From Bacteroidales bacterium (lineage in GTDB: Bacteria > Bacteroidota > Bacteroidia > Bacteroidales > FEN-979): 64,000 nt of DNA. A program made the position numbers and the translations under genes. The stretch covers positions 154 through 64,153 of the forward strand of contig JBBQUQ010000004.1 of assembly GCA_038212325.1 (NCBI GenBank), in the 5' to 3' direction. The notes under the pieces were generated by a model. It saw only the letters and a list, made by a program, of their open reading frames with translations. It was not told the DNA's origin and made no database searches. Each line of letters opens with the position of its first letter. Positions within the stretch are counted from its first letter, which is position 1. Below are positions 1 through 64,000 of the stretch, one piece after another.

Positions 1-1497
1 TGGAGGCTTGAAGATGGTACAACTTTTTTACCTGCTGGATTTCAACCAACTGGGAATGTTCACACCATCATCACTGGCAATACAGTAAATACTACTACAG
101 CTGCCCGGGCAAAAAATCTGACGATCAATCCTTCTGGTCAACTAACTGTTAATCCAACTATTTCCTTAGAAGTTACTGGCAACATGCTCATCGAAGGCAA
201 TGCAACTGGTTCAGGGTCGTTCCTGAACAACGGTACACTTACTGTTGCAGGAACCACTTCGTTTCAACGGTGGGTCACCTCGAACTGGACGACCGGGTTC
301 CCGACGGCAAGCACGCTATGGCACTATGTGTCCTCACCGATTTCAGGTGCCACCATTGGCACGTTTGTTGGCAGTTTGCTGAACAAATGGAACGAGCCCC
401 TTGAGCAATGGGATACACTCACCATACCAGTTAGCATACCCCTAGTTCCGGGCGTTGGTTATTCCCTGGCAAAGCATGCGCCCGACGGCCTTGTTACCTT
501 TTCAGGAGGCACGCTGAACAACAATACATCCTATTCGCCAATCATTACCATTAACACCCTTGGCAGCACACATGGCTGGAACCTGATCGGGAATCCATAT
601 TCCTGCGCCATCAGTTGGAATGCCCTTACCAAATCGAACGTATTCGCATCTGTTTATACATGGAACAGTGCCAGCGGCAACTATGTTTCCTACAACGGAA
701 CAGCCGGAGCCCTTACCAATGGCATCCTCCCCGCCACGCAGTCATTTTTCGTTCAGGCGCTCTCAACCACTGCCACTATCACGATTCCGGCAGCATCAAG
801 GCAGCATTCACCAACCATGCTTTACAAGAATACTGTAGAGACCCTGCTGACGATGAATGTAAAAGGCAGCAATGGGTATGAAGATTTCGCTTTTATCCAT
901 TTCAGGCCTGAAGCCACGGTCGGATTTGATCAGGAATACGACGCCTATAAATTATTCGGAGCAGAAACTGCCCCCCAGCTTTATTCAACTATTCCTTCTG
1001 AGAATCTAACGATCAATTCATTGCCCGGAATTGCTTCACAGCCGGTTATTGCCATGGGATTGTCGGTCGGGATCAGCGATACCTATACGTTTACTGCATC
1101 AGACCTAGAAACCTTTGCCACAGGTTCGGATATTTTCCTGGAAGACATTCTGTTAAACAAAGTTCAGAATCTGATTATCAACCCGGTTTACATCTTTACG
1201 GCATCGCCCGGTGATGCAGATCACAGGTTCAATATTCACTTTGCCCCCGTCGGCGTTTCCGAAAACAGTTCAACCGGGATCAAAGTATACAGCGCAGAGC
1301 GTACTGTTTATGTTAACATTCCTTCCGAAATGAAAGGCAACATCGTTGTTTACAACATGCTTGGCATTGAAATCACCAGGTCAGCCATTCAGGCCTATGC
1401 ACTTAACAAAATCAATCTGGATGTGCCTACAGGCTTTTATCTTGTTAAAGTAGATGGAGATTCCAGCGCAACAACAGGAAAGGTATTTATCAGGTAA
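1..1497 (+). CDS. Secreted protein with T9SS (Por) C-terminal sorting domain; 5' end lies outside the window
   Basis: Frame 1 is open from nt 1, with no stop before the ATG at 184, so the gene starts upstream. The last ~80 aa (IKVYSAERTVYVNIP...GFYLVKVDGDSSATTGKVFIR) match the typical Bacteroidota T9SS CTD pattern. Confidence 0.7.
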   Translation, partial: WRLEDGTTFLPAGFQPTGNVHTIITGNTVNTTTAARAKNLTINPSGQLTVNPTISLEVTGNMLIEGNATGSGSFLNNGTLTVAGTTSFQRWVTSNWTTGFPTASTLWHYVSSPISGATIGTFVGSLLNKWNEPLEQWDTLTIPVSIPLVPGVGYSLAKHAPDGLVTFSGGTLNNNTSYSPIITINTLGSTHGWNLIGNPYSCAISWNALTKSNVFASVYTWNSASGNYVSYNGTAGALTNGILPATQSFFVQALSTTATITIPAASRQHSPTMLYKNTVETLLTMNVKGSNGYEDFAFIHFRPEATVGFDQEYDAYKLFGAETAPQLYSTIPSENLTINSLPGIASQPVIAMGLSVGISDTYTFTASDLETFATGSDIFLEDILLNKVQNLIINPVYIFTASPGDADHRFNIHFAPVGVSENSSTGIKVYSAERTVYVNIPSEMKGNIVVYNMLGIEITRSAIQAYALNKINLDVPTGFYLVKVDGDSSATTGKVFIR

Positions 1498-1553
1498 TGT
1501 TCTGATAAGGCAAGGATAGTTAAACTTATACGAAAAATATAAAAATCACACAT

Positions 1554-1802
1554 ATGAAAAAGATCAAATTGGTTTTTGTTTTACTTGCAATCTGCGCTTT
1601 GCCATTCATCTCCTTGTCAGATCCTCCAGGCCCTCCGGGCAGCGGTGGACAGGCAGGTAATGGAGGCGGCGTAACCCCGGTCGGTGCGCCGATTGACGGA
1701 GGTTTGGGCATACTACTGGCCCTTGGCTTGGGTTACGGCGGGAAAAAGCTTTACAATGCCCGCAAGGCAAAGCATGAGCAGGTTGCCGACTCACAGGAAT
1801 AA
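1554..1802 (+). CDS. 82-aa mini-protein: signal peptide, Gly/Pro-rich ~30-aa linker, then a C-terminal motif-TM-basic sorting-signal-like tail
   Basis: MKKIKLVFVLLAICALPFISLS is signal-peptide-like. It is followed by DPPGPPGSGGQAGNGGGVTPVGA, then P-I-D-G-G, the hydrophobic stretch LGILLALGLGYGG, and KKLYNARKAK. Confidence 0.55.
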   Translation: MKKIKLVFVLLAICALPFISLSDPPGPPGSGGQAGNGGGVTPVGAPIDGGLGILLALGLGYGGKKLYNARKAKHEQVADSQE

Positions 1803-1871
1803 TCTTACGTTATAGCATCGATTTGGCATGCTTATTGCTATTGATGCATCTTATTGAGTTAATACAAATCT

Positions 1872-1908
1872 CATTGACCTTATTGTAATAAATACAATAA
1901 GGTCAATG
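1872..1908 (+). terminator. Perfect 16-bp inverted repeat with a 5-nt loop downstream of the mini-protein gene
   Basis: cattgaccttattgta / ataaa / tacaataaggtcaatg. There is no T-tract after it, so it could be a terminator or a protein-binding dyad. Confidence 0.45.
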
Positions 1909-1968
1909 CATAAATAAACCATCATAATCTATTCAGCATATTTTTAACACAACCAAACATTTTTAATC

Positions 1969-2400
1969 ATGAGAAAATTCATTTTATTGTTTGCCTTCGG
2001 GCTTATCGGCGTATTTGGTTATTCACAGGCATTGAAACCAGACCAGGTACCCCAATTGATCAAAGACAGAGTCCAGTTTAAGTTTCCGCAGGCTATGGAT
2101 GTTCCTGTTACCTGGAGCAAGGAAAAAGGCGACTACAAGGCAAGTCTCACCATCATGGATTCACCTGCCTGGATCGTGGTTGACACCCTTGGAAAAATTA
2201 AACGTGTTGAGCGGAGAATTCATGAGTCGTACCTGCCTGAGAAAGCAAAAAAATACATGAAATCGCTTGATCCAAATTACACGGTTATTTCTGTGACTCA
2301 AATTACCGACCATAAGGAGAAGGTTACCTATAATACGGTGGCCAAGATCAAGACCGATTTTATATTTGACGGCAAAGGGGATGTTGCAGGGAAAAAATAA
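1969..2400 (+). CDS. Small periplasmic PepSY-like (DUF2874-type) protein
   Basis: Signal peptide MRKFILLFAFGLIGVFGYSQA. The body has two ~55-aa halves with the lysine-rich beta pattern of PepSY-like proteins. This is recognition by eye only. Confidence 0.45.
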   Translation: MRKFILLFAFGLIGVFGYSQALKPDQVPQLIKDRVQFKFPQAMDVPVTWSKEKGDYKASLTIMDSPAWIVVDTLGKIKRVERRIHESYLPEKAKKYMKSLDPNYTVISVTQITDHKEKVTYNTVAKIKTDFIFDGKGDVAGKK

Positions 2401-2421
2401 TTAACATTCCCCTGGTTTCAT

Positions 2422-4197
2422 TCAAGGGCTGATCAGGTTTTCTTTACCTCCGTACTTAGTGTATTCACGGGCGTACCAGTTTGCCGAATCAGCCTTTTTT
2501 GCGTCATGTCGATAATAGAGACAAAGGCTGCGGTATGCTCTTGCAAGGTCGGGCTTTAACCGGATGGCGCGAAGCCACATGGAAGCAGCCTTTTCCTTTT
2601 CACCACTGTTCACCAGGTAGATCCCGAGGTTGTAAGCGGCATCAGCATTTGCCGGATCGTTGTTTACGGCCTCCTGGCAGCGTTTTACAGCATTGGTATA
2701 ATCGCCTTTCTGAAAATAATCGGCACTGGATTCAAGGCACAGCGCAATGAAATTCGCTCGTCCTTCCGGATCGCCGTATCCTTGCTGAAAAGCCATCGAA
2801 AAGTACCGGTATGCAGTTTCATAGTCCTTTTTATCGGCAAAACTGATCATGCCAAGCTGATACTTGAATTCAGGGTATGATTTGAGCCTTTCGGCTTCAA
2901 GCAAGTATTGCTCGTAGCGAACGTTGTCTTTTTGTTTGAAGTAGTACCTCCCCATATAGTATTGAAACCATGATTTATCCGGCATATACCTGATGGCCGA
3001 TCCCCAGTAATTCACCCCATTCTCATACCTGGTTTGCTGGGAAAACGCGAAGATTGACAGCAGGACCATGAGGCCCCCAAGGATGAAACTGTAAGGCCGC
3101 TTTGCAAGTTGAAACCATTTCTCGGGGCAGGCGGCAAGAAGCATGATCACAAACCCGATCGCCGGAAGGTAGGTGCGGTGGAGCAGGTATTCGAAATTGT
3201 CGTCGGCTGATACCAGCCGTACGAACATGTTGGGCAGGCAGAAACCAATGAACCAGGCTGCGCCCAACAAAATCAGCGGAAGGGATTTCTGCTGTTTCTT
3301 CACAACCATAAATCCCAGGATCAACAGCATGGCAACGACGCCTGCCAGGGTATATGCCGGTGTAAAAACAGGGGTGACCGGCAGATTAAACGGAAAGAAA
3401 AACCGGGATACGACTTCCGGGATAAAAGGAAGGTTCTTCAGCATCGCATGAAGGCCCAATTGGTTATCGCTGCGGTGATCAATGGAAATCAACCTGAGGT
3501 AATACCAGGAGGCCATCACCAATACCCATGCCCCAACTAACTTCATGGCTCGTCCATCCAGGAATCTCTCTTTTTTCAGCAATAGGTACAGCACGAACAG
3601 GATTGGGAAGAACACCCCTGATTCTTTGGAGAAAACTGCTCCGGCAAGACACGCCACATGCATGATTAGAACATGGATCTTCTTATCCCTGAGGAACAGG
3701 ATAAAGAGGGAAAACGAAAGCGTTCCGAACAACGTGACCAGCAAATCGCCCCTCGCGGGTATCCAGAGCACTGCCTGTCCCATCATCGGATGAACCGAGA
3801 ACATGAGCGTAGCAACCAGCGCTTTCGGCTTGGTGAAACCCAGCAGTCCGAGCAACCATAGCAAGCTGATACAGGTCAGAACATGGATGATGATATTCCC
3901 TGCGTGGTATACTGCCGGATTCTTTCCTCCGATCGCAGCTTCCAGCATCATCGATACCGTTTGCAATGGACGGTAATAAGGGCTAAGGCTGGCAAAAAAC
4001 GCATCGCTGCGAAACGCACGGCCCAGGTTCGAAAGGTCGCTTATTTTTTCATAGTTGCTCAGCACCAGGATATCGTCATCGAAATAGACAAATCCAAGCC
4101 GAAGGGCTGAAACGTACAACAGTAATGGGATGACGATGACAAGCAAGGCGGAGTAGCGGTAAAAATCGGCTTCTTTTATTGGAGTATTTGCTTTCAC
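2422..4197 (-). CDS. PMT/TMTC-like GT-C membrane glycosyltransferase fused to C-terminal TPR repeats (paralog 1)
   Basis: About 10 TM helices. An acidic FDDD motif sits directly after TM1 (LGFVYFDDDILVL). The C-terminal ~170 aa are TPR-like (AYNLGIYLVNSGEKEKAASMWLRAIRLKPDLARAY). The only start in frame is GTG at 4197. Confidence 0.7.
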   Translation of the reverse strand: MKANTPIKEADFYRYSALLVIVIPLLLYVSALRLGFVYFDDDILVLSNYEKISDLSNLGRAFRSDAFFASLSPYYRPLQTVSMMLEAAIGGKNPAVYHAGNIIIHVLTCISLLWLLGLLGFTKPKALVATLMFSVHPMMGQAVLWIPARGDLLVTLFGTLSFSLFILFLRDKKIHVLIMHVACLAGAVFSKESGVFFPILFVLYLLLKKERFLDGRAMKLVGAWVLVMASWYYLRLISIDHRSDNQLGLHAMLKNLPFIPEVVSRFFFPFNLPVTPVFTPAYTLAGVVAMLLILGFMVVKKQQKSLPLILLGAAWFIGFCLPNMFVRLVSADDNFEYLLHRTYLPAIGFVIMLLAACPEKWFQLAKRPYSFILGGLMVLLSIFAFSQQTRYENGVNYWGSAIRYMPDKSWFQYYMGRYYFKQKDNVRYEQYLLEAERLKSYPEFKYQLGMISFADKKDYETAYRYFSMAFQQGYGDPEGRANFIALCLESSADYFQKGDYTNAVKRCQEAVNNDPANADAAYNLGIYLVNSGEKEKAASMWLRAIRLKPDLARAYRSLCLYYRHDAKKADSANWYAREYTKYGGKENLISP

Positions 4198-4271
4198 AAG
4201 GATCGATATATGAAAAGTTAAAGGTAGAAATATTTATCATTCGGGACAAAATTCGTAATTTCGCCTTTCAT

Positions 4272-6851
4272 ATGGCACTCATAAAAAAAGACAACTCCTT
4301 ATCAGTTTTCGGATTTCCTGCTTTCTGGATGGCCCTTATTGCCATCGCCACCTTTGTGGCCTACCTTCCGGCTTTAAGGGGGAATTTCACGAGTTGGGAC
4401 GACATGGTCTATGTTGTTGAAAATCCATACATCAAGTCCCTTTCGGCAAAAAACATCGCCGAAATCTTCTCCACCAATTTCATGGGGAATTATCACCCCC
4501 TGTCGATGTTGTCGCTTTCAATTGATTACCAGATAAATAAATTTGACCCATTTGTCTTTCACCTCAACAATATCCTTATACACATTGTAAATTCCATTCT
4601 GGTGCTGCTGGTAATTAAACAGCTTACCGGGAAGTTGCAGGTCGCTGTAATTGCTGCGTTGCTATTTGGCGTGCATGCACTACACGTGGAGTCGGTGGCC
4701 TGGATTTCGGAAAGGAAAGATGTGCTGTACACCTGTTTTTACCTGTTATCGATATATAGCTATCTGCGTTATTTTCCGAAAAAAGACTACAAGTGGTTTG
4801 GCTTAAGCCTCCTTTTCTTTCTGCTTTCATGTTTGTCGAAGGGACAGGCTGTGACCCTTGCTGTCACACTTTTCCTGGTTGATATTTTCGCCGGCAGGAA
4901 GTGGACTGAGATTAAAATTCTGTTGGAAAAGGTCCCTTTTCTCATCCTGGCCCTGATATTTGGCATAGTTGCATTCGGGGCACAGCAGGGGGCTGATGCG
5001 ACCATCATGGCTAACTTCCCTGTTCAGCAGCGTGTTGCTTTTGCGTCATATGGCTTAATCATGTATATCCTGAAACTGATATACCCTTTCGCACTGTCGG
5101 TGTACTATCCTTACCCGATACTTGGAAATACAGGCGAAGTTCCCTTGTTATTCTGGCTCTGCATCATTCCGGCCATTGCTTTTATCGTTCTTGTGTTCCT
5201 GGCGTGGAAGCGTTCAAAACCGTTATTTTTCGGGACAGCTTTCTTTCTTTTAAATATAGTCTTGCTGCTGCAACTGTTACCAGTGGGGCGGGCTATTATG
5301 GCCGACCGGTATGCTTACATCCCTTCCATCGGCTACTGTTTTCTTGTCGGGGTTTACATCTCCGACCGGAGGTATATCAAGTTGGATAAGGTTGCCTGGG
5401 GAATTGTATCACTTTATGCTGCCTTGCTTATGTTCCTTACATTCCAGCAAAGCAAGATATGGCTTAACTCCCAAACGTTATGGAGTGACGCCATCGCAAA
5501 AAACCGCAATGTTCCGGTTGCCTGGTACAACCTGGGAAATACCCATATGGATTCTGCCAATTATAAAGCGGCGATATCCGAATACACTGAATGCCTCAAA
5601 CTTCAGCCCGATTTTTGGAAAGCATATATAAACCGGGGGAATGCCAAAAGCAAAACAAACGATTTTATCGGGGCGATCGCTGATTTTGATGCCATGCTCA
5701 GGATTGATTCAACCTCGGCAACTGCTTATATCAACCGTGCCCTTGCACGCAGGATGCTTCAGGATTACCCTAATGCGCTAAAGGATTATAATATTGCGGT
5801 GCGATTGAAGCCTGATCAGATGGAACTCTTCGCTGCCCGGGCAAACCTGAAGCTTGACATGAAAGATTATGAAGGTGCCATCCGTGATTTTGACGAGGCG
5901 ATTAAAATAAATCCGAAGGCCCCTGCAGTTTACACCAACCGGGCAATCGTCAAGAAAGCCGGGAATGATCTGTCCGGAGCACTTGCAGATTATAACACAG
6001 CCATTGAGCTTGACCCCAACAACAGCGAGTTTTACAATAACAGGGGCAACCTGAAATTTCAATTGAACGATTTCAAGGGAGCCATTGATGATTATTCGGC
6101 AAGTATCCGCCTGTCGCCAAAGGATTACCTTGGATATAAGAACCGGGCAGCCGTCAGATTATCCCTGAAACAATATGATGAGGCCCTGGCCGATCTTAAG
6201 GCTGGCATCAGGCTGAACGCGAAATCGGGCGAACTATTTTACACGATGGCCATGGTGAAAAAGGCGATGAATGATCTGCCCGGGGCCAAAGCCGATTACA
6301 AGACAGCGGTAGCGTTGGATCCGGGCTATTCTTCGGCGGGCTACATGAAGAGCATCGGCATTTCAAGCAATGAAATGCCAGGGCTTCAGCCTTCCCAGTT
6401 AAACGAGCAGGGGCTGGTGATGGAATCACAAGGCAAGCTGCAGGAGGCTGCTGATTTTTACAAAAAAGCGCTGACGCTTAAGCCGGATTTTGCAGAAGCC
6501 TGGTTTAACCTTGGAAACGTGTATGGCAAGACAAATCGTTTCAGCGAAGCCATGAATTGCCTGAACAATGCCATCAAACATAAGCGTGATTATGTGCAGG
6601 CGCTGTCAAGCCGGGGTATCGCGTTTGCCAGCATGGGGAAAACCGCCGAGGCGATCAGCGACCTTTCGGCGGCAATCAAGGAGAACCCCGAATACGCCGT
6701 TGCTTACTTTAACCGCGCTCTGGTGTATCTCAATACCGGCAAAAAGGATCTTGCCTGCGTTGACCTGCAAAAGGCTGTCAAACTGGGATATAATGCAGCG
6801 TACCCGATCTTTCAGAAGGAGTGCCAGGGCAAACAGGCCATGAAATTGTGA
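4272..6851 (+). CDS. PMT/TMTC-like GT-C membrane glycosyltransferase fused to a long C-terminal TPR array (paralog 2)
   Basis: The first ATG is at 4272; the ORF-track start at 4179 is TTG and overlaps the divergent gene. WDD follows TM1 (NFTSWDDMVYVVENPYI). A multi-TM core is followed by ~12 TPR units (AWYNLGNTH..., AYINRGNAK..., AYFNRALVY...). Confidence 0.8.
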   Translation: MALIKKDNSLSVFGFPAFWMALIAIATFVAYLPALRGNFTSWDDMVYVVENPYIKSLSAKNIAEIFSTNFMGNYHPLSMLSLSIDYQINKFDPFVFHLNNILIHIVNSILVLLVIKQLTGKLQVAVIAALLFGVHALHVESVAWISERKDVLYTCFYLLSIYSYLRYFPKKDYKWFGLSLLFFLLSCLSKGQAVTLAVTLFLVDIFAGRKWTEIKILLEKVPFLILALIFGIVAFGAQQGADATIMANFPVQQRVAFASYGLIMYILKLIYPFALSVYYPYPILGNTGEVPLLFWLCIIPAIAFIVLVFLAWKRSKPLFFGTAFFLLNIVLLLQLLPVGRAIMADRYAYIPSIGYCFLVGVYISDRRYIKLDKVAWGIVSLYAALLMFLTFQQSKIWLNSQTLWSDAIAKNRNVPVAWYNLGNTHMDSANYKAAISEYTECLKLQPDFWKAYINRGNAKSKTNDFIGAIADFDAMLRIDSTSATAYINRALARRMLQDYPNALKDYNIAVRLKPDQMELFAARANLKLDMKDYEGAIRDFDEAIKINPKAPAVYTNRAIVKKAGNDLSGALADYNTAIELDPNNSEFYNNRGNLKFQLNDFKGAIDDYSASIRLSPKDYLGYKNRAAVRLSLKQYDEALADLKAGIRLNAKSGELFYTMAMVKKAMNDLPGAKADYKTAVALDPGYSSAGYMKSIGISSNEMPGLQPSQLNEQGLVMESQGKLQEAADFYKKALTLKPDFAEAWFNLGNVYGKTNRFSEAMNCLNNAIKHKRDYVQALSSRGIAFASMGKTAEAISDLSAAIKENPEYAVAYFNRALVYLNTGKKDLACVDLQKAVKLGYNAAYPIFQKECQGKQAMKL

Positions 6852-6881
6852 AATGGTGAATAGCGAAATGGCGAAATCAAG
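6843..6881. repeat. Tandem 8-nt word array (AAATGGTG family), 5 degenerate units
   Basis: aaattgtg aaatggtg aatagcg aaatggcg aaatcaag. The array spans the stop codon at 6849-6851 and the ATG at 6853. Confidence 0.85.
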
Positions 6882-9354
6882 TAGCGCGGAGATGAAACAA
6901 AAACCAACCAAAAAACCATCAAGCCAGCCGGTTACCAGGCCGGCCGGTAAAAAAACGGAAAACAAAACGTTCGAACGATACGCCCTTTGGATTACCCTTG
7001 GGCTGATTTCGGTTATAATCCTGGTCATTTTCTTCGATTTCATCATGGGGAACAGGTATTATTTGTTCAAGGACATCGGCAGTGATTCATTGAACGGATA
7101 TTATCCTTATATTCTCAACAGTGTAAGATATCTCGGGGAAGAGGGCTTTCCCCGGTGGTCATTTGCGATGGGCATGGGACAGTCGATCTATCCCGGCAGC
7201 TTTGGGGATCCCTTTGCGTTTATCATTAACCTGATGGGTACGCAAAAGGTTGCCTACGGGATCATATTATCCGATATCAGCAAGTATATCGTAACCTGCT
7301 GGCTCTTCTTTCTCTACCTGAGGCTGCTGAACCTGAGTAAGACTTCCGCAATGATTGGTTCACTCTTATTTTCCCTGTCGGGATTCATGGTCGTAGCCGG
7401 AAGCTGGTACACTTTTTCCTTAGAGGTGGTTTACATGGCTTTTTTATTGTTTGCTTTTGAGAAACTTTACAAACAAAACAACTGGTTTTTTTTCCCCATC
7501 GCCATTGCCCTGATCGGCATGTATGTGCCATTCAACATTTACCTGTACGGTCTTTTCCTGATCATTTATATGATATTCCGTTTTTTAACCGATGACACTC
7601 CTCGTTTTAAAAATTTCCTTTCCCTGGTTTTGAAAATGGCGGGATTGACCATACTCGGGCTGTTAATCGGTTCTGTCTTTTTCATTCCAAACTTACAACG
7701 TTTGATTGACAGTCCGCGGGTAACCGGAAATTCCTCGTATTTCATGACCCTGATGAGCAAGCCGGTTTTCAGCCTGGCATCGCACGATCACTATGTCACA
7801 TCCATCATGCGCGCCTTTGGAAACGATCTCATTGGTAACGGCAGCAATTTCAAAGGATGGTACAACTACCTCGAAGCGCCATTATTTTATATCGGATTGC
7901 TCCCCTTGCTTCTGTTCACGCAAGTATTTTCCCTTATTGGCCGCAGGAAAAAAATCATCTATGCAGTTTTCCTGGTGATTTACCTGGTTCCCGTGATCTT
8001 CCCATTTTTCCGCAACGCTTTCTGGGCCTTCACCGGTGATTATTACAGGGGGTTTTCCCTCTTTTTTTCATTTATACTGCTGCTATTCAGCCTGCAGGTG
8101 ATCAGCGAGCTTGACAAAGGCAAAAAGGTTAACCTGGTGATTTTGCTGATCACAACCGGTGTGTTGCTGGTGATGCTTTATTATCCTTATCAGAATATCG
8201 ACCAGGTTATCAGGAAAGACCTGCAATCGGTGGTAATGATCTTTCTTTTCCTCTATGCGATTGTTCTCCTGCTGTTTAATTTTATTGAGAACAGGGCAGT
8301 GTTAAAGACAATACTGGTGCTCCTTGTATGTACAGAACTGATCTATTTTAATGGGAAAACCGTAAGGGAAAGAGATACAATCACCCGCACCGAATGGCAG
8401 CAAAAAGCCGGGTACAATGATTATACAGTTGATGCAGTATCCTGGCTCGGGGATATTGACAAGGGTTTTTTCAGGCTCAACAAGGACTACTCCTCGGGGC
8501 CTGCCATTCATCGCAGCGTGAACGATGCACTGGTGCAGGACTATTATGGCACTCCTTGCTACAGTTCGTTCAACCAGAAATACTATATCCGGTTCCTCGA
8601 AGAGGCGGGGGTGATCGAGAAAGGCAGGGAGGACCAGTCACGCTGGGCCCGTGGATTGTCGGAGCGGCCATTGCTCCAAATCATGGGGAGTGTCAAATAC
8701 AATCTCAGCACCAGGGACAGGTCCTTTTTCCAGAATATGGGGTACGATTCCATCAACAAATTCGGAAATGTAAAATTGCTGAAGAACCGTTATTTCATGC
8801 CGCTCGGATACACATACGACCGTTACATCCCTATAAGCCTGTTCCGGAAACTATCCATGGCGCAACGTGATTTTGCATTGCTGCAAGCCTTTATTGCCGA
8901 GGAACCCATTGACCCGGCTTTTTCCGCCCTGAAGGAATTCACCATCGGCGACACCACCAAATCACTTACTTTTGAGGAGGTATCAGCAGATGTAAACGAT
9001 CGAAAAGCCGACACCTTGCAAATCACCTCTTTTTCCGACAACCACATCAGCGGAAAGATCAGCCTGAAAGAAGCCAGGGTGCTGTTCTTAAGCATCCCAT
9101 ATGACAAAGGGTGGAAGGGGATGATCGACAACAAACTGCAGGAGCCATCCCTGTGCAACGCCGGGTTTCTCGGCTTTTATCTTGGCAAGGGGGATCACAC
9201 CATTCAACTCGATTACGGGGTGTATCATATGGCACTCAGCGTATGGCTTTCGTTGGCCGGCATTGTGATTTTAGTTCTACTGGCTCTATACAGGTACCGG
9301 GCAACCCTGATTGGGAAGATAATAAAACCAGAAAATGTGAAACATTCTTCATAA
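6853..9354 (+). CDS. YfhO-family GT-C membrane glycosyltransferase
   Basis: A large polytopic protein. The C-terminal extracytoplasmic block (SIPYDKGWKGMIDNKLQEPSLCNAGFLGFYLGKGDHTIQLDY) plus a final TM is characteristic of YfhO. The start is uncertain because codons 1-13 are repeat-encoded; an alternative ATG is at 6892. Confidence 0.7.
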   Translation: MVNSEMAKSSSAEMKQKPTKKPSSQPVTRPAGKKTENKTFERYALWITLGLISVIILVIFFDFIMGNRYYLFKDIGSDSLNGYYPYILNSVRYLGEEGFPRWSFAMGMGQSIYPGSFGDPFAFIINLMGTQKVAYGIILSDISKYIVTCWLFFLYLRLLNLSKTSAMIGSLLFSLSGFMVVAGSWYTFSLEVVYMAFLLFAFEKLYKQNNWFFFPIAIALIGMYVPFNIYLYGLFLIIYMIFRFLTDDTPRFKNFLSLVLKMAGLTILGLLIGSVFFIPNLQRLIDSPRVTGNSSYFMTLMSKPVFSLASHDHYVTSIMRAFGNDLIGNGSNFKGWYNYLEAPLFYIGLLPLLLFTQVFSLIGRRKKIIYAVFLVIYLVPVIFPFFRNAFWAFTGDYYRGFSLFFSFILLLFSLQVISELDKGKKVNLVILLITTGVLLVMLYYPYQNIDQVIRKDLQSVVMIFLFLYAIVLLLFNFIENRAVLKTILVLLVCTELIYFNGKTVRERDTITRTEWQQKAGYNDYTVDAVSWLGDIDKGFFRLNKDYSSGPAIHRSVNDALVQDYYGTPCYSSFNQKYYIRFLEEAGVIEKGREDQSRWARGLSERPLLQIMGSVKYNLSTRDRSFFQNMGYDSINKFGNVKLLKNRYFMPLGYTYDRYIPISLFRKLSMAQRDFALLQAFIAEEPIDPAFSALKEFTIGDTTKSLTFEEVSADVNDRKADTLQITSFSDNHISGKISLKEARVLFLSIPYDKGWKGMIDNKLQEPSLCNAGFLGFYLGKGDHTIQLDYGVYHMALSVWLSLAGIVILVLLALYRYRATLIGKIIKPENVKHSS

Positions 9355-9395
9355 TTTTAAGCACGAAATAACTTATCCATTTAAAAGAAGATTTT

Positions 9396-10403
9396 ATGAT
9401 TAAATTAGGCATTATTGGCTACGGGTACTGGGGTCCGAACCTGGTCAGAAACTTCTCAGGCAATAAAAACTTCGAGGTAAAAAAGGTCGCTGATACCAGG
9501 CAGGAGCGGCTCGACCTGGTTAAAAAACAATATCCATCCATCATCACAGTGCTGGATTCATCTGATATTCTCAACGACCCCGACATTGATGCTGTTGCCA
9601 TCGCAACACCCGTTTTTGCGCATCATGCGCTGGCTAAAGCAGCCCTTTCAAACGGCAAACACGTTGTATTGGAAAAACCCATGACATCGTCGTCGGCGGA
9701 AGCAGAAGAGCTGATCAATCTTTCTATGGCTAAAGGTTTATCGCTGATGGTTGATCACACCTTCCTGTATACGGGGGCAGTGCAAAAAATCAAGCAACTG
9801 ATTGACCAGGATACGATCGGCCACATCAAATACCTTGATTCGACCAGGATCAACCTGGGTTTGTTTCAGCCGGACATCAACGTTTTGTGGGACCTTGCAC
9901 CTCATGATATCTCGATACTTACACACCTGGTCGGTGAAAAACCATACAGCCTGAATGCTTCAGGTATTTCACACACGAACAACGGACTGGAGAATATTGC
10001 TTTCCTGACAGTGAATTTTGAATCCGGGTTTATTGCACATTTCAACTGTTCGTGGACATCGCCGGTAAAAATCAGGCTGATGCTGATTGGAGGAGATAAA
10101 AAAATGATTGTTTTTAACGACGTTGAGCCTACGGAGAAAATAAAGATATACGATACCGGGTATACCGTTAAGAATGATGAGGATAAGCAAAAATTGCTGG
10201 TGGACTACCGAAGCGGAGATATTTTCATTCCCAAAACCCCGTCCACCGAAGCATTGGCACTGATGGCTGAAGATTTTGCCCAATCAATCCTGGACAAGAA
10301 AACACCTGTGGCAGATTTCAACTCCGGGCTTTCGGTCATCAAGATTCTTGAAGCATCGAATGAGTCACTTAAAAACCGGGGGAAAGAGATCATCCTCAAA
10401 TAA
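9396..10403 (+). CDS. Gfo/Idh/MocA-family sugar-nucleotide 3-dehydrogenase (WbpB/WlbA/GnnA-like)
   Basis: N-terminal Rossmann motif IGYGYWGPNLVRN and the EKPM motif (VVLEKPMTSS). It lies directly upstream of an LbH acetyltransferase and a DegT aminotransferase. Confidence 0.8.
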   Translation: MIKLGIIGYGYWGPNLVRNFSGNKNFEVKKVADTRQERLDLVKKQYPSIITVLDSSDILNDPDIDAVAIATPVFAHHALAKAALSNGKHVVLEKPMTSSSAEAEELINLSMAKGLSLMVDHTFLYTGAVQKIKQLIDQDTIGHIKYLDSTRINLGLFQPDINVLWDLAPHDISILTHLVGEKPYSLNASGISHTNNGLENIAFLTVNFESGFIAHFNCSWTSPVKIRLMLIGGDKKMIVFNDVEPTEKIKIYDTGYTVKNDEDKQKLLVDYRSGDIFIPKTPSTEALALMAEDFAQSILDKKTPVADFNSGLSVIKILEASNESLKNRGKEIILK

Positions 10404-10413
10404 TTATTCATTT

Positions 10414-10905
10414 ATGGAAATATTAAACATCGATCAACCAAGGCAGGCATTGCGGAATGTAAAGGTCGGCAAGGATGTCAGGATTTTCAATTTTGTAAAT
10501 GCCTATGAATGCTCCATTGACGATGGCAGTAAAATAGGTGCCTTTGTCGAAATTCAAAAGAATGTTATCATCGGCAAGAACTGTAAAATATCAAGTCACA
10601 CCTTCATTTGCGAAGGAGTAGAGATCGACGACAATGTGTTCATCGGGCATAATGTCACCTTCATTAACGACAAGTATCCCAGGGCGACAAATCCTGAGGG
10701 GGGGTTGCAGACGGAGGCGGACTGGAAGGTTGAACGTACCTTCATTAAAAAGGGGGCATCAGTAGGCTCCTCCTCCACCATCCTGTGCGGTGTGACCGTT
10801 GGCGAGAATGCCATTGTGGGAGCCGGCAGCATTGTGACCAAAGATATTCCTGCCAATGCGGTTGTGGCGGGTAATCCCGCACGGATCATCCGCTCCCTAA
10901 AATAA
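10414..10905 (+). CDS. Left-handed beta-helix N-acetyltransferase (WbpD/WlbB/QdtC-like)
   Basis: Hexapeptide repeats run throughout (IGKNCKISSHTFICEGVEIDDNVFIGHNVTF...VGENAIVGAGSIVTKDIPANAVVAGNPARI). The ATG at 10414 is 10 nt after the preceding stop. The track ORF start at 10276 overlaps the upstream gene. Confidence 0.8.
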   Translation: MEILNIDQPRQALRNVKVGKDVRIFNFVNAYECSIDDGSKIGAFVEIQKNVIIGKNCKISSHTFICEGVEIDDNVFIGHNVTFINDKYPRATNPEGGLQTEADWKVERTFIKKGASVGSSSTILCGVTVGENAIVGAGSIVTKDIPANAVVAGNPARIIRSLK

Positions 10906-10929
10906 TTATAACGCTAACAACTTAACTTT

Positions 10930-12033
10930 ATGGACTCCAAAAAAATTCCTTGTCTTGACCTGAAGGGGCAGCACCAGCTTATAAAAGATGAAGTTTTTGC
11001 CCAATTTGAAAAAGTATTCGAAAATACCGCCTTTTCTGGCGGTCCGTTCGTGGCAGCCTTTGAAGAGGCCTTTGCAAAATTCTGCGGAACCCGTTATGCC
11101 GTCGCGGTAAACAGTGGCACCTCCGCCCTGCACCTGGCCATGCTGGCCCTTGGCATCGGAACGGGCGATGAAGTGATCATTCCGGCGAACACCTTCATTG
11201 CAACCCCCTGGGGGCCCTCATACGCAGGCGCCACCCCGGTATTTACGGACTGCACTCCCGACACGTGGGAAATTGATCCTGCAAAAATCGAAGCCCGGAT
11301 AACGGCAAAAACAAAAGCCATCATCGGGGTTCACCTTTACGGCCAGCCTTTCGACGTAGATGCCGTAACGGAGATTTGCCGGAAACACAACCTGTTTTTG
11401 ATTGAGGATGCGGCACAGGCACACGGTGCGAAATACAAAGGAACCAGGGTGGGTGGTTTTGGCGAAATGGCCTGCTTCAGCTTTTATCCCGGAAAAAATT
11501 TAGGTGCCTGCGGAGAGGGCGGCGCCATCACCACAAACAACGAATCCTACTACAAGCACCTTCAAAGTTTGCGCAACCATGGCAGTGCAGAACGGTATTA
11601 CCATGACGAAATCGGTTATAATTACAGGATGGGCGGACTGGAAGGAGCATCACTCAAAGTTAAGCTGCAATACCTGGAGGGATGGAACAACCGCCGGAGG
11701 GAGATTGCAAAGCGCTACCTGGCTGAAATTAATAATCCTAAAATCAAGATGCAACTGCAGCCTGATCAGACGCAGTCTGTTTTTCATCTGTTTGTTGTGA
11801 CCTGTGAGGAGAAAGATGCTTTCGTGAAGTATTTAACGGAACACAACATCATTCCTGCTTTTCATTACCCGGTACCATGCCATCTGCAAAAAGCCTACGC
11901 ACATCTGAATTACAAAAAAGGTGATTGCGTGCATGCTGAATACCTGGCAGAAAATTGCATTTCGCTGCCCATGTTTGCCGAGCTGAATGAGGAGGATGTA
12001 AGCACCGTGATCAAGGCAGTTAACAGCTTTTAA
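10930..12033 (+). CDS. DegT/DnrJ/EryC1/StrS-family PLP aminotransferase (WbpE/WlbC-like)
   Basis: Typical family sequence: AVNSGTSALHLA, DAAQAHGA, and SFYPGKNLGACGEGGAI with the PLP lysine. Confidence 0.9.
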   Translation: MDSKKIPCLDLKGQHQLIKDEVFAQFEKVFENTAFSGGPFVAAFEEAFAKFCGTRYAVAVNSGTSALHLAMLALGIGTGDEVIIPANTFIATPWGPSYAGATPVFTDCTPDTWEIDPAKIEARITAKTKAIIGVHLYGQPFDVDAVTEICRKHNLFLIEDAAQAHGAKYKGTRVGGFGEMACFSFYPGKNLGACGEGGAITTNNESYYKHLQSLRNHGSAERYYHDEIGYNYRMGGLEGASLKVKLQYLEGWNNRRREIAKRYLAEINNPKIKMQLQPDQTQSVFHLFVVTCEEKDAFVKYLTEHNIIPAFHYPVPCHLQKAYAHLNYKKGDCVHAEYLAENCISLPMFAELNEEDVSTVIKAVNSF

Positions 12034-12036
12034 GGC

Positions 12037-12693
12037 ATGAAGGAAGGGTTCATTTTTGGCTGCAGTGCGCAAGGCCGGGTTGCCTTATCTATTTTACAGC
12101 TCGAATATCCTGAAACAGCCTGGTTTTTTATTGACGACAACCCCGAAATGCTGAACCAGGTCATTAATGGCTCAAGCGTAATTGGCGGACTAGGCACCCT
12201 GGCAGCTAAAAACAGGCCCAAACTGCACATCGCACTGGGGAATCCAACGGTCAAAAGAAAAATTGCCAGCAAGTGCACGATGTTGGATATCGAATTGATC
12301 GGGGCTGTGCATCCGTCGGCGATTATTGCATCCACTGCGATCATCGGCGAAGGCGCAACCATTGGAGCAGGCGTAATCATAAACACGGATGCACGCATAG
12401 GCAATTTTGCGCTCATCAATACCGGCGTTATCATTGAACATGATTCCCAGGTGGGTGATTATGCAAATATTTCGCCAGGGGCATGCATCGGGGGCCGGGT
12501 AACGATTGAGGAGGAGGCGTTTATTGGCTCGGGGGCCATCGTTTTAGCGAGGACCACCGTGGGGAAACGATCGATTGTCGGCATGGGCGCAGTTGTAACC
12601 CGGAGCATACCCGACAATACCCTTGCTTATGGAGTACCCGCGAACGTAATTAAGGAAATTGACGATCATTTCGATTGGAGTAAAGTTTTATAA
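12037..12693 (+). CDS. NeuD/PglD-family sugar N-acetyltransferase
   Basis: An N-terminal Rossmann-like subdomain (FIFGCSAQGRVALSIL...FIDDN) is followed by a hexapeptide beta-helix (IGEGATIGAGVIINTDARIGNFALINTGVIIEHD...). Confidence 0.8.
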   Translation: MKEGFIFGCSAQGRVALSILQLEYPETAWFFIDDNPEMLNQVINGSSVIGGLGTLAAKNRPKLHIALGNPTVKRKIASKCTMLDIELIGAVHPSAIIASTAIIGEGATIGAGVIINTDARIGNFALINTGVIIEHDSQVGDYANISPGACIGGRVTIEEEAFIGSGAIVLARTTVGKRSIVGMGAVVTRSIPDNTLAYGVPANVIKEIDDHFDWSKVL

Positions 12694-12702
12694 AGAGAAG
12701 CG

Positions 12703-13881
12703 ATGGTATTGTTCGACGACCAGATCCCACTAATGAAACCCTGGCTTACCGAGGAGGAGTGGTATGCAGTGAAAGAGGTGATATTAAGCGGCTGGGTAAG
12801 TCAGGGGCCCAAGGTTCGTGAGTTTGAAAATGCAGTGGCTGAGTTTATCGGCGCCAAACATGCCGTGGCGGTCAATGCCTGCACCTCGGCCATTCACCTC
12901 GGGCTGCGCATCCAGGGGGTGAATTACGGCGATGATGTGATCCTGGCCGACACGACCTGCATGGCCAACGTAAATGCCATCAAAATGGCGGGGGCGAACC
13001 CGGTTTTCGTCGATGTGGATGAGGATACCTATAACATTGATCCAGGTCTTATTGAAGCCGCAATCACTCCAAAAACAAAGGCGATCCTAAATATTGACCA
13101 GATCGGGCTGCCCAACGACCTCGATGCCATAACCGCAATTGCAACTAAGCATAACCTGGTCGTTGTTGACGATGCCGCCACCGCACTGGGGAGCAAATAT
13201 AACGGTGCCTATTTAGGATCGCAGGGCATTGTCACCACCTTCAGTTTTCATCCGCGGAAAATGATTACAACCGGCGAGGGGGGCATGTTATTGACAGATG
13301 ATGCCGATATCGCTGAAAATGCCCGCATCCTGCGAGCAACAGGCGCTTCAGTTTCTGACCTTGCCCGGCACAATGCAAAAGGGATCATCCTGCAGAAATA
13401 TTATGACAGCGGGTATAACTACCGGCTGACCGACATCCAGGCGGCCATCGGGATCATTCAAATGAAGAAGATCCACCAGATACTGGCCATGCGTGCCGAA
13501 CAGGCTCGTTTTTTCGATACAGCCCTGGCGGAAATTGATGAGTTGATATCGCCATTTGTTCCGGAGTATGCCACACATGCCTATTCATCATACCTGGTTA
13601 AAATCAGTGACCACGCAAAAATCACCCCGGAATATCTCGTCAATAAAATGGCTGAAAAGAACATATCATGCCGGTTTGGCATTCAACCATTGCACCAGGA
13701 GCCATACTTTGACAATAGCCATTGGCATGACAGCATGTTTCCGGTGAGTTGCAAACTGGCACGCAAAACATTTTTCATTCCGATATTCCCCGGCCTTACC
13801 GAAGAAAACATGCATTTCATCATTGACACGCTGAAGCAGCTGATCCATGACTTTAATGTGTCAACGCAAAACCAATCCTGA
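12703..13881 (+). CDS. DegT-family PLP aminotransferase (second paralog, PglE-like)
   Basis: Motifs AVNACTSAIHLG, DDAATALGS and SFHPRKMITTGEGGML. Confidence 0.9.
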   Translation: MVLFDDQIPLMKPWLTEEEWYAVKEVILSGWVSQGPKVREFENAVAEFIGAKHAVAVNACTSAIHLGLRIQGVNYGDDVILADTTCMANVNAIKMAGANPVFVDVDEDTYNIDPGLIEAAITPKTKAILNIDQIGLPNDLDAITAIATKHNLVVVDDAATALGSKYNGAYLGSQGIVTTFSFHPRKMITTGEGGMLLTDDADIAENARILRATGASVSDLARHNAKGIILQKYYDSGYNYRLTDIQAAIGIIQMKKIHQILAMRAEQARFFDTALAEIDELISPFVPEYATHAYSSYLVKISDHAKITPEYLVNKMAEKNISCRFGIQPLHQEPYFDNSHWHDSMFPVSCKLARKTFFIPIFPGLTEENMHFIIDTLKQLIHDFNVSTQNQS

Positions 13882-13887
13882 CAATTA

Positions 13888-14631
13888 ATGCCGGAAAAAA
13901 TCAATACGAGCATCAGTTTCATACTTCCTGTTTACAATGAAAAAAACCTGCTGGAGCCTGCTGTATCGCGCTGTCTGAAGGCCCTTTCAGAAACATTCAC
14001 TGATTTTGAGATCATCCTGGTCGACGATGGAAGCACTGACGGGATATCAGAAGTCCTTGATTCCCTTGAAAGCAGCAGCGCAAACCTGAAGGTGCTTCGC
14101 AACATCGTCAATCTGAATGTCGGCATAGCCGTGCAACGCGGGTTAATGTCGGCCCGATGCGATTATGCCGTGCACAATGCCGTTGACCTTCCCCTTGCGC
14201 CCGAAGATCTTGCGGCACTGATGGAGCAAATGAACGGCTGCGACCTGCTTGTGCTGGAACGAAGCTCCTATGCAGGCTATATGAAATGGCGTGTCGTCAC
14301 TTCCCTGGTCAACCGGATGCTCCTGAAAATTTTCTTTCCTTCCGCGGTGAAAGGAATGTTCGATCTGAATTACACACAGATCTACCGGACAGAAATTTTA
14401 CCGAAAATAATCCCGCTCGCAAAAAGCCCCGCCTTTACGACCCCAGAAATGATCATCAGAGCCAAGTATCTGAACCTGAATGTAAAACAGGCATTGGTGG
14501 ATTATATGCCACGACTCTCAGGCACAGGTGCGTTCGGGAAGCCCCATGATATTTTATGGAGCATGTATGACATGTTCAGATTCCGCCTGAAATTATGGAG
14601 AAACAAGTCAAAAACACTTCACAGGAAATAA
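13888..14631 (+). CDS. Small soluble family-2 glycosyltransferase (polyprenyl-phosphate sugar synthase-like)
   Basis: ISFILPVYNE...FEIILVDDGSTDG is the GT2 signature. The protein is 247 aa with no C-terminal TM helices visible. Confidence 0.7.
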   Translation: MPEKINTSISFILPVYNEKNLLEPAVSRCLKALSETFTDFEIILVDDGSTDGISEVLDSLESSSANLKVLRNIVNLNVGIAVQRGLMSARCDYAVHNAVDLPLAPEDLAALMEQMNGCDLLVLERSSYAGYMKWRVVTSLVNRMLLKIFFPSAVKGMFDLNYTQIYRTEILPKIIPLAKSPAFTTPEMIIRAKYLNLNVKQALVDYMPRLSGTGAFGKPHDILWSMYDMFRFRLKLWRNKSKTLHRK

Positions 14632-14721
14632 TTGCAGGAATAATCAGTTTATATTAGCAATGATCCCTGGCAGGAATGGGGAACTTAATGTTGCCGGGTC
14701 CCGGCTTTTAAAGTTGAACTT

Positions 14722-15693
14722 ATGGAGATAGCAAATTCTACTATTCTTGTCACCGGGGGCGCAGGGTTTATCGGCTCCTATGTGGTTGAGGAATTACTTT
14801 TACTGAAACCGAAGAAGATCATCATTCTGGATAATCTCATCAGGGGAACCAGGGAGAACATGAAAAGCTTCACCGGCCACCAGGTTGTTGATTTCATCCA
14901 GGGCGACATGAGAGACCACGGACTTCTTGAAAGATGCATTTCAGGTTCCGACTATGTATTCCATATGGCCGCCTTACGCATCAATGCCTGTGCCGCCGAC
15001 CCCGCCGCCGGATTTAAAGTTATGCTCGAAGCCACATTCGACTTGGCGGAGCTTTGCGTTAAATACAAAGTAAAAAAGGTTATCTACAGTTCAAGCGCTT
15101 CAGTTTACGGCTTGGCTCAACATTTCCCTACGCCGGAAGCAGACAACCCCTATAACAATCAAACCTTTTACGGTGCGGCCAAACTCTGGGGCGAGCAATT
15201 GTTCAGGAGCTATAAATTCATGTATAATCTTGATTACGTGGCGTTGCGCTATTTCAATGCGTATGGCCCCCGTATGGATACCGACGGTAAATATACCGAA
15301 GTGATGATCAAGTGGCTTGATTGCATCCGCGACAACCGTAACCCGCTCATCTATGGCGATGGCTCAACCACCATGGATTTTGTATATGTGAAGGATATTG
15401 CCAAAGCCAATATTGCAGCGTTACGGTCGGACGTTACCGATGAAGCATTCAACATCGGCAACTGTGAAGAGACCAGCCTGAAGGAACTGCTTGACGTATT
15501 TTTGAAGGTGAATCATTCGAACATGAAACCCGAGCACCGGGAAGAAAATTCGGTGAATCCCGTAAGCCGAAGGCTCGCTGATATAGGCAAGGCCAAAGAA
15601 TTGCTTGGGTTTTCTCCTGCAACAACTCTGGAGGCAGGGCTTGCAGAGCTGAGTGCCTGGTATTTTGAAAAACAACAACTTAAGAACGCATGA
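14722..15693 (+). CDS. NAD-dependent epimerase/dehydratase (extended SDR)
   Basis: ILVTGGAGFIGSYV glycine motif, catalytic YGAAK, and SSSASVYG. Confidence 0.85.
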   Translation: MEIANSTILVTGGAGFIGSYVVEELLLLKPKKIIILDNLIRGTRENMKSFTGHQVVDFIQGDMRDHGLLERCISGSDYVFHMAALRINACAADPAAGFKVMLEATFDLAELCVKYKVKKVIYSSSASVYGLAQHFPTPEADNPYNNQTFYGAAKLWGEQLFRSYKFMYNLDYVALRYFNAYGPRMDTDGKYTEVMIKWLDCIRDNRNPLIYGDGSTTMDFVYVKDIAKANIAALRSDVTDEAFNIGNCEETSLKELLDVFLKVNHSNMKPEHREENSVNPVSRRLADIGKAKELLGFSPATTLEAGLAELSAWYFEKQQLKNA

Positions 15694-15694
15694 A

Positions 15695-16822
15695 ATGATT
15701 CCTATAGCGAAACCATATCTTACAGAGGATGAAGCGAAAGCGGCCTACGACACTGTATTGTCAGGTTGGGTGACCCAGGGACCGAAGGTCCAGGAATTTG
15801 AGGAGAAGTTCGCACAGTATACCGGTGCGAAGTATGCCGTGGCCGTTTCGAGCTGCACCACCGCCCTTCACCTTGCAATGATCGTCGCCGGCATTGGCGA
15901 AGGCGATGAGGTGATCTGCCCTTCAATGAGCTACATTGCCACAGCAAATTCGATCAAATATACCGGGGCTGTTCCTGTTTTTGCAGAGGTTGATGCAGAT
16001 TACAACCTGGATGTTGCTGATGCCGAAAGGCGGATCACAACGAAAACCAAGGCGATCCTCCTGGTGCACCAGATGGGCATGCCGGCAAACATCGATTCAT
16101 TTAAATCATTATGCGCCCGGCATAACCTGTTGCTGATTGAAGACGCAGCATGCGCCATCGGTTCCTCTTACAAAGGGCAAAAAATCGGCGCACACGCTGA
16201 CCTGGTCTGCTTTTCCTTTCATCCGCGAAAAGTGATCACCACGGGAGATGGCGGCATGATCACCACCTCGAATGATGCCTTCCATAAACGGATGAAGATA
16301 TTGCGGCAGCATGGGATGAGCATCAACGACCGGGAGCGGCACCTCTCCTCCAAAATCTTATTTGAGGAACATGTCGAGGTCGGATACAATTACCGGATGA
16401 CGGATATCCAGGCAGCAGTGGGAATTAAGCAGCTTGAAAAACTCGACTGGCTGATCAGGGAGAGAAGAAAAATCGCCTTGCAGTATCTTGCCGCATTCAA
16501 GGAGGTCAAAGCATTCAGGCTACCAGTTGAAAAGGAGGGATATTTTACAAATTACCAGTCGTTCAGCATCTACTTAACCCCTTCGTGTCGTATATCACGA
16601 AATGACCTCATGCAGAACCTCCTCGACCGGGGAATTTCAACCCGCAGGGGCATCATGCTGTCGCACACAGAAAAGGCATATACTCATCTGAATTATAAGG
16701 ATGACCTGCCATTGTCGGGCGACCTGAATGAGAAAAGCATTCTTTTACCTTTGTATGTACCGATGCCGCAAGAGGATGTAGCGAAAGTCATTCAATCGGT
16801 GCTGGAATTAATAAAGAGTTAA
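15695..16822 (+). CDS. DegT-family PLP aminotransferase (third paralog)
   Basis: The ATG at 15695 is 1 nt after the SDR stop codon, and MIPIAKPYLTEDE is a typical family N-terminus. Motifs AVSSCTTALHLA, DAACAIGS and SFHPRKVITTGDGGMI. Confidence 0.9.
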   Translation: MIPIAKPYLTEDEAKAAYDTVLSGWVTQGPKVQEFEEKFAQYTGAKYAVAVSSCTTALHLAMIVAGIGEGDEVICPSMSYIATANSIKYTGAVPVFAEVDADYNLDVADAERRITTKTKAILLVHQMGMPANIDSFKSLCARHNLLLIEDAACAIGSSYKGQKIGAHADLVCFSFHPRKVITTGDGGMITTSNDAFHKRMKILRQHGMSINDRERHLSSKILFEEHVEVGYNYRMTDIQAAVGIKQLEKLDWLIRERRKIALQYLAAFKEVKAFRLPVEKEGYFTNYQSFSIYLTPSCRISRNDLMQNLLDRGISTRRGIMLSHTEKAYTHLNYKDDLPLSGDLNEKSILLPLYVPMPQEDVAKVIQSVLELIKS

Positions 16823-16839
16823 CCAACCTGGTCTGGCTC

Positions 16840-17295
16840 TTAGTTTTCTTTCAGGATAAAGTCGTCATATTCCACCTCAAAAGCCAACTTGTGCTTTGAT
16901 TCTTCCTGGGCAAGATTTAAAAACAGCGTTTTTACTTCGGGATCGTCTGCCTTGTTAGCCAGCAATGTGTACATTCTGAACGCGGCTTTCTCCTTTTTCA
17001 TGGCCAGTATCAGGGCATCCTGGTACGACATATTGGCCGATGGCTTAACATCGACAAGATATTCAGCGATTTTAAGGTCCCTTACCTTTGAATCGGGCAA
17101 TTTGAAGCTGCCGCTTTCCCTGATGGCTAAAAGATTTGCCTTATGGCGCATCTCTTCTGCCGCATAATCATTGAATATCTTTTTTGTCTGCTGGTTTTTT
17201 GACTGGACTGCCAACTGCAGGTAAAAATCTACGGCTGCCTGCTCCTCCCCGATGGCAAAATCGAGGATCTCATTTATGGTGTTGAACTCTCTCAT
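16840..17295 (-). CDS. Rubrerythrin/ferritin-like diiron protein without a rubredoxin domain
   Basis: Two E...EExxH half-sites (EEQAAVDFY...AAEEMRHK and AQEESKHK). No CxxC pairs. Confidence 0.7.
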   Translation of the reverse strand: MREFNTINEILDFAIGEEQAAVDFYLQLAVQSKNQQTKKIFNDYAAEEMRHKANLLAIRESGSFKLPDSKVRDLKIAEYLVDVKPSANMSYQDALILAMKKEKAAFRMYTLLANKADDPEVKTLFLNLAQEESKHKLAFEVEYDDFILKEN

Positions 17296-17300
17296 TGGAT

Positions 17301-17335
17301 TTACGAATTACGGATTACAAATTACGGGTTAACTC
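17301..17335. repeat. Tandem heptamer array, TTACRRR x5
   Basis: ttacgaa ttacgga ttacaaa ttacggg ttaactc. The array fills the 19-nt spacer between 17295 and 17315 and runs into the 3' end of the upstream CDS. Confidence 0.8.
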
Positions 17336-20300
17336 TTCTTCAAAGCGCATGGTTACTGCATCGCATCCATGGTAATAATGACGTTTGTTATTGTCTTCTT
17401 TGGTCGGACGCATGAGCAGTTTGCCATGCTCTTTTTTAGCAGGCAGCAGGGCGATGATTTCCACGAAAATATCGCAGGGTCTATCAGGGGTAATGATTCC
17501 CAGTTCCTTGAGAATTCCTGCGATTTGTTCCAAAGATGACCTCTGGGGGCGGGGATTCATGACTTTTTCGAATTCCTGGATAACTTTCTGCGCATTTGTG
17601 AAGGTCCCTCCTGTTTCCCATGGGAATGAAGCCGGCAGCAACAGATCGGCAGCTTTGGCTGTGTCCGTTAAAAAGTAATCCTGCACCACCTTGAAGGAAG
17701 CACAGGCCAATATTTTTTCGATGGCCTTGCGGTCAATGGCGCAACCCACCGGATCCTCCCCGAAAATAAACAGGTTGCTGACCACCCCTTCGTTGAGCAT
17801 CCCATGCAGGCAGTCGGTTTCTGCCGTGGCCAATTCAGCCACTCCCCATTTTTCCTTCAGGGCCTTCATATAATCCTGGTCGGCAAGTTCCTGCCCTCCA
17901 ATGCCCAGATGCGGGCTTACGCCCATGTCGAACAGCCCCTGCGAATTATTCTTCTCCTTCAAGGCAATCAGTCCATTGGCTGTTTTACCCAACTTGCCTG
18001 TGATCCGGGCAAGGTTGAACAGCTCCTTTGAGGTATTCCCTGATACTTCCTTCTCAGAGAAGATGAGGATGGCATTCATTTCATTGTTATAGGCTTCGGC
18101 GAAGGCTGCAATTTCATCAGATGATATCCCTGTCGATTTGACCAGCGTGTTGAAATCCTCTTTCAGAAGCATGGCTTTATACCCTTCAAAACCCTCAACC
18201 CGGTCGCGCAGGAAGAGCGCATTCTCCAGTCCTTTCGAGAGCAGGTAATGGTTTACAGCCTTGACAAAATGGTAGTAGGATTTCACGACGGTTTGACGGC
18301 TCACCTTGTGCGCCATAGAGTTGACGGCCTTTTCAGTTACCATGATGACCGGCGTTTTATTGAGGTAATGAGCATTCTGAACCATAAATCCGACTACCGC
18401 ATGATCCTTATTCAATTCAGTTCCGAGAAGATAAATCGCACTTGCATCGCCAATTTCAGCAAAAGGGGCATTGAGTTCGCAATTAGTGCGGTACCCCTCT
18501 CCCCTTCCAAGGTAATGGAAACTGCCGACATTGTTGGTCTTTGCGCCGGCACGCGCCAGTTTATGAACCAGGTAGAGTTCTTCATTCGACAGCCTTGCGC
18601 CCCCAAAGAAGGCATTTTCACCCGGGCCGACCGACCTGATTTTTTCGCTGATAAGCATATAAGCCTTCTCAAAGGAAATCTCTTCAAACTTCCCGCCGAC
18701 CTTCAGCATCGGTTTTGTGATGCGGCTGATATCATTGAGGTACCCGTATCCAAATTTCGGGTATTTGCAGATATTTCCATCGCGGTTGATGAGCCCGTTT
18801 TTACCGGTCACTCCCAGCACAAAACCATTTTTGTGGTGCAGGTCAATGGTACATCCCACCGAGCAGTAGTTGCAAATGGAATCAACGGCATGGGACTGCA
18901 CCGGGCCCGGCTTGAACAATACATTCTCGGTGATGGCGCCCGTGGGGCAAGTTGAGATGCACATTCCGCACGATTCGCAATTCGTATCCTGTAGCGCTTC
19001 GCCCATGCCGGGAGACACGTATGTGTGAAACCCGCGATTGATCAGCCCGAGCGCATTGGCTCCGACCACTTCGCGGCAAATGCGCACGCAACGCGCGCAC
19101 AGGATGCACTTATTGTTGTCGATCTCAATATATGGATGGCGAAAATCGACCTGGTATTCCCGAAATTCACCCTCGAAGGATGTTTGCCGGGCATTGTAAT
19201 CACTTGAATATTTCTGCAGATCGCAATCGAAGAAAGCAACACATCCGCATTCCAAACAACGTTGGGCTTCATGGTGAGCAACTTCAGCGCCTTCATAGCC
19301 CAATTCAACCTCGTTGAAATTAAACCGGTCACCTGCAGGCAGGGTAGGCATTTCCTCGCGAACCTGTGTCTCAAATCCTCCGAGGTAGGACTCCTTCTCC
19401 TGCTTTTTGAAATTGTCGCGCCTGCTTGTAAAGGGTTTTTTGAGCGGCTGAACGGGCAACCCCGACAAAAACTGGTGTGCGCTGGTGGAAGCAATTCTTG
19501 CCTGCGCAATGGCTTCGATAATGGTGGCGGGGCCAGTAACCCCGTCGCCGGCGGCAAACATCGAAGGAATCCCTGTTTGCAGGGTTGCCTTATCGGCATC
19601 GATATCTCCCCATTTATTGATCTTCAACTCACCATTTACAGCGTTGGCATTGATGTCGTCGATGAAATCAACGTCGGTTTTCTGGCCGATGGCTGCCAGG
19701 ATGTAGTCGACTTCCAGTTCGAAATCGGAACCCTCCACCGGAACAGGGCGGCGGCGTCCGGATGCATCGGGCTCACCAAGTTCCATTTTAATGCAGGTGA
19801 CAGATGCGACCTCCCCGCTGGCATTTTTGTTAATCTTTTTAGGCAGGGTGAGAAACAGGTATTCCACCCCTTCGAGCTTCGATTCATGGATCTCTATCGG
19901 GTTTGCCGGCATCTCTTTTTCGGTGCGGCGGTAGATTACATAAACTTTGTCGGCTTTGCAGCGGATTGAAGTGCGGCAGCAGTCCATGGCAGTGTTTCCG
20001 CCACCGACCACTGCGATGGTTTTACCCCGGAAATCATACCGCTGACCGGTTATCTCCATGTTTTTCAGGAAATCGATCCCTGAGAAAACATTGCCGGCTT
20101 CGTCGCCTTCACAGCCGACTCCTGTCCCTTTTTGCGAACCAATGGTGAGAACGGTTGCATCATACCTGGATACGAGATCCTTGTAGCTGATATTTTCGCC
20201 CAGCCGCTTGTTATAAAAAATATTGACGCCCAGATCGGTAATATTCTTCACCTCCTGGTCGAGGATATCATTGGGGAGGCGATATTCGGGTATGCCATAT

Positions 20301-21010
20301 CGCAGCCAGCCGCCCGATTTAGGCGCTGCTTCAAAAATATCAACCTGGTGTCCCTCTATCTGCATGAAATGGCCCACCGACAAACCTCCGGGTCCTGCCC
20401 CGATCACGGCAACCTTTTTACCGGTTGACGGCTTCACGTCCGGAATATATTTATCCGGTGAGGCAAGGTCGTAGTCGGAGGCGAAGCGCTTCAGGTAATC
20501 AATGCCCACTGGGGAGCCTTCGTCGAGCAGATTGCGCCGGCATTCTGATTCACAAGGTCTCACGCAAACGCGGCCGCAGATGGCTGGCAAGGGGTTTGTA
20601 TCCTTGATCAGGGCAACCGCTTCGCTATACTGCCCCTTGTCGATCAGAGAAATATATCCCTGTACATCAACACCTGCGGGGCATGTTTGCCTGCAAGGGC
20701 CGATGCAGTCGGCGTAATGGTTGCTCAGCATCAGTTCCAGCGCTATCTTCCGCGATTTATGTATCTCTTCATTGTCGGTTATGATCTTCATTCCCTCCGT
20801 TAGCCTTGTGGAACAGGAGGGCTGGTGGCCGCGCATACCTTCCACCTCTACCACGCAAACATAGCAGGAGGTAAATGGTTCGAGGCGGTCGTCGTTGCAT
20901 AAGGTTGGGATTTTAACCCCATGGCGGGTTGCCAGGGTCAGAATTGTTTCGCCGGGAAAGCCTTTAACAATGTTGCCGTTGAGTATGATGTTTAATGAAT
21001 TGTCAGCCAT
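17315..21010 (-). CDS. Fusion subunit: [2Fe-2S] ferredoxin, GltD/NfnB-type NADPH-FAD module, NuoG-type [4Fe-4S] clusters, and a degenerate molybdopterin-oxidoreductase-like domain (BfuA/StnC-like)
   Basis: The start MADNSLNIILNG is at 21010; upstream codons of the track ORF are repeat-encoded. The NuoG-like N-terminus contains LCNDDRLEPFTSCYVCVVEV. GltD motifs are CRQTCPAG, KKVAVIGAGPGGLS and IAVVGGGNTAMDC. CILCARCVRIC and CESCGMCISTCP are [4Fe-4S] motifs. CNYCSVGCTIDLHH is the Mo-enzyme-type Fe4S4 motif. Confidence 0.8.
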   Translation of the reverse strand: MADNSLNIILNGNIVKGFPGETILTLATRHGVKIPTLCNDDRLEPFTSCYVCVVEVEGMRGHQPSCSTRLTEGMKIITDNEEIHKSRKIALELMLSNHYADCIGPCRQTCPAGVDVQGYISLIDKGQYSEAVALIKDTNPLPAICGRVCVRPCESECRRNLLDEGSPVGIDYLKRFASDYDLASPDKYIPDVKPSTGKKVAVIGAGPGGLSVGHFMQIEGHQVDIFEAAPKSGGWLRYGIPEYRLPNDILDQEVKNITDLGVNIFYNKRLGENISYKDLVSRYDATVLTIGSQKGTGVGCEGDEAGNVFSGIDFLKNMEITGQRYDFRGKTIAVVGGGNTAMDCCRTSIRCKADKVYVIYRRTEKEMPANPIEIHESKLEGVEYLFLTLPKKINKNASGEVASVTCIKMELGEPDASGRRRPVPVEGSDFELEVDYILAAIGQKTDVDFIDDINANAVNGELKINKWGDIDADKATLQTGIPSMFAAGDGVTGPATIIEAIAQARIASTSAHQFLSGLPVQPLKKPFTSRRDNFKKQEKESYLGGFETQVREEMPTLPAGDRFNFNEVELGYEGAEVAHHEAQRCLECGCVAFFDCDLQKYSSDYNARQTSFEGEFREYQVDFRHPYIEIDNNKCILCARCVRICREVVGANALGLINRGFHTYVSPGMGEALQDTNCESCGMCISTCPTGAITENVLFKPGPVQSHAVDSICNYCSVGCTIDLHHKNGFVLGVTGKNGLINRDGNICKYPKFGYGYLNDISRITKPMLKVGGKFEEISFEKAYMLISEKIRSVGPGENAFFGGARLSNEELYLVHKLARAGAKTNNVGSFHYLGRGEGYRTNCELNAPFAEIGDASAIYLLGTELNKDHAVVGFMVQNAHYLNKTPVIMVTEKAVNSMAHKVSRQTVVKSYYHFVKAVNHYLLSKGLENALFLRDRVEGFEGYKAMLLKEDFNTLVKSTGISSDEIAAFAEAYNNEMNAILIFSEKEVSGNTSKELFNLARITGKLGKTANGLIALKEKNNSQGLFDMGVSPHLGIGGQELADQDYMKALKEKWGVAELATAETDCLHGMLNEGVVSNLFIFGEDPVGCAIDRKAIEKILACASFKVVQDYFLTDTAKAADLLLPASFPWETGGTFTNAQKVIQEFEKVMNPRPQRSSLEQIAGILKELGIITPDRPCDIFVEIIALLPAKKEHGKLLMRPTKEDNNKRHYYHGCDAVTMRFEEELTRNL

Positions 21011-21017
21011 TTGATAG

Positions 21018-21120
21018 AAATTGTGAGATGGTGAAATTGTGAGATGGTGAAATAGTGAAATTGTGAGATGGTGAAATTGTGAGATGGTGAAATAGTGAAA
21101 TGGTGAAATAGTGGTGAAAA
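21018..21120. repeat. Tandem 8-nt word array (AAATGGTG family), 12 units with a 40-nt higher-order repeat x2
   Basis: The block (aaattgtg agatggtg aaattgtg agatggtg aaatagtg) occurs twice, at 21018-21057 and 21058-21097, then aaatggtg aaatagtg gtgaaaa. The array fills the 110-nt intercistronic spacer. Confidence 0.95.
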
Positions 21121-22896
21121 TTAAGATAGAAGTATGGATTCGAATTTGCATTTTGAAAAGCAGACCCCGCATTTGGTGCAGATCTCCTGGTTGATGAAGT
21201 GTGTTTGCTTCCGCTCGCCGGTAATTGCTTTCACAGGGCAGTTCTTAAGGCACACCATGCAACCTGTGCATTTTTCCTCATCCACCTTATAGGTCAGCAG
21301 CGGTCGGCACACTTTGGCCGGGCACTTTTTGTGGTTGATATGGGCTTCATATTCATCCCTGAAATATTTGATGGTGGTGAGAACCGGGTTCGGTGCTGTT
21401 TGTCCCAGCCCGCACAGCGAGTTATCCTTGATCTGGTATGCAAGTTCTTCCAGTTTTTCAAGGTCTCCCTCCCTGCCATGCCCATAGGTAATGCGATCGA
21501 GGATTTCAAGCATGCGCTTGGTCCCCATGCGGCAGAAGGTGCATTTGCCGCAGCTCTCCTTGCAGGTAAAATCGAGGAAGAACTTGGCCACATCGACCAT
21601 GCAGGTGGTTTCGTCCATCACAACCATCCCGCCCGAGCCCATGATGGCGCCGGTGGCATTGACCGAATCATAATCGACGATGGTGTCGGACAGGTACTCG
21701 GGGATACAACCTCCTGAGGGACCGCCCATCTGAACTGCCTTGAACTTTTTGTTGTTTTTGATGCCGCCGCCCAGCTTAAAAATGACATCGCGGATGGTCA
21801 TCCCCATCGGGACCTCGACCAGCCCTGAGTGGCACACTTTGCCGGCCAGTGCAAATACCTTGGTCCCCTTGCTCTTCTCTGTGCCATACTGGGCATATGC
21901 CTCGGCGCCGTTGATGATGATCCAGGGGATGTTGGCAAACGTTTCGACATTGTTGATGTTCGTCGGCTTCTTCCACAGTCCCGAAACGGCTGGGAATGGC
22001 GGGCGTTTGCGCGGCATTCCGCGTTCTCCTTCGATAGAGGCTATGAGTGCTGTTTCTTCTCCGCATACAAAAGCCCCGGCTCCCTCCTTGATGTAGATAT
22101 CGAGGTTAAACCCTTCGATCCCGAATATATTCTTCCCCAGGTATCCTTTCTCATGTGCCTGCTTGATGGCGATGTTCAACCGTTTGATGGCCAGAGGGTA
22201 TTCGGCGCGGCAGTAAATCACCCCGCCGGTAGCTTCGATGGCATAGGCCGCAATGATCATTCCTTCGAGCACCGAATGCGGGTCGCCTTCAAGAACCGAC
22301 CGGTCCATAAATGCACCGGGGTCGCCTTCATCGGCGTTGCAGATCACATATTTATCGGCCGATTTGTTGGCATTCGCAAACTTCCATTTCATGCCGGTCG
22401 GAAACCCTCCGCCACCGCGGCCGCGCAATCCCGATTTGAGAATCGTGTCGATCACCGCTTCGCGGCTGGTTTTTGCTTCAGCTATCATTTTAATGGCTTT
22501 GTAGCCATCCCGGGTTTCATATTCATCAATGGATTCGGGGTCCATATACCCGCAGTTCCGCAGCACGATTTTCACCTGCGCCCCGATAAAATCATTTTCC
22601 GGGGCATCAAACAAATCGGTGCACACGATGTAATCGCGGATGGGGTCCTGCTGGTTGATATGCTTTTCGATGACTTCGACGGCGCGGTCGGCGTCGACTT
22701 CACCATACAAGTAAGTCCCTGTTTCATCGGTGATCTCAACCAGGGGCTCGCGGTAGCACATGCCGACGCAACTGGTTTTCTTGAGTATGAAATCGAGCTT
22801 ATCCGATTCTTTCAGTGCTTTTATCTTATCATAGGTCTTGTTTGCACCCGCTGCGATGCCGCAGCTTCCAAGTCCGACGGTGACGATTGTAGGCAT
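21121..22896 (-). CDS. NuoF-like NADH/FMN subunit with extra N-terminal [2Fe-2S] and C-terminal 2x[4Fe-4S] domains (HydB/BfuB-type)
   Basis: GRGGGGFPTGMKW is the FMN site and ESCGKCTFCR is the N3 cluster. The N-terminus (GSCGIAAG...CVGMCYREP) is thioredoxin-like. The C-terminus has CTGCMVCLKNCP and CTKCGVCFSKC. Confidence 0.9.
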   Translation of the reverse strand: MPTIVTVGLGSCGIAAGANKTYDKIKALKESDKLDFILKKTSCVGMCYREPLVEITDETGTYLYGEVDADRAVEVIEKHINQQDPIRDYIVCTDLFDAPENDFIGAQVKIVLRNCGYMDPESIDEYETRDGYKAIKMIAEAKTSREAVIDTILKSGLRGRGGGGFPTGMKWKFANANKSADKYVICNADEGDPGAFMDRSVLEGDPHSVLEGMIIAAYAIEATGGVIYCRAEYPLAIKRLNIAIKQAHEKGYLGKNIFGIEGFNLDIYIKEGAGAFVCGEETALIASIEGERGMPRKRPPFPAVSGLWKKPTNINNVETFANIPWIIINGAEAYAQYGTEKSKGTKVFALAGKVCHSGLVEVPMGMTIRDVIFKLGGGIKNNKKFKAVQMGGPSGGCIPEYLSDTIVDYDSVNATGAIMGSGGMVVMDETTCMVDVAKFFLDFTCKESCGKCTFCRMGTKRMLEILDRITYGHGREGDLEKLEELAYQIKDNSLCGLGQTAPNPVLTTIKYFRDEYEAHINHKKCPAKVCRPLLTYKVDEEKCTGCMVCLKNCPVKAITGERKQTHFINQEICTKCGVCFSKCKFESILLS

Positions 22897-22903
22897 ATTA
22901 TCT

Positions 22904-22925
22904 GTTTACGAGTTAAGAGTTACGA
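22904..22925. repeat. Short tandem GTTACGA-like word array (3 units)
   Basis: gtttacga gttaaga gttacga, in the 34-nt spacer between the NuoE-like stop and the NuoF-like start. Confidence 0.7.
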
Positions 22926-22930
22926 TTTTA

Positions 22931-23449
22931 TTAATTTTTTTCAGCCAGCCGGATGTTTTTAATGATTTTCACAGCCTCGTTGCCTGTGAGTTTACCGTAG
23001 GTCTGGTCGCCGATCATCATCACCGGGGCCAGGGAGCAGCATCCCAGGCAGGCGACCGACTCGAGGGTAAAGAACCGGTCTTCGGTGGTTTCCCCGTCTT
23101 TCACCTTCAGTGCCTCTTCGATCGATTCGGTGATCTCCACTGCGTTCTGCACATGGCAGGCGGTGCCGTGGCATACTTTGATGATGTTCTTGCCAACCGG
23201 GCTGAGGCGGAACTGAGCGTAAAAAGTGGCTACGCCAAACATGTCGCTTAACGGAATGCCCGTTTCCCTCGACAGCTTATCAAATGCAGCTTTTGAGATG
23301 TAGCCATATAATTCCTGTGCTCCCTGCAAAAGAGGTATCATGTTTCCTTTTTTGCCTTTGTGCCTGGCAATAATCGGATCGAGGAGGCTGAGATCCAGCA
23401 AATCCCCGTTGATTTCTGGTTTGTTCGTTTTGATTCGTGCAATCCGCAT
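22931..23449 (-). CDS. NuoE-like thioredoxin-fold [2Fe-2S] subunit (HydC/BfuC-type)
   Basis: Cluster ligand motifs CHGTACHV and CLGCCSLAPVMMI. The family pattern IPLLQGAQELYGYIS is also present. Confidence 0.9.
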   Translation of the reverse strand: MRIARIKTNKPEINGDLLDLSLLDPIIARHKGKKGNMIPLLQGAQELYGYISKAAFDKLSRETGIPLSDMFGVATFYAQFRLSPVGKNIIKVCHGTACHVQNAVEITESIEEALKVKDGETTEDRFFTLESVACLGCCSLAPVMMIGDQTYGKLTGNEAVKIIKNIRLAEKN

Positions 23450-23474
23450 ATATTCTTATTTTAAATGGTAAATT

Positions 23475-26400
23475 TTACTGCAATGGCTGCCAGGTTACGA
23501 CCGATATTCTTTTTTTTCCATCCATTCGCACAACCAGGGGCTTGTCGAACTTCACGATTGAAAAATAATTGGTCTTCCTGATATTTTGCTGCTGTTTCAG
23601 TACTTCATATCGGATGAAGCTGTCGGACAATTCGGGCTGAACGCAGAAATAGCCCACATTCATGGAGGTGACATTGTGGAAAAAATGGGATCCGGAGGAT
23701 GCATCCAGCGGAAAACCTTCAAGGCTGGTTTCAACGATCACCTTGGCATTGCTGATCTGGGGCCAAACAACAGGGATTCCGATCCAGCGGTCGCGGGTGC
23801 CCCAGCGTCCGGGGCCAATCAGGATATACTTCTTCCCGGCCTTGCCCATCTCTGAATTAATCTTGTCGATCTCTTCGGCCATTTCGACTGTTTTGCTTTT
23901 ATCGAAGGTGTCGGGGTCAACAAAAACTACCTCGTCGATCGAATCAATCATCCCATTACCCATCTCCTTTTCCGAATAGAGGAGGATGTCATCTTTCGGG
24001 ATAGTATCCATTTCAATAACGAAATCGGCCACGTTTCCGATCAGCGGCTTGATTTGGAGGAGGTAAAATGATGCCTTGTAATTATCGTCCTTGTTCAGGT
24101 CGATGGCAAATTCTATTTCTACCGGGGAGCCGAGTGCCTCTTTCACCACATCGAGCACCACCTCGATGGTTTTGGCCATGGGGATGTAGTTGTATTTCAG
24201 GATGTCGGCGAAGTTGACGACCCTTGGCCCGTTGTCACGCAACCCTGCCGAAATACGCTCATTTTCAAGTGAATATACTGATGCCAGGTGCTTCAATGTG
24301 CCATGCATTTCTGCATCGTAAATGTCGAGTTTTCGCAGTCCGGCATCTTCTCCTTCCAGCAGGTTTACATCCTTTTTTTTTAGGTCGACGGCATAAAAAT
24401 AGACCTGCGACCCTTTGTACTGGTCTTTGGCTGAATTGATTTCGAGGGTCGGATACATCGGGGCAAAGCGAAAAGCCTTCTCCCCTTCCACAACATAGCG
24501 CCCAAGCCCCAGCGCCGCCACCGCAAAACCCTCTTCAGGTTTCATGTGGGCAAAGGGATAGTAGTTGAAGGATTGCGCAACGCCGCTGATGTGGGGATAA
24601 AAGACATCCTCGTATTGGTGGCCCACCACCTCCTGGACCACAACAGCCATTTTCTCCTGTTCGATGCGGTAGTTAACGGCTTCGATATATCCTTTTGCAA
24701 CGGGCGAATAGACCGAAGCATAAACCAGTTTGATGGCATCCATCAATTGATCGAGCCTGATCCTTGGATCGGGATGGTTGTTCGGGATCAGGTACGTCTC
24801 AAAAATGCCGGCAAACGGCTGATTTTGTGAATCTTCAAATAGTCCCGACGATCGGATGGCGAGTGGCTTGGTGATATTCTTGATGATGAGCTTCAGTTTA
24901 CGGATCAGGGTTTCGGTGAGCTTGCCTTCGATAAACCAGCGTTTGATGAGATCGTAATCGGATTCAAAGACCGCCTTCTCCCGCAACTTGTTCCGGTCGA
25001 GGAAGTACTCAAACTCATCGGTGCCGATGATGGACGTTTTCGGTGTACGGATGTTGATATTGGGCACATGCTGTGCAAAATCATAATTATAAATCAGGGT
25101 GTTGACAAATGCAAGTCCTCTGCCTTTTCCGCCCAGGGCGCCTTCGGTAAGCGCAAGAATGTTATGTTCATCCGCGATGGCCGATTCCTCAAAGGGGATG
25201 ACCTTCCCGATATTTTGTTCATTCCTGAAGTTCTGAATCACATTGAACAGGTATTCGCGAAGTGATGCGGGGTCTCTGAAGTCGGTGACTTTGGCAGGAT
25301 TAAGTATCTTGGCCACCTGGATTTCTCCGCGGGCCATAAGCCAGAGGGAGAAATGGTCCTTACGGGCATGATAGAGCAACGACTCTTCGGGGATGGTCTT
25401 CAACAGGTCTTCAAACTCCTTAAGCGATTTGGCGACCGCAATCTGCCCGCCTTCCTTGTCGCGGTATATAAAATTCCCGAATCCCAGGTAGTGGGTGATG
25501 AAGCTCCTGAAATCGACCAGTAGGGTTTCAGAATTCTTATTGATAAAAGAGGCCTTGAGTTCATAGGCTTTCTCCACATTGTGCTCATCCGACGACTGGA
25601 GCACGATGGGCAGGTCGGGGAGTTCTTTCCTTGTTTGCCTGACCAGGCTGAAACCGGCAGAATCGTTCAGCTTGCCATCCTTTTTGAACTTTACATCAGA
25701 GATCAGGCAGAGTATGTTATCCCTGTATTTATTGAAAATAAAGATCGCCTCCTCAAAAGTTGACGCCAGCAGGATCTTTGGGCGTGCCTTCAGGCGCAGA
25801 ATGCGGTAAAGCTCGTCGGTGGTCACATCCTCGATGATGTTTTTTGTCTGTTCAAGCACGATGTTGTAGAGCATCGGCATGTAAAGCGAATAATATTTCG
25901 ATGAATCTTCCACCAGCAGGATTACCCTCACCATCCCGATCGTGGTATCATTCTCCACATTGATCTTATCTTCAAGGTAATTGATCATGGCGAAGAAAAT
26001 TTTCGAGTCGCCGTTCCATACAAAGATGCGATCGATCCAGGTCAGTTTTTCGGGCTCCTCCTCGTAAACAGCAATATCTGAGTTGCTGTTAAGCAACAGG
26101 AATACCGGAATATACTGATATTGATCCTTTACTGTTTTACTGAGGTCCAGCGGAAATTGCTTATCGGTGCCGATCATGATGATGATCAGGTCGTAATGTT
26201 TGGCATTGAGCTGCTCCATCACCTCCGCGGAGGTAGATACCCCGGTGATGCGCGGCATGGTACTCAGGCTGAGTGAATAGAACTCGCCCAGCACATGTTC
26301 TGAAAACCGGCCCTCCTTCTCGATGCTGTAGGCATCGTACAAATTGGCCACCAGCAGGATTTCCTTGACTTTAAAAGGCATCAGGTCGTGGTAAAGGTCG

Positions 26401-27350
26401 CGGTTATAATTCGTGCGGTTAAGGAATGTCTGAAGAAGCTGGCGGCTGTATTTCACCGGTACCGACGGATCGGCAGGTATGATCCCGGCATCCTTATGTA
26501 CTGATTTCTTCAGTATCGCTTTGCCTTTTATCGAATTAAGGTAGCCGGTGATAATGTTTGCCAAATTGATAATCAGATGGCGCTCTTCTTCGAGGAAAGG
26601 GCCCTCGAAAGAGGTCTGAAATGCTTTCAGATAACAAATCTGGATGTATCCATTCTGGTTATCAATGGTTTCGAAAGTTTGTTTCTGCGACCATTCCGTT
26701 TCACGAAATGCGGGCGTTTTCAATTCAACATTGCCATATTTGATTCGGCAAACGGTATATTCAGGGTATTGCCAGGCCCTGGGCAGGATCAGGCATATCT
26801 GGTGCAGGGCTTCCTCAATCGGCTTGCCGGTGCGAAGGATGGCTGTCGTTTGATTGATCGCTGTCAACTCCTTCAGCCGTTCACGTGTAATATACCGGCC
26901 TTCGCGGCCTTTCACGCCATTGAGATAGCCTTCGACCAGGCTGGCAAGGTTCACGACCAGGTTGCGTTCCTCTTTCAGGAAAGGGCCCTCATCATAATTC
27001 TGGAACTCGTTCAGATAACAGATGGTGATGGTTCCAGCCAGGTTATCGATGGTGTCGAAAGGCTGTTCCTGCTTCCAGGCAGTTTCCAAAAAGCCGGGGG
27101 TGGTAAATTCCATCTCCTCAAAGCGTATCCTGGCCACGGTAAATTCAGGATACTGCCAGGCCCGGGGGAGGATCTGGCAAATTTCGTGCAGGGTTTCCGG
27201 GATTGACTTCCCTGATTTGATGATGGCCGTGGTATCATTTATTGCGGCCAATTCCTTGAGACGTTCCCGGTTATTGTAAACCAGTTGGGTTAAATCGATC
27301 GGTTCGGGAATAAGGTTCCCGGTCTTATTGTTGTCGTCGGTGGGCAGCAT
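23475..27350 (-). CDS. Multidomain signalling enzyme: two tandem GAF-like repeats, a pseudo-receiver, a receiver (REC), a PPDK_N-type PEP/pyruvate-binding ATP-grasp domain, and a conserved C-terminal domain of unknown function
   Basis: Residues ~25-150 and ~155-280 are clear duplicates (RERLKEL(A/T)AIN(D/Q)TTAI...LPRAWQYPE(F/Y)TV...GPFL(K/E)EER). The REC domain shows ILLVEDS...CLISDVKF...LQSS...INKNS. The ATP-grasp motif is GALGGKGRGLAF. I see no GGxTSHAA-type phospho-His swivel motif. Confidence 0.7.
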   Translation of the reverse strand: MLPTDDNNKTGNLIPEPIDLTQLVYNNRERLKELAAINDTTAIIKSGKSIPETLHEICQILPRAWQYPEFTVARIRFEEMEFTTPGFLETAWKQEQPFDTIDNLAGTITICYLNEFQNYDEGPFLKEERNLVVNLASLVEGYLNGVKGREGRYITRERLKELTAINQTTAILRTGKPIEEALHQICLILPRAWQYPEYTVCRIKYGNVELKTPAFRETEWSQKQTFETIDNQNGYIQICYLKAFQTSFEGPFLEEERHLIINLANIITGYLNSIKGKAILKKSVHKDAGIIPADPSVPVKYSRQLLQTFLNRTNYNRDLYHDLMPFKVKEILLVANLYDAYSIEKEGRFSEHVLGEFYSLSLSTMPRITGVSTSAEVMEQLNAKHYDLIIIMIGTDKQFPLDLSKTVKDQYQYIPVFLLLNSNSDIAVYEEEPEKLTWIDRIFVWNGDSKIFFAMINYLEDKINVENDTTIGMVRVILLVEDSSKYYSLYMPMLYNIVLEQTKNIIEDVTTDELYRILRLKARPKILLASTFEEAIFIFNKYRDNILCLISDVKFKKDGKLNDSAGFSLVRQTRKELPDLPIVLQSSDEHNVEKAYELKASFINKNSETLLVDFRSFITHYLGFGNFIYRDKEGGQIAVAKSLKEFEDLLKTIPEESLLYHARKDHFSLWLMARGEIQVAKILNPAKVTDFRDPASLREYLFNVIQNFRNEQNIGKVIPFEESAIADEHNILALTEGALGGKGRGLAFVNTLIYNYDFAQHVPNINIRTPKTSIIGTDEFEYFLDRNKLREKAVFESDYDLIKRWFIEGKLTETLIRKLKLIIKNITKPLAIRSSGLFEDSQNQPFAGIFETYLIPNNHPDPRIRLDQLMDAIKLVYASVYSPVAKGYIEAVNYRIEQEKMAVVVQEVVGHQYEDVFYPHISGVAQSFNYYPFAHMKPEEGFAVAALGLGRYVVEGEKAFRFAPMYPTLEINSAKDQYKGSQVYFYAVDLKKKDVNLLEGEDAGLRKLDIYDAEMHGTLKHLASVYSLENERISAGLRDNGPRVVNFADILKYNYIPMAKTIEVVLDVVKEALGSPVEIEFAIDLNKDDNYKASFYLLQIKPLIGNVADFVIEMDTIPKDDILLYSEKEMGNGMIDSIDEVVFVDPDTFDKSKTVEMAEEIDKINSEMGKAGKKYILIGPGRWGTRDRWIGIPVVWPQISNAKVIVETSLEGFPLDASSGSHFFHNVTSMNVGYFCVQPELSDSFIRYEVLKQQQNIRKTNYFSIVKFDKPLVVRMDGKKRISVVTWQPLQ

Positions 27351-27437
27351 GAGGTATCATCGGATGAAGGGCTCAAAATTAGCACAATCTTTTCATCTTT
27401 TCAAAATCCTTTTTACCTCAAAAATCGGGTGGCAAGA

Positions 27438-27866
27438 CTACCTGGAAGCAGCCTGTTTCGGTATCATGGCCTGTGATACCTCATAGGGCATGACCAGGTT
27501 GCCGCATGCAACCTGCTTAAAAACGTTTTTCATGGTCTCTTTTTTCTCTGACTTGTTCAGAAATCCCATCACGCCCAGTTTAAACATTTTAACCTGCCAG
27601 CGAAGCGAATCCTCCATTGTAAGCACTACAATGGGTATTGAAGGGAATGCACTGCGCAGCCGCCTGAAATTTGATACCGGATCGGTATCATTGATAAACA
27701 GGTCGAGGACGATAATATCCGTTTGTGTTTCAGGAATTTTTTTCATGGCCTCCTCGATGTCATTCGCCGAACCGACCAGTCCGACCTCGTCAGATTCGGG
27801 GCTGAAAGCTTTGTATAATCCTTCTATGATCAGAAAATGATCATCTATTGCAAATAGTCCTACCAT
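27438..27866 (-). CDS. Stand-alone response-regulator receiver protein (CheY-like)
   Basis: Canonical REC residues: AIDDH, IIVLDLF (acceptor Asp), VVLTM and FLNKS. No output domain. Confidence 0.7.
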   Translation of the reverse strand: MVGLFAIDDHFLIIEGLYKAFSPESDEVGLVGSANDIEEAMKKIPETQTDIIVLDLFINDTDPVSNFRRLRSAFPSIPIVVLTMEDSLRWQVKMFKLGVMGFLNKSEKKETMKNVFKQVACGNLVMPYEVSQAMIPKQAASR

Positions 27867-27891
27867 GGCATTATAGGTATCAGATATTTCC

Positions 27892-27899
27892 CAAATATA
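27892..27899 (-). promoter_or_regulatory. Bacteroidota -7 box (TATATTTG) upstream of the receiver gene
   Basis: The reverse complement of caaatata matches TAnnTTTG, 25 nt upstream of the ATG at 27866. Confidence 0.4.
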
Positions 27900-28000
27900 T
27901 GAAACTTATTTGAATCCACATAAAATTTACATAACTATTTAAATTTATTTTTGCTGTATGCAGTTTCGGTATTCCCGGTAAGTGTTTTTCACGTTCAATG

Positions 28001-28029
28001 TACGTATTATACGTATTTTAGATACGTAT
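28001..28029. promoter_or_regulatory. Three copies of TACGTAT (palindromic core TACGTA) in the gdhA / receiver-operon divergent region
   Basis: TACGTAT at 28001-28007, 28010-28016 and 28023-28029, inside a 307-nt AT-rich spacer. Confidence 0.35.
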
Positions 28030-28158
28030 ATTTCTTACATCATTGAATTTTAAATAATTGTAAAATAAATTCTGTGTTTTTCGCCGTTGCTCTCAAAAAA
28101 AATACTTAATATTGTGAATTATTTCACATCCTACTTATTTACAACACTCAATCATTAA

Positions 28159-29532
<1,374 letters not shown>

Positions 29533-29561
29533 GAACTGACCAGTTCATTTTGATTGAGGCG

Positions 29562-29593
29562 GGGGCCCGGGAAACCGGGTCCCTGCTTTTTTT
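29562..29593 (+). terminator. Rho-independent terminator of gdhA
   Basis: A 9-bp GC-rich stem (ggggcccgg / ccgggtccc, one G-U pair), GAAA loop, then tgcTTTTTTT. Confidence 0.75.
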
Positions 29594-29637
29594 AAACCCA
29601 AATCGCTGTGAATTTTTCTGCTGGACAAAATGGCCGG

Positions 29638-30879
29638 TTACTCACGGGCGAGACGTCGCCCGGCAATGTATGAGCGCGCCGCAACAAACCCTGCGTAGAT
29701 CAGGGAGGTAAACAACAGGATCAGGGAGGAGGCTTGCAATCCATAAGAGGGGACAAATACCGCATTCAGCACCAGGTTGAGCAGCACGACGATCCCGATT
29801 GCCGCGAGCATGTATACTGACTTATACGAAAGTTCCAGGAACCGCTGCAGCAGCAAGGCAATCTGCCACACAAAAGCTGCAAGCAACATCGGCAGGTAGA
29901 TGAGCCATTCATCCAGTTCAGGAAGATTCAACACCTTATAAAAAAGCGTTTCCTTGAAAACCATGAAAATGATGAAAATAATGATGAAAATAAGCATCTC
30001 AAAACTGAGCGCCTCCTTAATCGCATCCCAGGCATTTTTCCGGTGACGGCTATTCCAATGGTTCAGCACCTTGGCCTGGTATGAAATATAGATAGGGAAA
30101 TTTGCCACCGTGATGCACTTGAATATAAGGTCTTTGAGTGCCGAATAGGTCCCTGCTTTGTCGTAACCGAGGTACTCCATGATGATGAAACGGTCGATGG
30201 CCATCAGCAGGTGCGACAGGAACAGCCATAACGTGATCCCGTAACCAAATTCGATCACTTTGGCAGAAAACCGCGAATCCCAGTAAAGATGCTTCAGGTC
30301 AACCTTGACGAGTCCTTTAACGCGTATAAGCGCCCTCAGGGTCAACACGCCTGCCAGTCCGATTACCAAGGAGGCAAACAGCACGGCCGAAGATTTCCAG
30401 TGAAAGAAAAACAGGCCTGCAACCAGTACAAGCATGATAAGAAGCTGCTCCGAGCCTTCGAGGATTGCTGTGCGCACCGACCTGTTGTATGCCTGCAGGA
30501 TGGCCTGATGAAAAAGATAGAAATGGCTGAGAAAGGCAAAAAGTGCGACCAGCAATAGCTCTGTCAGGGGAAGATGAAAATACCAAATCCCCAGCAGCAC
30601 CACAGTCAGGGTTGAAAACAGGGCACTGAATATCGTAAGGTCGAAAAAACGGGACATGACCACATTTGTTTCACGCGTCATTCCACAGAGAAACCTGAGG
30701 ATGCTCACCTGCACCCAGTGAAAACTCAGGGTGATGACAAGCAATGCTGCATACAGGAGAAGGGAATACCTGCCATATTCGACTGGGCCGAGAACACGTA
30801 CAGCAAGAACAATCACGGCAATATTGACCAGGGCGGGAATAAACCGGCCGCCAATATATTTTATTATTTCCTTGTTCAT
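29638..30879 (-). CDS. Polysaccharide biosynthesis / oligosaccharide flippase-family membrane protein (Wzx-like)
   Basis: 413 aa with ~12 TM helices. The N-terminus IIKYIGGRFIPALVNIAVIVLAVRVLGPVEYGRYSL is typical of the family. Confidence 0.55.
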   Translation of the reverse strand: MNKEIIKYIGGRFIPALVNIAVIVLAVRVLGPVEYGRYSLLLYAALLVITLSFHWVQVSILRFLCGMTRETNVVMSRFFDLTIFSALFSTLTVVLLGIWYFHLPLTELLLVALFAFLSHFYLFHQAILQAYNRSVRTAILEGSEQLLIMLVLVAGLFFFHWKSSAVLFASLVIGLAGVLTLRALIRVKGLVKVDLKHLYWDSRFSAKVIEFGYGITLWLFLSHLLMAIDRFIIMEYLGYDKAGTYSALKDLIFKCITVANFPIYISYQAKVLNHWNSRHRKNAWDAIKEALSFEMLIFIIIFIIFMVFKETLFYKVLNLPELDEWLIYLPMLLAAFVWQIALLLQRFLELSYKSVYMLAAIGIVVLLNLVLNAVFVPSYGLQASSLILLFTSLIYAGFVAARSYIAGRRLARE

Positions 30880-30909
30880 GGCATGGTGATGCCGGCAGTG
30901 ATGACCGTT

Positions 30910-31977
30910 TTATTTATTTGAGACACCGTTCTTTACAAAAAATGGCATTGGCCGCAACACTTTGTCAAATGTAAAATACTGGATGAGGGTAAAATCCTGC
31001 CCGTCATTTACAGTTGCATAGAGCCTGTCGATATCATATGGGAGAGGGTTGCCCTGCAGGTCGGTTTGACCGTCGGGTCCTTTTTTATGGTAGGTTTTTA
31101 TCGTTTTGCTTACACCTGCAGTATCGGTAAGGGTGATAATGATAAATGGAGGGGAGCTGAGGATGGAATCTTTCCGCACCTTGTCCATGTCGGTGATGAT
31201 GGCTTCATAATTCAGGCTCCTGAAGCCCGATAAAAAATTAAGGAGCTTGAGCGTATCATAATTCACCACCTCCTTGTTATTCATCAGTGAAACCAATACG
31301 AATTTGTTTCTGCCATTGTTCCTGACTTCATAGGAATAATCAGGTGTGGAGGGAATTTCCACCCGTACCGAGGCAATTTCAGGTATTGTTTTCCTGAAAA
31401 CATTGTAATCACGCCAGTACTTCTCTATCGGGCTGTATCTGGGCGATACGAAACCTCTGAAACCCGGCAACGAAACAATGAATGGATCGTCCGAATTCCG
31501 CATCAGCATAAAACAGCCCTGGTTGCTGGGGGTCGCCCCTCCCACATAGTAGACCTTCGTCAGCTTTTCATGGGGAAACCAGCGGACCAATCCAAACAGG
31601 CTGATGCGATACACCTGCTGATAGATTTCAATCTTTACCGAATTGACCGCAAGCTCTTTGATGATGTTGTCGTGTGCAGCGATGGCTACTGGCTGCTGCA
31701 CTTCAATATCGACCATGGTTTTCAATAGCAGGTCGACGCTGAGGTTCTGGGCCTTGTATTTTTCATTCACGGTCCATTTCCCCGGCCCGTTCCGGGCAAG
31801 GGTGACCATGTTGTTGTTCTTATCCGACATGAATATTTTTGTGACGGAGGCAGAGTCATCCAGTTTAAATTCACTCAGCGAACGCCTGAATGTAGTGGTT
31901 GACTGGGTAAGCCACAATAAAAAGGCGGCCAGCGCCAGCACGATAAATACAATAAAAATAGTCCTGTTTTTTTTCAT
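30910..31977 (-). CDS. DUF4340-like periplasmic protein commonly found downstream of gldG
   Basis: N-terminal TM anchor. The start overlaps the gldG stop by 4 nt. The sequence pattern FKLDDSASVTKIFM...WTVNEKYKA is consistent with DUF4340. Confidence 0.55.
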   Translation of the reverse strand: MKKNRTIFIVFIVLALAAFLLWLTQSTTTFRRSLSEFKLDDSASVTKIFMSDKNNNMVTLARNGPGKWTVNEKYKAQNLSVDLLLKTMVDIEVQQPVAIAAHDNIIKELAVNSVKIEIYQQVYRISLFGLVRWFPHEKLTKVYYVGGATPSNQGCFMLMRNSDDPFIVSLPGFRGFVSPRYSPIEKYWRDYNVFRKTIPEIASVRVEIPSTPDYSYEVRNNGRNKFVLVSLMNNKEVVNYDTLKLLNFLSGFRSLNYEAIITDMDKVRKDSILSSPPFIIITLTDTAGVSKTIKTYHKKGPDGQTDLQGNPLPYDIDRLYATVNDGQDFTLIQYFTFDKVLRPMPFFVKNGVSNK

Positions 31978-33731
31978 AATCCGCTTTTTCGAACCTGCCC
32001 TGCATAGGCACGTTTACGCAACCTGTATTTTACAATGCCAAAAGCCGCAATGAACAGAACTGGCAGTAAAATATTCAGCAATTGCCAGTACAGGCGCTGC
32101 TTTGCAATTTTATTCGTGTCGAGCATCCTGAGTTTCAATTCACGGGAACGAACTGAAATCAGGCCTGAATCATCGCATAAAAAATTCACGGCGTTCAAGG
32201 CAAGGTCCTTGTTCCCGAATGTTTGCTTGGTGTATTGGTCAAATCCAAGCGGAAGGGGGTATCCCTGAGAATAATGGAACTGGTTTTTTACGACATCCCC
32301 GTCGGCGATGACGATCATCTTTGTTTTTTTGCTCTTTGGTTTAAAGTCCAGTGCAGGATTGTCGGTAAGTTCGGGCGGGATGCGGAAGAGAAAAGCTGAG
32401 GCGAATTCTCCTTCGAGCAATACAGCCACCGGCAGGGGGCCCTTGTTGAACATCCGCTCATTTGGCTGCTTTTTTAAAATATCAAGGTCGATCAGGGCCG
32501 GGGCGCTGACAGTTCGCGAATACTGCGATGTTTCGAGAAGGATGGTCTTTCTGATGCCCTGCGCTGTTACCGTATCGAGGGTGCTGAGGAATTCGGTCTT
32601 GATGGCATTCAGTCCATTGACGACCGGGTGGTTGATCGAGGGCATCAGCACAGGGAAAAAAAACCATTTAAAATAATCAAACTGAGGCTGATTGCCGATT
32701 TGCCCGGTTTTAACGGGAATAGGAAGCGCATTCATATCCTGCACGAGGTCAACATTCAGTCGAACTCCATAGTTGAACAGCATGTCTTCAAGGTTCACAT
32801 AGTTGGGAATTCCCATCGTGGAATTGTACTTCTGCAAACTGTCCATGCTGGCAAATACCGGATCGATCAGCCACAGAACTTTCCCACCCCGCATGATAAA
32901 CTGGTCGATGAGGAACTTGTCGCGCTCGTCAAACGGTTTGGTGGGCTTGGCGATGATGATCGCCCGGTATTTGTTAACCAGTACATCGTTTGCAGAGTCG
33001 GTTTTAAGCCTGATCGCCAGGCTGGGAATTTTATTGTTCAGCGTAACACGGTCAACGTTGTAAAAATCAGAAAGGGAGTTGTGCAGGTCGATTGTTTCCA
33101 TCTGATCGAGCTCGCCCTGACCTTCGATGATGGCAATCCGCGGTTTGACAGCCGTAGCCAGGTTTTTAATGGCGCTCGCCAGGTTGTATTCCAGCGACTG
33201 TATGCTAGTGTTGAGCACCATGTTCGGATCCTGCTGCAACTGGGCCATCAGCAATTGAACCGGCACCTGCCGTCCGCGGTACGACACGATGGCACCCGGG
33301 AAAATAATAAGTTGCGAAGAGGCTTCTTTAGTGGTGACCCGCAGGTCGGTGGGTTGCAGTCCGCGCTCTACAAGCAACCGATAGGTATCGTTCCGGTCTT
33401 TGGCGTTGGAATTTTCTGAAGGATTTACAAATTCATACTGTACCTGGTCGCTGTAGGCCCTGAATTCATCGAGCATCTCACGGGTTTCATTCGACAATCG
33501 CTGGAACCCGGGAGGGAGGTCGCCCGACAGGTAAATTTTGAAGAAAACCACGTCATCGAGTTTCCTGAGCAGTGTTTTTGTTGCCGGCGAAAGGGAATAT
33601 CGTTTTTCAGCGGTAAGGTCGATGCGGGTATTGACATAGGCGGCAATGATGTTCACCAGGACAACGATGGCAACCCCCAGCAGAACGCCGGTTATATTGC
33701 CTCTTTTGATATTTTTTCGTTTATCGGTCAT
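31974..33731 (-). CDS. gldG: Gliding-motility-associated ABC transporter auxiliary component GldG
   Basis: 585 aa with N- and C-terminal TM anchors and a large periplasmic domain. It lies immediately downstream of gldF, and the family-typical block FFKIYLSGDLP...LDEF is present. Confidence 0.8.
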   Translation of the reverse strand: MTDKRKNIKRGNITGVLLGVAIVVLVNIIAAYVNTRIDLTAEKRYSLSPATKTLLRKLDDVVFFKIYLSGDLPPGFQRLSNETREMLDEFRAYSDQVQYEFVNPSENSNAKDRNDTYRLLVERGLQPTDLRVTTKEASSQLIIFPGAIVSYRGRQVPVQLLMAQLQQDPNMVLNTSIQSLEYNLASAIKNLATAVKPRIAIIEGQGELDQMETIDLHNSLSDFYNVDRVTLNNKIPSLAIRLKTDSANDVLVNKYRAIIIAKPTKPFDERDKFLIDQFIMRGGKVLWLIDPVFASMDSLQKYNSTMGIPNYVNLEDMLFNYGVRLNVDLVQDMNALPIPVKTGQIGNQPQFDYFKWFFFPVLMPSINHPVVNGLNAIKTEFLSTLDTVTAQGIRKTILLETSQYSRTVSAPALIDLDILKKQPNERMFNKGPLPVAVLLEGEFASAFLFRIPPELTDNPALDFKPKSKKTKMIVIADGDVVKNQFHYSQGYPLPLGFDQYTKQTFGNKDLALNAVNFLCDDSGLISVRSRELKLRMLDTNKIAKQRLYWQLLNILLPVLFIAAFGIVKYRLRKRAYAGQVRKSGL

Positions 33732-33740
33732 GTCCTGCTC

Positions 33741-34472
33741 TTACCATTTCCTGGTTTCCAGCGACAACTTTGTCAGCAGGATAAATATGGCGGTTACACT
33801 GATAAAATATACCAGGTCGCGGGTGTCGATCACGCCGCGGCTCATGGATGAATAATGCGCATTAAGCCCCAGCGACTGGATCATCAGGCCAATTTTACCG
33901 GAAACCAGGAATGTATAGACAAACTCGAACCCCATGTATAGGAAAAAGGAGATGAAGACAGCCAGGATGAACGACACAATCTGGTTGTCGGTCAATGATG
34001 AGGCAAAAATCCCGATGGCGGTGAAACTGGCTCCAAGAAAAAACAACCCGATATAGGATCCCCAGATGCTGCCTGAATCAAGGTTTCCAGGGGGGAGCCC
34101 GAGCCGGTACACCGAGAAGTAGTAAACCAGGGTGGGCAGCAGGGCAATCATGACCAGCACTACACCGGCAAAATATTTTGCCATCACAACCTGCAGGTCG
34201 CTGATGGGCTGGGTCATCAGCAGTTCAAGGGTGCCGCTTTTTTTCTCATCGGCAAATGAACGCATGGTGATCGCCGGGATGAGAAAAAGAAAGACAAAGG
34301 GCGCAATGACGAACAGACCGTCCAGCCCGGCAAATCCGAAGTCAAGCACGTTGAACTCCAGTGGAAAAACCCAAAGGAAAAGCCCGTTCATCAGGAGAAA
34401 AACAACCATGACGATGTAGCCGATGAGCGAGTTCAGGAAACCGTTGATCTCTTTAATGAAAAGCGTCAGCAT
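33741..34472 (-). CDS. gldF: Gliding-motility-associated ABC transporter permease GldF
   Basis: 243-aa, 6-TM ABC-2 permease. The N-terminus MLTLFIKEINGFLNSLIGYIVMVVF is typical of GldF. Confidence 0.8.
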   Translation of the reverse strand: MLTLFIKEINGFLNSLIGYIVMVVFLLMNGLFLWVFPLEFNVLDFGFAGLDGLFVIAPFVFLFLIPAITMRSFADEKKSGTLELLMTQPISDLQVVMAKYFAGVVLVMIALLPTLVYYFSVYRLGLPPGNLDSGSIWGSYIGLFFLGASFTAIGIFASSLTDNQIVSFILAVFISFFLYMGFEFVYTFLVSGKIGLMIQSLGLNAHYSSMSRGVIDTRDLVYFISVTAIFILLTKLSLETRKW

Positions 34473-34494
34473 CTGCGGTTTGATTATTGGCGTG

Positions 34495-34502
34495 CAAAAT
34501 TA
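34495..34502 (-). promoter_or_regulatory. -7 box (TAATTTTG) for gldF
   Basis: The reverse complement of caaaatta matches TAnnTTTG, 22 nt upstream of the ATG at 34472. Confidence 0.45.
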
Positions 34503-34612
34503 CTATTTTTCATGCTTCAAATCGCATTTGATCTGAAGATTTTATAGTACCTGGCGCGAAATGTAACGGGAATAATCAACGATGCTGGGCTGGTACGTTT
34601 GATGCATCAGAA

Positions 34613-35392
34613 TTATTCCAGTTCAACAATCACCGACTGGTCCATCTTCAAGCCCAGCAGGCTGCTCGCTTTGCCTTCGCGGATGGCGATTTCAAGATAC
34701 CCGCTGCTGGAGAACAGCGCCAGCATGACGCCCGGGCTCACATCCTTGTAAGATTTGCTGATTTGGCTGATGCTGTAATTCGCCGTTCGGAACGTAATCG
34801 CAAATTTACGGTTCCTGACAATGGAGTTGAACAGCGCCTCGGTGATGTTGACAAAAGCATTCTCATAATTGTCGACGTAGATGACCTTCCCCTTGATCAT
34901 ATCGCCCTGTATAACAGGCTGAAAGGCCATTTTCTGTAGAAGACCGTCCTTGGGGTGGCCAAGTTCGTCAAGGGGTTTGCCACCAGCTATGTGACAGGCC
35001 ACCTTCACGAAAACATCACGAGAAGGAAAGGTGAAATAATCGCTGTCCTGGATAATGTCAATCTCGATGATCTTAGCAGGCAAGTCATCGAATATCAATG
35101 AAAAGATCCCGTTATCCGCACCGATGAAATAATGGCCGTGATGGTATACCAGCGTATGCGGTGTCTCAATGGCTGCATCGGTATTGATAGCCAGGATATG
35201 GACCGTTCCTTCGGGGAAATTCGGATAAAAATTACGTACGATAAAAGCAGCCTGGTTCAAGTCGAATGCAGGGATGGTATGCGATATGTCAACGATTTGC
35301 ACATCGGGCAGCAACCGCAGCAGCGCCCCCTTGACCGCCCCGGCATAGTGATCTTTAAGCCCCCAATCGCTTGTCAGTGTAATTATTGCCAT
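34613..35392 (-). CDS. SAM hydrolase / SAM hydroxide adenosyltransferase (DUF62 family)
   Basis: The N-terminus MAIITLTSDWGLKDHYAGAVKGALL is the family hallmark. The length of 259 aa fits. Confidence 0.8.
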   Translation of the reverse strand: MAIITLTSDWGLKDHYAGAVKGALLRLLPDVQIVDISHTIPAFDLNQAAFIVRNFYPNFPEGTVHILAINTDAAIETPHTLVYHHGHYFIGADNGIFSLIFDDLPAKIIEIDIIQDSDYFTFPSRDVFVKVACHIAGGKPLDELGHPKDGLLQKMAFQPVIQGDMIKGKVIYVDNYENAFVNITEALFNSIVRNRKFAITFRTANYSISQISKSYKDVSPGVMLALFSSSGYLEIAIREGKASSLLGLKMDQSVIVELE

Positions 35393-35403
35393 GGAAATAT
35401 TTG

Positions 35404-35411
35404 TACATTTG
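35404..35411 (+). promoter_or_regulatory. -7 box (TACATTTG) for phoH
   Basis: Matches TAnnTTTG, 24 nt upstream of the ATG at 35436. This supports that start over the track start at 35391. Confidence 0.45.
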
Positions 35412-35417
35412 CGTATT

Positions 35418-35425
35418 CAAAGGTA
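35418..35425 (-). promoter_or_regulatory. -7 box (TACCTTTG) for the SAM hydrolase gene
   Basis: The reverse complement of caaaggta matches TAnnTTTG, 25 nt upstream of the ATG at 35392. Confidence 0.4.
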
Positions 35426-35435
35426 TAAATATTTC

Positions 35436-36386
35436 ATGAGTGAGAAACTAATAAACATCGAATCCGTTCATCCGCTGGATATTTTTGGCCCCAATGACCA
35501 GAACCTGGAAATGGTCCGTAATGCCTTCCCAAAACTTAAGATTATTTCGCGGGATAACTACGTCAAAGCCTACGGAGAAGAGTCGGACCTGCTTGAATTT
35601 GAATTAAAATTCACCTCCCTCCTGCTCCATTTTGAAAAGTTTGGCCGGCTGACAAAGACTGACATCGGCTTGTTGCTGAACCCCGAGTCAAATGGCCAGG
35701 CTGCGGCAACCGAAGGCCAGAATGATGTGCTGGTTCATGGCAAGAACGGCATGCTCATCAGGGCCCGAACAGCCAACCAGCGCAAACTTGTCGACAGCAG
35801 TCTTAAAAACGACCTGGTTTTTGCCATCGGGCCTGCAGGCACCGGCAAAACCTACACTGCGGTTGCCATGGCAGTAAGGGCGCTAAAAAACAAAGAGATA
35901 CAGCGGATCATCCTCACCCGGCCGGCCGTAGAGGCAGGCGAGAACCTGGGTTTTCTGCCGGGCGACCTGAAGGAGAAGCTCGACCCGTACATGCAGCCCC
36001 TGTACGACGCGTTGGGCGACATGCTGCCAACACAAAAACTCCTGCAATATATCGAAGAGCGCGTGATCGAAATAGCCCCGCTGGCCTTCATGCGCGGACG
36101 GACCCTCAACAACGCCTTTGCCATTCTCGACGAAGCCCAGAACACCACCCCAAGCCAGCTCAAGATGTTTCTCACCCGCATGGGCGCTTCTGCAAAATTC
36201 ATCGTAACAGGCGACATCACCCAGATCGATCTGCCTAAAAACCAGGTGAGCGGACTGGTGCACTCTCAAAAAATTCTGAACAATATCCCCGGAATTGACT
36301 TTGTTTACCTCGACCGTTCCGACATCATCCGGCATAAGCTCGTTAGCAGGATCATTGATGCGTATGGGAATGAGGAAGGGAAATAG
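35436..36386 (+). CDS. phoH: PhoH-family ATPase
   Basis: Walker A GPAGTGKTY, Walker B AILDEAQN, and ITGDITQIDLP. Confidence 0.9.
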   Translation: MSEKLINIESVHPLDIFGPNDQNLEMVRNAFPKLKIISRDNYVKAYGEESDLLEFELKFTSLLLHFEKFGRLTKTDIGLLLNPESNGQAAATEGQNDVLVHGKNGMLIRARTANQRKLVDSSLKNDLVFAIGPAGTGKTYTAVAMAVRALKNKEIQRIILTRPAVEAGENLGFLPGDLKEKLDPYMQPLYDALGDMLPTQKLLQYIEERVIEIAPLAFMRGRTLNNAFAILDEAQNTTPSQLKMFLTRMGASAKFIVTGDITQIDLPKNQVSGLVHSQKILNNIPGIDFVYLDRSDIIRHKLVSRIIDAYGNEEGK

Positions 36387-36388
36387 GA

Positions 36389-36420
36389 AAATGGTGAAAT
36401 GGTGAAATGGTGAAATGGTG
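36389..36420. repeat. Tandem 8-nt word array, AAATGGTG x4 (perfect)
   Basis: Four perfect aaatggtg units followed by aaaataaaaaaaat. The array fills the phoH-purC spacer (stop at 36386, ATG at 36435). Confidence 0.95.
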
Positions 36421-36434
36421 AAAATAAAAAAAAT

Positions 36435-37439
36435 ATGACGAATGTACTTCTTAAAAGCAGTTTCAGTTTCCCGGGGCAAAAGAGCCTTTACAAAGGAAAA
36501 GTGCGGGATGTGTACAATATCGGCGATGAGCTGCTGGTGATGGTTGCCAGTGACAGGATATCGGCTTTTGATGTTGTTTTGCCGCGGGGGATTCCCTTCA
36601 AGGGACAGGTGCTGAACCAGATCGCCGCCAGGTTCCTGGAGGCAACGGCCGACATCTGCCCCAATTGGATGATCGCCAGCCCCGATCCCAATGTGACCAT
36701 CGGGCGCTTTTGCACGATCTACCCTGTTGAGATGATCATCCGCGGTTACCTTACCGGGAGTTCATGGCGCACCTATCAAAAAGGCAGCCGCGAAATTTGT
36801 GGTGTGCCGGTGCCCGATGGCATGAAAGAGCACCAGCGGTTCCCCGAACCCATCATCACGCCCACCACCAAAGCGGCCGAGGGCCACGACGAGGATATTA
36901 CGGAGGCTGAACTCCTGGCGCAGGGATTGATCCCGGCAGCGGAATATGACCTCATCAAGCAATACACCCGCGCCCTGTTCAACCGTGGCTCAGAGATGGC
37001 CGCTCAGAAGGGGCTGATTCTTGTTGACACCAAATATGAATTCGGGAAGGGGCCTGATGGAAAAATCTACCTCTGCGATGAGATCCACACGCCTGATTCA
37101 TCCCGATATTTCTACCTCGACGGGTATGAACAGCGCCAGGCCGACGGGGAGCAGCAACGTCAGTTGTCGAAGGAATTCGTACGTGAATGGCTGATGGCCA
37201 ATGGGTTCATGGGCAAAGAGGGGCAGCAAGTGCCGGAGATGAGCGACACCTGGATCATGGAGATATCCGATCGGTATATCGAGCTTTATGAAGGCATCAC
37301 AGGAGAAAAATTCAACCGGTCGCAAACAGATAATATCCTTGCCAGGGTGGAAAAAAACATCCTGAACTGGCTGGAGGCCAGGAAGAGCCTAGCGGATTAC
37401 GATGAATCGTTGAGCAGTTGTTGCAGTTCCGGAGATTAA
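36435..37439 (+). CDS. purC: Phosphoribosylaminoimidazole-succinocarboxamide (SAICAR) synthase
   Basis: Family motifs [19 protein letters not shown] and [11 protein letters not shown]. The last ~17 codons overlap the convergent gene. Confidence 0.9.
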
Positions 37440-38504
37440 TTTGCAATAGTAGATACCGGGGGCATACCCCTTTACATCCCAGTCGATTTTATGATACCCT
37501 TCAGCCATGGTGCGGTTGAGCACGGTGTCTCTCAGGATTCCGGCATTATCGTAGATCTGCAGGACGATTGGCGCTGTGTTTTGTGGAATTACGACCGGGA
37601 AACTGACAGTTTGCGAAACAGGGTTCGGAAAAACCGGCAGGAGCCGCGCATGATCGGGGTTATCCTGTTCGGCAATCGCGTTGGGATACATCATTGGGCT
37701 TCCCGCCTGCACCCAGGCTGTGTAAATCAGGCTGGCCAGCGATGCAGAGGCGTTCCGCATCAGCAATTTGGTAAAATCGCCAGTCTTCGCCCATAAGGCC
37801 TGGTAATAGGCATCTGAGCCCACGCCTCCGGCAAGATTTCGGGCATAGATATCGGCCAGCAGAACACTGTCAACATACGCATAATCAGCGTACAGATAAT
37901 CAAATACATACTGACCTACCTCCGGGATGAATTGTGCCGGATCGGCAGGGTAAACAATCTGCGTTTCATATTTGGCCACCATGGTCGACTCGTACCGCGA
38001 ATGAATATCGGTCTGTCCGGTGAACTGACCGTTATAGTTCCTCGTTATGTGCAGGGGCATGTGCCCGTCGCCCACGTAGTGACCAAGGTCGGCAGCAAAC
38101 ATGGCCGACCTGTTCCAGTCGAGCCGCTGAAAACAGCTTCTCAGGGAGTCGAAGGTTGTCATGGCAGCCCACGGCAGCACCCCCTGGTCAATCACGAAGG
38201 CAACGCCGAACTCTGCCACAACGGAATCATAGGTTTGTGGGATGCGGCCGGTTTGCATGAAAACCGGGTAGTTGTCGATGTCGATGTAATGGCGGGGTTT
38301 CTCGTCGGGGTCCTGGTCTTTACGGTAGTCGGCATCCGAGGCGTGGGACATCACATAGTTGGTCCAGGTTGGTTTCAGGAACGACATTTCGGCCGGCAGG
38401 CAGGCGGCCATGTTCTGGCTTATCTTCCGGTGCCCCTTCGATCCCCAGCTTGAAAGCCCGAGGCAAAGTAAAATCAGTGAAACAGTGTATAGGGTATTTT
38501 TCAT
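37389..38504 (-). CDS. S1/P1-type zinc nuclease with T9SS C-terminal sorting domain
   Basis: The mature N-terminus [10 protein letters not shown] matches the WGxxGH motif. PRHYIDID and [12 protein letters not shown] are zinc-ligand motifs. The C-terminal tail is [11 protein letters not shown]...[22 protein letters not shown]. Confidence 0.7.
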
Positions 38505-39370
38505 TCGAACGCAGTTAAGAGGGTTTCTAAATCTTCAATTTTTTCGGTATCGCCAGTTTTTTGGTACGAGAATATCAGGTTGTTGATCAACCGCCGGATG
38601 ATGTCGGGATTGCTGCAGGGTGTAAAGAACGACTTTTCCGGTTTGATTTTCATCTGCCCGATGAACAATTCTATTTCACGCCGTGTAAACACGGCTCCCT
38701 GGTTAAAAGGATTGATGTAAAAAAACACATCATGCTCCCCGGGATTCTCAATCACAGTGCCGGTGAGGTAAGCCAGGATAAAATGCTGCGGCAGGTTTAC
38801 ACCATATACCGGCAGCCCCAGTTTTTGCGCCAGGATGATAAAAAGCATCCCCAGGGATAAAGGGCTCCCCTTCTTGCTTTCAAACAGCGTGTTGATGTAG
38901 CTGTTCTGAGGCGCGGCCAGGTCGCTCTTGTTTCCGTCGAAATGATGGATATCAAACAGTATATGATTCAACACTTTAATATTTTCAAGGGCTGTCAGGT
39001 TTTCATGAAGCTCTATCCATATGTCCATCTTCAGCTGCTCGACCCTGATAATGACCTCTTTCTCATCCAGCTCCGGGTACCCGATTTTGGTTACCAGGAT
39101 GAATCCATTCAGCAAATCGGAGGAGCCGGTATTCAGCCAGTTTGAAAATTCTTGCGCGAGGTCATCCCGTTTCAATGTTCTGACGAGGGCCTGGATGCGC
39201 TCCTGCAGAGTAGTGTTGAACGTATTTTCGAGGGCCTGTTGCAAGGGTTCGATGGCATCCATTCCCTGCAACAATACCTGTTCGCGGATCAGGTCGTATG
39301 CCGTTTCATCCGGTTCATCCAACAGGTTGATCAGGGCAGCCAGGGTGGTATTTTCGGGGGGTCGGGTCAT
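38501..39370 (-). CDS. SirB1-like transglutaminase-fold/TPR family protein
   Basis: The block NSYINTLFESKKGSPLSLGMLFIILAQKLGLPVYGVNLPQHFILAY matches the Transglut_core2/SirB1 pattern. The start is set at 39370 because of an ATGA overlap with the upstream stop. Confidence 0.6.
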   Translation of the reverse strand: MTRPPENTTLAALINLLDEPDETAYDLIREQVLLQGMDAIEPLQQALENTFNTTLQERIQALVRTLKRDDLAQEFSNWLNTGSSDLLNGFILVTKIGYPELDEKEVIIRVEQLKMDIWIELHENLTALENIKVLNHILFDIHHFDGNKSDLAAPQNSYINTLFESKKGSPLSLGMLFIILAQKLGLPVYGVNLPQHFILAYLTGTVIENPGEHDVFFYINPFNQGAVFTRREIELFIGQMKIKPEKSFFTPCSNPDIIRRLINNLIFSYQKTGDTEKIEDLETLLTAFE

Positions 39371-40245
39371 GGTTGATGGGTAATGCAATCCAACACCATG
39401 GCAATCAGTTTGTTTACCGCGGTTTTATGGTCAGGGTTGTAATCGCCGGTTGCACGGTTGGCAATGACGGCGCATATGGTAACGGTTTCATGTCCCATCA
39501 GTTTGCCAAGACCGTATATTGCGGAGGTCTCCATCTCGAAATTAACGATGCGGTGCCCGTCGTGCCTGAAATTCCGGAGTTTCGTGACCATGTCGGGGTC
39601 GGTGAGCGGAAGCCGCAGGAAGCGGCCCTGGGGACCGTAAAACCCGGGTGCCGTAACCGTGATGCCCGCCACAGATCCCGGCCTGAGCAACTCGACCAGA
39701 CGGTCGGAGCCTTTGATAAAGTAGGGCTTCGACAACTCATTCGGCCAGTTCGCGTATGCCGCGAATGCATCGGTAAGTTCGTGGTCGATGATCGCCTGTG
39801 CTCCTTTATAAAAATAGAGCAGGTTATCCAGGCCGGCGGCATGGGTCGACAATGCGAAACTGTCGACCGGCACATCGGGCTGAATAGCGCCTGAGGTTCC
39901 CAGGCGTATGATGGTCAGAGATCGGTGAACCGGCTTCTGGCTCCTGGTCTGCAGGTCGAAATTGGCCAGTGCATCCAGTTCATGCATCACGATGTCACAA
40001 TTGTCGGTACCGATCCCGGTCGACAGGGCGGTGATCCGCTTTCCCTGGTAATATCCTGTTTGCGAAACAAATTCGCGGTTGGAGGCGCGATGGTCGATCC
40101 CGGTGAAATGTTCGGAAATATCGAAAACCCGTTGCGGATCACCAACAACGATCACTGTATCGGCAAGGTCTTCGGGCTTCATGCATATATGGTAAACACT
40201 GCCATTGTTGTTTACGATAAGATCCGGAGCTGCGAGTGAAGGCAT
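39367..40245 (-). CDS. Nucleoside phosphorylase (PNP/UDP family)
   Basis: Family blocks VIVVGDPQRV, STGIGTDN and NFEMETSAIYGL. Confidence 0.65.
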   Translation of the reverse strand: MPSLAAPDLIVNNNGSVYHICMKPEDLADTVIVVGDPQRVFDISEHFTGIDHRASNREFVSQTGYYQGKRITALSTGIGTDNCDIVMHELDALANFDLQTRSQKPVHRSLTIIRLGTSGAIQPDVPVDSFALSTHAAGLDNLLYFYKGAQAIIDHELTDAFAAYANWPNELSKPYFIKGSDRLVELLRPGSVAGITVTAPGFYGPQGRFLRLPLTDPDMVTKLRNFRHDGHRIVNFEMETSAIYGLGKLMGHETVTICAVIANRATGDYNPDHKTAVNKLIAMVLDCITHQP

Positions 40246-40257
40246 GATTTTTTTTTA

Positions 40258-40265
40258 CAAAGGTA
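40258..40265 (-). promoter_or_regulatory. -7 box (TACCTTTG) for the phosphorylase operon
   Basis: The reverse complement of caaaggta matches TAnnTTTG, 12 nt upstream of the ATG at 40245. Confidence 0.45.
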
Positions 40266-40331
40266 ACAAATAAGGCAATCCGTCGGGGATGTACCCCTCC
40301 ATAACCAATAACCTTGCAACGCCATTTTAAC

Positions 40332-40339
40332 TAACTTTG
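40332..40339 (+). promoter_or_regulatory. -7 box (TAACTTTG) for cinA
   Basis: Matches TAnnTTTG and ends only 4 nt before the ATG at 40344, which implies a leaderless or near-leaderless mRNA. Confidence 0.45.
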
Positions 40340-40343
40340 CAGG

Positions 40344-41594
40344 ATGAATGCAGAGATTATCAACATCGGCGACGAACTGCTGATCGGCCAGGTTGTCAAC
40401 ACCAATGCTGCCTGGATGGCGGAGCATTTGAATCTTTCGGGAATCAGGGTATTTCAGTTTACCGTGATCAGCGACTTGCGCAGCCACATTTTACAGGCGC
40501 TTGCCGACGCAGAAAAACGGGCAGAAATTATTTTGATCTCAGGCGGCATCGGTCCCACAAAAGACGATATCACCAAGCACACCCTTTGCGAATATTTCAA
40601 CACCCGCCTTGCATTCAATGAGGCGGCTTACCGCGATGTGGAGGCGATGTTTGCCTGCCGCGGCTACCCGGTCACTGAACTCAACCGGCAACAGGCCGAA
40701 CTCCCTGAAAGCTGCACCGGCATCCCCAATAAACTTGGAACAGCCCGGGGCATGTGGTTCGAGAAGGAGCGCCCTGGCGGGGGGAAGACAATTTTCGTAT
40801 CCATGCCGGGCGTGCCGTTTGAGATGAAGGCCATGATGACCGAGCATGTGATCCCGCTGTTGAAAGGAATTTTCAAGACCCCCTTCATTTATCATAAAAC
40901 ACTGCTGACGCAAGGAATCGGAGAATCATTCCTGGCAGCACAAATCGAATCGTGGGAGAATTCATTACCTGCAGGCATCAAGCTGGCATACCTTCCCCAG
41001 CCCGGCATCGTCAGGCTGCGTCTGACGGGCGAGGGGGCAAACGAGGGGATCCTGCGCCGGCAGGTTGATGCGGAAATTTTGAAATTGCAGGCACTGATCC
41101 CCGACTACTTTTTCGGGTATGACAATGAAACCCTTGAGATGATCGTCGGGCGACTCCTGAAAGAGAAACAGGCCACCCTCGCCACCGCCGAAAGCTGCAC
41201 CGGAGGCGCCATCGCACAGATGATCACCTCGGTGCCAGGAAGTTCGGCATATTATAAAGGATCGGTCGTCGCCTATGCCAACTCCATCAAAGAGCATGTT
41301 CTGGGGGTGCGCGCTGAGAGCATCGAAAAATATGGCGCGGTAAGCAAACAGGTAGTCACTGAAATGGCTATTTCGCTGCAGTCGAGATTCGATGCCGACT
41401 ACGCAATCGCCACCTCGGGAATCGCCGGGCCTGATGGCGGATCCCCTGAAAAGCCAGTCGGAACAACATGGATTGCCATTGCCGCGCCGGATGAAGTTTT
41501 CGCGTCGCATTTTCTTTTCGGCGACAGTCGCGACCGAAACATACGCCGCACGGCGTTGCAGGCGTTGAGCATGTTGCGGAGGAAGTTGTTGTAG
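40344..41594 (+). CDS. cinA: CinA-family protein (MoCF-binding domain plus PncC-type NMN deamidase domain)
   Basis: MNAEIINIGDELLIGQVVNTNA is the canonical N-terminus. The C-terminal block TAESCTGGAIAQ...GTTWIA is present. Confidence 0.9.
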   Translation: MNAEIINIGDELLIGQVVNTNAAWMAEHLNLSGIRVFQFTVISDLRSHILQALADAEKRAEIILISGGIGPTKDDITKHTLCEYFNTRLAFNEAAYRDVEAMFACRGYPVTELNRQQAELPESCTGIPNKLGTARGMWFEKERPGGGKTIFVSMPGVPFEMKAMMTEHVIPLLKGIFKTPFIYHKTLLTQGIGESFLAAQIESWENSLPAGIKLAYLPQPGIVRLRLTGEGANEGILRRQVDAEILKLQALIPDYFFGYDNETLEMIVGRLLKEKQATLATAESCTGGAIAQMITSVPGSSAYYKGSVVAYANSIKEHVLGVRAESIEKYGAVSKQVVTEMAISLQSRFDADYAIATSGIAGPDGGSPEKPVGTTWIAIAAPDEVFASHFLFGDSRDRNIRRTALQALSMLRRKLL

Positions 41595-41596
41595 GG

Positions 41597-41650
41597 TCAC
41601 GCGTCGCAGGCGCGCGCCAATCCGATCACGCGTCGCAGACACGCGCCCAT
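41597..41650. repeat. GC-rich ~29-nt repeat, about 2 tandem copies
   Basis: tcacgcgtcgcaggcgcgcgccaatccga followed by tcacgcgtcgcagacacgcgcccat. The repeat begins 3 nt after the cinA stop codon. Confidence 0.9.
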
Positions 41651-41673
41651 TAAAATTGTTTTTCAGAAGATTC

Positions 41674-41704
41674 TTTGTGATTTAAAATAAAAGGTCTATC
41701 TTTG
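41674..41704 (+). promoter_or_regulatory. Bacteroidota promoter of rpmB (-33 TTTG, 19-nt spacer, -7 TATCTTTG)
   Basis: TTTG at 41674-41677 and TATCTTTG at 41697-41704. The ATG lies 37 nt downstream. Confidence 0.6.
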
Positions 41705-41741
41705 CACTCCATTTTGAAATACCATTCTAATAAGAATAGCC

Positions 41742-41981
41742 ATGGCAAGGATTTGTGAAATTACCGGAAAGATTGCAATCAAAGGGCATAAAGTCTCTCA
41801 TTCCAATAAGAAATCAAAACGTTGGTTCAGTCCGAACATCCAAAGCAAGACATTTTTTGTAGAGGAGGAAAACCGCGAAATAAAATTAAAAGTATCTGCT
41901 GAAGGATTGCGTCACATGAACAAAAAAGGCGTTTATGTGTGCATCAAGGAAGCGCGGGAAAAAGGATACCTGACCAAGTAA
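41742..41981 (+). CDS. rpmB: 50S ribosomal protein L28
   Basis: MARICEITGKIAIKGHKVSHSNKKSKRWFSPNIQ is an unmistakable L28 sequence. Length 79 aa. Confidence 0.95.
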   Translation: MARICEITGKIAIKGHKVSHSNKKSKRWFSPNIQSKTFFVEEENREIKLKVSAEGLRHMNKKGVYVCIKEAREKGYLTK

Positions 41982-42000
41982 GTATTTTTCATGGGTAAAA

Positions 42001-42032
42001 ATGCTGTTACCGATGTAACAGCATTTTTTTTG
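42001..42032 (+). terminator. Rho-independent terminator of rpmB
   Basis: A 10-bp perfect stem (atgctgttac / gtaacagcat), loop cgat, then TTTTTTTT. Confidence 0.85.
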
Positions 42033-42098
42033 CCTTTAACCTAACAAAATAAGCCTGGCGATTTTACGTTATCATATCATATGAACAACTAGCCGAGA

Positions 42099-42758
42099 AT
42101 GAAAAAGAGCCTGTGGTATTTGGTTGCAACACTCATCTTCCTTCTTTCCGGTAATTTATTAAAGGCGCAGGATCTAAACGATGACATCAGCCTGATTCAA
42201 TTCTCGGGCATGACCATCACCGCCGACAGCTTAAATCCGGTACCCTACACAAAAATTCTCGACATCTCCAGCCATCGCGGAACAACGACAGATGTAAGCG
42301 GGTATTTCTCCTTTGTCGCTCATAAAAAGGATACCGTCGTATTCACGGCGGTCGGATTCAAGCCGGCCTCTTTCATCATCCCCGACACCATTACGAAACA
42401 AAGATATTCGCTCATTCAGTTGATGCGGGCCGACACCCTCACGCTGGCGGAGGCCATTATTTTTCCGTGGCCTACCCTCGAAGAATTCAAACGGGCATTC
42501 ATTGAGTTAAAAATCCCGGACGACGACCTTGAGATTGCCCGTAAAAACCTGCTTGCTGCCGACATCCGTATGATGGCCGAAAATTATCCCATGGATGCCT
42601 CCATGAACTATCGGAATTACATCGACAACCAGACAAGCAAGCTATACTATTTCGGGCAGCAGCAGCCCATCAGCATTTTAAACCCTTTTGCATGGGCTAA
42701 ATTCATCAAAGCCTGGAAAGAGGGAAAATTCAGGTCCCAGAAAGAACGGCTGAAATAA
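42099..42758 (+). CDS. Carboxypeptidase-regulatory-like domain protein
   Basis: A signal peptide is followed by FSGMTITADSLNPVPYTKILDISSHRGTTTDVSGYFSFVAHKKDTVVFTAVGFKP, which matches the CarbopepD_reg pattern. Confidence 0.55.
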   Translation: MKKSLWYLVATLIFLLSGNLLKAQDLNDDISLIQFSGMTITADSLNPVPYTKILDISSHRGTTTDVSGYFSFVAHKKDTVVFTAVGFKPASFIIPDTITKQRYSLIQLMRADTLTLAEAIIFPWPTLEEFKRAFIELKIPDDDLEIARKNLLAADIRMMAENYPMDASMNYRNYIDNQTSKLYYFGQQQPISILNPFAWAKFIKAWKEGKFRSQKERLK

Positions 42759-42767
42759 CATCCTGCC

Positions 42768-45191
42768 TTGAAAAAAACTGCATATACCGCCCTATTGTTC
42801 CTGCTCCTGTCCGTTTCATCGGCCTTTGCGCAGCAAGGTGTTATATCGGGCGTGGTGAGAGGCCAGGAAAACCAGCCGCTGCAGTTTGTCAATATCGCCG
42901 TAAAAGGCACTACTGCCGGGGCGACAACAGCAAAGGACGGAAAATTCGAATTGTCAGTTCCTGCGAACCAGGATATTGTGATTTTATTCTCCTATATCGG
43001 GTATGAGTCCGATTCGCTCAAGGTAAGGGTTGCCGAGAATGAGCGGAAGCAGATAGACTACACGCTGATTCAGGCATCCACACAGCTTGAATCCATCGAA
43101 GTCAAAGACCAGCAATTGCGCACAAACACCTTCAGCCGACTCGATCCGAAGGTTCTCACCCTCATCCCCACCATCAATGCCAGCGTAGAAGATTTGATAA
43201 AAACCATGCCGGGGGTCTCCTCCCGCAACGAAATGAGCTCCCAGTATTCAGTGCGCGGCGGCAACTTTGATGAAAACCTGGTGTTCGTGAACGACATCGA
43301 AATCTACCGGCCTTTCCTGGTCAGGTCGGGACAGCAGGAGGGACAGAGCTTCCTGAATCCCGACCTAGTATCAGGCATCTCTTTCTCTTCAGGCGGATTT
43401 GAAGCAAAATACGGCGACAAGATGTCGTCGGTGCTTGACATAAAATATAAAAAGCCATCTGATTTTGCCGCCTCCTGCGATATCAGCCTGCTGGGCGCTT
43501 CGGCCCACGTGGAGGGAATGTTCACCAAAAAGCTCTCCTATCTCCTTGGAACACGCTATAAAAGCACCACCTATCTCCTCCAGGGCCTCGATACCAAAGG
43601 AAATTACAAACCCCTGTTTTTCGACATCCAGGGGATGCTTAACTATGAGATCAGCAAGCAGTGGGAGATCTCTGTGTTGGGAACCTTCACCGACAATACC
43701 TACAAACTGACGCCCGAGTCGCAGGAGACCAACTTCGGCACACTCGACGAAGCGTACCGGATCCAGATGTACTTCGACGGGCGTGAGTCGGATCTTTACC
43801 AGAGCTGGCTTTCGGCCGTAACCCTCACCTACAAGCCGGCGCCGAACATCCGCCTGAAGCTGATCTCTTCAACCTACACGACCTATGAGGCGGAAACGTT
43901 CGATATTTCTGCCGAATACTGGCTCGGAAAGCTGGAAGTCTTCCAGGGCAGCAGCCAGGGCGAGATCACCGAGATCATGGGGGTGGGATCATACCTTCAG
44001 CATGCCCGCAATTACCTCGATGGCAAGGTATATAACGTTGAACACCGAGGCATCTGGGAAATATCAATCAGCAACATGGCCTGGGGGATCTAATACCAGC
44101 ACGAGAATTTCGATTACACCATCAATGAATGGGAACTGCAGGACTCTGCCGGCTACTCTATTCCCCGCCCTCCCGATATCCTCGGATCGCCTGATCCGCC
44201 CCACCAGGATTTTATCATCTATAACCTCCTCAGCAACAAGAATACCGTGACCACAAACCGCCTCTCAGCATTTTTGCAGGACACCTGGACCTTTAAAAAC
44301 CAGAAGAACGACATCGCCCTCACGGCAGGACTGCGCACCATCTATTATGATTTCAATGGTCAGTTCCTGCTGAATCCGAGGGCGAACCTCTCGTTCAAGC
44401 CACACTGGAAGCATGAAACTGTTTTCAGGCTTTCTGCCGGTTCTTATTCCCAGCCGCCGACTTTCCGCGAAATGGCCGATCTCCAGGGAAATATCGTTCC
44501 GGGGCTTAAGGCGCAAACAACCATAGCCGTAGTCGCCGGCAGTGATTACTACTTCAAGGCCTGGGGCCGCCCATTTAAATTTGTTGCGGAGACCTACTAT
44601 AAATATATCAAAGATCTCATCCCTTACGAGATCGACAACATGAAGATCAGGTACTACGGCACAAACGACGCCCATGGCTATGCAGCCGGCATCGATTTCA
44701 GGGTAAACGGCGAATTTGTAAAAGGCGCAGAATCATGGGCAAGCCTGTCGTTCCTTAAAACCGAAGAGTACTTCCAGGGATCCTGGACCCCGCGGCCTAC
44801 CGACCAGCGGGTAAACCTGGCCATTTTCTTCCAGGATTACATTCCCGGCTTCCCGACCTGGAAAATGAATCTTACCCTGGTTTACGGATCGGGGCTGCCC
44901 TTCGGACCGCCCGATTCGCCCCGAAGCAAACAAACCCTGCGTATGCCTCCCTACCGGCGCGTGGATATCGGCCTGTCAAAGCAACTGATCGGGCCGCAGA
45001 CAAATTTTTCGGCGAAAAACCCGCTCCGGGCCTTTGAATCGCTGTGGATATCGCTCGATGTGTTCAACCTGCTGCAGTTCAGCAATACCATCTCCTATCT
45101 CTGGGTTACCGACATCAACGGAACGGAATATGCCGTGCCGAATTACCTGACGCCCAGAACATTCAATCTCAAGTTAAGCGCCAGGTTTTAA
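42768..45191 (+). pseudogene. TonB-dependent receptor (CarbopepD_reg, plug and beta-barrel) interrupted by one in-frame TAA at 44091-44093
   Basis: ORFs 42768-44093 and 44247-45191 are in the same frame, and the 51 codons between them contain no stop. The sequence reads WGI-TAA-YQHENFDYTINEWELQDSAGYSIP. N-terminus GVISGVVRGQENQPLQFVNIAVKG; plug block SVRGGNFDENLVFVNDIEIY; C-terminal LKLSARF. TTG start. Confidence 0.7.
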
Positions 45192-45262
45192 AATGGTGAA
45201 ATGGTGAAATGGTGAAATGATGAAATGGTGAAATGGTGAAATGGCGAAATGGCGAAATGGTG
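45191..45262. repeat. Tandem 8-nt word array, AAATGGTG x9 (variants AAATGATG and AAATGGCG)
   Basis: Nine contiguous 8-mers occupy nearly all of the 76-nt spacer between convergent stop codons (45189-45191 and 45268-45270). Confidence 0.95.
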
Positions 45263-45267
45263 GGTTT

Positions 45268-47313
45268 TCACCGGTTTTGTTTGGCAATCTGCTCGCCAAG
45301 GTTGTAATAGTAGGCAGCTTTTGCATCATCGCCCTTGATCAGGTAAAGTGCATTCAGCTGAACGCAGAGTTCGAAACTGGGATTTATCGCAGCTGCCTTT
45401 TCCCAGTAATTCACCGCTGTTGCGGTGTCTTTCCTCAGCATGTAGTAGTTGCCGATGTTCACATAAGGCATCTCAAGCCGGGGATAGGCCTTCATCATCT
45501 CCACATTCATTTTGACCGCACGGTCGAATTCGCCCATGTCGTTGTATACGTTGGCCAGGGCGAATACGGCCTTGACCTGGTTCGGGTTTTCTCTCAGGAT
45601 ATGCTCGTAGCATGCGATGGCTTTCGGGTACTGCTTCATTTCACGGTAGGCCATGCCAAGGTTCACCCACGCCGGCTGCAGTGTGGAGTCGAGCGCGATA
45701 GCCTTTTGCAGAAAGTAGGTGGCTGAATCGTAATTTTTGCCCATGAAGAGGTAAACGGTTCCCAGGTCGTTGATCGTCTGGTAGTTGTCGGGAAAAAGCT
45801 CGAGCCCGCGCCTGAAATGTTTAATGATGGTCTGGTATTTAAACTGGTTGAGGTTGCCCGTGCGCAGGAAATTCTGATCCTGGTAAACCGTGCCCATCAG
45901 GAACCCCGCATAATCGATGTTGGCCTTGGAGGAGTTATACAGCGATTTGATGTCGTGGCGGTACAAGTCGAATACATTGCGCCAGTCGCGGTTTCTTGAA
46001 ACCGACATCACGGTATACGGCAGCAGCAGCAGCAACAGCACGGCAAGTATCTTCAGCCTTGAATCCATTTCAATGGTCAGGCTTTTAGGCTCGGTTTTGA
46101 ATATCTTAAAAATAAAATATACCAGGGCGAGGCAAAAACCCAGGGAGGCGTTGAATACAAACCGTTCGCCCACGATGCCAACCACCGGAACCACTATGTT
46201 GGAATACATCGCTATGGCAACAAGGAACCAGAGGATCGCGAACGACAGCAGGTGCCTTTCCCTGAATTTCATGACGGCATAACTGAACAATCCCACATAA
46301 ACCGCGATGGAAAGAAATACCCCGAAGTTGGCCAGGTTGGTAGCGGGAATCATGTCAAAGCCGTAATAGTAAAGCAGCGGATGCGGGTACAGCAGGATCC
46401 TGAGATAAAACAACAGGGAGGCGAACCCGGTGCCGAGCCTTATCCATGCACTCTTTTCAAAATAGAGCGGGTTCTCAATGTACGAGTTGAACCGCTCGAT
46501 CGGGGGCAGGAAAAGCCTCGGCCCCAGCAGCGCAAGGATAATTACGGCAAGCAGGCCCAGGAATACCAGTGCGATTTTTTTCGCCGGCAGCGGGGTGAAG
46601 AAATAGAGAACAAGCGGGATCAGGGCAAGGAAAGGAAGAATGGAGGTCTTGCTAAGGTATCCGATAAAAAAAAGAGCCGAAGCCAGCAGGAGGTAACCCG
46701 TTTTCAGCTTTTCAGCATATTCAAGCATGAACCAGAGGCTTCCCAATCCGCATATAAACGCAAGCATCTCATCCCGGTTCTTCAGGCTGGCCACCACTTC
46801 TGTATGCACGGGGTGCGCCATGAAGAGGATGGTTACCAGGAATGGGAACAAGATATTGTAATTGAACAGGAGCCGTTTAAGGGTGAAAAACAAAAGAACC
46901 GACAATGCCCAGTAAATCAAAACATTGATTCCATGGCTCACGCCGGGTTTACTTCCCCATAACTGGTGTTCGATGGCAAATGTGGCCTTTACTATAGGCC
47001 TGTAATCGGATGCGGCGGAGCCGACGTTGCCTTTTTGTGAAAAGTACCGGGTTGAAAAAATCATCGGGATGGCCTTGAACCCCTGCTGAACAACCTCGTT
47101 GTTGGTTACATGGTTGTCGTCAACGGCATATTTGTTTAACACGGTGTTGCCGTATAAAATGAACGCAAATAGAAACAGGGCGAAGATGAAATACCGGTTT
47201 GCCTTGCCTGAAACCTTTGGAATGATGTTCAGGGTTTTTGAAATTCCGGCTTTTTTGCCGGCAATCTTGCTGACAGTGGGTGTTGGTTTTTTCGGGAGCT
47301 GATCTTTTTTCAT
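45268..47313 (-). CDS. PMT/TMTC-like GT-C membrane glycosyltransferase fused to C-terminal TPR repeats (paralog 3)
   Basis: VDDN follows TM1 (LNKYAVDDNHVTNNE). A polytopic core is followed by ~6 TPR units (AWVNLGMAYREMKQYPKAIACYEHILRENPNQVKA...). Confidence 0.75.
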   Translation of the reverse strand: MKKDQLPKKPTPTVSKIAGKKAGISKTLNIIPKVSGKANRYFIFALFLFAFILYGNTVLNKYAVDDNHVTNNEVVQQGFKAIPMIFSTRYFSQKGNVGSAASDYRPIVKATFAIEHQLWGSKPGVSHGINVLIYWALSVLLFFTLKRLLFNYNILFPFLVTILFMAHPVHTEVVASLKNRDEMLAFICGLGSLWFMLEYAEKLKTGYLLLASALFFIGYLSKTSILPFLALIPLVLYFFTPLPAKKIALVFLGLLAVIILALLGPRLFLPPIERFNSYIENPLYFEKSAWIRLGTGFASLLFYLRILLYPHPLLYYYGFDMIPATNLANFGVFLSIAVYVGLFSYAVMKFRERHLLSFAILWFLVAIAMYSNIVVPVVGIVGERFVFNASLGFCLALVYFIFKIFKTEPKSLTIEMDSRLKILAVLLLLLLPYTVMSVSRNRDWRNVFDLYRHDIKSLYNSSKANIDYAGFLMGTVYQDQNFLRTGNLNQFKYQTIIKHFRRGLELFPDNYQTINDLGTVYLFMGKNYDSATYFLQKAIALDSTLQPAWVNLGMAYREMKQYPKAIACYEHILRENPNQVKAVFALANVYNDMGEFDRAVKMNVEMMKAYPRLEMPYVNIGNYYMLRKDTATAVNYWEKAAAINPSFELCVQLNALYLIKGDDAKAAYYYNLGEQIAKQNR

Positions 47314-47327
47314 CCGGCAGTTGAAAT

Positions 47328-48170
47328 TTATGCAAAGGTAGAAATTTCTTGTGCAAGCCTGACGAAATCATGCACCGACAGTCGTTCGGCGCGCAGGTTC
47401 AGATATCCTGCGAGGATTTCCGACTCCGGGATGCCGGTGGCAGGCAGCATGGAACGGATGGCATTGCGCAGCGTTTTCCTGCGCTGGTTGAAGGCAGTTT
47501 TGACCAGTCTCGTGAAGAGGGCTTCATCGCAGTCAAGTTTCATGGTGCTGTTGCGGCGCAGCCTGATAACGGCCGACTTGACCTTTGGAGGGGGATAAAA
47601 AACCGTTTCATTCACCGTAAACAGGTATTCGATGTTGTAAAATGCCTGGAGCAGCACGCTGATAATGCCATAGCTCTTACTCCCCGGCGGCGAGGCGATG
47701 CGCTCGGCGACCTCCTTCTGGAACATGCCGATCACCTCAGGGATCCGGTCGCGGCTGGCAAGCACTTTAAACAGGATCTGCGTGGAGATGTTGTAGGGAA
47801 AATTACCGATGACGGTGAATTTTGGCAGGAAGAGCGGGTCGCCGGCCTGCTCGGAGGAGGCAGCATCCTGCATCCCGGATGCGGGATCCGTGGCAGGGGG
47901 AAAACCGCCCAGGTCATACTCCAGGAAATCGGCATGGATCAGGCAGTTTGAAATCCCGGGAAATGCGGTTTTCAGGTATTCGACGGCCTCGCGGTCGATT
48001 TCCATGAACCACGCGTTGTTATTACCAACCAAATATTTGGTTAAAACCCCCATCCCGGGGCCGACCTCCAGCACCAGGGGATATTCCGGGTTCAGGCAGC
48101 CGACGATTTGTTGGGCGATGTTTTCATCGCGAAGGAAATGCTGGCCGAGGTGTTTTTTGGGTCGGATCAT
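47328..48170 (-). CDS. rsmA: 16S rRNA (adenine1518/1519-N6)-dimethyltransferase
   Basis: KKHLGQHFL, LEVGPGMG and GNFPYNIST motifs. The start overlaps the upstream stop (ATGA). Confidence 0.9.
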   Translation of the reverse strand: MIRPKKHLGQHFLRDENIAQQIVGCLNPEYPLVLEVGPGMGVLTKYLVGNNNAWFMEIDREAVEYLKTAFPGISNCLIHADFLEYDLGGFPPATDPASGMQDAASSEQAGDPLFLPKFTVIGNFPYNISTQILFKVLASRDRIPEVIGMFQKEVAERIASPPGSKSYGIISVLLQAFYNIEYLFTVNETVFYPPPKVKSAVIRLRRNSTMKLDCDEALFTRLVKTAFNQRRKTLRNAIRSMLPATGIPESEILAGYLNLRAERLSVHDFVRLAQEISTFA

Positions 48171-50029
48171 ATATCCCCCCGCAACATCCTGAATTTTTTC
48201 CGTGCATCGGGAACGAAGATGCTGCCCGGGTATTTGTCGAGCAATTCCTGGTAGAGCGTCATTGCCAACTCCCGCTTGCGCAGTTGCTTTTCATTCAGGG
48301 ATGCTGCCTGAAAGAGCGCTTCATCGGCGAGGATGCCGTCGGGATACTCTTTCACAAGCTGCCGCAACAGGCTGTCGGATGCTGCATAGCTCCCCATCTT
48401 GCCCATGATCTCCGCCATTTTATACAGTACCTGCTGCAAAATGGGATGGTCGCCAAACATCCGGGGAATGGAATCGAGCGACTGCAGCGCCAGCTCGTTT
48501 TCATTGCGGTAGCTGAGCAAGTCGGCATGCGCGTAAATCGACAGAGCAATGGTGCTGCTGTCGGGGTCGTAATTTTCACTGATCAGCAGCGACAGGGCAA
48601 TGGCATCGTTGGAAATGAACTTAGACGTGGCGGCTTTGAGAATATCGGCCTGCGCCTTGGCCCAGCTGAATTCGCCGATGTAAAAGGAGAGTTTTGCATT
48701 TTTAAACTTAGCCTCCTGCCCCAGCACATCGTATTTGAAATCCTGATATGCCTGCTGGTATAGCAAAGTGGCTTCCCACACATCATCGGTGAACAGCAGG
48801 ATGTCGGCCAGTTCGATTTTGCACTTCGCCCTTTCGGCGTGAGGCACTCCCGTAAGTTCAATGGCATCGTTCAGCAGGCTGATCGCCTGGCCTGTTTTTC
48901 CAAGGTAAAATGCCTTGATGTGCGCCAGGTTCCTTATGACTGAGATATTCGCGGGGTCATCGCCGTAATAGGCCAGTTCGGCAGAAAACTCCCTCTCCAG
49001 GATCTCCAACTCCGTTTTGGACGGGGCCGGTTCGGCGACGATCTTCAGGTAACGCGTGTTGACCAGTTCGCGGCGGGCTATATCGTAATAGGTGCATGTC
49101 GCACCTTTCGACACGATGTACTGGTAACAATCGATGGCCACATCATACTGCTCGTTCGACACGGCAAGGCCGGCCAGGGAGACCAGTTTGTCGCCGTTCT
49201 CCTTGAACCTGCGGTCGAGCGCCTTTGCCTGGATGAGCGCCAGGTCAAACTCCTTCTGCTGGATCGAATACCACCACAGCAGTTCTGCATAATTCGTGTT
49301 ATCGGGGTTCTTCTGCGCCCTCGACAACAGGGTCCTGCGCAGGATCTCGTTTTTCTCGTTGTTTACATCGAACGACAGGGTCATCTGGATCCGGTCCTCC
49401 ACCGTCTTGAGGTAAGTATTGCTGAAATCGAGCATGTTCAGGTACTCCTCCATCGCACTCTTGAAATCGCCCATGCGCTCGTACACGCTGGCCAGTTCAA
49501 AACCAAATGGATAGGTGTTGTTCATCAGCTGCCTGCCTTTCTGGTAGGTGCGTATCGCATACTCATTCTCGCCACGGGTGATGAAGGCATTGGCGAGGTC
49601 GAAGATCTGCTGCTGGCTCGGTCCAAGCTTTTTCAGCGCCTCCTCGTAAAGCTTTTTCGCTTTCTCGGAGTTTCCCGAGCGGTAACTCACATAGCCCAGG
49701 TCGACCGTGTACCTGAATGCCTCAGGTTCGGCCTTCTGGGATTTTTTAATCAGCTTTTCAGCCCTGCCATACTCCTTGATTTCGACCAGTGAATACAACA
49801 GGTACTGGTAATAGTACTGTGACGGTTTTTGCTCATAAAGCTGCTCAAACATTTCAGCTGCTTTTGCAAAATCCTGGTTCTGGTAAAACTGCAAGGCAAG
49901 TTGTTCCTCATTCCCGGGTTTCGGCGCATCCGTTTGAAACGGCAGCAGCGGCGGTGTGGCTGTCTTTATTTCCTGCGACCTGAGCAGCCCTGGCAAAACA
50001 AAAAGAAAAAACAGGACCAAAATTCGCAT
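48167..50029 (-). CDS. Periplasmic TPR-repeat protein
   Basis: Signal peptide MRILVLFFLFVLPGLLRSQ from the ATG at 50029. Degenerate TPR-like helical repeats run throughout. The four further upstream in-frame ATGs lie inside the 15-nt repeat. Confidence 0.6.
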   Translation of the reverse strand: MRILVLFFLFVLPGLLRSQEIKTATPPLLPFQTDAPKPGNEEQLALQFYQNQDFAKAAEMFEQLYEQKPSQYYYQYLLYSLVEIKEYGRAEKLIKKSQKAEPEAFRYTVDLGYVSYRSGNSEKAKKLYEEALKKLGPSQQQIFDLANAFITRGENEYAIRTYQKGRQLMNNTYPFGFELASVYERMGDFKSAMEEYLNMLDFSNTYLKTVEDRIQMTLSFDVNNEKNEILRRTLLSRAQKNPDNTNYAELLWWYSIQQKEFDLALIQAKALDRRFKENGDKLVSLAGLAVSNEQYDVAIDCYQYIVSKGATCTYYDIARRELVNTRYLKIVAEPAPSKTELEILEREFSAELAYYGDDPANISVIRNLAHIKAFYLGKTGQAISLLNDAIELTGVPHAERAKCKIELADILLFTDDVWEATLLYQQAYQDFKYDVLGQEAKFKNAKLSFYIGEFSWAKAQADILKAATSKFISNDAIALSLLISENYDPDSSTIALSIYAHADLLSYRNENELALQSLDSIPRMFGDHPILQQVLYKMAEIMGKMGSYAASDSLLRQLVKEYPDGILADEALFQAASLNEKQLRKRELAMTLYQELLDKYPGSIFVPDARKKFRMLRGDI

Positions 50030-50070
50030 ATTCGTCATTCGCATATTCATCATTCGCATATTCATCATTC
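50022..50070. repeat. Tandem 15-nt repeat (ATTCGCAT + ATTCRTC) x3.2
   Basis: attcgcatattcgtc attcgcatattcatc attcgcatattcatc attc. On the minus strand each unit reads ATG-AAT-ATG-CGA-ATG, in frame with the TPR gene. Confidence 0.9.
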
Positions 50071-51264
50071 TTTGTCCCGCAGCATGTTAACGGCAAACCA
50101 TGCCATCGTCCCCATGCCTGTCCTCATGCTCTCTTCATCTACGTCGAAGGTTGAGGTATGCAGGTTCGACCTGATTCCCTTTTCTTCATTTGCAATGCCT
50201 AACCGGAACAGGCAGGATGGCACTTCCCGGGCAAAATAGGCAAAGTCTTCGGCCGTCATCCGCTGCTCAAGTATTTTAACGTGATCTGCGCCCAGATATT
50301 CTGATGCCAGCGCATTAAGTTTTCCGGTAAGCGCCGGATCGTTATACAGGTATGGATATCCGTGCGAAACCTTCACCTCGCAGCTCCCTCCCATTCCTGA
50401 TGCCAGGCTTACTGCGATCTGTTCGATGCGCTGGTGCACCTCCTTACGCCATTTTTCGTCGTAGGTGCGCACGGTGCCCTCTATTTTCACCTCATCGGGG
50501 ATGACATTGGTTCGCCCTTCACCGGTGATTTTCCCGAATGAAACCACCGTGGGTACCACGGGATCGGCGTTGCGGCTCACAATCTGCTGAAGCGCAACGA
50601 TGATGTGCGAAGCAATGAGGATCGGATCGATCACCTGCGATGGCGTGGCAGCGTGACCGCCTTTGCCCTTCACGGTGAGAAATATTTCGTCGGTGGAAGC
50701 CATATAGGCCCCGGGCCTCATGCCCACATCACCTGCATCGAGCGTGTTGATCACATGCAGCGCAATGACATGCGTAGGCTTCGGATTCTCCAGCACCCCT
50801 TCAGCGATCATGCGAACCGCCCCGCCGGGGTACGATTCTTCCGACGGCTGGAACAAGAGCTTCACGGTGCCTTCAAACTGATCTTTCAGTGCATGGAGGA
50901 TCTTCGCGGCGCCAAGAAGGCAGGCCATGTGTACATCATGCCCGCAGGCATGCATCTTGCCGGGTATGACCGATTGATATTCCACGCTGTTTTCCTCCCT
51001 GATGGGCAGGGCGTCCATGTCGGCCCGCAAGGCAATGCAGCGTGACGCAGGATTGGTTCCTTCAATAAGGCCCGCAACGCCGGTTTCTGCAATGCCGCGC
51101 TGATAAGGGATCCCATATTCATCGAGCTTGTTACAGATGAATTCAGCGGTTTGGAACTCTTCGCACGACAATTCAGGATTCATGTGAAAATGCCTGCGGA
51201 TCGCGACAACCTCCTCGAAAAACGCTTGGGAAAATGCTTCGATCTGTTGCTTTAGTTCAGCCAT
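50065..51264 (-). CDS. M20-family amidohydrolase (N-acyl-L-amino-acid amidohydrolase-like)
   Basis: HACGHDVH zinc-ligand motif and LLFQPSEE. The start MAELKQQIE at 51264 is supported by a -7 box 23 nt upstream. The track start at 51366 would run through repeats. Confidence 0.85.
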   Translation of the reverse strand: MAELKQQIEAFSQAFFEEVVAIRRHFHMNPELSCEEFQTAEFICNKLDEYGIPYQRGIAETGVAGLIEGTNPASRCIALRADMDALPIREENSVEYQSVIPGKMHACGHDVHMACLLGAAKILHALKDQFEGTVKLLFQPSEESYPGGAVRMIAEGVLENPKPTHVIALHVINTLDAGDVGMRPGAYMASTDEIFLTVKGKGGHAATPSQVIDPILIASHIIVALQQIVSRNADPVVPTVVSFGKITGEGRTNVIPDEVKIEGTVRTYDEKWRKEVHQRIEQIAVSLASGMGGSCEVKVSHGYPYLYNDPALTGKLNALASEYLGADHVKILEQRMTAEDFAYFAREVPSCLFRLGIANEEKGIRSNLHTSTFDVDEESMRTGMGTMAWFAVNMLRDKE

Positions 51265-51287
51265 GGGTTGCAATGGTAAATAAACGT

Positions 51288-51295
51288 CAAAGGTA
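51288..51295 (-). promoter_or_regulatory. -7 box (TACCTTTG) for the M20 amidohydrolase operon
   Basis: The reverse complement of caaaggta matches TAnnTTTG, 23 nt upstream of the ATG at 51264. Confidence 0.45.
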
Positions 51296-51317
51296 GTAAA
51301 TGTTTGGTTTGGTTGAC

Positions 51318-51354
51318 TTGGCGCGCGTCCATTGGCGCGCGTCTGTGACGCGTG
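51318..51354. repeat. Inverted-orientation copy (1.5 units) of the GC-rich repeat seen at 41597
   Basis: The reverse complement of 51331-51354 is cacgcgtcacagacgcgcgccaat, which matches 41598-41621 (cacgcgtcgcaggcgcgcgccaat) at 22 of 24 positions. A half-unit ttggcgcgcgtc lies at 51318-51329. Confidence 0.85.
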
Positions 51355-51365
51355 CCAACCAGGCA

Positions 51366-54300
51366 TCAGTTCTTGATCAGCTTCTGCGTCGAACTCTCAT
51401 TTCCAGCCCGAATGCTGAGAAAATACAGCCCTTTCTTCAACCCGGAAAGATCCATCACAACTTTATTTTCAAGTGAAAACTGGTGCCGGACTTCCCTTAC
51501 CTTCCTCCCGGTGAGATCAAGGAGCATAAGTTTACAATTCCCGTTGACCGACCGGTTCAATTCAATGGTAACCTCTTCGGCTGCGGGATTCGGGAAAATC
51601 CTGAAAAGGGCTGGCTCCCGGCTCAATTCTGCTTCCCCTGAACATTGACCCACGTGTATGTATTGTTGTTTCATAATGGTACTGGTACGGGCGCCACTGG
51701 AAACCGTCAGTTTGACATCGAAGGTGCCGCTGCTGTCGTACCTTACCACCGGGTTCGTATCGCTGCTGGCGGCGGGGATTCCGCCCTGGAACTCCCAACT
51801 CCGTGAGGTGATGCTATCGAATGAATCATCGGTGAAGGTCACCTCCCACCCCCGGCAAACCGAGGTCGCGGCGGCGTGAAACAGTGGGTAGGGCCCATCG
51901 GTGTTCAGGTCGAAGAACTCAAGGTAGCGCTGCATCAGCGTGACCTGGGTTGAGGGCGGCGATGTGCCGCTCAGCATGCTGAAATCAACCATGGTGCCGA
52001 TGGTTTTATAGCCGCTGCCATCATACACAACCTCCAGGTTCTTTGGCACACTGTCGCTGTTGGTCAGCGTGGCATACGCGGGCACAACCGGCTCAAGCGT
52101 GAAAACGGAAACATTGAAGGGAGATGTATAGTCATACGACATCGAATCGGTAAACGTGCCAGGCAAGCCCCTTACTCCGGTGTAAAAATAGCCGGGAATT
52201 CTCCGTGTGGTATATTGAAACATGGGCATCAATACCGTTTGGTTGTAATAATACCATGAATAATAGCTCTCCAGGTAGAGGTTCCCTCCATGTTGCAGGT
52301 AGGCGGCAAGATCGGTGCTAACCGTTTGGTTGAGGTAGAAGCCCCCACCATTCGATGTGTTGAGAATCAGGAAGATACTGGCATACCTGCTATAATCAAA
52401 CTCCAGTATGAAAATCGAGTCATACGCGACCTTCAGGCTGTCGAGCGCCTTGCACATGGCAAGCGCCGAAGCTTTGGAACCCGACAGGCTTACCACCGCA
52501 ACCGGCCTGGCGCCGATCCGGAGGGTGAAGTCAAGGGTTTGCAGCACCCCCGATGAATCGGATAACATGAGCTGCATGAGCGCTTCGCTCCCGGGATCGG
52601 CATCCCGTGAAGCCTTGATCCGGTAATGAAATTCGTCGGCAGCAAACCTCTCCACCTTAGGGATTGCGATCAGCGGCGCCGACAGGATGGCAACATCCGC
52701 ACCGACGGAAATAAGCTTCAGCTGCAGGTTCTGCGCCTGCAAGGTGCCTGTATTTTTCAGCGTGACCACCAAGTCGGCCACTTCGCCCGGGTCGAGCCGT
52801 CCGTTTAATCCATCGGCTACACGGGGCGCTTCAATCCCAAGTTCAGGGGCGGCCACCGGGAAAAGGAGTTCCTTCTTCCACGAACCGGCCACGCTCTGTG
52901 CCTGCAGCACAAGCATCGCCGGGTAGCCGCTCGGCAAGGCGTGGCTCAGCCTGAACGAAAACGCCGATGGGATGGTGAGCGTTTGCCCTGGATTCAGCAA
53001 AGGCACTGTGTACAGGCTGTCGGTGACCAGCAGGGCCGGATCAGCCGACCACAGAAAAAGGGCGAGGTTGTGAAGCGGGAGACTGCTGCGGTTGGTCACC
53101 ATCAGCTTCATCGACGCCGCATGGCCTGCCTGCAGCCGCGCTTCGGCGCCGCAGATCAGTTCGTGAACCACCTCCAGCCCGGTTGATAGCATCAGCACTT
53201 TTGTGTCTGAAATTCTCCCGGCGTCGGCCACACGAACTTGCAATCCGTAGATGACCGAGGGATCGGCCTCACTGACCGTGAGGAGTCCCGACTTGCTGAG
53301 CGTCATACCCGCCGGAACAACGGGCGGGTAAAACAGGTAGCTGGTTCCCGCTGTTTCATTGGCATTCCACTGGGTCTGAATATCATAATTCTGCTCATCG
53401 CCTTTCGAGAACCCTTTGTAAAATGTATGCACGAATCCCTGGTTATCCATCGTGCCGTAGCAGATTTCAAACCGGCCGTCGGGGTACAGTATCAGGGCAA
53501 AATCGTCGACTGAACCGGGAACGTAGGCGTTAACCGACACTTTCCAGCGTATGATGGCGCGGGTGGCATCAGCCTGGAACCAGATACCGTCGTTCTTATT
53601 GGCCTGGTAGGTATATTGCTGCGAAAAAGAGGGGGCGATCAGCGGGAACATCCGCATCATGCCGGTTTCATCGGTAATATAAGGAGAAGGGAGATTCTGC
53701 CGCGTAAAGGCGATGAAGCCAAAGTAATTCACATAGATTGAATCAAACTGTTTCCCATAGAAGGGGAAGCTGAAGGGCAGGGCGACCGGTGCGAACGTTT
53801 CTGTGGGATGGTACACCTGGATGGAGTTTCCTGCAATCAGCGGCTCGGGGGCGTTGGAAGGCTTTTGGTGATAGGCTTCAACGAACGACCAATCGTACGG
53901 CGGTCGTCCGCCGGTGGCTTGCAGCTGAACCTGCATGGGTTGCCCCGGATTATAAGGCGGCAGCGACGACGTTACGATCTGCACAGCCGGTTTCTGAACT
54001 GCCGCCACCGCCGAAACGAGGGCGGTGTTGTTGTCATTGATCATGACGTCGTGGCTGTTCGCGGAAATTTCAACCGGGCTCCCCTGGTAGCTGATGAATG
54101 ATGCATGCGCGATCGCTCCCTCGCCGGTATGCTCCGGGTCGCGCTCTTCGACCATGAAGAAATAGCGGGCCGCCTGCCCCGGTGGAACGAAATTGAGCAA
54201 AGGTGTTACATCCAGCCCGAGCTCAATGGAATCGGCACCAGCGATGGTATCATATCCCTGCATGGCATGTTCGCCTCCCTGGTAATTGAACACCGGGAAC

Positions 54301-55433
54301 CCGATCACGTGGTCGGGCCTCGTGGCAAGGGTGTCGGTGCTCACACCGGCCAGCAGCCTGATTCTGCTGCGGGCATTGTAGCGCAGGGTCGACTTGAGGG
54401 TAAGGAGCGGATGGTAAGCCGTGTCGGCCTCCACCACGTAAACCCGGTTGTTCCAGATGCCGCCCTGGTCGTAATTGAGGGCGAATGAACGGTACAATGC
54501 GTATACAAAACCGGTGTCAGACCACCAGTTGCCATAGGAGTTGGCAATTTTAAAGCCCCCTTTTTCCCAGTCGCGGGCATCGACGGTGCCATCGCCGGTG
54601 ATGTCGATGTTGTTGGTATATTGTCCGTCCTTGTTCACGTCGAACCTGATGGAATCATTGTACCCGACCACCGCCAGCCCGTGCACCGGATCCGACTGCC
54701 AGCTGATGATCACATGCTTGCCGGCTTCGGCAGTTCCTGGCGGCAGCGTTCGCATGTTATATAGCGTTCCGCTGCTGGAGGTGTAGCAGGCGATTCCGCC
54801 GGTTGGCGACCCGTCGAGATGGTCGTACAGGTAATTCCGCAGGGTGTTGATCCCCTCGGTGCTGTTCACTTCGATGGCGTACACCTGCCTGATGCGGTTG
54901 AACATCCCCCGGTAATACTTGTCATACCCGCTGATCCAGCCGAGCACTGAGGTTGCGGTGTCAAACCCGTAATCATCCATCGTCATGTGCCCCTGCTGTT
55001 TGATCACGTCGAAACTCTGCAGGAAGTTGACCCCCGTAAACCGATCGCCCTGGTTCATGAAGTTCCAGGTGTAATGGGCCGGATAGCTGTTTTCCCAGTA
55101 CCAGCCGGGCGTGCCGCGCAGCCGGTTGATCTCGTACCCGAACACATAAGCCACCCCGCTGTATTGCTGGCAACTGTAAAAAATATACTGGTCCTGGATC
55201 CCCGGCCAGTAATCGTTTTTGGAATTATCCACCACCGCAGGCAGCGCCCGGTGGCGGTACTCCGCGGGAAGCTTAAGCAGGGGAACCTTCATGGCTACGA
55301 CAGAGTCGCATGCCCTGGCGTTGGCGGAATAAGCCGGAATCATCTGGCGAAACGGGGCCTCCTGCCCCATGAGCAGACCGGGGAACAGGGAAGCAAGAGC
55401 AATCCCAAGGATATAAAATTTGTAAAATTTCAT
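51366..55433 (-). CDS. Large T9SS-secreted protein: N-terminal papain-fold cysteine-peptidase-like domain, long beta-rich middle region, PKD domain and T9SS CTD
   Basis: Peptidase triad context: IQDQYIFYSCQQYSG (Cys), HGLAVVGYND (His) and IANSYGNWWSDTGF (Asn/Trp). The PKD block is VTFTDDS...WEFQGG...GTFDVKLTV. The CTD is FRIFPNPAAEEVTIEL...GLYFLSIRAGNESSTQKLIKN. The start at 55433 is supported by a -7 box. Confidence 0.6.
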   Translation of the reverse strand: MKFYKFYILGIALASLFPGLLMGQEAPFRQMIPAYSANARACDSVVAMKVPLLKLPAEYRHRALPAVVDNSKNDYWPGIQDQYIFYSCQQYSGVAYVFGYEINRLRGTPGWYWENSYPAHYTWNFMNQGDRFTGVNFLQSFDVIKQQGHMTMDDYGFDTATSVLGWISGYDKYYRGMFNRIRQVYAIEVNSTEGINTLRNYLYDHLDGSPTGGIACYTSSSGTLYNMRTLPPGTAEAGKHVIISWQSDPVHGLAVVGYNDSIRFDVNKDGQYTNNIDITGDGTVDARDWEKGGFKIANSYGNWWSDTGFVYALYRSFALNYDQGGIWNNRVYVVEADTAYHPLLTLKSTLRYNARSRIRLLAGVSTDTLATRPDHVIGFPVFNYQGGEHAMQGYDTIAGADSIELGLDVTPLLNFVPPGQAARYFFMVEERDPEHTGEGAIAHASFISYQGSPVEISANSHDVMINDNNTALVSAVAAVQKPAVQIVTSSLPPYNPGQPMQVQLQATGGRPPYDWSFVEAYHQKPSNAPEPLIAGNSIQVYHPTETFAPVALPFSFPFYGKQFDSIYVNYFGFIAFTRQNLPSPYITDETGMMRMFPLIAPSFSQQYTYQANKNDGIWFQADATRAIIRWKVSVNAYVPGSVDDFALILYPDGRFEICYGTMDNQGFVHTFYKGFSKGDEQNYDIQTQWNANETAGTSYLFYPPVVPAGMTLSKSGLLTVSEADPSVIYGLQVRVADAGRISDTKVLMLSTGLEVVHELICGAEARLQAGHAASMKLMVTNRSSLPLHNLALFLWSADPALLVTDSLYTVPLLNPGQTLTIPSAFSFRLSHALPSGYPAMLVLQAQSVAGSWKKELLFPVAAPELGIEAPRVADGLNGRLDPGEVADLVVTLKNTGTLQAQNLQLKLISVGADVAILSAPLIAIPKVERFAADEFHYRIKASRDADPGSEALMQLMLSDSSGVLQTLDFTLRIGARPVAVVSLSGSKASALAMCKALDSLKVAYDSIFILEFDYSRYASIFLILNTSNGGGFYLNQTVSTDLAAYLQHGGNLYLESYYSWYYYNQTVLMPMFQYTTRRIPGYFYTGVRGLPGTFTDSMSYDYTSPFNVSVFTLEPVVPAYATLTNSDSVPKNLEVVYDGSGYKTIGTMVDFSMLSGTSPPSTQVTLMQRYLEFFDLNTDGPYPLFHAAATSVCRGWEVTFTDDSFDSITSRSWEFQGGIPAASSDTNPVVRYDSSGTFDVKLTVSSGARTSTIMKQQYIHVGQCSGEAELSREPALFRIFPNPAAEEVTIELNRSVNGNCKLMLLDLTGRKVREVRHQFSLENKVVMDLSGLKKGLYFLSIRAGNESSTQKLIKN

Positions 55434-55441
55434 GGCAGAAG

Positions 55442-55449
55442 CAAAGTTA
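55442..55449 (-). promoter_or_regulatory. -7 box (TAACTTTG) for the large T9SS protein
   Basis: The reverse complement of caaagtta matches TAnnTTTG and ends 8 nt before the ATG at 55433. Confidence 0.4.
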
Positions 55450-55530
55450 CGAAGTTTTCCATGACCCATGATTGCGAATTTTTGATTACTTTAGCACGTG
55501 TAAAATAATGCTTCATCAATCAGCTCAAAT

Positions 55531-55881
55531 ATGAAAACCCTCCGCCCTATATTCACCATCATTCTCCTGGCCATGATCTGCAGCTGCAAGCATACTGTTC
55601 AATATGACTGCAGCGGTTATACCCCAACCTATACGCAAAATGTCAAACCAATCCTGGATGTGACCTGTGCCCGTTCGGGATGCCACGGCGCCGGTGAAGC
55701 TGAAGCAGGGATAGATCTTTCAACCTATTCAGGGTCGGCTGCTGCCAGCAAAAACAAGAACTTCATGGGCGCCATCCAGCACAAGCCTTTTTACAAGAAA
55801 ATGCCACAGGATGCAGATATGCTCACGGATACGCAGATCCACCTGTTGTTTTGCTGGATTGAGAATGGATCGCCGGAGTAG
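55531..55881 (+). CDS. Small lipoprotein with a PSCyt1-like (planctomycete cytochrome-c-like) domain
   Basis: Lipobox LLAMICSC. VKPILDVTCARSGCHGAG...KMPQD...LTDTQIHLLFCWIENG resembles the PSCyt1 pattern. The Cys spacing is CxxxxCH, not the canonical CxxCH. Confidence 0.4.
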   Translation: MKTLRPIFTIILLAMICSCKHTVQYDCSGYTPTYTQNVKPILDVTCARSGCHGAGEAEAGIDLSTYSGSAAASKNKNFMGAIQHKPFYKKMPQDADMLTDTQIHLLFCWIENGSPE

Positions 55882-55899
55882 ACATTAATTTACGAATAT

Positions 55900-55918
55900 G
55901 GGAATGTTCGTCATTCCC
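55900..55918. terminator. Hairpin between convergent genes (7-bp stem, 5-nt loop)
   Basis: gggaatg / ttcgt / cattccc, located between the stops at 55881 and 55919. No clear U-tract. Confidence 0.35.
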
Positions 55919-57457
55919 CTACAGCGGTATGTTCCCGTGCTTCTTCGGGGGGTTGGTCTTGCTTTTGTTCTGGGTGAGTTCCAGCGCCTGAATCAGCTTG
56001 GTTCGGGTTTGCCGCGGAAAGATGATCTCGTCAATATAGCCCAGTTCGGCCGCCTTGTATGGGTTGGCGAAGGTTTGGCGGTAATGGTCAACGGCTTCGA
56101 GGCGGTCGGCCTCGTTGAGTTTCCCCTTATGTATGATGTTCACGGCGCCTTCGGGCCCCATCACGGCGATTTCGGCCGTGGGATAGGCATAGTTCACATC
56201 GGCGCCGATGTGCTTGCTCGACATTACGTCGTAGGCTCCTCCGTATGCTTTCCGCGTAATCAGGGTGATCTTCGGCACGGTGGCTTCTGAAAAGGCGTAG
56301 AGCAGCTTGGCCCCGTGCTTGATGATGCCGCCGAACTCCTGGTTGGTGCCTGGCAGGAACCCCGGAACATCCACGAAGGTGATGATGGGGATGTTGAAGC
56401 AGTCGCAGAACCTTACAAACCGCGCAGCTTTGATGGATGAATTAATATCGAGCACCCCGGCCAGGAACGCAGGCTGGTTGGCCACGATGCCCACCGGCTT
56501 ACCGCCCAGGCGGGCAAACCCGGTGAGGATATTCTGCGCATAGTGGGGCGCCACTTCGAAAAAGTTATGGTTGTCCACCACCGTGGTGATGATATCTTTC
56601 ATGTCGTAGGGCTTGTTCGGGTCGGCGGGAACCACCATCTGCAGTTTCTCATCCTGCCGCATCACATCGTCGGTGCAGGGTTGTGTAGGCGGATCTTCCA
56701 TGTTGTTCGACGGCAAAAAGCTCATCAGTTCGCGGATCATCATCAGGATCTGCTCATCGTTCTCTGCGGCGAAATGGGCAACCCCGCTCTTGGTGTTGTG
56801 CGACATGGCACCGCCCAGCTCTTCCATGGTCACCTCTTCGTGGGTCACTGTTTTGATCACCTCGGGACCGGTGACGAACATGTAGCTCGACTCCTTCACC
56901 ATGAAGATGAAATCGGTCATGGCCGGGGAATAGACCGCACCGCCGGCGCAGGGCCCCATGATGGCCGAAATCTGCGGGATCACGCCCGAAGCCATCACAT
57001 TGCGGTAGAAAATGTCGGCATACCCGGCGAGGCTTTCAACCCCCTCCTGGATGCGTGCGCCCCCCGAGTCGTTGAGCCCGATGAGCGGTGCGCCCATGCG
57101 CATGGCCATATCCATGATCTTGACCACCTTGTCGGCGTTGGCCCGACTCATTGTACCGCCGAACACGGTAAAGTCCTGGGCAAAAACGAAGGTGAGCCGC
57201 CCGTCGATTTTGCCGTAGCCGGTCACCATGCCGTCGCCGGGCACCTTGTTGTGCCCCATACCGAAATCGTGGCACCGGTGGATGATCAGCTTGTCCATTT
57301 CGACGAACGTGTCGACATCCAGCAGGGTCAGCACCCGCTCACGGGCAGTCATCCTGCCGTTCTTATGGATCTTGGCGATCTTCTCGGCGCCGCCGCCCAA
57401 CTCGGCTTTGCGGTTCCTGTCTTCGAAAAAACGGTAACGGTCTTCTATGGTTTGCAT
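55919..57457 (-). CDS. Acyl-CoA carboxylase carboxyltransferase subunit (propionyl-/methylmalonyl-CoA type)
   Basis: 512 aa with family blocks [33 protein letters not shown] and [12 protein letters not shown]. Confidence 0.9.
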
Positions 57458-57499
57458 ATGCGGTTGATTTTGGTCAGGGGTTTAATTGCAGACAGGAGG

Positions 57500-58021
57500 T
57501 CAAGCGGACGGGCTTTCAAGTTTGATCATCACCTGGTGCGAATCGACGGTGTCGCCTTCCTTCACCAGTATCGCCTGTACGATCTTGTCGCCGGTGGCTT
57601 TGAATTCGCTCTGCATCTTCATGGCTTCCACCACGATAAGAGTGTCGCCTGCGGCCACGGTGTCGCCAACCTTCACGGGGATTTTAACAATCTTCCCGGG
57701 CATGGGCGACGCGACCTGGTTCGAACCCTCCACCTCCATCCCCTGGTTGCGGTTGGCGATGTATTTCGATTCCGCGTCGATCACCTCGGCGTTGAAGGTT
57801 TTGGCAAAGGTGTTCACGATGAACTTTTTGCTTGATTCACCCCGGATGAGTTCCACATTATAGGAATGTCCGTGGTAGAGGATCGAATAAACCCCGTTCT
57901 CCACTTCCACGATGTCGAGGTCGTATTTCAAGTCGTCGACCTTGATGAGCGCCTTGTGGCCGGACCTGTTGAGCAGTTCTACCTTGGCCGTGCGGTGTTC
58001 AATACTTACTTCGTATGCCAT
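57500..58021 (-). CDS. Biotin carboxyl carrier protein
   Basis: C-terminal biotinyl domain with the EAMKMQ motif. Confidence 0.85.
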   Translation of the reverse strand: MAYEVSIEHRTAKVELLNRSGHKALIKVDDLKYDLDIVEVENGVYSILYHGHSYNVELIRGESSKKFIVNTFAKTFNAEVIDAESKYIANRNQGMEVEGSNQVASPMPGKIVKIPVKVGDTVAAGDTLIVVEAMKMQSEFKATGDKIVQAILVKEGDTVDSHQVMIKLESPSA

Positions 58022-58030
58022 GATGTTCGT

Positions 58031-59539
58031 TTATAATCGTAAAACATTCCGTTTGCGGCCAAAGTCTTTCCAGTTGGAGCCCAGCTCTTCAGTGTATTTC
58101 GGCGGCTGGATCTCGGCAAGCTTGTCGAGGTAATCGATGAAAGCGGCGATGATGGCCATGTCTTCGCATTCGGTGCCGCAAAGTTTCGTGGTGAAGAGCC
58201 GCGCGTGGTTATCTTCGATGAAATGGGTGTTGTAATTACCATCGATAAAGGCGGGAGCATCCATGATGCGCTCCAGGAACTTGATCGAGGTTTTCACCCC
58301 GGTGATCTTGTATTCGTACAACGCCCTGCGCATCCGGGCGATCGACTCTTTGCGCGTCTTGCCCCAGGTGATCAGCTTGCAGATCATGGGGTCGTAATGC
58401 ATCGGGATCTCGTACCCTTCGTACACATAGCCGTCGTAACGCACGCCCAGCCCCAGCGGAACAGTGATGTGCTTGATCACGCCCGGATTCGGCATGAAGT
58501 TGTTGTCGGGGTCCTCGGCATAGATGCGGCACTGTATGGCGTGGCCGTTCTGCTGCAGCTCCTCCTGTTTGAAAGAAAGCGGCAGCCCGTTGGCGATGTT
58601 GATCTGCTCCTTCACCAGGTCGACACCCACGACACGCTCGGTGACAGGATGCTCCACCTGCAGGCGGGTGTTCATTTCGAGGAAGTAGTAGTCGCGCTGG
58701 TCGTTGACGATGAATTCGATGGTACCGGCCCCTTCATAGTTGACCGCTTTGGCGGCAGCCACGGCCTTCTCCCCCATCTCCCTGCGCAGTTCGGGCGTCA
58801 TGAGCGGCGATGGTGTCTCTTCGATCACCTTCTGGTGGCGGCGCTGGATAGAGCATTCGCGCTCGAACAGGTGCACCACGTTGCCATGCTGGTCGGCGAG
58901 TATCTGGAATTCGATGTGGTGCGGCGATTCGATGTATTTCTCGATGTACACCGCGTCGTCGCCGAAGGCGTTCATGGCCTCCGATTTGGCCATGCGCAGC
59001 GAGGGGATCAGTTCCGCCATCTTTTTTACCAGCCGCATTCCCTTGCCGCCGCCCCCTGCGGATGCTTTGATCATGATGGGCAACCCGATCTCCTTGACGA
59101 CTTCAACTGCCTTGACTTCATCAGTCAGTTTCTCCTTGGTTCCCGGCACGACCGGCACCCCCGAAGCGATCATGGTTTGCCGCGCGGTGATCTTGTCGCC
59201 CATCGTTCTGATGGCATAGGCGTCGGGCCCGATGAACTTGATCCCTTCTGCTTTGCAGCGCTCTGAAAAGCCGGCATTTTCCGAAAGAAACCCATATCCC
59301 GGGTGGATGGCGTCGGCGCCCGCCTTTTTCGCGGCCCCTATAATGGCATCGATGTTCAGGTAGCTTTCGCGCGATGGCGGCGGCCCGATGCAGTAAGCTT
59401 CATCGGCGTACCGCACATGCATGGCCTGGCGGTCGGCGTCGGAAAACACCGCCACGGTCACAAGTCCAAGCTCGCGGCACGACCGCATCACCCTGACGGC
59501 GATCTCGCCCCGGTTGGCGACCAATACATTTTTAATCAT
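58031..59539 (-). CDS. accC: Biotin carboxylase
   Basis: MIKNVLVANRGEIAVRVMR, GGGGKGMR and EMNTRLQVEHPVTE. Confidence 0.95.
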   Translation of the reverse strand: MIKNVLVANRGEIAVRVMRSCRELGLVTVAVFSDADRQAMHVRYADEAYCIGPPPSRESYLNIDAIIGAAKKAGADAIHPGYGFLSENAGFSERCKAEGIKFIGPDAYAIRTMGDKITARQTMIASGVPVVPGTKEKLTDEVKAVEVVKEIGLPIMIKASAGGGGKGMRLVKKMAELIPSLRMAKSEAMNAFGDDAVYIEKYIESPHHIEFQILADQHGNVVHLFERECSIQRRHQKVIEETPSPLMTPELRREMGEKAVAAAKAVNYEGAGTIEFIVNDQRDYYFLEMNTRLQVEHPVTERVVGVDLVKEQINIANGLPLSFKQEELQQNGHAIQCRIYAEDPDNNFMPNPGVIKHITVPLGLGVRYDGYVYEGYEIPMHYDPMICKLITWGKTRKESIARMRRALYEYKITGVKTSIKFLERIMDAPAFIDGNYNTHFIEDNHARLFTTKLCGTECEDMAIIAAFIDYLDKLAEIQPPKYTEELGSNWKDFGRKRNVLRL

Positions 59540-59584
59540 GGAGTGAACTGTTAAACACTATTTATTCTGATTCTAAGCATCTGA

Positions 59585-59592
59585 CAAAACTA
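59585..59592 (-). promoter_or_regulatory. -7 box (TAGTTTTG) for the carboxylase operon
   Basis: The reverse complement of caaaacta matches TAnnTTTG, 45 nt upstream of the ATG at 59539. Confidence 0.35.
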
Positions 59593-59657
59593 TTAAAAAT
59601 TAGCTTTGTATAGGAAAAAACGGGTGGAGATTTAAGGTTATTTAACATTTTGCAGAC

Positions 59658-59721
59658 GGGTGACAAGGTGACTGGTAACGAGTCACCAGTCACCTTGTTA
59701 CATAGTTACCCTGTTATATGC
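59658..59721. repeat. 8-nt periodic word array that switches polarity (GGTGAC to GTCACC to GTTAC), creating a 13-bp inverted repeat
   Basis: gggtgaca aggtgact ggtaacga gtcaccag tcaccttg ttacatag ttaccctg ttatatgc. The inverted repeat is acaaggtgactgg (59663-59675) and ccagtcaccttgt (59686-59698), separated by a 10-nt spacer. Confidence 0.85.
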
Positions 59722-59806
59722 AGCCCTTTCATGGCTGGTAAGGCTTTTAAGCACTCCTTTTTAGCCCTGTTTCACATAAGATATAAATTATTCCAAGTGA
59801 ATCCTA

Positions 59807-59814
59807 TATCTTTG
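59807..59814 (+). promoter_or_regulatory. -7 box (TATCTTTG) for the ABC exporter gene
   Basis: Matches TAnnTTTG and ends 5 nt before the ATG at 59820. Confidence 0.4.
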
Positions 59815-59819
59815 CGCCA

Positions 59820-61640
59820 ATGAAAAGATTTTTCAAAATTCTGCGTTATGCAGGCCCTTACTGGGTTTATGCCATGCTTAACGTGGTGTTCAACATCCTT
59901 TCGGTTCTCTTTTCGCTGGTCCAGTTCACCCTGTTTATCCCGGTGTTGCAGATGCTCTTCCACAGCATGGAAATTCCGGATTCGGCCCCCCCGATGCGCA
60001 TGGAGATCAATGCGATCAAGGACAATTTCTACTATTATTGCGGACAGCTGCTCGAACGGTACGGCAACGAGAAAATACTGATCTATATCTGCATCACCAT
60101 CGTCACGCTTTTTTTCCTGAAAAACCTCTTCAGGTACCTTGCCATGTATTTCCTCGCAGTGGTGCGCAACGGCGTGGTGAAGGACCTGCGCAACGACCTT
60201 TACCTTAAAATCCTGATCCTTCCGTTGTCGTTCTTCAACGAAAAACGCAAGGGCGACATCATCGCCCGCATGACCACCGATGTGCAGGAGGTGGAATGGT
60301 CGATCATGAGCTCGCTGGAAATGGCCTTCCGCGACCCGATCACGATGATCACCTACATCATCACCCTGTTCGTCATCAGTCCGTCGCTCACCGTATTTGT
60401 ACTCGTTTTGCTCCCTGTCAGCGGGTTCATCATCGGCCGCATCGGCAAAAGCCTCAAGCGCACCTCCGACAAAGGGCAGTACAAAATGGGCGTACTGCTT
60501 TCGATGATCGAAGAGACGATCTCGGGGCTGCGCATCATCAAGGCGTTCAATGCCATCGGGTTTGCCGACAAACGCTTCAGGCAGACCAATCATGAGTATA
60601 ACCGCCTGATGATCAGACTATACCGGAAGCGAGATCTCGCTTCGCCGCTCAGCGAATTCCTCAGCGCCTGCGTGGTGAGCATCGTGCTGTGGTATGGCGG
60701 AAAACTTGTATTCACCCCCGGGAATTTTCTCGATGCCGCCGCATTCCTGGTCTACCTGGGGATATTCTCCCAGCTCATGCCTCCTGCCAAGGCCATTACC
60801 CAGGCGTTTTACAACATACAGAAGGGGGCCGCATCTGTCGACCGCATCGAACAGGTGCTGGCCGAGCCCGAAGTGATCGAGGAGAAACCCGATGCCATCA
60901 GCAAAAAGGAGTTCCATGCCGAAATCGAATACCGGAATGTCGGTTTCTCCTACGCGCACGAACCGGTGCTCAATAACATCTGCCTGGCGATCCCCAAGGG
61001 GCGCACCATCGCGGTGGTAGGCCCGTCGGGCGGGGGTAAGTCGACCATGGTCGACCTGCTGCCGCGCTTTTACGACTGCGTGGAGGGAGGCATTTTTATC
61101 GATGGCACCGACATCCGCGACCTCATGATCAATGACCTGCGAGGCCTGATGGGGATCGTATCGCAGGAGACCATCCTGTTCAACGACACAGTTTTCAGCA
61201 ACATCGCCTTCGGCATGGAAAACGTGAGCGAACCCGACGTTGTGGCTGCAGCCAAGGTTGCCAACGCCCATGAATTCATCGAAAAAATGGCCCAGGGATA
61301 TGCCACCAACATCGGCGACCGGGGTATCAAGCTTTCAGGCGGTCAGCGCCAGCGGCTTAGTATCGCCCGTGCCGTGCTTAGAAACCCGCCGATCCTGATC
61401 CTCGACGAGGCCACCTCGGCGCTCGACACCGAATCGGAGCGGCTCGTCCAGCAGGCCCTCGAAAACCTGATGCGCAACCGTACCTCGGTGGTCATCGCCC
61501 ACCGCTTGTCGACCATCCAGTTTGCCGACGAGATCATCGTGCTGCAAAGCGGAGTGCTGGTTGAGCGGGGCACGCATAACGACCTGCTGGAAAGGAACGG
61601 GGTGTACAGGAAATTGTATGATTTGCAGTCGTTTGTGTAA
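59820..61640 (+). CDS. ABC exporter, fused permease/ATPase (MsbA-like lipid exporter family)
   Basis: A 6-TM N-terminal half, Walker A GPSGGGKST, signature LSGGQRQR and Walker B ILILDEATSALD. Confidence 0.9.
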   Translation: MKRFFKILRYAGPYWVYAMLNVVFNILSVLFSLVQFTLFIPVLQMLFHSMEIPDSAPPMRMEINAIKDNFYYYCGQLLERYGNEKILIYICITIVTLFFLKNLFRYLAMYFLAVVRNGVVKDLRNDLYLKILILPLSFFNEKRKGDIIARMTTDVQEVEWSIMSSLEMAFRDPITMITYIITLFVISPSLTVFVLVLLPVSGFIIGRIGKSLKRTSDKGQYKMGVLLSMIEETISGLRIIKAFNAIGFADKRFRQTNHEYNRLMIRLYRKRDLASPLSEFLSACVVSIVLWYGGKLVFTPGNFLDAAAFLVYLGIFSQLMPPAKAITQAFYNIQKGAASVDRIEQVLAEPEVIEEKPDAISKKEFHAEIEYRNVGFSYAHEPVLNNICLAIPKGRTIAVVGPSGGGKSTMVDLLPRFYDCVEGGIFIDGTDIRDLMINDLRGLMGIVSQETILFNDTVFSNIAFGMENVSEPDVVAAAKVANAHEFIEKMAQGYATNIGDRGIKLSGGQRQRLSIARAVLRNPPILILDEATSALDTESERLVQQALENLMRNRTSVVIAHRLSTIQFADEIIVLQSGVLVERGTHNDLLERNGVYRKLYDLQSFV

Positions 61641-61737
61641 ATTGTTTACATCGGGGCTGTCCATTTGGGACAGCATATGCGAAGAAAGAGCATTGCAATT
61701 GAAAATCATATCCCGCAGGGACTAAACAGCAGATCTT

Positions 61738-62667
61738 ATGAGCGAAAAAACAAAAGGACGATCCATATTATTGTGCGTGTACCTCGTTGCACTCAGCGCC
61801 GGCGCCCTGGCATCCACACTTTCAGGGCTGAATATTCTCATGGCTTCGGCGGTGGCTGTCGCAGCAACGGTAGCAGTGATTTTCACCGGAAGCATCTTAT
61901 TCAACAACTCGAGCGTGTTCGACCCTTACTGGAGTGTGGCGCCCCCGCTGATGGTGATTTTTTATATTGCCGGCATCCTTCAGTTAGACGACCGCATGCG
62001 GAACGCCTCATCAGGAATCATGGAATTTTTGCTTCATTCGCCCAGGATCAGCGTGATCCTGCTCCTTACCTTCGCCTATGCTGCCCGCCTTACCTGGAAC
62101 TTCCTGCGCGGCTGGCCGGGAATGAAGCATGAGGACTGGCGCTACACCGATTTTCGCGCCAGCACCGGCAAGGCCTACTGGCTCGTGAGTGTGGGGGGCA
62201 TTCATTTGTTCCCGGCACTCATGGTTTTCGGCGGAACCCTGCCGATGTGGGTGGTGGTGGTCTATGGGTACCGGCCAACCAACCTGCTCGACCTCGCTGC
62301 CATCCTGGTAACCGGTTACGCCATCCTGCTGGAGGCCGCAGCCGACAAGCAGCTCCGGAAATTCGTGGCCGGCAACCCGGAGGCCGGCAAAACCATGGAC
62401 AAGGGCCTGTGGTCGCTGTCGCGGCACCCGAACTACCTGGGCGAGATCCTCTTTTGGTGGGGGCTTTACCTCTTCGCACTGGCTGCAAATCCAGGCTATT
62501 GGTGGGTTATCATCGGCCCGCTGGCCATCACCGTGATGTTCATCTTTGCCAGCATCCCGATGATCGAAAAACGAATGCTGAAACGCCGCAGCGACTACGA
62601 AAACTACCGGAAGCACGTCAGCATGCTGATTCCTTGGAAGAAACTGAGAAATTGGGAAAACGTTTAG
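61738..62667 (+). CDS. DUF1295 / ICMT-like membrane methyltransferase-reductase-fold protein
   Basis: The block LSRHPNYLGEILFWWGLY is typical of DUF1295 / steroid 5-alpha-reductase-like proteins. Polytopic. Confidence 0.7.
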   Translation: MSEKTKGRSILLCVYLVALSAGALASTLSGLNILMASAVAVAATVAVIFTGSILFNNSSVFDPYWSVAPPLMVIFYIAGILQLDDRMRNASSGIMEFLLHSPRISVILLLTFAYAARLTWNFLRGWPGMKHEDWRYTDFRASTGKAYWLVSVGGIHLFPALMVFGGTLPMWVVVVYGYRPTNLLDLAAILVTGYAILLEAAADKQLRKFVAGNPEAGKTMDKGLWSLSRHPNYLGEILFWWGLYLFALAANPGYWWVIIGPLAITVMFIFASIPMIEKRMLKRRSDYENYRKHVSMLIPWKKLRNWENV

Positions 62668-62680
62668 TCACCCGTCACCC
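62667..62680. repeat. GTCACCC x2 tandem heptamer between convergent stop codons
   Basis: gtcaccc gtcaccc. The first base is the last base of the TAG stop at 62665-62667, and the next stop is at 62682-62684. Confidence 0.8.
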
Positions 62681-62681
62681 A

Positions 62682-63554
62682 CTATATCTCCGCCATCCGT
62701 ATCATCACCGCCTCCAGCTTTTTCTTCATCAGCTTCACCCGGCAGTCGTAGTTGTTGACGATGAGGGAGAAGATGAGTTTCCGGCCTGTAACGGTGGAGA
62801 CGTACCCTGCAAAGCTTTTCACGTTGCCGATGGTGCCTGTTTTGGCATGCACCCGTCCTTCGGCTGCGCTGCCTTTCATAGCCTTGTGGAGCGTGCCGGT
62901 GATCCCGGCCAGCGGGAGTGACTCGTAGAATTCGCGGAAATAGGGAGAGGTGCGCATGACGTAGAGGGCATCGACCAGCTGTTTGGGTGAGATGGCGTTG
63001 TTGCGCGACAGTCCGTTGCCATCGTAAAAGAACATCCCTTCCGTGTCGACTCCTTTGGTGGTCCAGAAATCGAGGATGGCCCTGGCGCCGGCATCGGTGG
63101 TGGCGGAGTTGTATACTTTCCCGCCGATCCTGCGCAGCAGTTTCGACGACCGCCAGTTCACACTCATCTGGTTGGTGATGGTAACCTCGGGAATGACCGG
63201 CTTGCCGAAGTACTCCAGTGCGGCGCCCGTGACGAAGATCTTCAGCGTAGAGGCGGGGATCATGAGATTCTTTGCATGGTAGTCGGCCACGATCACCGGA
63301 TCTTTGGCTGTAACGTCGACCACCATGTATCCCAGGGAGGCATTTTGCAGCAAGGGATCTTTTTGTAGCAGCTGCAGCACCTGTACGATGGAGTCATAGC
63401 CCGGGTGGGTCGCCTTGTGTTCCGCCACCGGAAGGCCTTTGTGCGCGGCAGATCCCGGATGGTCGCTGCTGCAGGAGACCAGCAACTGCAACAGGATCAG
63501 CATCGATATGAAGGCTCTTTTGGCAGGCATCAGTTTGGTGGGATTTTTTTTCAA
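62682..63554 (-). CDS. Compact PBP4/S13-like serine DD-peptidase lipoprotein
   Basis: Lipobox LLVSCSS, SxxK (PASTLKIF), SxN (GLSRNN) and KTG (HAKTGTIGN). At only 290 aa it lacks most of the domain inserted in DacB-type PBP4. Confidence 0.55.
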   Translation of the reverse strand: MKKNPTKLMPAKRAFISMLILLQLLVSCSSDHPGSAAHKGLPVAEHKATHPGYDSIVQVLQLLQKDPLLQNASLGYMVVDVTAKDPVIVADYHAKNLMIPASTLKIFVTGAALEYFGKPVIPEVTITNQMSVNWRSSKLLRRIGGKVYNSATTDAGARAILDFWTTKGVDTEGMFFYDGNGLSRNNAISPKQLVDALYVMRTSPYFREFYESLPLAGITGTLHKAMKGSAAEGRVHAKTGTIGNVKSFAGYVSTVTGRKLIFSLIVNNYDCRVKLMKKKLEAVMIRMAEI

Positions 63555-63938
63555 AGATCGGAAAAAAAATTGAAGATGCTCAATTTAATGCCGCATTTGG
63601 CTGCATTTGTCCAGATTTTGTTCGTGCTTAATGCTTGTTATATTAATGTCTGATGCTGAAAATCGATGTTTTCACTAATGTCTGTCCAATGTCTGTCGTA
63701 TGACTTGGTGAAGAACGCCAAAAGCAGTTTCACCATTGAGGCGAAGGAGATTGGCAACGTTTTCGGAAATGTGATCCTCAAGAACCTGAGAACCGATGCC
63801 ACGCAGATCAGCCTGAATGCAGCACCGGGCAATGACTGGTAAAGGTGGAGGGCGCAGGGTACACCTGTTCAGGCAAGGTATTTATGAGTCAGCAATAAAA
63901 AAAATCACTGACGAGTTGCATTGAGGCAAAAAATTCTT

Positions 63939-63946
63939 TAAATTTG
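63939..63946 (+). promoter_or_regulatory. -7 box (TAAATTTG) with TTG 20 nt upstream
   Basis: TTG at 63916-63918, a 20-nt spacer, then TAAATTTG. An ATG follows 18 nt downstream. Confidence 0.4.
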
Positions 63947-63964
63947 CCAATTGGCGTCTTCGCG

Positions 63965-64000
63965 ATGAAGAAATCAACAGATTTGCTTAATACAAAATAT
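63965..64000 (+). CDS. Possible 5' end of a gene running off the window (MKKSTDLLNTKY...)
   Basis: The ATG at 63965 is preceded by a good promoter-like motif. Only 12 codons are visible. Confidence 0.3.
   Translation, partial: MKKSTDLLNTKY

Follow-up and report, generated by a model that had tools for sequence, protein, structure and literature searches.

The closest characterized systems to the gene cluster described here are the streptococcal Pgf and GtrB/PgtC2 pathways, together with CsbB/YfhO, Gtr and Arn. Pgf performs protein O-glycosylation in streptococci with a GT2 glycosyltransferase, an SDR epimerase and two YfhO-type GT-C enzymes (in S. mutans PgfS, PgfE and PgfM1/PgfM2, respectively), and GtrB/PgtC2 belongs to S. 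pyogenes and S. pneumoniae (10.1101/2024.05.05.592596). In CsbB/GtcA/YfhO of B. subtilis, GtlA/GtlB of Listeria and GtrA/GtrB/GtrC, a GT2 forms an Und-P-sugar, which passes through a flippase to an outer-face GT-C (PMC5836110, PMC8035078). The Arn system (ArnA/B/C/D/E/F/T) provides the aminoarabinose of lipid A, and the eukaryotic TMTC1-4 enzymes, from which a motif set is available (PMC7801869), are TPR-fused GT-C O-mannosyltransferases. The O-antigen of Psychrobacter cryohalolentis contains a naturally occurring triacetamido sugar (PMC8040287).

Here we examine a 64,000-nucleotide stretch of DNA (the window) from an uncultured Bacteroidota lineage, part of which we read, on balance and with modest confidence, as a two-layer envelope-glycosylation cluster. 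Eleven genes were confirmed at the locus, one on the minus strand (2422-4197) and ten close-set on the plus strand (4272-16822), the latter separated in order by 1, 41, 10, 24, 3, 9, 6, 90 and 1 nt, with none of the gaps able to hold an extra gene. Gene content and spacing are as the initial annotation gave them, and its family calls were all backed by Pfam or NCBIfam. The absences it reported (initiating phosphoglycosyl transferase, Wzy, Wzz/Wza and flippase) likewise hold for the locus; across the window, annotated in full over 1-23.4 kb and for the larger ORFs of 23-64 kb, no WbaP/WecA-type initiating transferase, Wzy, Wzz or Wza was present among the annotated genes. No flippase lies within the locus, the sole candidate in the window is a sub-threshold MOP-like protein (29638-30879), and no small multi-TM GtrA/ArnEF-like ORF was found in the window. 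The missing flippase counts against the two-layer model.

The first of the plus-strand genes (4272-6851) encodes an 859-aa TMTC-like TPR-fused GT-C (PMT_2 35.1 bits vs 26.1; TPR_1 E 5.6e-71), in which about 11 TM helices are followed by a long TPR solenoid. The GT-C fold that had been proposed for this protein was borne out by structure prediction (full-length AF2 model, pLDDT 92.3; domain model, pLDDT 91.4 and pTM 0.92) and by a Foldseek search of the PDB, in which ranks 1-32 were occupied exclusively by GT-C or GT-C-fold proteins, including STT3, AglB, PglB, Pmt1/2/4, ArnT, DPY19, AftA/B/D and GPI-transamidase subunit U. Its acidic loop, D43-D44, is conserved in 51/51 aligned TPR-GT-C sequences, with DD, RxD, K and (D)RxxY forming the invariant set. 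The divergent 591-aa paralogue on the minus strand (2422-4197; PMT_2 33.4 bits vs 26.1; TPR_11 E 5.7e-12 over a short TPR region) is among these sequences, retaining DD, YYRP, W144, R148, D150, K190, R346 and Y349 and carrying the substitutions H138M, E140Q, E147A and D345H. Thousands of bacterial proteins make up the family. Homologues at 47-50% identity are stand-alone genes lacking nearby sugar genes, as is a third paralogue within the window, and the donor of such stand-alone enzymes must therefore be made elsewhere.

One nucleotide beyond the 859-aa TPR-GT-C gene begins that of an 833-aa YfhO-family GT-C (6853-9354, +; PF09586 219 bits vs 28.5, E 1.8e-64) with about 10 predicted TM helices. 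D74, S77 and D78, which follow TM1, are invariant in 14 homologues, and the only NCBIfam matches are PgfM2 and PgfM1, at 89 bits against an equivalog cut-off of 1500.

The remaining genes, all on the plus strand, form a sugar cassette. A Gfo/Idh/MocA oxidoreductase (9396-10403; PF01408 GFO_IDH_MocA E 2.5e-24), whose top NCBIfam match is an archaeal UDP-GlcNAc 3-dehydrogenase (129.8 bits, under the cut-off of 450), is by homology probably a UDP-HexNAc 3-dehydrogenase of WbpB/GnnA-like type. It is followed, in WbpD/WlbB-like position, by a 163-aa LbH (left-handed beta-helix) N-acetyltransferase (10414-10905; Hexapep E 1.5e-20); the listed ORF start at 10276 would overlap the preceding gene, and the homologues in loci L005 and L016 are 163-169 aa long and 88-91% identical. 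The first DegT aminotransferase (10930-12033; PF01041 E 8.5e-121) has its PLP lysine in FSFYPGKNLG, which we regard as a C3-aminotransferase-type motif. Next come a NeuD/PglD-family sugar N-acetyltransferase (12037-12693; TIGR03570, NeuD/PglB family, 204.5 bits vs 160.8; PglD_N) and a second DegT with a C4-type motif (12703-13881; PF01041 E 1.8e-107; FSFHPRKMITTGEGG, including the PLP lysine). Beyond the GT2 gene lie an extended SDR (14722-15693; PF01370, Epimerase, E 2.1e-53) and a third DegT, again with a C4-type motif and PLP lysine (15695-16822; PF01041 E 2.7e-113), whose start, placed at 15695, gives a protein of 375 aa. In a PDB sequence search the SDR lies nearest to UDP-HexNAc/hexose 4-epimerases, its best-scoring sequences being 6dnt, 4zrm (UDP-glucose 4-epimerase), 6wjb, WbpP and WbgU. 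The PDB labels 6dnt and 6wjb generically as 'NAD-dependent epimerase/dehydratase'; these two, WbpP and WbgU are presumably UDP-GlcNAc 4-epimerases. Because the SDR resembles a 4-epimerase and not a 4,6-dehydratase or decarboxylase, the 4-keto source for both C4-type aminotransferases is unaccounted for, which counts against the two-layer model.

The 247-aa GT2 (13888-14631, +; PF00535) is the only Leloir-type (nucleotide-sugar-using) glycosyltransferase of the locus, and D47, D100, D119 and D159 are invariant. Its PDB sequence matches are headed by chondroitin synthase (residues 7-108), followed by DPMS 5mlz, ArnC 9hwj and GtrB 5eke in an alignment spanning the D-L-x-x-x-P-E motif. Against the GtrB-type GT2s of sister cassettes, hhalign gave 98.4% probability over 218 columns, the whole soluble domain. 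Some of these sister cassettes encode a 316-aa GT2 with ADLQDPPE and others an SDR::GT2 fusion with DGDGQDPPE, each with two C-terminal TM helices. Every related cassette type has exactly one glycosyltransferase, always a GtrB/ArnC/Dpm1-class GT2, and the minimal cassette, directly 3' of YfhO in L103, consists only of a DegT, an acetyltransferase and a GT2. This single transferase per cassette and its class-level similarity over the soluble domain support the lipid-P-monosaccharide route put forward in the initial annotation, with the 247-aa GT2 as a putative polyprenyl-phosphate sugar synthase. Two features of this GT2 stand against the two-layer model: its DxD motif begins with Ala in place of Asp, and the TM hairpin found in classical GtrB/ArnC enzymes is missing (predicted TM helices = 0).

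The synteny of TPR-membrane genes and sugar cassette was found in L016, which preserves the order of all 11 genes with protein identities of 70-91%. The core also recurs in about ten further loci, or approximately 11 related loci overall (core-sharing loci: L002, L003, L004, L006, L016, L035-37, L102 and L103), so the arrangement is not a matter of chance. Throughout these loci the pair of TPR-GT-C genes keeps its position, beside T9SS, PID-CTERM and 143-aa protein genes, whilst at least four different sugar cassette types are found 3' of YfhO. Where the cassette is the same (L016), the TPR-GT-C and YfhO are 76% and 71% identical to the window proteins, compared with 75% and 48% in L102 and 76% and 49% in L036, both of which carry a different cassette; the fall in identity begins at the TPR-GT-C/YfhO gene boundary. 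Cassette exchange is also seen in L005, where the first three cassette genes are 79-88% identical, yet YfhO is just 50% identical. As YfhO drops from 71% to 48-49% with the cassette whilst the TPR-GT-C holds at 75-76%, only YfhO appears tied to the amino sugar. The initial annotation had described the TPR-GT-Cs as hard-wired to the amino-sugar cassette, a description contradicted by the presence of the same pair beside at least four cassettes and by close homologues that stand alone; the TPR-GT-C enzymes may use a donor other than the cassette sugar. Beyond the close clade YfhO is not grouped by cassette type, type-2 cassettes adjoining YfhOs of only 38-50% identity, which weighs against the two-layer model. 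The GT2-SDR-DegT trio is also present in L016 and L017, the GT2 of the latter being named as Candidatus Omnitrophota, and recurs across phyla.

Upstream of the locus, the window opens with the C-terminal part of a T9SS-secreted surface protein (1-1497, +; TIGR04183 Por_Secre_tail 26.5 bits vs cut-off 23), the ORF of which (184-1497) runs off the window start in a frame open from base 1, placing its N-terminus before the window. Homologues of 42-67% identity occupy the same position in L001-L003, L006, L036, L102 and L103. An 82-aa PID-CTERM mini-protein follows (1554-1802, +; NF046080 PID_CTERM 35.9 bits vs cut-off 26), in which a signal peptide is followed by some 28 aa rich in Gly and Pro, the PIDGG motif, a single TM helix and finally a basic tail; its alignment has 31 invariant columns. 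Among metagenome PID-CTERM loci, 58/78 have a T9SS protein homologue (BLASTP E <= 1e-6) starting no more than 4.5 kb upstream on the same strand. These pairs mostly occur without GT-C genes, an observation that counts against the two-layer model. A 16-bp perfect inverted repeat (1872-1908), a hairpin that is possibly a transcript end, separates the mini-protein gene from that of a 143-aa exported protein with a single N-terminal hydrophobic segment (1969-2400, +). The latter had no Pfam or NCBIfam match, and just 26 homologues were found, none (0) with a Pfam domain; it is confined to the host lineage, always adjoins the divergent TPR-GT-C gene and keeps its position in L001-L004, L006, L035-37, L102 and L103. 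Since the full-core loci all come from one lineage, the T9SS/PID adjacency could reflect descent and not function, a further point against the two-layer model.

We infer the lipid carrier, sugar, flippase, acceptor and division of labour among the three GT-Cs as follows. The first layer would be a variable module (6853-16822) of YfhO and sugar cassette, the cytoplasmic product of the latter being a UDP-linked di- or tri-amino sugar of unusual type. The 3-dehydrogenase, C3-type aminotransferase and LbH acetyltransferase would yield a 2,3-diacetamido sugar, to be modified further by the SDR, the two C4-type aminotransferases and the PglD-like acetyltransferase. The lone GT2 would load the product onto undecaprenyl phosphate, a flippase encoded elsewhere would bring it to the periplasmic face, and YfhO would transfer it to an acceptor. 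Replacement of the whole module in relatives implies that the sugar differs among strains: with membrane enzymes shared and sugar-making genes swapped, the sugar is the exchangeable part. The second layer would be the conserved flank (1-6851) of T9SS-secreted cohesin/SprB-type surface proteins, PID-CTERM mini-protein, 143-aa protein and two TPR-GT-Cs. These enzymes most likely glycosylate proteins on the periplasmic face, with the adjacent T9SS cargo as a possible target, and would draw on a housekeeping lipid-linked sugar or, given relaxed specificity, on the variable one.

A non-protein acceptor, either LPS, in its lipid A, core or O-chain part, or some other glycopolymer or glycolipid of the envelope, is possible though somewhat unlikely; the cluster would then operate in the manner of serotype conversion by Gtr, lipid A modification by ArnT or teichoic acid decoration by YfhO. 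YfhO homologues decorate the teichoic acids of Bacillus and Listeria (PMC5836110), ArnT is among the TPR-GT-C fold matches, LPS typically bears variable rare amino sugars, and the adjacent PID-CTERM mini-protein offers no conserved Ser/Thr. Against this, though not decisively, the top fold matches (OST, PglB and PMT) modify proteins, the eukaryotic TPR-fused TMTCs are tied to protein O-mannosylation (PMC7801869), and the conserved neighbours encode secreted surface proteins rather than LPS functions.

It is unlikely that, as in the model of the initial annotation, all three GT-Cs share the Und-P-amino-sugar of the cassette and serve different periplasmic or outer-membrane acceptors selected by their TPR arrays. 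The tight, unidirectional spacing, with 1 nt between TPR-GT-C and YfhO, the adjacency of these two genes in about 11 loci and the single GT2 that feeds two GT-Cs in Pgf would all fit such sharing, but the TPR-GT-C remains 75-76% identical where the sugars must differ completely and YfhO falls to 48-49%, and both the homologues of 47-50% identity and the third window paralogue exist without sugar genes.

We consider it very unlikely that the PID-CTERM mini-protein is a dedicated acceptor or primer, its short periplasmic Gly/Pro-rich stretch, anchored in the inner membrane, being glycosylated by the GT-Cs before PID-motif processing. In every locus with available sequence upstream of the GT-C genes the mini-protein is their closest conserved neighbour, and its membrane-tethered disordered segment recalls the glycosylated disordered regions of streptococcal membrane proteins, but Ser/Thr is strictly conserved at no position of the alignment (T41 is Val in L003), GT-C or YfhO genes are nearby in only 3 of the 35 PID-CTERM loci whose downstream sequence extends for 5 kb or more, and the strong hairpin lies between its gene and the next. 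Most improbable is that the cassette merely supplies nucleotide sugar to a Wzx/Wzy or ABC-type polysaccharide locus elsewhere, its GT-C adjacency being incidental: Wbp-like and PglD/PglE-like families do also serve O-antigen and capsule sugars (PMC8040287) and the weak MOP-like protein lies 13 kb off, but the one transferase per cassette type belongs to a GtrB/ArnC class that makes Und-P-monosaccharides and not repeat units, cassette and YfhO co-vary, and the minimal L103 cassette sits right behind YfhO.

Set against known systems, the two-layer cluster recalls the Wbp/Wlb UDP-2,3-diacetamido pathway in its block of Gfo/Idh/MocA, DegT and LbH genes, and 4-amino sugar pathways of the PglDEF or Pcryo_0637-0638 type in the following PglD-like and DegT block, but differs from Wbp/Wlb and PglDEF in lacking the WbpA 6-dehydrogenase, WbpI epimerase and PglF-type dehydratase and in having three aminotransferases to two acetyltransferases. 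It shares with Arn an SDR, a DegT, an ArnC-like GT2 and a PMT_2-clan GT-C in one locus; unlike Arn, it has no formyltransferase, ArnD or ArnE/F, its SDR fits 4-epimerases better than ArnA or UXS, and ArnB, ArnC and ArnA NCBIfam scores all fall under cut-off. The 859-aa protein resembles TMTC1-4 in joining about 11 TM helices to a C-terminal TPR array, and the TPR-GT-Cs keep the first-loop DD, RxD, M4 Lys and (E/D)RxxY (PMC7801869), but the DUF1736/DW motif (M5) is absent, M2 is reduced to Y-[HR]-P and the M4 Glu is Gly in the 859-aa enzyme; no description of a bacterial TMTC-like TPR-GT-C was found in the literature searched. The initial annotation's claim that no characterized system has this combination thus stands for the TPR-GT-C part only, the GT2/SDR/YfhO part having a precedent in Pgf (10.1101/2024.05.05.592596). 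As in Pgf, there is one GT-A/GT2, an SDR epimerase-like enzyme, at least two GT-Cs whose catalytic loops face outward, and surface-protein genes in the cluster, transfer in Pgf occurring outside the membrane (10.1101/2024.05.05.592596). In contrast to Pgf and GtrB/PgtC2, the host is Gram-negative and possesses a T9SS, only one of the three GT-Cs is a YfhO protein, the other two being TPR-fused PMT_2 enzymes, the GT2 is without TM helices, and in place of GalNAc or Glc the predicted donor is a multi-amino sugar made by an eight-gene cassette. YfhO family membership and predicted logic are shared with the three-component teichoic-acid systems, although their LTA/WTA acceptors do not exist in Bacteroidota and, in contrast to CsbB/GtcA/YfhO and Gtr, no GtrA/GtcA-type flippase is encoded at the locus. 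Finally, whereas in Gtr the GT-C varies and the sugar is constant, in the window cluster the sugar genes and YfhO vary jointly.

The initial annotation had described one minus-strand gene (2422-4197) and ten plus-strand genes (4272-16822), and this layout was reproduced in our ORF map, with intergenic gaps across 4272-16822 of 1, 41, 10, 24, 3, 9, 6, 90 and 1 nt; Pfam and NCBIfam searches likewise confirmed every family that it had named. Both the divergent gene (2422-4197, -) and the first plus-strand gene (4272-6851) encode a PMT_2 domain with TPR repeats (33.4 and 35.1 bits, respectively, against a cut-off of 26.1), and the latter is followed by YfhO (6853-9354, +; PF09586, 219 bits against 28.5). 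The sugar cassette, also on the plus strand, comprises a Gfo/Idh/MocA protein (9396-10403; E 2.5e-24), a hexapeptide acetyltransferase (LbH; 10414-10905; E 1.5e-20), three DegT aminotransferases (10930-12033, 12703-13881 and 15695-16822; E 1e-107 to 1e-121), a NeuD/PglD acetyltransferase (12037-12693; 204.5 bits, over its cut-off), a 247-aa GT2 without a TM helix (13888-14631; PF00535, 71.3 bits against 23.3) and an extended SDR (14722-15693; E 2.1e-53). Two starts were corrected to those gene-called in relatives: 10414 for the acetyltransferase, giving 163 aa, and 15695 for the last aminotransferase, giving 375 aa. Unrelated minus-strand genes, encoding rubrerythrin, Fe-S/NADH oxidoreductases and a PPDK-like protein, lie 3' of the locus. 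Promoter, terminator and Rfam scans gave nothing informative on operon structure except a hairpin at 1872-1908, and no Rfam family reached its gathering score in the whole window. A spacing of 90 nt between the GT2 and SDR genes (13888-15693) is specific to the window, with a weak hairpin at 14664-14682; their counterparts in the related locus L016 (10001-11727) show a 4-nt overlap.

Approximately 11 loci in which the GT-C core is syntenic were recovered by scanning genomes with YfhO, by homologue look-ups and by a metagenome scan. The core order is T9SS-tailed cohesin/SprB-type proteins, a ~690-aa T9SS protein, PID-CTERM, a 143-aa protein, two TPR-GT-Cs and YfhO, the second TPR-GT-C being divergent in the window and co-directional in loci L003 and L006. 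The cassette 3' of YfhO differs among these loci: type 1, the window's own, was found in L016 (70-91% identity, same right flank), type 2 (split transketolase, SDR::GT2 and methyltransferases) in L002, L003, L014 and L007-L009, type 3 (DegT, acetyltransferase and a 316-aa GT2) in L035-37 and L103, and type 4 (two FdtA, GNAT and an AMP-binding enzyme) in L102, with something else again in L006. Between the window and L016, which carry the same cassette, the 859-aa TPR-GT-C is 76% and YfhO 71% identical, compared with 75% and 48% against L102 and 76% and 49% against the type 3 locus L036. In the latter two comparisons identity remains at 70-74% through the last quarter of the TPR-GT-C but is only 44-48% over the first 200 residues of YfhO, which places the onset of the drop at the gene boundary. 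Locus L005, in which the first three cassette genes are 79-88% identical to those of the window but YfhO only 50%, points to exchange of cassette parts.

TPR-GT-C homologues at 47-50% identity (proteins P0013 and P0020) and a third paralogue within the window (45268-47313, -) occur singly, surrounded by housekeeping genes. With such solitary homologues, and with a TPR-GT-C held at 75-76% identity across differing cassettes, the claim that the TPR-GT-Cs are hard-wired to the amino-sugar cassette is not supported. We conclude from these sequence comparisons that YfhO and the cassette together constitute a variable, sugar-specific module, with the TPR-GT-Cs as part of the conserved flank. Outside the close clade, YfhO does not cluster by cassette type, the YfhOs of type 2 loci being 38-50% identical to each other. 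The replacement of a sugar module beside fixed membrane enzymes would make donor specificity readable from evolution, in that YfhO tracks the sugar but the TPR enzymes do not.

Searches with phmmer gave a chondroitin synthase as the top solved structure for the window's GT2, over residues 7-108 only, with the Pyrococcus Dol-P-Man synthase (DPMS), ArnC and GtrB next and aligned through residue ~145; the GT2 motif N-A-V-D-L-P-L-A-P-E aligns with D-A-D-L-Q-x-P-P-E of DPMS/ArnC/GtrB, matching at D-L-x-x-x-P-E. This TM-less family of ~240 aa occurs in several phyla, often under ArnC- or DPM-like JGI names. At the same position, the sister locus L103 encodes a classical 316-aa GT2 (ADLQDPPE) and L002 and others an SDR::GT2 fusion (DGDGQDPPE), each with two C-terminal TM helices. 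By hhalign, the window's family aligned to these sister-cassette GtrB-type GT2s with 98.4% probability over 218 columns, spanning the whole soluble domain up to the start of the hairpin. Solely at the level of homology, the window's GT2 thus falls in the GtrB/ArnC/Dpm1 class as a putative loader of sugar onto polyprenyl phosphate, with the TM hairpin absent. Each cassette encodes this one GT only, and the absences claimed for the locus hold: neither the locus nor the genes annotated in the rest of the window include an initiating phosphoglycosyl transferase, Wzy, Wzz/Wza or a small flippase. The single GT, its class and these absences together argue for the lipid-phosphate-monosaccharide route put forward in the initial annotation, which is well supported by homology, the carrier lipid being putative.

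No operon gap is large enough for a GtrA/GtcA/ArnEF-type small flippase and no small multi-TM ORF was found in the whole window; by analogy with several known systems, the flippase may be encoded elsewhere. The sole flippase-like gene of the window (29638-30879, -; 413 aa, 11 predicted TM helices) has a sub-threshold Polysacc_synt (MOP/Wzx) match of 24.6 bits against 28.2 and adjoins GldG/GldF-like ABC genes at 31974-34472. In loci L017 and L018, the TM-less GT2 family occurs beside Gfo/Idh/MocA and LbH, an SDR and DegT pair, radical SAM enzymes and a PMT_2 protein of 434 aa, and these loci may represent a related pathway of other phyla; the L017 GT2 (P0157) is named Candidatus Omnitrophota and is accompanied by two unclassified polytopic proteins (583 and 658 aa). 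Distant loci with YfhO and a type 2 cassette (L007, 1076-3283 (-) and 9680-12748 (+); L008, 2905-5484; L014, 8512-11205) carry other large membrane proteins instead of TPR-GT-Cs, namely DUF2142, a TMEM260-like protein (1022 aa) or 859-897-aa polytopic proteins with a terminal Laminin_G_3. The polytopic proteins beside GT2/YfhO, both the L017 pair and the 859-897-aa Laminin_G_3 proteins of L008, L009 and L014, gave no match to YfhO or PMT_2-domain profiles. The type 2 cassette itself (L002, 14764-19915; homologous in L003, L007-L009 and L014) combines a split transketolase-like pair and methyltransferases with the SDR::GT2 fusion, a GtrB-type protein of ~670 aa that has a TM hairpin. This gene content suggests that the sugar is branched or methylated, and its modification may be linked to the lipid-loading enzyme.

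Within the window's cassette, the block of Gfo/Idh/MocA, LbH and DegT follows by analogy the Wbp/Wlb/Gnn logic for a 3-amino (2,3-diacetamido) sugar; the three genes are adjacent and the PLP lysine is kept, with all equivalog scores under their cut-offs (e.g. 129.8 against 450). The first DegT has FSFYPGKNLG, which we take to be a C3 aminotransferase motif, and the other two have FSFHPRKxITTGEGG, presumably the motif of C4 enzymes such as PglE, PseC and ArnB. All three retain the catalytic PLP lysine, and for this reason a role as a PLP-dependent (ColD-type) dehydratase was ruled out for each. The closest PDB sequences to the SDR are 6dnt, 4zrm, 6wjb, WbpP and WbgU, rather than dehydratases or ArnA; 4zrm is the only one of these labelled a 4-epimerase in the PDB, and we assume the other four to be UDP-GlcNAc 4-epimerases. 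Because the best matches are 4-epimerases, a role for the SDR as an ArnA-like decarboxylase is not supported. A fair reading is that the cassette yields a di- or tri-amino sugar, which is not nameable from sequence; a natural 2,3,4-triacetamido sugar is known (PMC8040287).

The TPR-fused enzymes had been proposed to adopt a GT-C fold, and structure modelling supports this prediction. From 52 aligned relatives, the 859-aa protein was modelled with high confidence (pLDDT 92.3) as ~11 membrane helices and then a C-terminal TPR solenoid. Foldseek with the full-length model and a profile search with the full-length TPR-GT-C alignment returned TPR proteins only; the repeats swamped these searches, and a domain-only model (residues 1-414; pLDDT 91.4, pTM 0.92) was therefore needed for GT-C detection. 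With the domain model, Foldseek returned only GT-C or GT-C-fold proteins to rank 32 (probability 0.99-1.0, TM-scores 0.32-0.54), the matches including STT3/OST, AglB, PglB, Pmt4, Pmt1-Pmt2, ArnT, DPY19, AftA/B/D and GPI-transamidase subunit U. Sequence searches of the PDB gave no match for the GT-C domain of the TPR-GT-C, nor for YfhO. Counting 11 helices from an N-in TM1, we infer that the TPR array would be periplasmic, on the same side as the DD loop; TMTC topology has the same arrangement, with the TPR on the catalytic-loop side (PMC7801869).

Of the TMTC motifs M1-M7 listed by Eisenhaber et al. 2021, three are kept in the TPR-GT-C: M1 (DD), forming the conserved acidic loop that had been anticipated (D43 and D44, 51/51 sequences), M3 (RxD; R148 and D150, 52/52) and M7 (ERxxY), the last as D345-R346-x-x-Y349 (D345 in 51/52, R346 and Y349 in 52/52). 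M4 (KE[T/Q]xxT) is partial, with K190 invariant and the Glu replaced by Gly in the 859-aa protein but kept in the 591-aa paralogue, and M2 (SHKSYRP) has shrunk to NYHP in the former and YYRP in the latter. For M5 (DW in the DUF1736 loop), the TPR-GT-Cs gave neither a DW motif nor a Pfam DUF1736 match. The divergent 591-aa paralogue retains DD, YYRP, R, D, K-E, R and Y and has lost several other conserved residues. Relatives of the TPR-GT-Cs are very common in Bacteroidota and Ignavibacteria (>2,600 at E <= 1e-10 among only 8,000 candidates). The literature searched contained no biochemical data on any bacterial TMTC-like TPR-GT-C (protein Ser/Thr O-mannosylation from polyprenyl-P-mannose) and described no function for bacterial TPR-GT-Cs, tying none to Bacteroidota. 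The window's third paralogue (45268-47313; 681 aa) shares 21% identity with the 859-aa protein across both domains and retains the DD, Y-R-P, H..H.E, K and ERF motifs; its gene adjoins ksgA and that of a TPR protein, at a distance from all sugar genes.

The PF09586 match of YfhO covers profile positions 7-625, with ~10 TM helices, and D74, S77 and D78 are invariant just past the first TM helix in 14 homologues. It fails the PgfM1 and PgfM2 equivalogs (NCBIfam NF047589/NF047590), at 89.2 bits against 1500 and 51.4 against 1400. YfhO homologues are also present in Gram-negative Bacteroidota/Ignavibacteria, for which the literature searched gave no function and no link between YfhO and Bacteroidota.

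Taken as a whole, the model we favour, by a modest lean, is that the cassette sugar travels via the GT2, a flippase and YfhO, with the TPR-GT-Cs as separate conserved partners. The cassette would make a UDP-amino sugar and the GT2 an Und-P-sugar, which a flippase encoded at another site would flip and from which YfhO would transfer the sugar at the periplasmic face. The likely substrates of the two TPR-GT-Cs would be proteins, with the adjacent T9SS cargo as a possibility, glycosylated from a donor that may differ from the cassette sugar.

An acceptor of a different kind, LPS or another glycolipid or polymer instead of protein, is rather unlikely, and would make the locus a new Gtr/Arn-like modification with unusual sugars. 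This alternative concerns the acceptor only and overlaps both the favoured model and a single-donor scheme, such that our confidences do not sum to one. In the left flank, a T9SS protein (1-1497) precedes an 82-aa gene (1554-1802) that passes the NCBIfam PID-CTERM model. When window 1-1802 was compared with metagenome loci (L020-L099), a T9SS-protein homologue (BLASTP E <= 1e-6) started on the same strand <=4.5 kb upstream of PID-CTERM in 58 of 78 loci, whose mini-proteins have a median length of 84 aa; the T9SS-protein/PID-CTERM pair is a widespread two-gene module in its own right. Among the 35 loci whose downstream sequence reached at least 5 kb, only 3 had GT-C or YfhO genes near PID-CTERM, each of them closely related to the window; the pair's tie to glycosylation genes is confined to this lineage, and PID-CTERM and the GT-Cs as one obligatory system was rejected. 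Because Pgf clusters also encode substrate adhesins, the adjacency is suggestive, not proof, of a tie between T9SS proteins and glycosylation. The 143-aa protein (1969-2400) belongs to no known family and has a narrow distribution; between its gene and that of PID-CTERM, a 16-bp perfect inverted repeat at 1872-1908 (CATTGACCTTATTGTA...TACAATAAGGTCAATG) may be a bidirectional terminator or protein-binding site.

Use of the cassette donor by all three GT-Cs, as first envisaged, is doubtful, with about one chance in four of being right; in its favour, YfhO follows the 859-aa gene after 1 nt, and against it, the TPR-GT-C keeps 75-76% identity where cassettes differ. More tentative still is the broader proposal that Bacteroidota have a second, undescribed protein-glycosylation route by periplasmic single-sugar transfer, in which surface proteins bound for the T9SS (cohesin/SprB-type adhesins) would, once exported by Sec, be captured and glycosylated by TMTC-like TPR-GT-Cs, and YfhO would attach a rare sugar that varies by strain and comes from an exchangeable cassette, giving an "O-antigen-like" variable glycan on surface proteins, not LPS. 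Should T9SS surface proteins prove to be the acceptors, the system would bring a novel level of surface variation to a phylum that matters in gut, oral and environmental microbiomes, and would offer a tractable bacterial model for TMTC-type enzymes tied to human disease. A role for the PID mini-protein as primer is improbable; it lies beside the glycosylation genes in this lineage and has no strictly conserved Ser/Thr, and PID-CTERM was not mentioned in any paper of the literature searched. Least probable of all is that the cassette feeds a conventional polysaccharide pathway and is adjacent incidentally. No parts of a Wzx/Wzy- or ABC-type locus (initiating transferase, several cytoplasmic GTs, Wzx/Wzy, Wzm/Wzt, Wzz, Wza) were found in 1-23.4 kb or among the annotated larger ORFs of 23-64 kb, the sub-threshold MOP-like match at 29638-30879 being the one hint.

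Elsewhere in the window, two more T9SS cargo genes with Por_Secre_tail occur at 37389-38504 (-) and 51366-55469 (-), the second encoding 1367 aa with PKD domains too. At 42768-45191 (+), a 441-aa ORF in which CarboxypepD_reg and Plug are the sole domains of a TonB-dependent receptor precedes a 314-aa ORF without a Pfam match, and the two may represent a split or frameshifted receptor gene. The G+C content climbs from ~0.45-0.48 in the first 16 kb to 0.53-0.57 past 50 kb.

Overall, the logic of the locus is that of multi-component transmembrane glycosylation, as in Gtr, CsbB/GtcA/YfhO, GtlAB, Arn, Pgf and GtrB/PgtC2. Its GT-Cs carry the acidic first extracytoplasmic loop of Und-P-monosaccharide/GT-C systems (D74 and D78 in YfhO, DD in the TPR-GT-C). 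The Wbp/Wlb uronic-acid enzymes WbpA (6-dehydrogenase) and WbpI (2-epimerase) are both absent from the locus. Of the Arn pathway, ArnA scores 50.2 bits against a cut-off of 777, and there are no ArnD- or ArnEF-like ORFs. Pgf is the nearest system in combining a GT2, an epimerase-like SDR and several GT-Cs. The locus differs in its Gram-negative, T9SS-bearing host phylum, its TM-less GT2, its two additional TMTC-like TPR-GT-Cs and the coupling of YfhO to a hypervariable rare-sugar cassette.

Follow-up and report, generated by a model that had tools for sequence, protein, structure and literature searches.

Orientation of tandem 8-nt repeat arrays in intergenic spacers of a Bacteroidales genome and its relation to neighbouring gene ends

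Four arrays of one 8-nt word

What kind of element fills four intergenic spacers of a Bacteroidales genome with tandem copies of one 8-nt word, and why is the G-rich strand of this word the + strand in all four of them? Within the window (i.e., the whole stretch of 64,000 nt analysed here), the head-to-tail arrays of the AAATGGTG type comprise 5, 12, 4.4, and 9 units. TRF calls with a period of 8 are located at 6841-6877 (4.8 copies), 21017-21113 (12.1 copies), 36389-36423 (4.4 perfect copies), and 45191-45262 (9.0 copies), with scores between 39 and 123. They agree with the reading of the sequence itself and with a first-pass annotation of this DNA, whose positions and gene context for the four arrays are thus confirmed. 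The same annotation had described the arrays as filling their spacers, and coverage indeed amounts to around 70-95% in each case. Their density is far above chance: AAATGGTG occurs 13 times in the window against 3.7 expected occurrences (none of 100 shuffles reaches 13), and a two-unit 17-mer (up to 3 mismatches) has 24 matches against 0.31 expected, all 24 situated on the + strand within the four arrays. All arrays are intergenic, their unit length is not a multiple of 3, and the flanking genes are ordinary housekeeping genes. No mobile-element genes or transposase-like Pfam matches were found among the 28 window proteins scanned (a set without 18 genes in 37-64 kb), and Rfam 15 gave no match at gathering score across the whole window.

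The first array (6842-6881, + strand) consists of around 5 degenerate units, GAAATTGT GAAATGGT GAATAGC GAAATGGC GAAATCAA, between a TPR/glycosyltransferase-like gene on the + strand (left) and a YfhO-like gene (right). It is G-rich in mRNA sense and directly follows the + gene, the TGA stop of which (6849-6851) lies inside unit 1, and the start of the YfhO-like gene is ambiguous because in-frame ATGs exist at 6853, 6868, and 6892. The second array (21017-21120, + strand, 12-13 units) contains no C on the + strand and exhibits a higher-order period of 40 nt (5 units). It is situated between the stop of a NuoF-like gene (21121) and the start of a NuoG/GltD-like gene (21010), both on the - strand, and is transcribed with their operon as a C-rich, G-free, start-proximal RNA of the (CACCAUUU) type. 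By functional analogy, the composition of this transcript (0 G, around 35% C, unstructured) would suit a rut site of Rho; its operon encodes one enzyme complex, in which termination would be harmful.

The third array (36389-36423, + strand, 4.4 perfect units) begins 2 nt past the stop of phoH (36386), and an A-rich leader of 11 nt separates it from the ATG of purC (36435). The last ATG within the array (36415) opens an ORF of 7 codons that ends in a TGA overlapping this purC ATG (ATGA). The fourth array (45191-45262, + strand, 9 units) occupies a convergent spacer, in which it begins on the last base of the + gene's TAA (45189-45191) and ends 5 nt short of the stop of the TPR gene on the - strand (45268). 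Its final unit forms the 5' arm of a small terminator-like hairpin, TGGTGGGTTTTCACCG, which is followed by a T-rich run (45258-45283, + strand) and constitutes only a weak match to the consensus.

Concerning translation, every frame of AAAUGGUG read as mRNA contains UGA, AUG, and GUG, whereas its complement CACCAUUU lacks G, is free of start and stop codons, and is unstructured. The C-rich strand, without G or TAA, is therefore open in all frames, which is why the ORF 17315..21172 runs through the second array. The first-pass annotation had explained the N-terminal extension of the ORFs at 6853 and 21172 by repeats that keep frames open; this holds for 21172, but not for a perfect array on the + strand, which has TGA in all three frames, and the extension at 6853 is possible because the array at 6842-6881 is degenerate. 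Among 29 long ORFs that enter arrays in G-rich sense, 14 stop at the junction by means of the first A's of the array and 13 at the first, second, or third TGA inside it.

Orientation relative to genes and to replication

That all four arrays of the window have their G-rich strand on + is correct but carries little weight by itself (two-sided p = 0.125). Among around 130 arrays of this family, taken from over 40 genomes that mostly belong to Bacteroidota, however, the G-rich strand runs 5' to 3' away from the nearest gene at a ratio of 109:21 (p = 1.6e-15). The rule is found in co-directional spacers near the start (30:4) and near the stop (47:12) as well as in convergent (21:3) and divergent spacers (11:2), and unrelated words obey it as well, in 52 of 70 arrays (52:18; p = 6e-5), as do independent metagenomic purC loci at 12:1. 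In mRNA sense, the arrays are G-rich just after a stop codon and C-rich, without G or AUG, just before a start codon; those in G-rich sense are stop-proximal in 47 cases and start-proximal in 4. The four window arrays all conform, and they share the + strand because three of them lie behind the stop of a + gene and the other lies ahead of a - gene's start.

Array direction thus follows the neighbouring gene ends rather than the replication strand. In a related MAG, for which 50 arrays were captured, neighbours on one contig agree in orientation in 10 cases and differ in 10, and Hymenobacter isolates, including one complete chromosome, possess both orientations within around 100 nt. Local GC skew shows no association with the polarity of the arrays (52:39, p = 0.21), and the skew of the window itself is 0.0055. 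A link of the arrays to replication is largely refuted by these orientation counts, the Hymenobacter pairs, and the skew test, and the replication-strand or purely DNA-level reading that the first-pass annotation had drawn from the shared + strand is not supported.

Turnover of the arrays and possible causes

The AAATGGTG word is found in Bacteroidales, Cytophagales (Hymenobacter), Flavobacteriales, and Chitinophagales, in one genome at 50 or more spacers, and it is also present in isolate genomes including a complete chromosome. In relatives, array periods of 7 and 8 predominate, and the same genomes hold many unrelated words of 7 and 8 nt. Copy numbers range from 3 to more than 17 units, with 3 units in 46 arrays, 4 in 27, and 5 in 10, i.e., without a peak at 4. 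Orthologous arrays differ by whole units (6/5 in L058/L091, 6/3 in L008/L038, and 3/4 on the G-rich side of L087/L094, the latter locus with a partner array of 13 units). L016 and L072 possess a common word family in differing order. One array is present in L039 and absent from L040 and L043; L012 and L069 carry the same word in the same spacer at opposite orientation and position, both in accordance with the rule, and the purC spacers of diverse Bacteroidales hold arrays of differing words. Gain and loss, changes by unit steps, one flip, and the exchange of words point to arrays that are driven by slippage under a translation filter. Arrays are nevertheless kept at orthologous gene ends even though the flanking genes are only around 70% identical in DNA (the window array at 45191 and that of L060 have a common protein with 76% identity), a persistence beyond that expected of neutral, unstable DNA, which could indicate a function.

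The reading that we consider best, with a probability of around one half, is that the arrays are long simple sequence repeats (SSRs) with a unit of 7-8 nt, turned over by slippage and filtered by translation, and constitute the Bacteroidota counterpart of the heptamers in cyanobacteria, Xanthomonas, and Beggiatoaceae. They would gain, lose, and homogenise units in place through slipped-strand mispairing or through unequal exchange involving whole units; slippage is consistent with the 5-unit higher-order period at 21017 and with the whole-unit differences between orthologues. Persistence and orientation of the arrays follow their position relative to the flanking genes, and the cause is presumably purifying selection on translation, which would decide which arrays persist and in which direction. 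G-rich sense right after a stop codon would be harmless or even convenient, the array supplying the stop, but it would be barred from the last 20 nt or so before a start codon, since Bacteroidota, lacking Shine-Dalgarno sequences, need an unstructured, G-poor region without additional AUGs there. Initiation regions in Bacteroidetes are unstructured, A-rich, and poor in AUG between -21 and -1 (Baez et al. 2019, PMC6847099). Co-directional spacers without arrays are likewise G-poor over their last 20 nt (11-13% G), and among arrays of other words a start codon in sense occurs in 2 of 27 adjoining starts versus 12 of 43 adjoining stops. CACCAUUU, by contrast, may abut a start codon because it has no G, start, stop, or structure. 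The resulting order would be stop, G-rich repeats, C-rich repeats or an A-rich leader, and start, an architecture that would by itself produce the apparent polarity of the DNA. The arrays are thus probably near-neutral filler and at most serve as structure-free spacers.

Slippage and selection do not account for everything. Independent births cannot yield one 8-mer at 50 or more spacers per genome in several orders, such that either some way of spreading or selection for the word itself has to be postulated in addition. The bias at convergent stops (21:3) is accounted for only indirectly, by the stop that the array supplies. Furthermore, a more general cause may exist, because the GGGNATC repeats discussed below, which contain no stop codon, are anchored in the same way in users of Shine-Dalgarno sequences.

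A tentative alternative, clearly less probable than slippage under a translation filter, is that the arrays are functional punctuation of the mRNA, with (CACCAUUU)n as a landing pad for ribosome or S1 that boosts Shine-Dalgarno-independent initiation and (AAAUGGUG)n as a stop trap or insulator in all frames, the overlapping mini-ORFs AUG-GUG-AAA-UGG-UGA of which may allow termination and reinitiation. It shares the polarity rule with the slippage reading, fits the retention of arrays at orthologous gene ends and the near absence of RNA structure from the window arrays, and agrees with the A-rich, unstructured initiation regions free of additional AUGs in this phylum. At single loci, the TGA of the mini-ORF at 36415 overlaps the purC ATG, although this is a 1-in-3 chance event, and the final array unit in L008 appears to supply the start codon. 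Binding of S1, Csp, or CsrA has been proposed for TAACTGA repeats upstream of starts (MacGregor 2015, PMC4679880). A function of this kind is, however, difficult to reconcile with close relatives that vary in the presence of arrays, with different words at one spacer, with copy numbers from 3 to more than 17, and with the lack of any association with a gene class. Many of the co-occurring words are, moreover, not structure-free, and stop codons are not enriched among arrays of other words adjoining stops (17 of 43).

That the arrays are hairpin elements of a REP/BIME- or terminator-like kind, in which pairs of a G-array and a C-array end or stabilise transcripts and single arrays represent half-elements, appears unlikely. 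Close inverted pairs are always ordered G-array before C-array (7 of 7: L033, L080, L086, L089, L094, L097, and L098; likewise L060, L087, and L109), and they fold to between -51 and -62 kcal/mol, with z-scores from -7.6 to -12.8. This order is, however, automatic under the gene-end rule, and some of the pairs lie between a stop and the next co-directional start, where a strong hairpin would hinder translation. Hymenobacter arrays flank palindromic cores, and the hairpin at 45258-45273 in the window includes the last array unit. The arrays of relatives are nevertheless mostly single, as are all four in the window, which are also unstructured (-0.7 kcal/mol for 126 nt, no better than shuffles).

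Two further explanations are, to the same degree, very improbable. The first is a signal at the DNA level, either linked to the replication strand or in the form of an array bound by a protein reading 8 nt, as the first-pass annotation had speculated. Chi and KOPS are polar, G-rich 8-nt words with a defined strand polarity, and the TGGTG core of AAATGGTG resembles the Chi of E. coli, GCTGGTGG; those words, however, are dispersed as single copies and oriented with replication, whereas AAATGGTG arrays are tandem, intergenic, and not so oriented (10:10; 52:39). The common + strand in the window and the fact that the rule can be expressed as pure geometry, with the G-rich strand pointing away from the gene at start and stop alike, would suit a DNA-level signal, but the orientation and skew data given above contradict it, and nothing supports a modular reader of 8-nt words, numerous unrelated words of 7 and 8 nt coexisting in the same genomes.

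The second regards the arrays as templated or reiterative scars, i.e., repeated transposon target-site duplications of 7-8 bp, or repeats added to 3' ends at double-strand breaks that were then joined. In the latter form, an undiscovered activity (RNA-templated or reiterative, analogous to telomerase) might add G-rich repeats of 7-8 nt to 3' ends, such that the arrays would be healed breaks; no bacterial enzyme of this repeat-adding kind is known. If true, this would explain without selection the spread of one word over dozens of spacers per genome, the direction of the G-rich strand from the gene to the spacer centre, and the head-to-head pairs, which have the geometry of two joined, 3'-extended ends, and it would fit the geometry in Xanthomonas and Nostoc as well. 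The confinement of periods to 7-8 nt is in line with it, too. Selection alone reproduces this geometry, however, several unrelated words exist per genome, viral contigs gave no match, and no transposase, reverse transcriptase, or primase-polymerase was found among the 28 window proteins scanned.

An artefact of assembly or sequencing, raised in the first-pass annotation and suggested by short-read contigs that break at arrays (three independent Logan contigs of SRR19962012 encode exactly the flanking proteins and each end inside an array), can practically be dismissed, as both contig ends read (L110 and L191) carry units resembling those of the window, the arrays are internal to the window, and many independent assemblies, isolates, and a complete chromosome contain the same arrays.

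Related repeats in other bacteria and further repeats in the window

The array sequence had no match in a full-text literature search, and the remark of the first-pass annotation that it recognised no described element in the arrays therefore applies to the word; the class, in contrast, is described, with long SSRs of 5-11 nt, TAACTGA, and GGGNATC. The AAATGGTG arrays are a widespread, hitherto undescribed member of the poorly understood bacterial repeat arrays of 7-8 bases.

In arrangement, they resemble the heptamer arrays that Rehm et al. (2015, PMC4692102) described in Xanthomonas and Nostoc, GGGNATC / GGGGA(C/T)T. Both families consist of tandem units of 7-8 nt, occupy many intergenic loci in anything from 2 to over 20 copies, are over-represented between co-directional ORFs, and are not tied to surface or phase-variable genes. 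According to Rehm et al., the ORF that neighbours the repeats on their 5' side is the closest one, in either orientation; the G-rich strand is the coding strand where an array follows a stop, with which it often overlaps, and the non-coding strand where it precedes a start. The same anchoring is found for the AAATGGTG family (109:21, in all spacer classes) and for other words (52:18). Despite this similarity, the AAATGGTG unit is 8 nt long and AT-rich with GG tracts only, which makes a stable G-quadruplex unlikely judging from the sequence, and the family has no preference for four units. Furthermore, the word holds stop and start codons, and the host phylum is one without Shine-Dalgarno-led initiation.

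The TAACTGA heptamer occurs as direct repeats in Beggiatoaceae, cyanobacteria, and five Bacteroidetes (MacGregor 2015, PMC4679880). It is likewise a single word repeated in tandem at many intergenic sites, with a patchy phylogenetic distribution that suggests transfer and no evident mechanism. As with the present arrays, long arrays in Bacteroidetes occur mixed with those of other heptamers, are missing from the orthologous spacers of close relatives, and interrupt contigs, which end within the repeats. TAACTGA differs, however, in word and period, and in the BOGUAY genome most of its copies are forward-oriented and situated a few nt ahead of start codons, whereas forward AAATGGTG avoids starts (47:4).

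Concerning long SSRs, the survey of Mrazek et al. (2007) describes, as far as its account is drawn on here, units of 5-11 nt, mostly non-coding, in free-living bacteria, with heptamers commonest and polymerase slippage proposed as their origin. The window arrays are likewise tandem beyond chance and non-coding, and they change by whole units between related genomes. In MacGregor's summary of that survey, Bacteroidota are absent from the ten genomes richest in repeats of 5-11 nt. The AAATGGTG word and the 8-nt mode are new relative to long SSRs and to the STRRs, and the partial accounts of both that are considered here contain no polarity rule. The contingency SSRs of Haemophilus, Neisseria, and Moraxella are also slippage-prone tandem short units, sometimes between promoter and start codon; the window arrays, however, are found behind stops or at an operon junction of housekeeping genes, and their neighbours (phoH/purC, NuoF/NuoG-like, YfhO, TPR) have no link to surface or virulence. 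Heptamers of the STRR type were reportedly found in cyanobacteria by Mazel and colleagues in 1990.

REP, BIME, and REPIN elements are extragenic, multi-copy, and often situated at 3' ends of genes, and in relatives of the present genome the inverted pairs form long hairpins as well. Their units, however, are imperfect palindromes of 20-40 nt, whereas AAATGGTG is a non-palindromic tandem word of 8 nt; the window copies are single and unstructured, only the inverted pairs of relatives fold, and with regard to a RAYT, the 28 window proteins scanned contain no transposase-like Pfam match.

Few recurrent features of bacterial genomes are as poorly understood as tandem arrays of 7-8-nt words, neither their function nor their mechanism of spread being established. 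Such arrays were already known from cyanobacteria, Xanthomonas, Burkholderia, and Beggiatoaceae. What is added here is a family widespread in Bacteroidota with cultivable carriers (Hymenobacter, Proteiniphilum), the extension of the gene-end anchoring of one G-rich heptamer to a third phylum and to unrelated words, and a testable cause, i.e., the limits that initiation of translation without Shine-Dalgarno sequences would impose. In practice, such arrays break short-read assemblies and mislead ORF callers (false N-terminal extensions, altered C-termini), and they provide genes with genuine stop codons and perhaps with start codons as well.

Apart from the four arrays, other short-period repeats exist in the window. 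Seven of its 31 spacers of at least 12 nt are self-similar at short period beyond shuffles (p <= 0.013), all with period 7 or 8, and 2 or 3 more are marginal, such that the first-pass figure of about ten spacers was generous. A heptamer repeat TTACGAA / TTACGGA (17301-17331, + strand) fills a 19-nt spacer between two - genes, and its word (AATTACG) is also arrayed in related MAGs. A marginal 7-8-nt repeat, GTTTACGA GTTAAGA GTTACGA (22904-22925, + strand), lies in a spacer of the same - operon as the array at 21017-21120, and 2.1 copies of ATCTTTTC (27387-27403, + strand) are found between two - genes. The divergent spacer at 59658-59720 holds head-to-head words with a GGTGA core (unstranded), GGTGACAA GGTGACTG GTAACGA followed by GTCACCA GTCACCTT GTTACATA GTTACCCT, with the G-rich half facing the left gene and the C-rich half the right one. 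Finally, two heptamers, TCACCCG TCACCCA (62668-62681, unstranded), fill a convergent spacer of 14 nt, and their reverse complement holds the GGTGA core.

Position and orientation of the arrays

The four spacer arrays of the 8-nt word AAATGGTG were recovered by TRF on the + strand at 6841-6877 (array 1), 21017-21113 (array 2), 36389-36423 (array 3) and 45191-45262 (array 4), each with a period of 8; array 3 is perfect, and array 2 exhibits an additional super-period of 40 nt. This five-unit higher-order period at 21017, together with clustered variant units, would fit stepwise slippage or unequal exchange. The word occurs 13 times in the window (3.7 expected), and a 17-mer of two units, with up to three mismatches, 24 times (0.31 expected), all 24 matches being on the + strand and confined to the four arrays. 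TRF, word counts and gene context thus confirm that the arrays described in the first-pass annotation are real and were well described. Short-period self-similarity exceeds that of shuffles in 7 of the 31 window spacers of at least 12 nt, always with a period of 7 or 8.

Gene context was read from the sequence in combination with ORF and Pfam results. Array 1 begins within the final codons of a + strand TPR/glycosyltransferase-like gene, whose TGA (6849-6851) is situated in the first unit, and a YfhO-like gene begins 10 nt beyond its end. Array 2 takes up the 110 nt that separate a NuoF-like from a NuoG/GltD-like gene within a single - strand operon. The stop of phoH is followed by 2 nt, array 3, an A-rich leader of 11 nt, and purC. 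Array 4 begins on the final A of the TAA that closes a + strand gene and ends 5 nt short of where a convergent TPR gene stops. The last ATG of array 3 opens a mini-ORF (36415-36438, ATG GTG AAA ATA AAA AAA ATA TGA), the stop of which overlaps the purC start as ATGA; this is possibly a coupling uORF or a 1-in-3 coincidence.

The common + polarity had been taken to indicate a link to the replication strand. It does hold for all four window arrays, yet it is insignificant alone and not general: neighbouring arrays on the same contig of Kiruna_bin-10044, an uncultured Bacteroidales MAG, have the same orientation in 10 cases and the opposite one in 10, and in Hymenobacter oppositely oriented arrays are situated at most about 100 nt apart. 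The comparison of orientation with GC skew, which the same annotation had proposed, gave no association with local skew (52:39, p = 0.21). A replication-strand link, judged by contig-level orientation and local skew, is not supported and was rejected. The window's own GC skew is 0.0055.

For a test relative to genes, arrays were oriented with the G-rich strand first and masked, and flanking ORFs were called symmetrically. The strand leaving the nearest gene in 5'->3' direction is the G-rich one in 109 versus 21 arrays of the AAATGGTG type (family arrays; p = 1.6e-15), in 52 versus 18 arrays of unrelated words (p = 6e-5), and at 12:1 among purC loci fetched independently from metagenomes. This rule is valid at both kinds of gene end, start and stop, and whether the spacer is co-directional, convergent or divergent. 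Arrays that are G-rich in the mRNA (G-sense) are stop-proximal in 47 cases versus 4, those that are C-rich in the mRNA (C-sense) are start-proximal in 30 versus 13, and close inverted pairs consist of a G-array followed by a C-array in 7/7 cases, with more cases elsewhere in the set of loci. The window arrays conform to the rule without exception: three follow stops of + strand genes and one precedes the start of a - strand gene, which explains why all four are found on the + strand.

The same anchoring is reported for the GGGNATC arrays of Xanthomonas and Nostoc, which are "almost exclusively" nearer to the 5' neighbouring ORF, irrespective of ORF orientation, and often overlap the stop codon (Rehm et al. 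2015, PMC4692102). The anchoring rule is common to these heptamers and the AAATGGTG arrays, whereas the G-quadruplex features are restricted to the former. We regard this gene-end polarity rule as the most useful outcome of the analysis: it now extends to a third phylum, a translational cause is plausible, and cultivable carriers exist.

Translation as the probable cause of the rule

A translation filter probably underlies the polarity rule. As mRNA, the G-rich form AAAUGGUG contains UGA, AUG and GUG, and does so in all three frames because its period is 8. The complementary form CACCAUUU is devoid of G and therefore of start codons, UAG and UGA, and it also lacks UAA. In Bacteroidetes, translation start ignores Shine-Dalgarno sequences, and initiation needs an unstructured A-rich region, with extra AUGs depleted from -21 to -1 (Baez et al. 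2019, PMC6847099). The last 20 nt of array-free spacers are likewise G-poor, and among arrays of other words a start codon in sense is present in 2/27 beside starts versus 12/43 beside stops; both observations agree with this picture of initiation.

Concerning gene ends, 29 long ORFs enter G-sense arrays, of which 14 stop at the junction on the first A's of the array and 13 at one of the first three TGA codons inside it, such that a G-sense array can abut or replace a gene end without cost. The C-rich orientation at a gene end would cause read-through, and a translation filter would reproduce the observed polarity, head-to-head pairs included. The stop-side part is less secure, since other words beside stops are not enriched in stop codons (17/43, compared to about 30% for a random 7-8-mer according to our own rough estimate); a general role of arrays beside stops as all-frame stop traps is not supported for other words. 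The anchoring may have a more general cause, since GGGNATC, unlike AAATGGTG, is free of stops and occurs in bacteria using Shine-Dalgarno sequences.

At locus L008 (region 2957-3030; L-numbers denote loci fetched from other genomes, metagenomes or Logan contigs), the ATG of the last array unit is apparently the true start of a heptosyltransferase-like gene (MVKQRKKILVIRFSSIGD); in its ortholog in L038 (region 50-110), the start is situated 14 nt past the array. Where two - strand genes of the window meet, there is a 15-nt tandem repeat (ATTCGCATATTCATC, 3.3 copies, 50022-50070), effectively a 7+8-nt unit; its sense strand is rich in G and poor in C, and it follows directly after the upstream stop (50065). 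Because it yields an in-frame run of ATGs (MNMRMMNMRM...), the true start probably lies downstream of the one called at 50068.

Occurrence, persistence and turnover

A scan of one genome per species with three perfect units as query yielded at least 109 loci. Among the matches listed, about 100 loci are labelled Bacteroidota and nine belong to bins labelled as other phyla or unclassified; Kiruna_bin-10044 accounts for 37 loci with 50 arrays, two other Bacteroidales MAGs for 13 and 7 loci, and further carriers are Hymenobacter isolates (including a complete chromosome), Proteiniphilum, Flavobacteriales, Chitinophagaceae, Saprospiraceae and Microscillaceae. Many arrays are situated at contig ends. 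Among the 607 arrays with periods of 5-12 nt that TRF detected in about 780 kb of fetched sequence, periods 7 (173 arrays) and 8 (219 arrays, 123 of them of the AAATGGTG word) stand out sharply. Numerous further words are recurrent, for example AATATTC, ACATCGT, AGGATGC and AATTACG, the last being the TTACGAA word of the window. Words grade from AGGTAGCG via AAATAGCG to AAATGGTG, with GGTGAGGT in Hymenobacter, and unrelated G-poor arrays often come after family arrays. Viral contigs contained no match to three perfect units and thus gave no sign of phage carriage; shuffled words matched 1 and 0 times there, the collection being too sparse to control for word specificity.

The arrays belong to the long simple sequence repeats with units of 5-11 nt and are an addition to this known, mechanistically unsolved class; a full-text literature search for the array sequence returned no paper. 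Like the TAACTGA repeats, they are patchily distributed and, in Bacteroidetes, intermingled with other arrays, but the word is another one and so is its orientation towards starts. Phase-variation loci, REP/BIME, Chi/KOPS-like signals and Rfam RNA were considered, and none fits the arrays.

In orthologous comparisons, arrays persist at the same gene end even though the flanking genes are only about 70% identical in DNA. Unit numbers differ (6 versus 5 in L058 and L091, 6 versus 3 in L008 and L038), and L016 and L072 have the word family in common with a different order of variants. An inverted pair is conserved in L087 and L094: its G-rich arm has 3 units in L087 and 4 in L094, and its C-rich partner has 13 units in L094 and is no more than a short one in L087. 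The window array at 45191 and that of L060 both follow the stop of a 76% identical protein. The array of L039 is absent from the orthologous spacers of L040 and L043, and in L012 and L069 the same word is found in the same spacer in opposite orientation and position, each obeying the rule. A functional role of the arrays, as landing pad or insulator, is considered unlikely as an explanation beside the translation filter.

The phoH-purC spacer has best metagenome matches of merely 65-72% identity, which are informative on word turnover and not on recent history, and purC-flanking spacers of diverse Bacteroidales contain arrays of quite different words. In unrelated Bacteroidales, such other-word arrays of 7-8-nt (and 11-nt) units are situated directly up- or downstream of purC (metagenome loci L120 2959-2999, L124 2926-3015, L131 2947-3037, L188 1774-1981 and L137 87-159); several are head-to-head pairs, purine-rich after the stop and pyrimidine-rich before the next start.

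An assembly artefact, the alternative named in the first-pass annotation, does not account for the arrays, as independent short-read contigs of SRR19962012 (Logan) carry both the flanks and array units. Three such contigs encode exact window flanking proteins and terminate inside AAATGGTG arrays (start of L110, ends of L191 and L193), units like those of the window being present at the two ends that were read (L110 and L191). Genomes of this kind are thus systematically broken at the arrays when assembled from short reads. SRR19962012 was the only sample in public assemblies with exact flanking proteins; two proteins had no record.

Structure, genomic setting and further features

As predicted RNA, the window arrays are essentially unstructured, with -0.7 kcal/mol each for array 2 (21005-21130, - strand, 126 nt) and array 3 (71 nt at 36380, + strand). 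The last unit of array 4 contributes to a weak terminator-like hairpin (45258-45273), and Rfam gave no match anywhere in the window. Absence of structure as a property of all array words was rejected, several co-occurring words being quasi-palindromic or containing both G and C. Inverted pairs in relatives are predicted to form hairpins of -51 to -62 kcal/mol; that the arrays serve as hairpin arms where they are paired is improbable. Hymenobacter isolates contain palindromic intergenic elements whose two arms are GGTGAAAT / GGTGAGGT arrays (L080 3500-3700, L097 7040-7220, L098 4480-4790); in L098 these arrays enclose a second inverted repeat (GTCATCCTGAGCGCAGCGAAGGACC...).

The window is ordinary chromosomal Bacteroidota DNA: an electron-bifurcating NuoE/F/G-like operon and glutamate dehydrogenase are present, as are a T9SS sorting domain and genes for gliding-type ABC transporters and for polysaccharide biosynthesis. 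A Pfam comparison of 28 window proteins, which left aside 18 genes in 37-64 kb, detected neither a transposase nor a reverse transcriptase. A mobile element recognizable by conserved flanks was rejected, as no flanking sequence is common across loci, except that a few Kiruna_bin-10044 loci have a 47-nt unit in common; a templated, break-healing origin is highly improbable. This 47-nt unit (TTCGGCGAAGCCGTAATGAACACAAATAAAATAGACAATTCGTGAAT), which contains a small GC hairpin, adjoins AAATGGTG arrays (L020 126-149 and 7861-7884, L077 356-403, L091 2550-2589) and in L020 alternates with three-unit arrays, resulting in a composite repeat of about 70 nt.

A GGTGA core is common to many repeat words of the window (the arrays, 59658-59720, 62668-62681 and 30880-30909). 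It is complementary to UCACC of the 16S rRNA 3' tail and is also the sequence that the type IIS enzyme HphI recognizes, GGTGA(8/7), both of which we take to be coincidence. Directly after the stop of the gene at 40344-41594, a GC-rich motif about 29 nt long, G[GA]TCACGCGTCGCAG[GA]C[GA]CGCGCC, is present twice (41595-41655), and beyond it an uncalled small ORF (about 41740-41985) resembles ribosomal protein L28 (MARICEITGK...).

Follow-up and report, generated by a model that had tools for sequence, protein, structure and literature searches.

The window analysed here is a 64,000-nucleotide stretch of DNA from a Bacteroidales bacterium. Three genes on its minus strand, encoding a NuoE-like, a NuoF-like and a 1231-aa subunit, form one unit at 17315-23449; this arrangement had been proposed in the original prediction, and the open reading frames were found accordingly. 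The unit, its domains and its neighbours are:

16840..17295, minus strand: erythrin-like diiron four-helix-bundle protein, 151 aa (Pfam Rubrerythrin, E 6e-16)
17315-21010, minus strand: large subunit (StnC / NfnA / BfuA), 1231 aa
17315..18898, minus strand: Fdh-like domain of the large subunit, residues ~705-1231 (Molybdop_Fe4S4, 708-759; Molybdopterin, 763-1154)
18899..19300, minus strand: NuoG-type Fe-S region, residues ~571-704 (Pfam Fer4_Nqo3, residues 626-694)
19301..20710, minus strand: inserted GltD/NfnL-like NADPH-FAD module with two [4Fe-4S], residues ~101-570 (Fer4_20 and Pyr_redox_2)
20711..21010, minus strand: NuoG/HydA-type [2Fe-2S] domain, residues 1-100 (Pfam Fer2_4, residues 5-80)
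21017..21113, no strand: intercistronic tandem repeat in the spacer between the NuoF-like and large-subunit genes, 8-nt words, 40-nt unit x2.4 (TRF and the sequence itself)
21121..22896, minus strand: NuoF-like flavoprotein subunit (StnB / NfnB / BfuB), 591 aa (Pfam Complex1_51K, NADH_4Fe-4S, Fer4 x2)
22931..23449, minus strand: NuoE-like small subunit (StnA / NfnC / BfuC), 172 aa, thioredoxin-fold [2Fe-2S] (Pfam 2Fe-2S_thioredx)
23475..27350, minus strand: 1291-aa protein with a C-terminal PPDK_N (ATP-grasp) domain (Pfam PPDK_N, E 9e-39)
27438..27866, minus strand: stand-alone response-regulator receiver (Pfam Response_reg)
28174..29532, plus strand: divergent NADP-specific glutamate dehydrogenase gene gdhA (NCBIfam PRK09414, 769 bits, cutoff 536)

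All 80 related Bacteroidales loci have the triplet, as far as their contig ends allow. The reading frame of the large subunit is open as far as 21172, where the added part is only translated intergenic tandem repeat; the start is the methionine of MADNSL/MSDNSL, as in homologues. In relatives this spacer is anywhere between <25 and ~340 nt long, and unrelated short tandem repeats are frequent within it. Among public sequencing runs, the window sequence occurs in DNA runs only.

The NuoE-like protein matches Pfam 2Fe-2S_thioredx with an E of 1.3e-48, has its best PDB matches in 9bov_C, 9n5u_C and 8oh5_A (182, 172 and 161 bits), and shares its cluster cysteines C93, C98, C134 and C138 with S. 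ovata StnA. The NuoF-like protein combines an FMN/NAD site with an N-terminal [2Fe-2S] domain and a C-terminal 2x[4Fe-4S] ferredoxin domain; the two extra domains, expected from the first reading of the sequence, were recovered as a weak N-terminal thioredoxin-like [2Fe-2S] match and two C-terminal Fer4 motifs (536-585). It keeps 23 of the 25 StnB cysteines, including both CxxCxxCxxxC motifs, and scores 869 bits against 8oh5_B, 861 against 9n5u_B and 844 against 9bov_B. Across the comparison, bifurcating enzymes reach 675-869 bits versus 379-393 bits for non-bifurcating ones (FdsB 393, Nqo1 379), whose matches stop at query residue ~524.

These scores bear on the possibility that the complex is a non-bifurcating oxidoreductase, working as a simple transhydrogenase between NADPH and NAD+, as an NADPH:ferredoxin reductase or as a sulfur/polysulfide reductase dependent on NADPH. 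The last of these activities was originally described for T. litoralis NsoABCD, a related enzyme, NsoC is among the closest homologues of StnC (PMC10482914), and the Bacteroidales clade described below lies on a long branch without a characterised member. However, all bifurcation-linked features of the solved homologues are kept, namely the NuoE-like [2Fe-2S], the NuoF-like N-terminal domain and the C-terminal 2x[4Fe-4S] ferredoxin-binding domain, and the NuoF-like protein is far closer in score to bifurcating enzymes than to FdsB and Nqo1. We regard a non-bifurcating enzyme as very unlikely.

For the large subunit, Pfam and NCBIfam annotation agrees with the domain order first read, and the motifs quoted in support of it (GAGPGGLS, VGGGNTAMDC, CNYCSVGC and TNNVGSFHYLGRG) are all present in the translation. 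Its PDB scores are 757 bits for 9bov_A, 716 for 8oh5_C and 602 for 9n5u_A. In the alignment, C38, C49, C52 and C66 of the window protein correspond to StnC C36, C47, C50 and C64. The GltD-like module, with Fer4_20 and Pyr_redox_2 spanning residues 104-504 (Pfam) and a score of 621 bits to NCBIfam PRK12814, can be aligned to StnC, C. saccharolyticus (Csac) NfnA and T. sibiricus NfnA. It keeps Cys 102, 106, 110, 149, 153 and 157, the cluster ligand Lys174 (StnC K170) and the FAD-site Arg244 (StnC R239). StnC Cys114, a proposed partner of K170 in tuning the proximal cluster, corresponds to Val116, and the active T. sibiricus NfnA also has Val at this position. The NuoG-type region consists of a four-Cys N5-position cluster (CLECGCx5C) followed by a 2x[4Fe-4S] ferredoxin-like domain, and its cysteines C585, C588, C590, C596, C635, C638, C641, C645, C678, C681, C684 and C688 are all shared with StnC. 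Across the three window subunits, no cluster-ligand cysteine of StnA, StnB or StnC has been lost.

NfnB/NfnL of classical NfnAB / NfnSL (e.g. P. furiosus 5jca, T. maritima 4ylf) is a homologue of the GltD-like module, which scores 330 bits against 4ylf_B and 275 bits against 5jca_L. The overall reaction of classical NfnAB is also that of the Stn type, but quaternary structure and bifurcation site are unrelated. The proximal cluster ligand is Lys in the Stn type and Glu in classical NfnAB, and the FAD of Stn, unlike that of NfnAB, is not the bifurcating flavin. The NfnA/NfnS subunit of classical NfnAB is not present at the window trio.

The Fdh-like domain is 27% identical to residues 4-490 of E. 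coli FdhF and keeps the Fe4S4 cysteines (C713, C716, C720, C748). The FdhF motif quoted in the original prediction with two positions left blank reads TNNVDCCARVUHG. In FdhF numbering, a deletion has removed the Sec140-His141 segment from the window protein, Arg333 is replaced by Lys and Lys44 by Tyr, and the FdhF stretches GYNPADSHP, CDPR and GMGVTQ are not kept in the alignment. The C-terminus of the large subunit falls at about the start of FdhF domain IV, and a Molydop_binding domain was not found in this subunit with Pfam or NCBIfam. Both the deleted segment and the missing domain IV recur in all 158 homologues aligned. With the catalytic segment deleted and domain IV missing, the alignment contains no intact Mo-bisPGD active site; together with the replacement of Arg333, these losses rule out a formate dehydrogenase, which the original prediction had called unlikely. 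A hydrogenase, likewise rejected from the start, is ruled out by the lack of an H-cluster domain or motif in the window proteins (Pfam and motif search).

A bifunctional Fdh-Nfn, in which the C-terminal domain would bind Mo/W-bisPGD and catalyse a formate-type or other oxo-transfer reaction, has to be weighed against the same losses. The scores of the domain against genuine FDH alpha subunits (YjgC 172 bits, F420-FDH 171, FdhF 154) slightly exceed the 143.5 bits that it reaches with the tail of StnC itself, and motifs of the second dinucleotide-binding domain (GEDP, VVQDYFLTDTAKAADLLLPAS) are kept in it. However, the catalytic segment and the whole capping domain IV are gone, Arg333, Lys44 and the three FdhF stretches are not retained, and StnC, with identical lesions, reportedly has no catalytic activity in its FdhF-like domain (PMC10482914). 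This makes a bifunctional enzyme extremely improbable.

For each of the three subunits, the top solved-structure matches come from the three Nfn-Bfu complexes of solved structure: S. ovata StnABC (8oh5), C. saccharolyticus NfnABC (9bov) and T. sibiricus NfnABC (9n5u); the same complex is called StnABC by Müller and Schuller and NfnABC or Nfn-Bfu by Adams. S. ovata StnABC (PDB 8oh5/8oh9; Kremp 2020, PMC7483475; Kumar 2023, PMC10482914) has the same subunits in the same gene order (locus L084), with identities to the window proteins of 40% (global) or 36% (blastp) for the large subunit, 64% for the NuoF-like and 46-49% for the NuoE-like protein. The 1172-aa StnC begins with a [2Fe-2S] domain (1-101) and GltD (102-565), continues with a NuoG part, ends in an FdhF-like domain (683-1172) that is catalytically inactive (PMC10482914), and so equals the window protein in domain order, inactive tail included, as well as in the Sec-His deletion and the absence of domain IV. 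FDH domain-II/III elements that are deleted in StnC are still present in the Bacteroidales type and account for the ~60 aa by which the window protein is longer. C. saccharolyticus NfnABC (PDB 9bov/9bp5; PMC11829005) gives the highest PDB score for the large and NuoE-like subunits; its NfnA is made up of an NTD, NfnL-like and Fdh/NuoG-like domains and carries FAD and seven clusters, among which A4/A5 branch off as a dead end (PMC11829005). T. sibiricus Nfn-BfuABC (PDB 9n5u), for which NADPH:Fd/NAD+ bifurcation is biochemically confirmed (PMC12018979, PMC9304861), shares the GltD module and BfuBC core, but this archaeal NfnA is monomeric, ~200 aa shorter and without the cysteines for one ferredoxin-like cluster, unlike the window subunit with its full bacterial cluster set.

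The retained NuoG/Fdh-like tail had been taken as the mark of a distinct variant. This does not hold, as StnC (PMC10482914) and Csac NfnA (PMC11829005) share these domains and the catalytic deletion is universal among the aligned homologues; the known StnABC/NfnABC enzymes normally have a fused large subunit that ends in a dead formate-dehydrogenase-like tail.

In a phylogeny built on the N-terminal ~760 residues of the large subunit, the window protein falls inside a monophyletic Bacteroidales clade (SH-aLRT 100%). Rooted on T. sibiricus NfnA, this clade is sister to the one that contains the Firmicutes enzymes, including both characterised bacterial ones (S. ovata StnC and Csac NfnA), and its stem branch is long (0.84 substitutions per site). 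Bacteroidetes had already been listed with Nfn-type BfuB by Schut et al. 2022 (PMC9304861).

The genomic neighborhood differs from that of S. ovata stn, which has hdr/mvhD/metF-like genes; the erythrin-like gene, the giant PPDK_N protein and the divergent NADP-specific gdhA are neighbours specific to the Bacteroidales lineage. The PPDK_N gene ends 25 nt upstream of the NuoE-like gene and has homologues in 54 of the 80 Bacteroidales loci, mostly upstream on the same strand, and the stand-alone receiver gene occurs in only 6/80. gdhA is present in 28/80, a count that the 8-kb flank may limit. Syntrophomonas-type loci (L091, L093, L095, L096, L100) also have a gdhA gene but arranged differently, immediately after the large-subunit gene. 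The co-oriented rubrerythrin-like gene noted earlier is real, beginning 19 nt past the large-subunit stop. Its product is a rubrerythrin domain alone, with no rubredoxin domain; the nearest PDB entries, 2fzf and 1vjx, are both ferritin-like diiron-carboxylate proteins, and among 56 orthologues residues E18, E48, H51, E102, E132 and H135 each show conservation of 95% or more.

This neighbour raises the possibility of a peroxide- or oxygen-detoxifying Bfu, in which the erythrin-like protein would dock on the Fdh-like domain, be fed by the dead-end cluster branch and couple oxidation of NAD(P)H and/or ferredoxin to reduction of H2O2 or O2. The gene is downstream in 51 of the 71 Bacteroidales loci with enough downstream sequence, its diiron ligands are conserved as above, the role of the off-path clusters has been called unclear for StnC (PMC10482914), and a Rub-Bfu class has been predicted from rubrerythrin genes directly downstream of BfuB (Schut et al. 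2022, PMC9304861). However, Rub-Bfu by definition has no BfuA, whereas in the window a complete NADP(H)-binding BfuA of the Nfn type lies between, and the downstream protein of the window is erythrin-like, with neither a rubredoxin nor any other Fe-S domain for electron uptake. The gene is also missing in 20/71 Bacteroidales loci and in all 80 loci recovered with a StnC query, and anaerobe operons often carry small ferritin-like passenger genes. A detoxifying Bfu is accordingly very unlikely. The neighbour is lineage-specific, but adjacency alone is insufficient to define a distinct enzyme variant.

We conclude that the trio at 17315-23449 is very probably the Bacteroidales orthologue of the Bfu-family transhydrogenase StnABC / NfnABC (Nfn-Bfu), which the original prediction had named as nearest analogue of a Bfu/Stn-type soluble flavin complex. 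The assignment is made because all three subunits match the three solved Nfn-Bfu complexes best, the cluster-ligand cysteines, K170 and R239 are kept, the published StnC and Csac NfnA domain maps are identical to that of the large subunit, the Bacteroidales clade is sister to theirs, the triplet is common to the related Bacteroidales loci, and NADP-specific gdhA adjoins in both Bacteroidales and Syntrophomonas-type loci. Gene order, domain order, ligand conservation, Mo active-site loss and phylogenetic placement were all determined on the window complex itself. The identity of the large subunit to StnC of only ~40%, the long stem branch and the Val in place of StnC Cys114 count against Stn-type function.

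Transhydrogenase activity, direction and oligomeric state are here inferred from the solved homologues, as are the mechanistic steps. NADP(H) would bind at the FAD of the GltD-like module, and single electrons would pass along the large-subunit clusters to the NuoF-like FMN, from the Lys-ligated [4Fe-4S] via the second GltD cluster, one ferredoxin-like cluster and the [2Fe-2S] to the four-Cys N5-position cluster. The FMN and its neighbouring clusters would be the bifurcation site, one branch reducing NAD+ and the other running through the mobile NuoE-like [2Fe-2S] and the NuoF-like C-terminal 2x[4Fe-4S] domain to ferredoxin, for an expected reaction of 2 NADPH + NAD+ + Fd(ox) <-> 2 NADP+ + NADH + Fd(red). 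The Fdh-like domain, which serves tetramer assembly in the solved bacterial enzymes, would be a non-catalytic scaffold with two off-path clusters.

StnABC/NfnABC, an enzyme of solved structure, keeps NADH, ferredoxin and NADPH in balance in anaerobes, and the window complex is an ordinary further member of this type. In a fermenting Bacteroidales cell it would probably run toward NADPH formation, for example supplying the adjacent NADP-specific GdhA.

The NuoE-like, NuoF-like and large BfuA-type open reading frames (ORFs) of the window adjoin one another in a single orientation, and were found on the minus strand where the original prediction had placed them. The three genes and their neighborhood are as follows.

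16840-17295, minus strand: erythrin-like diiron protein, starting 19 nt past the large-subunit stop
17315-21010, minus strand: large subunit, 1231 aa (ORF and Pfam/NCBIfam)
21017-21113: tandem repeat occupying the whole spacer from the NuoF-like to the large-subunit gene (8-nt words, 40-nt unit present 2.4 times)
21121-22896, minus strand: NuoF-like subunit (ORF and Pfam)
22931-23449, minus strand: NuoE-like subunit (ORF and Pfam)
23475-27350, minus strand: PPDK_N protein, 1291 aa, ending 25 nt upstream of the NuoE-like gene
27438-27866, minus strand: stand-alone receiver preceding the PPDK_N gene, found in only 6 of 80 loci
28174-29532, plus strand: NADP-specific glutamate dehydrogenase (gdhA), divergent, passing the NCBIfam cutoff

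The large-subunit ORF stays open upstream to 21172, and the added stretch merely translates the intergenic tandem repeat; because the first residue of its homologues is the methionine of MADNSL/MSDNSL, 17315-21010 is the right gene. No paralogues of the three subunits were detected elsewhere in the window by tblastn. For comparison we used 80 Bacteroidales loci related to the window and 80 loci recovered with StnC, the large subunit of the S. ovata complex, as query. The gene triplet is kept in all 80 Bacteroidales loci, contig ends permitting, and its order is the same in the locus of S. ovata DSM 2662 (L084):

5659-6228: stnA
6221-7972: stnB
7989-11507: stnC

Directly upstream of stn, S. ovata encodes hdrA-like, mvhD-like and methylene-THF-reductase-like genes (625-5518 of L084), a context quite unlike that seen in Bacteroidales.

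In searches of all PDB chains with each subunit in turn, the top three matches were always the three solved Nfn-Bfu complexes, namely StnABC of S. ovata (8oh5) and the NfnABC enzymes of C. saccharolyticus (9bov) and T. sibiricus (9n5u), with E-values down to 1e-260. The large subunit matched 9bov_A (C. saccharolyticus NfnA, 1178 aa) at 757 bits, 8oh5_C (StnC, 1172 aa; Kumar et al. 2023, PMC10482914) at 716 bits and 9n5u_A (T. sibiricus NfnA) at 602 bits, the NuoF-like protein matched 8oh5_B, 9n5u_B and 9bov_B at 869, 861 and 844 bits, and the NuoE-like protein matched 9bov_C, 9n5u_C and 8oh5_A. Identity to the S. ovata proteins is 40% globally and 36% by blastp for the large subunit, 64% for the NuoF-like subunit and 46-49% for the NuoE-like subunit. 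Judging from these sequence comparisons, the three genes very probably specify an electron-bifurcating NADH/ferredoxin:NADP+ transhydrogenase of the Stn/NfnABC (Nfn-Bfu) type, in agreement with the Bfu/Stn-type family originally assigned to them.

The domain order read from the large-subunit sequence in the original prediction was matched by Pfam and NCBIfam, and all motifs quoted there are present in the window proteins. The domains are, by residue:

5-80: Fer2_4 (Pfam)
4-649: PRK12814, "putative NADPH-dependent glutamate synthase small subunit" (NCBIfam)
104-504: Fer4_20 and Pyr_redox_2 (Pfam)
626-694: Fer4_Nqo3 (Pfam)
708-759: Molybdop_Fe4S4 (Pfam)
763-1154: Molybdopterin (Pfam)

Molydop_binding (PF01568) had no Pfam match in this protein. 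In both databases an inserted GltD/NfnL-like NADPH-FAD module follows the N-terminal [2Fe-2S] domain and precedes the NuoG/Fdh-like part, a placement that agrees with the residue-level alignment to StnC and to the C. saccharolyticus and T. sibiricus NfnA proteins. All 26 cluster-ligand cysteines of the seven large-subunit clusters are conserved in the alignment to S. ovata StnC: C38/49/52/66 and C102/106/110/149/153/157 in the N-terminal part, C585/588/590/596, C635/638/641/645 and C678/681/684/688 in the NuoG-type region, and C713/716/720/748 in the C-terminal Fdh-like tail. The lysine ligand of the FAD-proximal cluster (StnC K170) corresponds to K174, and the FAD-site arginine R239 to R244. 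The sole notable difference is StnC C114, which is V116 in the window protein; this cysteine has been proposed to work jointly with K170 as a modulator, not as a ligand, and valine also occupies the position in T. sibiricus NfnA, an active enzyme.

The published domain map of StnC is that of the window protein. Its clusters C1 and C2 have been described as an off-path "evolutionary remnant" that is required for tetramer assembly (PMC10482914), and C. saccharolyticus NfnA has the same three domains, with A4/A5 forming a dead-end side branch (PMC11829005). Since both papers describe the same domains, the architecture of the window large subunit is canonical. Thus, of the original interpretation the family assignment stands, but the proposal that the Fdh-like tail makes this complex a distinct variant does not.

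The NuoF-like protein has the BfuB-type layout, with a NuoF core (Complex1_51K and NADH_4Fe-4S), an N-terminal [2Fe-2S]/Zn domain, which Pfam detects weakly as thioredoxin-like [2Fe-2S], and two Fer4 motifs in a C-terminal 2x[4Fe-4S] domain. It aligns over its full length to StnB residues 3-582 and conserves 23 of the 25 StnB cysteines, both CxxCxxCxxxC motifs among them. The NuoE-like protein consists of one full 2Fe-2S_thioredx domain (Pfam), and its C93, C98, C134 and C138 are conserved relative to S. ovata StnA. After the solved complexes, the best PDB matches of the NuoF-like protein are the B subunits of bifurcating NiFe and FeFe hydrogenases (591-749 bits). It does match the non-bifurcating FdsB and Nqo1, at 393 and 379 bits, in alignments that stop at query residue ~524, ahead of the C-terminal ferredoxin domain, and we consider it most improbable that the complex is a non-bifurcating or a sulfur-reducing enzyme.

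A hydrogenase of the [FeFe] HydABC type was rejected, as it had been originally: Fe_hyd_lg_C is missing from the large subunit (Pfam), and a regular-expression scan of all six frames of the window returned neither H-cluster L1/L3 nor [NiFe] signatures; the sole hits, to the short H-cluster L2 pattern, were two loose matches attributable to chance. FdhF matches in the window were confined to the large-subunit tail (tblastn). Genes downstream of the cluster are involved in sugar modification, and ten further large ORFs at 30-64 kb belong to housekeeping, transport and secretion, with no redox partner among them (Pfam).

The tail was examined in an alignment of E. coli FdhF to the C-terminal regions of 158 members of the family: 80 Bacteroidales-type sequences, one of them the window protein, and 78 sequences from the StnC-query loci, S. 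ovata among them. The Fe4S4 cysteines are kept. The FdhF motif reads TNNVDCCARVUHG, in agreement with the form quoted originally. The segment with its Sec140-His141 is deleted in all 158 members, S. ovata StnC and the window protein included. Arg333 is mostly lysine across the family, being lysine in the window protein and arginine in StnC, and Lys44 is tyrosine in the window protein. The large subunit stops about where domain IV of FdhF starts, with 36 residues past FdhF position 560 vs 156 in FdhF itself. An FdhF-type Mo/W formate dehydrogenase is therefore rejected on the loss of positions 140/141, the Arg333 to Lys replacement and the absence of domain IV, as the original prediction had anticipated, and no intact Mo-bisPGD site emerged from the alignment. 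The window tail nevertheless scores higher against YjgC (172 bits) and FdhF (154 bits) than against the StnC tail (143.5 bits), and by sequence it is somewhat more FDH-like than the latter because StnC carries extra deletions in the domain II region, which also account for the ~60-aa length gap between the two proteins. This difference is quantitative and the active site is not retained; a Mo enzyme that is still active has a very small probability.

From the solved homologues, the reaction of the transhydrogenase can be outlined as follows. The FAD of the GltD module would take electrons from NADPH, and single electrons would run through the Lys-ligated cluster, the second GltD cluster, a ferredoxin-like cluster, the [2Fe-2S] cluster and the four-Cys cluster at the N5 position of the large subunit to the FMN in the NuoF-like protein. 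Bifurcation would occur at the FMN and its neighboring clusters, one branch reducing NAD+ and the other passing through the mobile NuoE-like [2Fe-2S] cluster and the C-terminal 2x[4Fe-4S] domain to ferredoxin. In fermenting Bacteroidales the enzyme would more likely run in the reverse, NADPH-forming direction.

Of the 71 Bacteroidales loci whose sequence extends far enough, 51 carry the erythrin-like gene downstream in the same orientation; not one of the 80 StnC-query loci does. Its product has diiron ligands E18, E48, H51, E102, E132 and H135, each at least 95% conserved, its nearest solved relatives are the ferritin-like diiron proteins 2fzf and 1vjx, and neither Pfam nor its PDB relatives indicate a rubredoxin domain. 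This neighbor recalls the predicted Rub-Bfu, whose hallmark is the absence of BfuA together with a rubrerythrin directly 3' of BfuB; neither holds in the window, where BfuA is complete and lies between BfuB and the erythrin-like gene. Rub-Bfu was rejected on these grounds, and the chance that the cluster encodes a Rub-Bfu-like, erythrin-coupled peroxide or oxygen reductase is slight at best. For Prolixibacteraceae-like Bacteroidales one could conceive of a conserved module of five genes in which the Nfn-Bfu subunits (NuoE-like, NuoF-like and NfnA-like) stand between the giant PPDK_N protein and the erythrin-like diiron protein, the latter being a fourth functional partner fed with electrons by the Fdh-like dead-end branch. 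We regard this as a long shot; if true, the off-path clusters would gain a function, and NADPH/ferredoxin balancing would be tied to peroxide or oxygen detoxification.

The PPDK_N protein has two duplicated N-terminal repeats of ~130 aa and a C-terminal PPDK_N ATP-grasp domain, with no phosphohistidine (PEP-utilizers) or PEP/pyruvate-binding domain in Pfam. A homologue is encoded in 54 of the 80 Bacteroidales loci, mostly upstream and on the same strand, and it may be a redox-operon regulator. The gdhA gene recurs upstream and divergent in at least 28 Bacteroidales loci and stands directly 3' of the large-subunit gene in loci of the Syntrophomonas type (L091, L093, L095, L096 and L100). That its association with the cluster occurs in two arrangements unrelated to each other supports a role centered on NADP(H), and the repeated adjacency suggests a physiological tie to ammonium assimilation.

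The spacer that separates the NuoF-like gene from the large-subunit gene varies in related Bacteroidales from under 25 to about 340 nt. It frequently contains unrelated short tandem repeats (loci L014, L018, L020, L022-L025, L028 and L054), with words such as CAAT, CTCACCAA, TGTACA, TTTACGA, CTGAAAC and GAAACAAG. The spacer is a recurrent hotspot for short-repeat expansion. Scans for sigma-70 promoters and intrinsic terminators, which are ill-suited to Bacteroidota, performed no better than on shuffled sequences.

Patterns derived from the window protein, which comes from a sediment metagenome, match 313 species-representative genomes. The best 80 of these 313 are nearly all Bacteroidales MAGs with 62-89% identity, among them Prolixibacteraceae, Draconibacterium-like and Lentimicrobiaceae genomes. 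In a maximum likelihood tree of the N-terminal ~760 residues of the large subunit, the Bacteroidales type forms a monophyletic group (SH-aLRT 100, stem 0.84). S. ovata StnC and C. saccharolyticus NfnA fall with the remaining StnC-query sequences into its sister clade (SH-aLRT 100), and T. sibiricus NfnA is the outgroup. As Nfn-type BfuB had been noted in Bacteroidetes earlier (Schut et al. 2022, PMC9304861), the window protein represents a new clade member of a known family. Several record titles conflict with tree position or closest relatives: L050 (Thiohalospira) and L022 (Alphaproteobacteria) carry clusters of the Bacteroidales type, and L100 (Methylocystaceae), L130 and L160 (Bacteroidaceae) carry clusters of the Firmicutes type. 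Mis-binned MAG contigs are a more likely cause than gene transfer.

The finding contributes nothing new on mechanism. Its main value is annotation correction, in that genes matched by Pfam/NCBIfam as glutamate-synthase small subunit, formate-dehydrogenase alpha and NuoE/NuoF would be transhydrogenase subunits. It also sets a well-separated clade beside the three solved enzymes. Matches in 313 species-level genomes suggest that the transhydrogenase is common among Bacteroidales of anaerobic sediments and freshwater, which is relevant to redox and energy models of fermenting members of this order.
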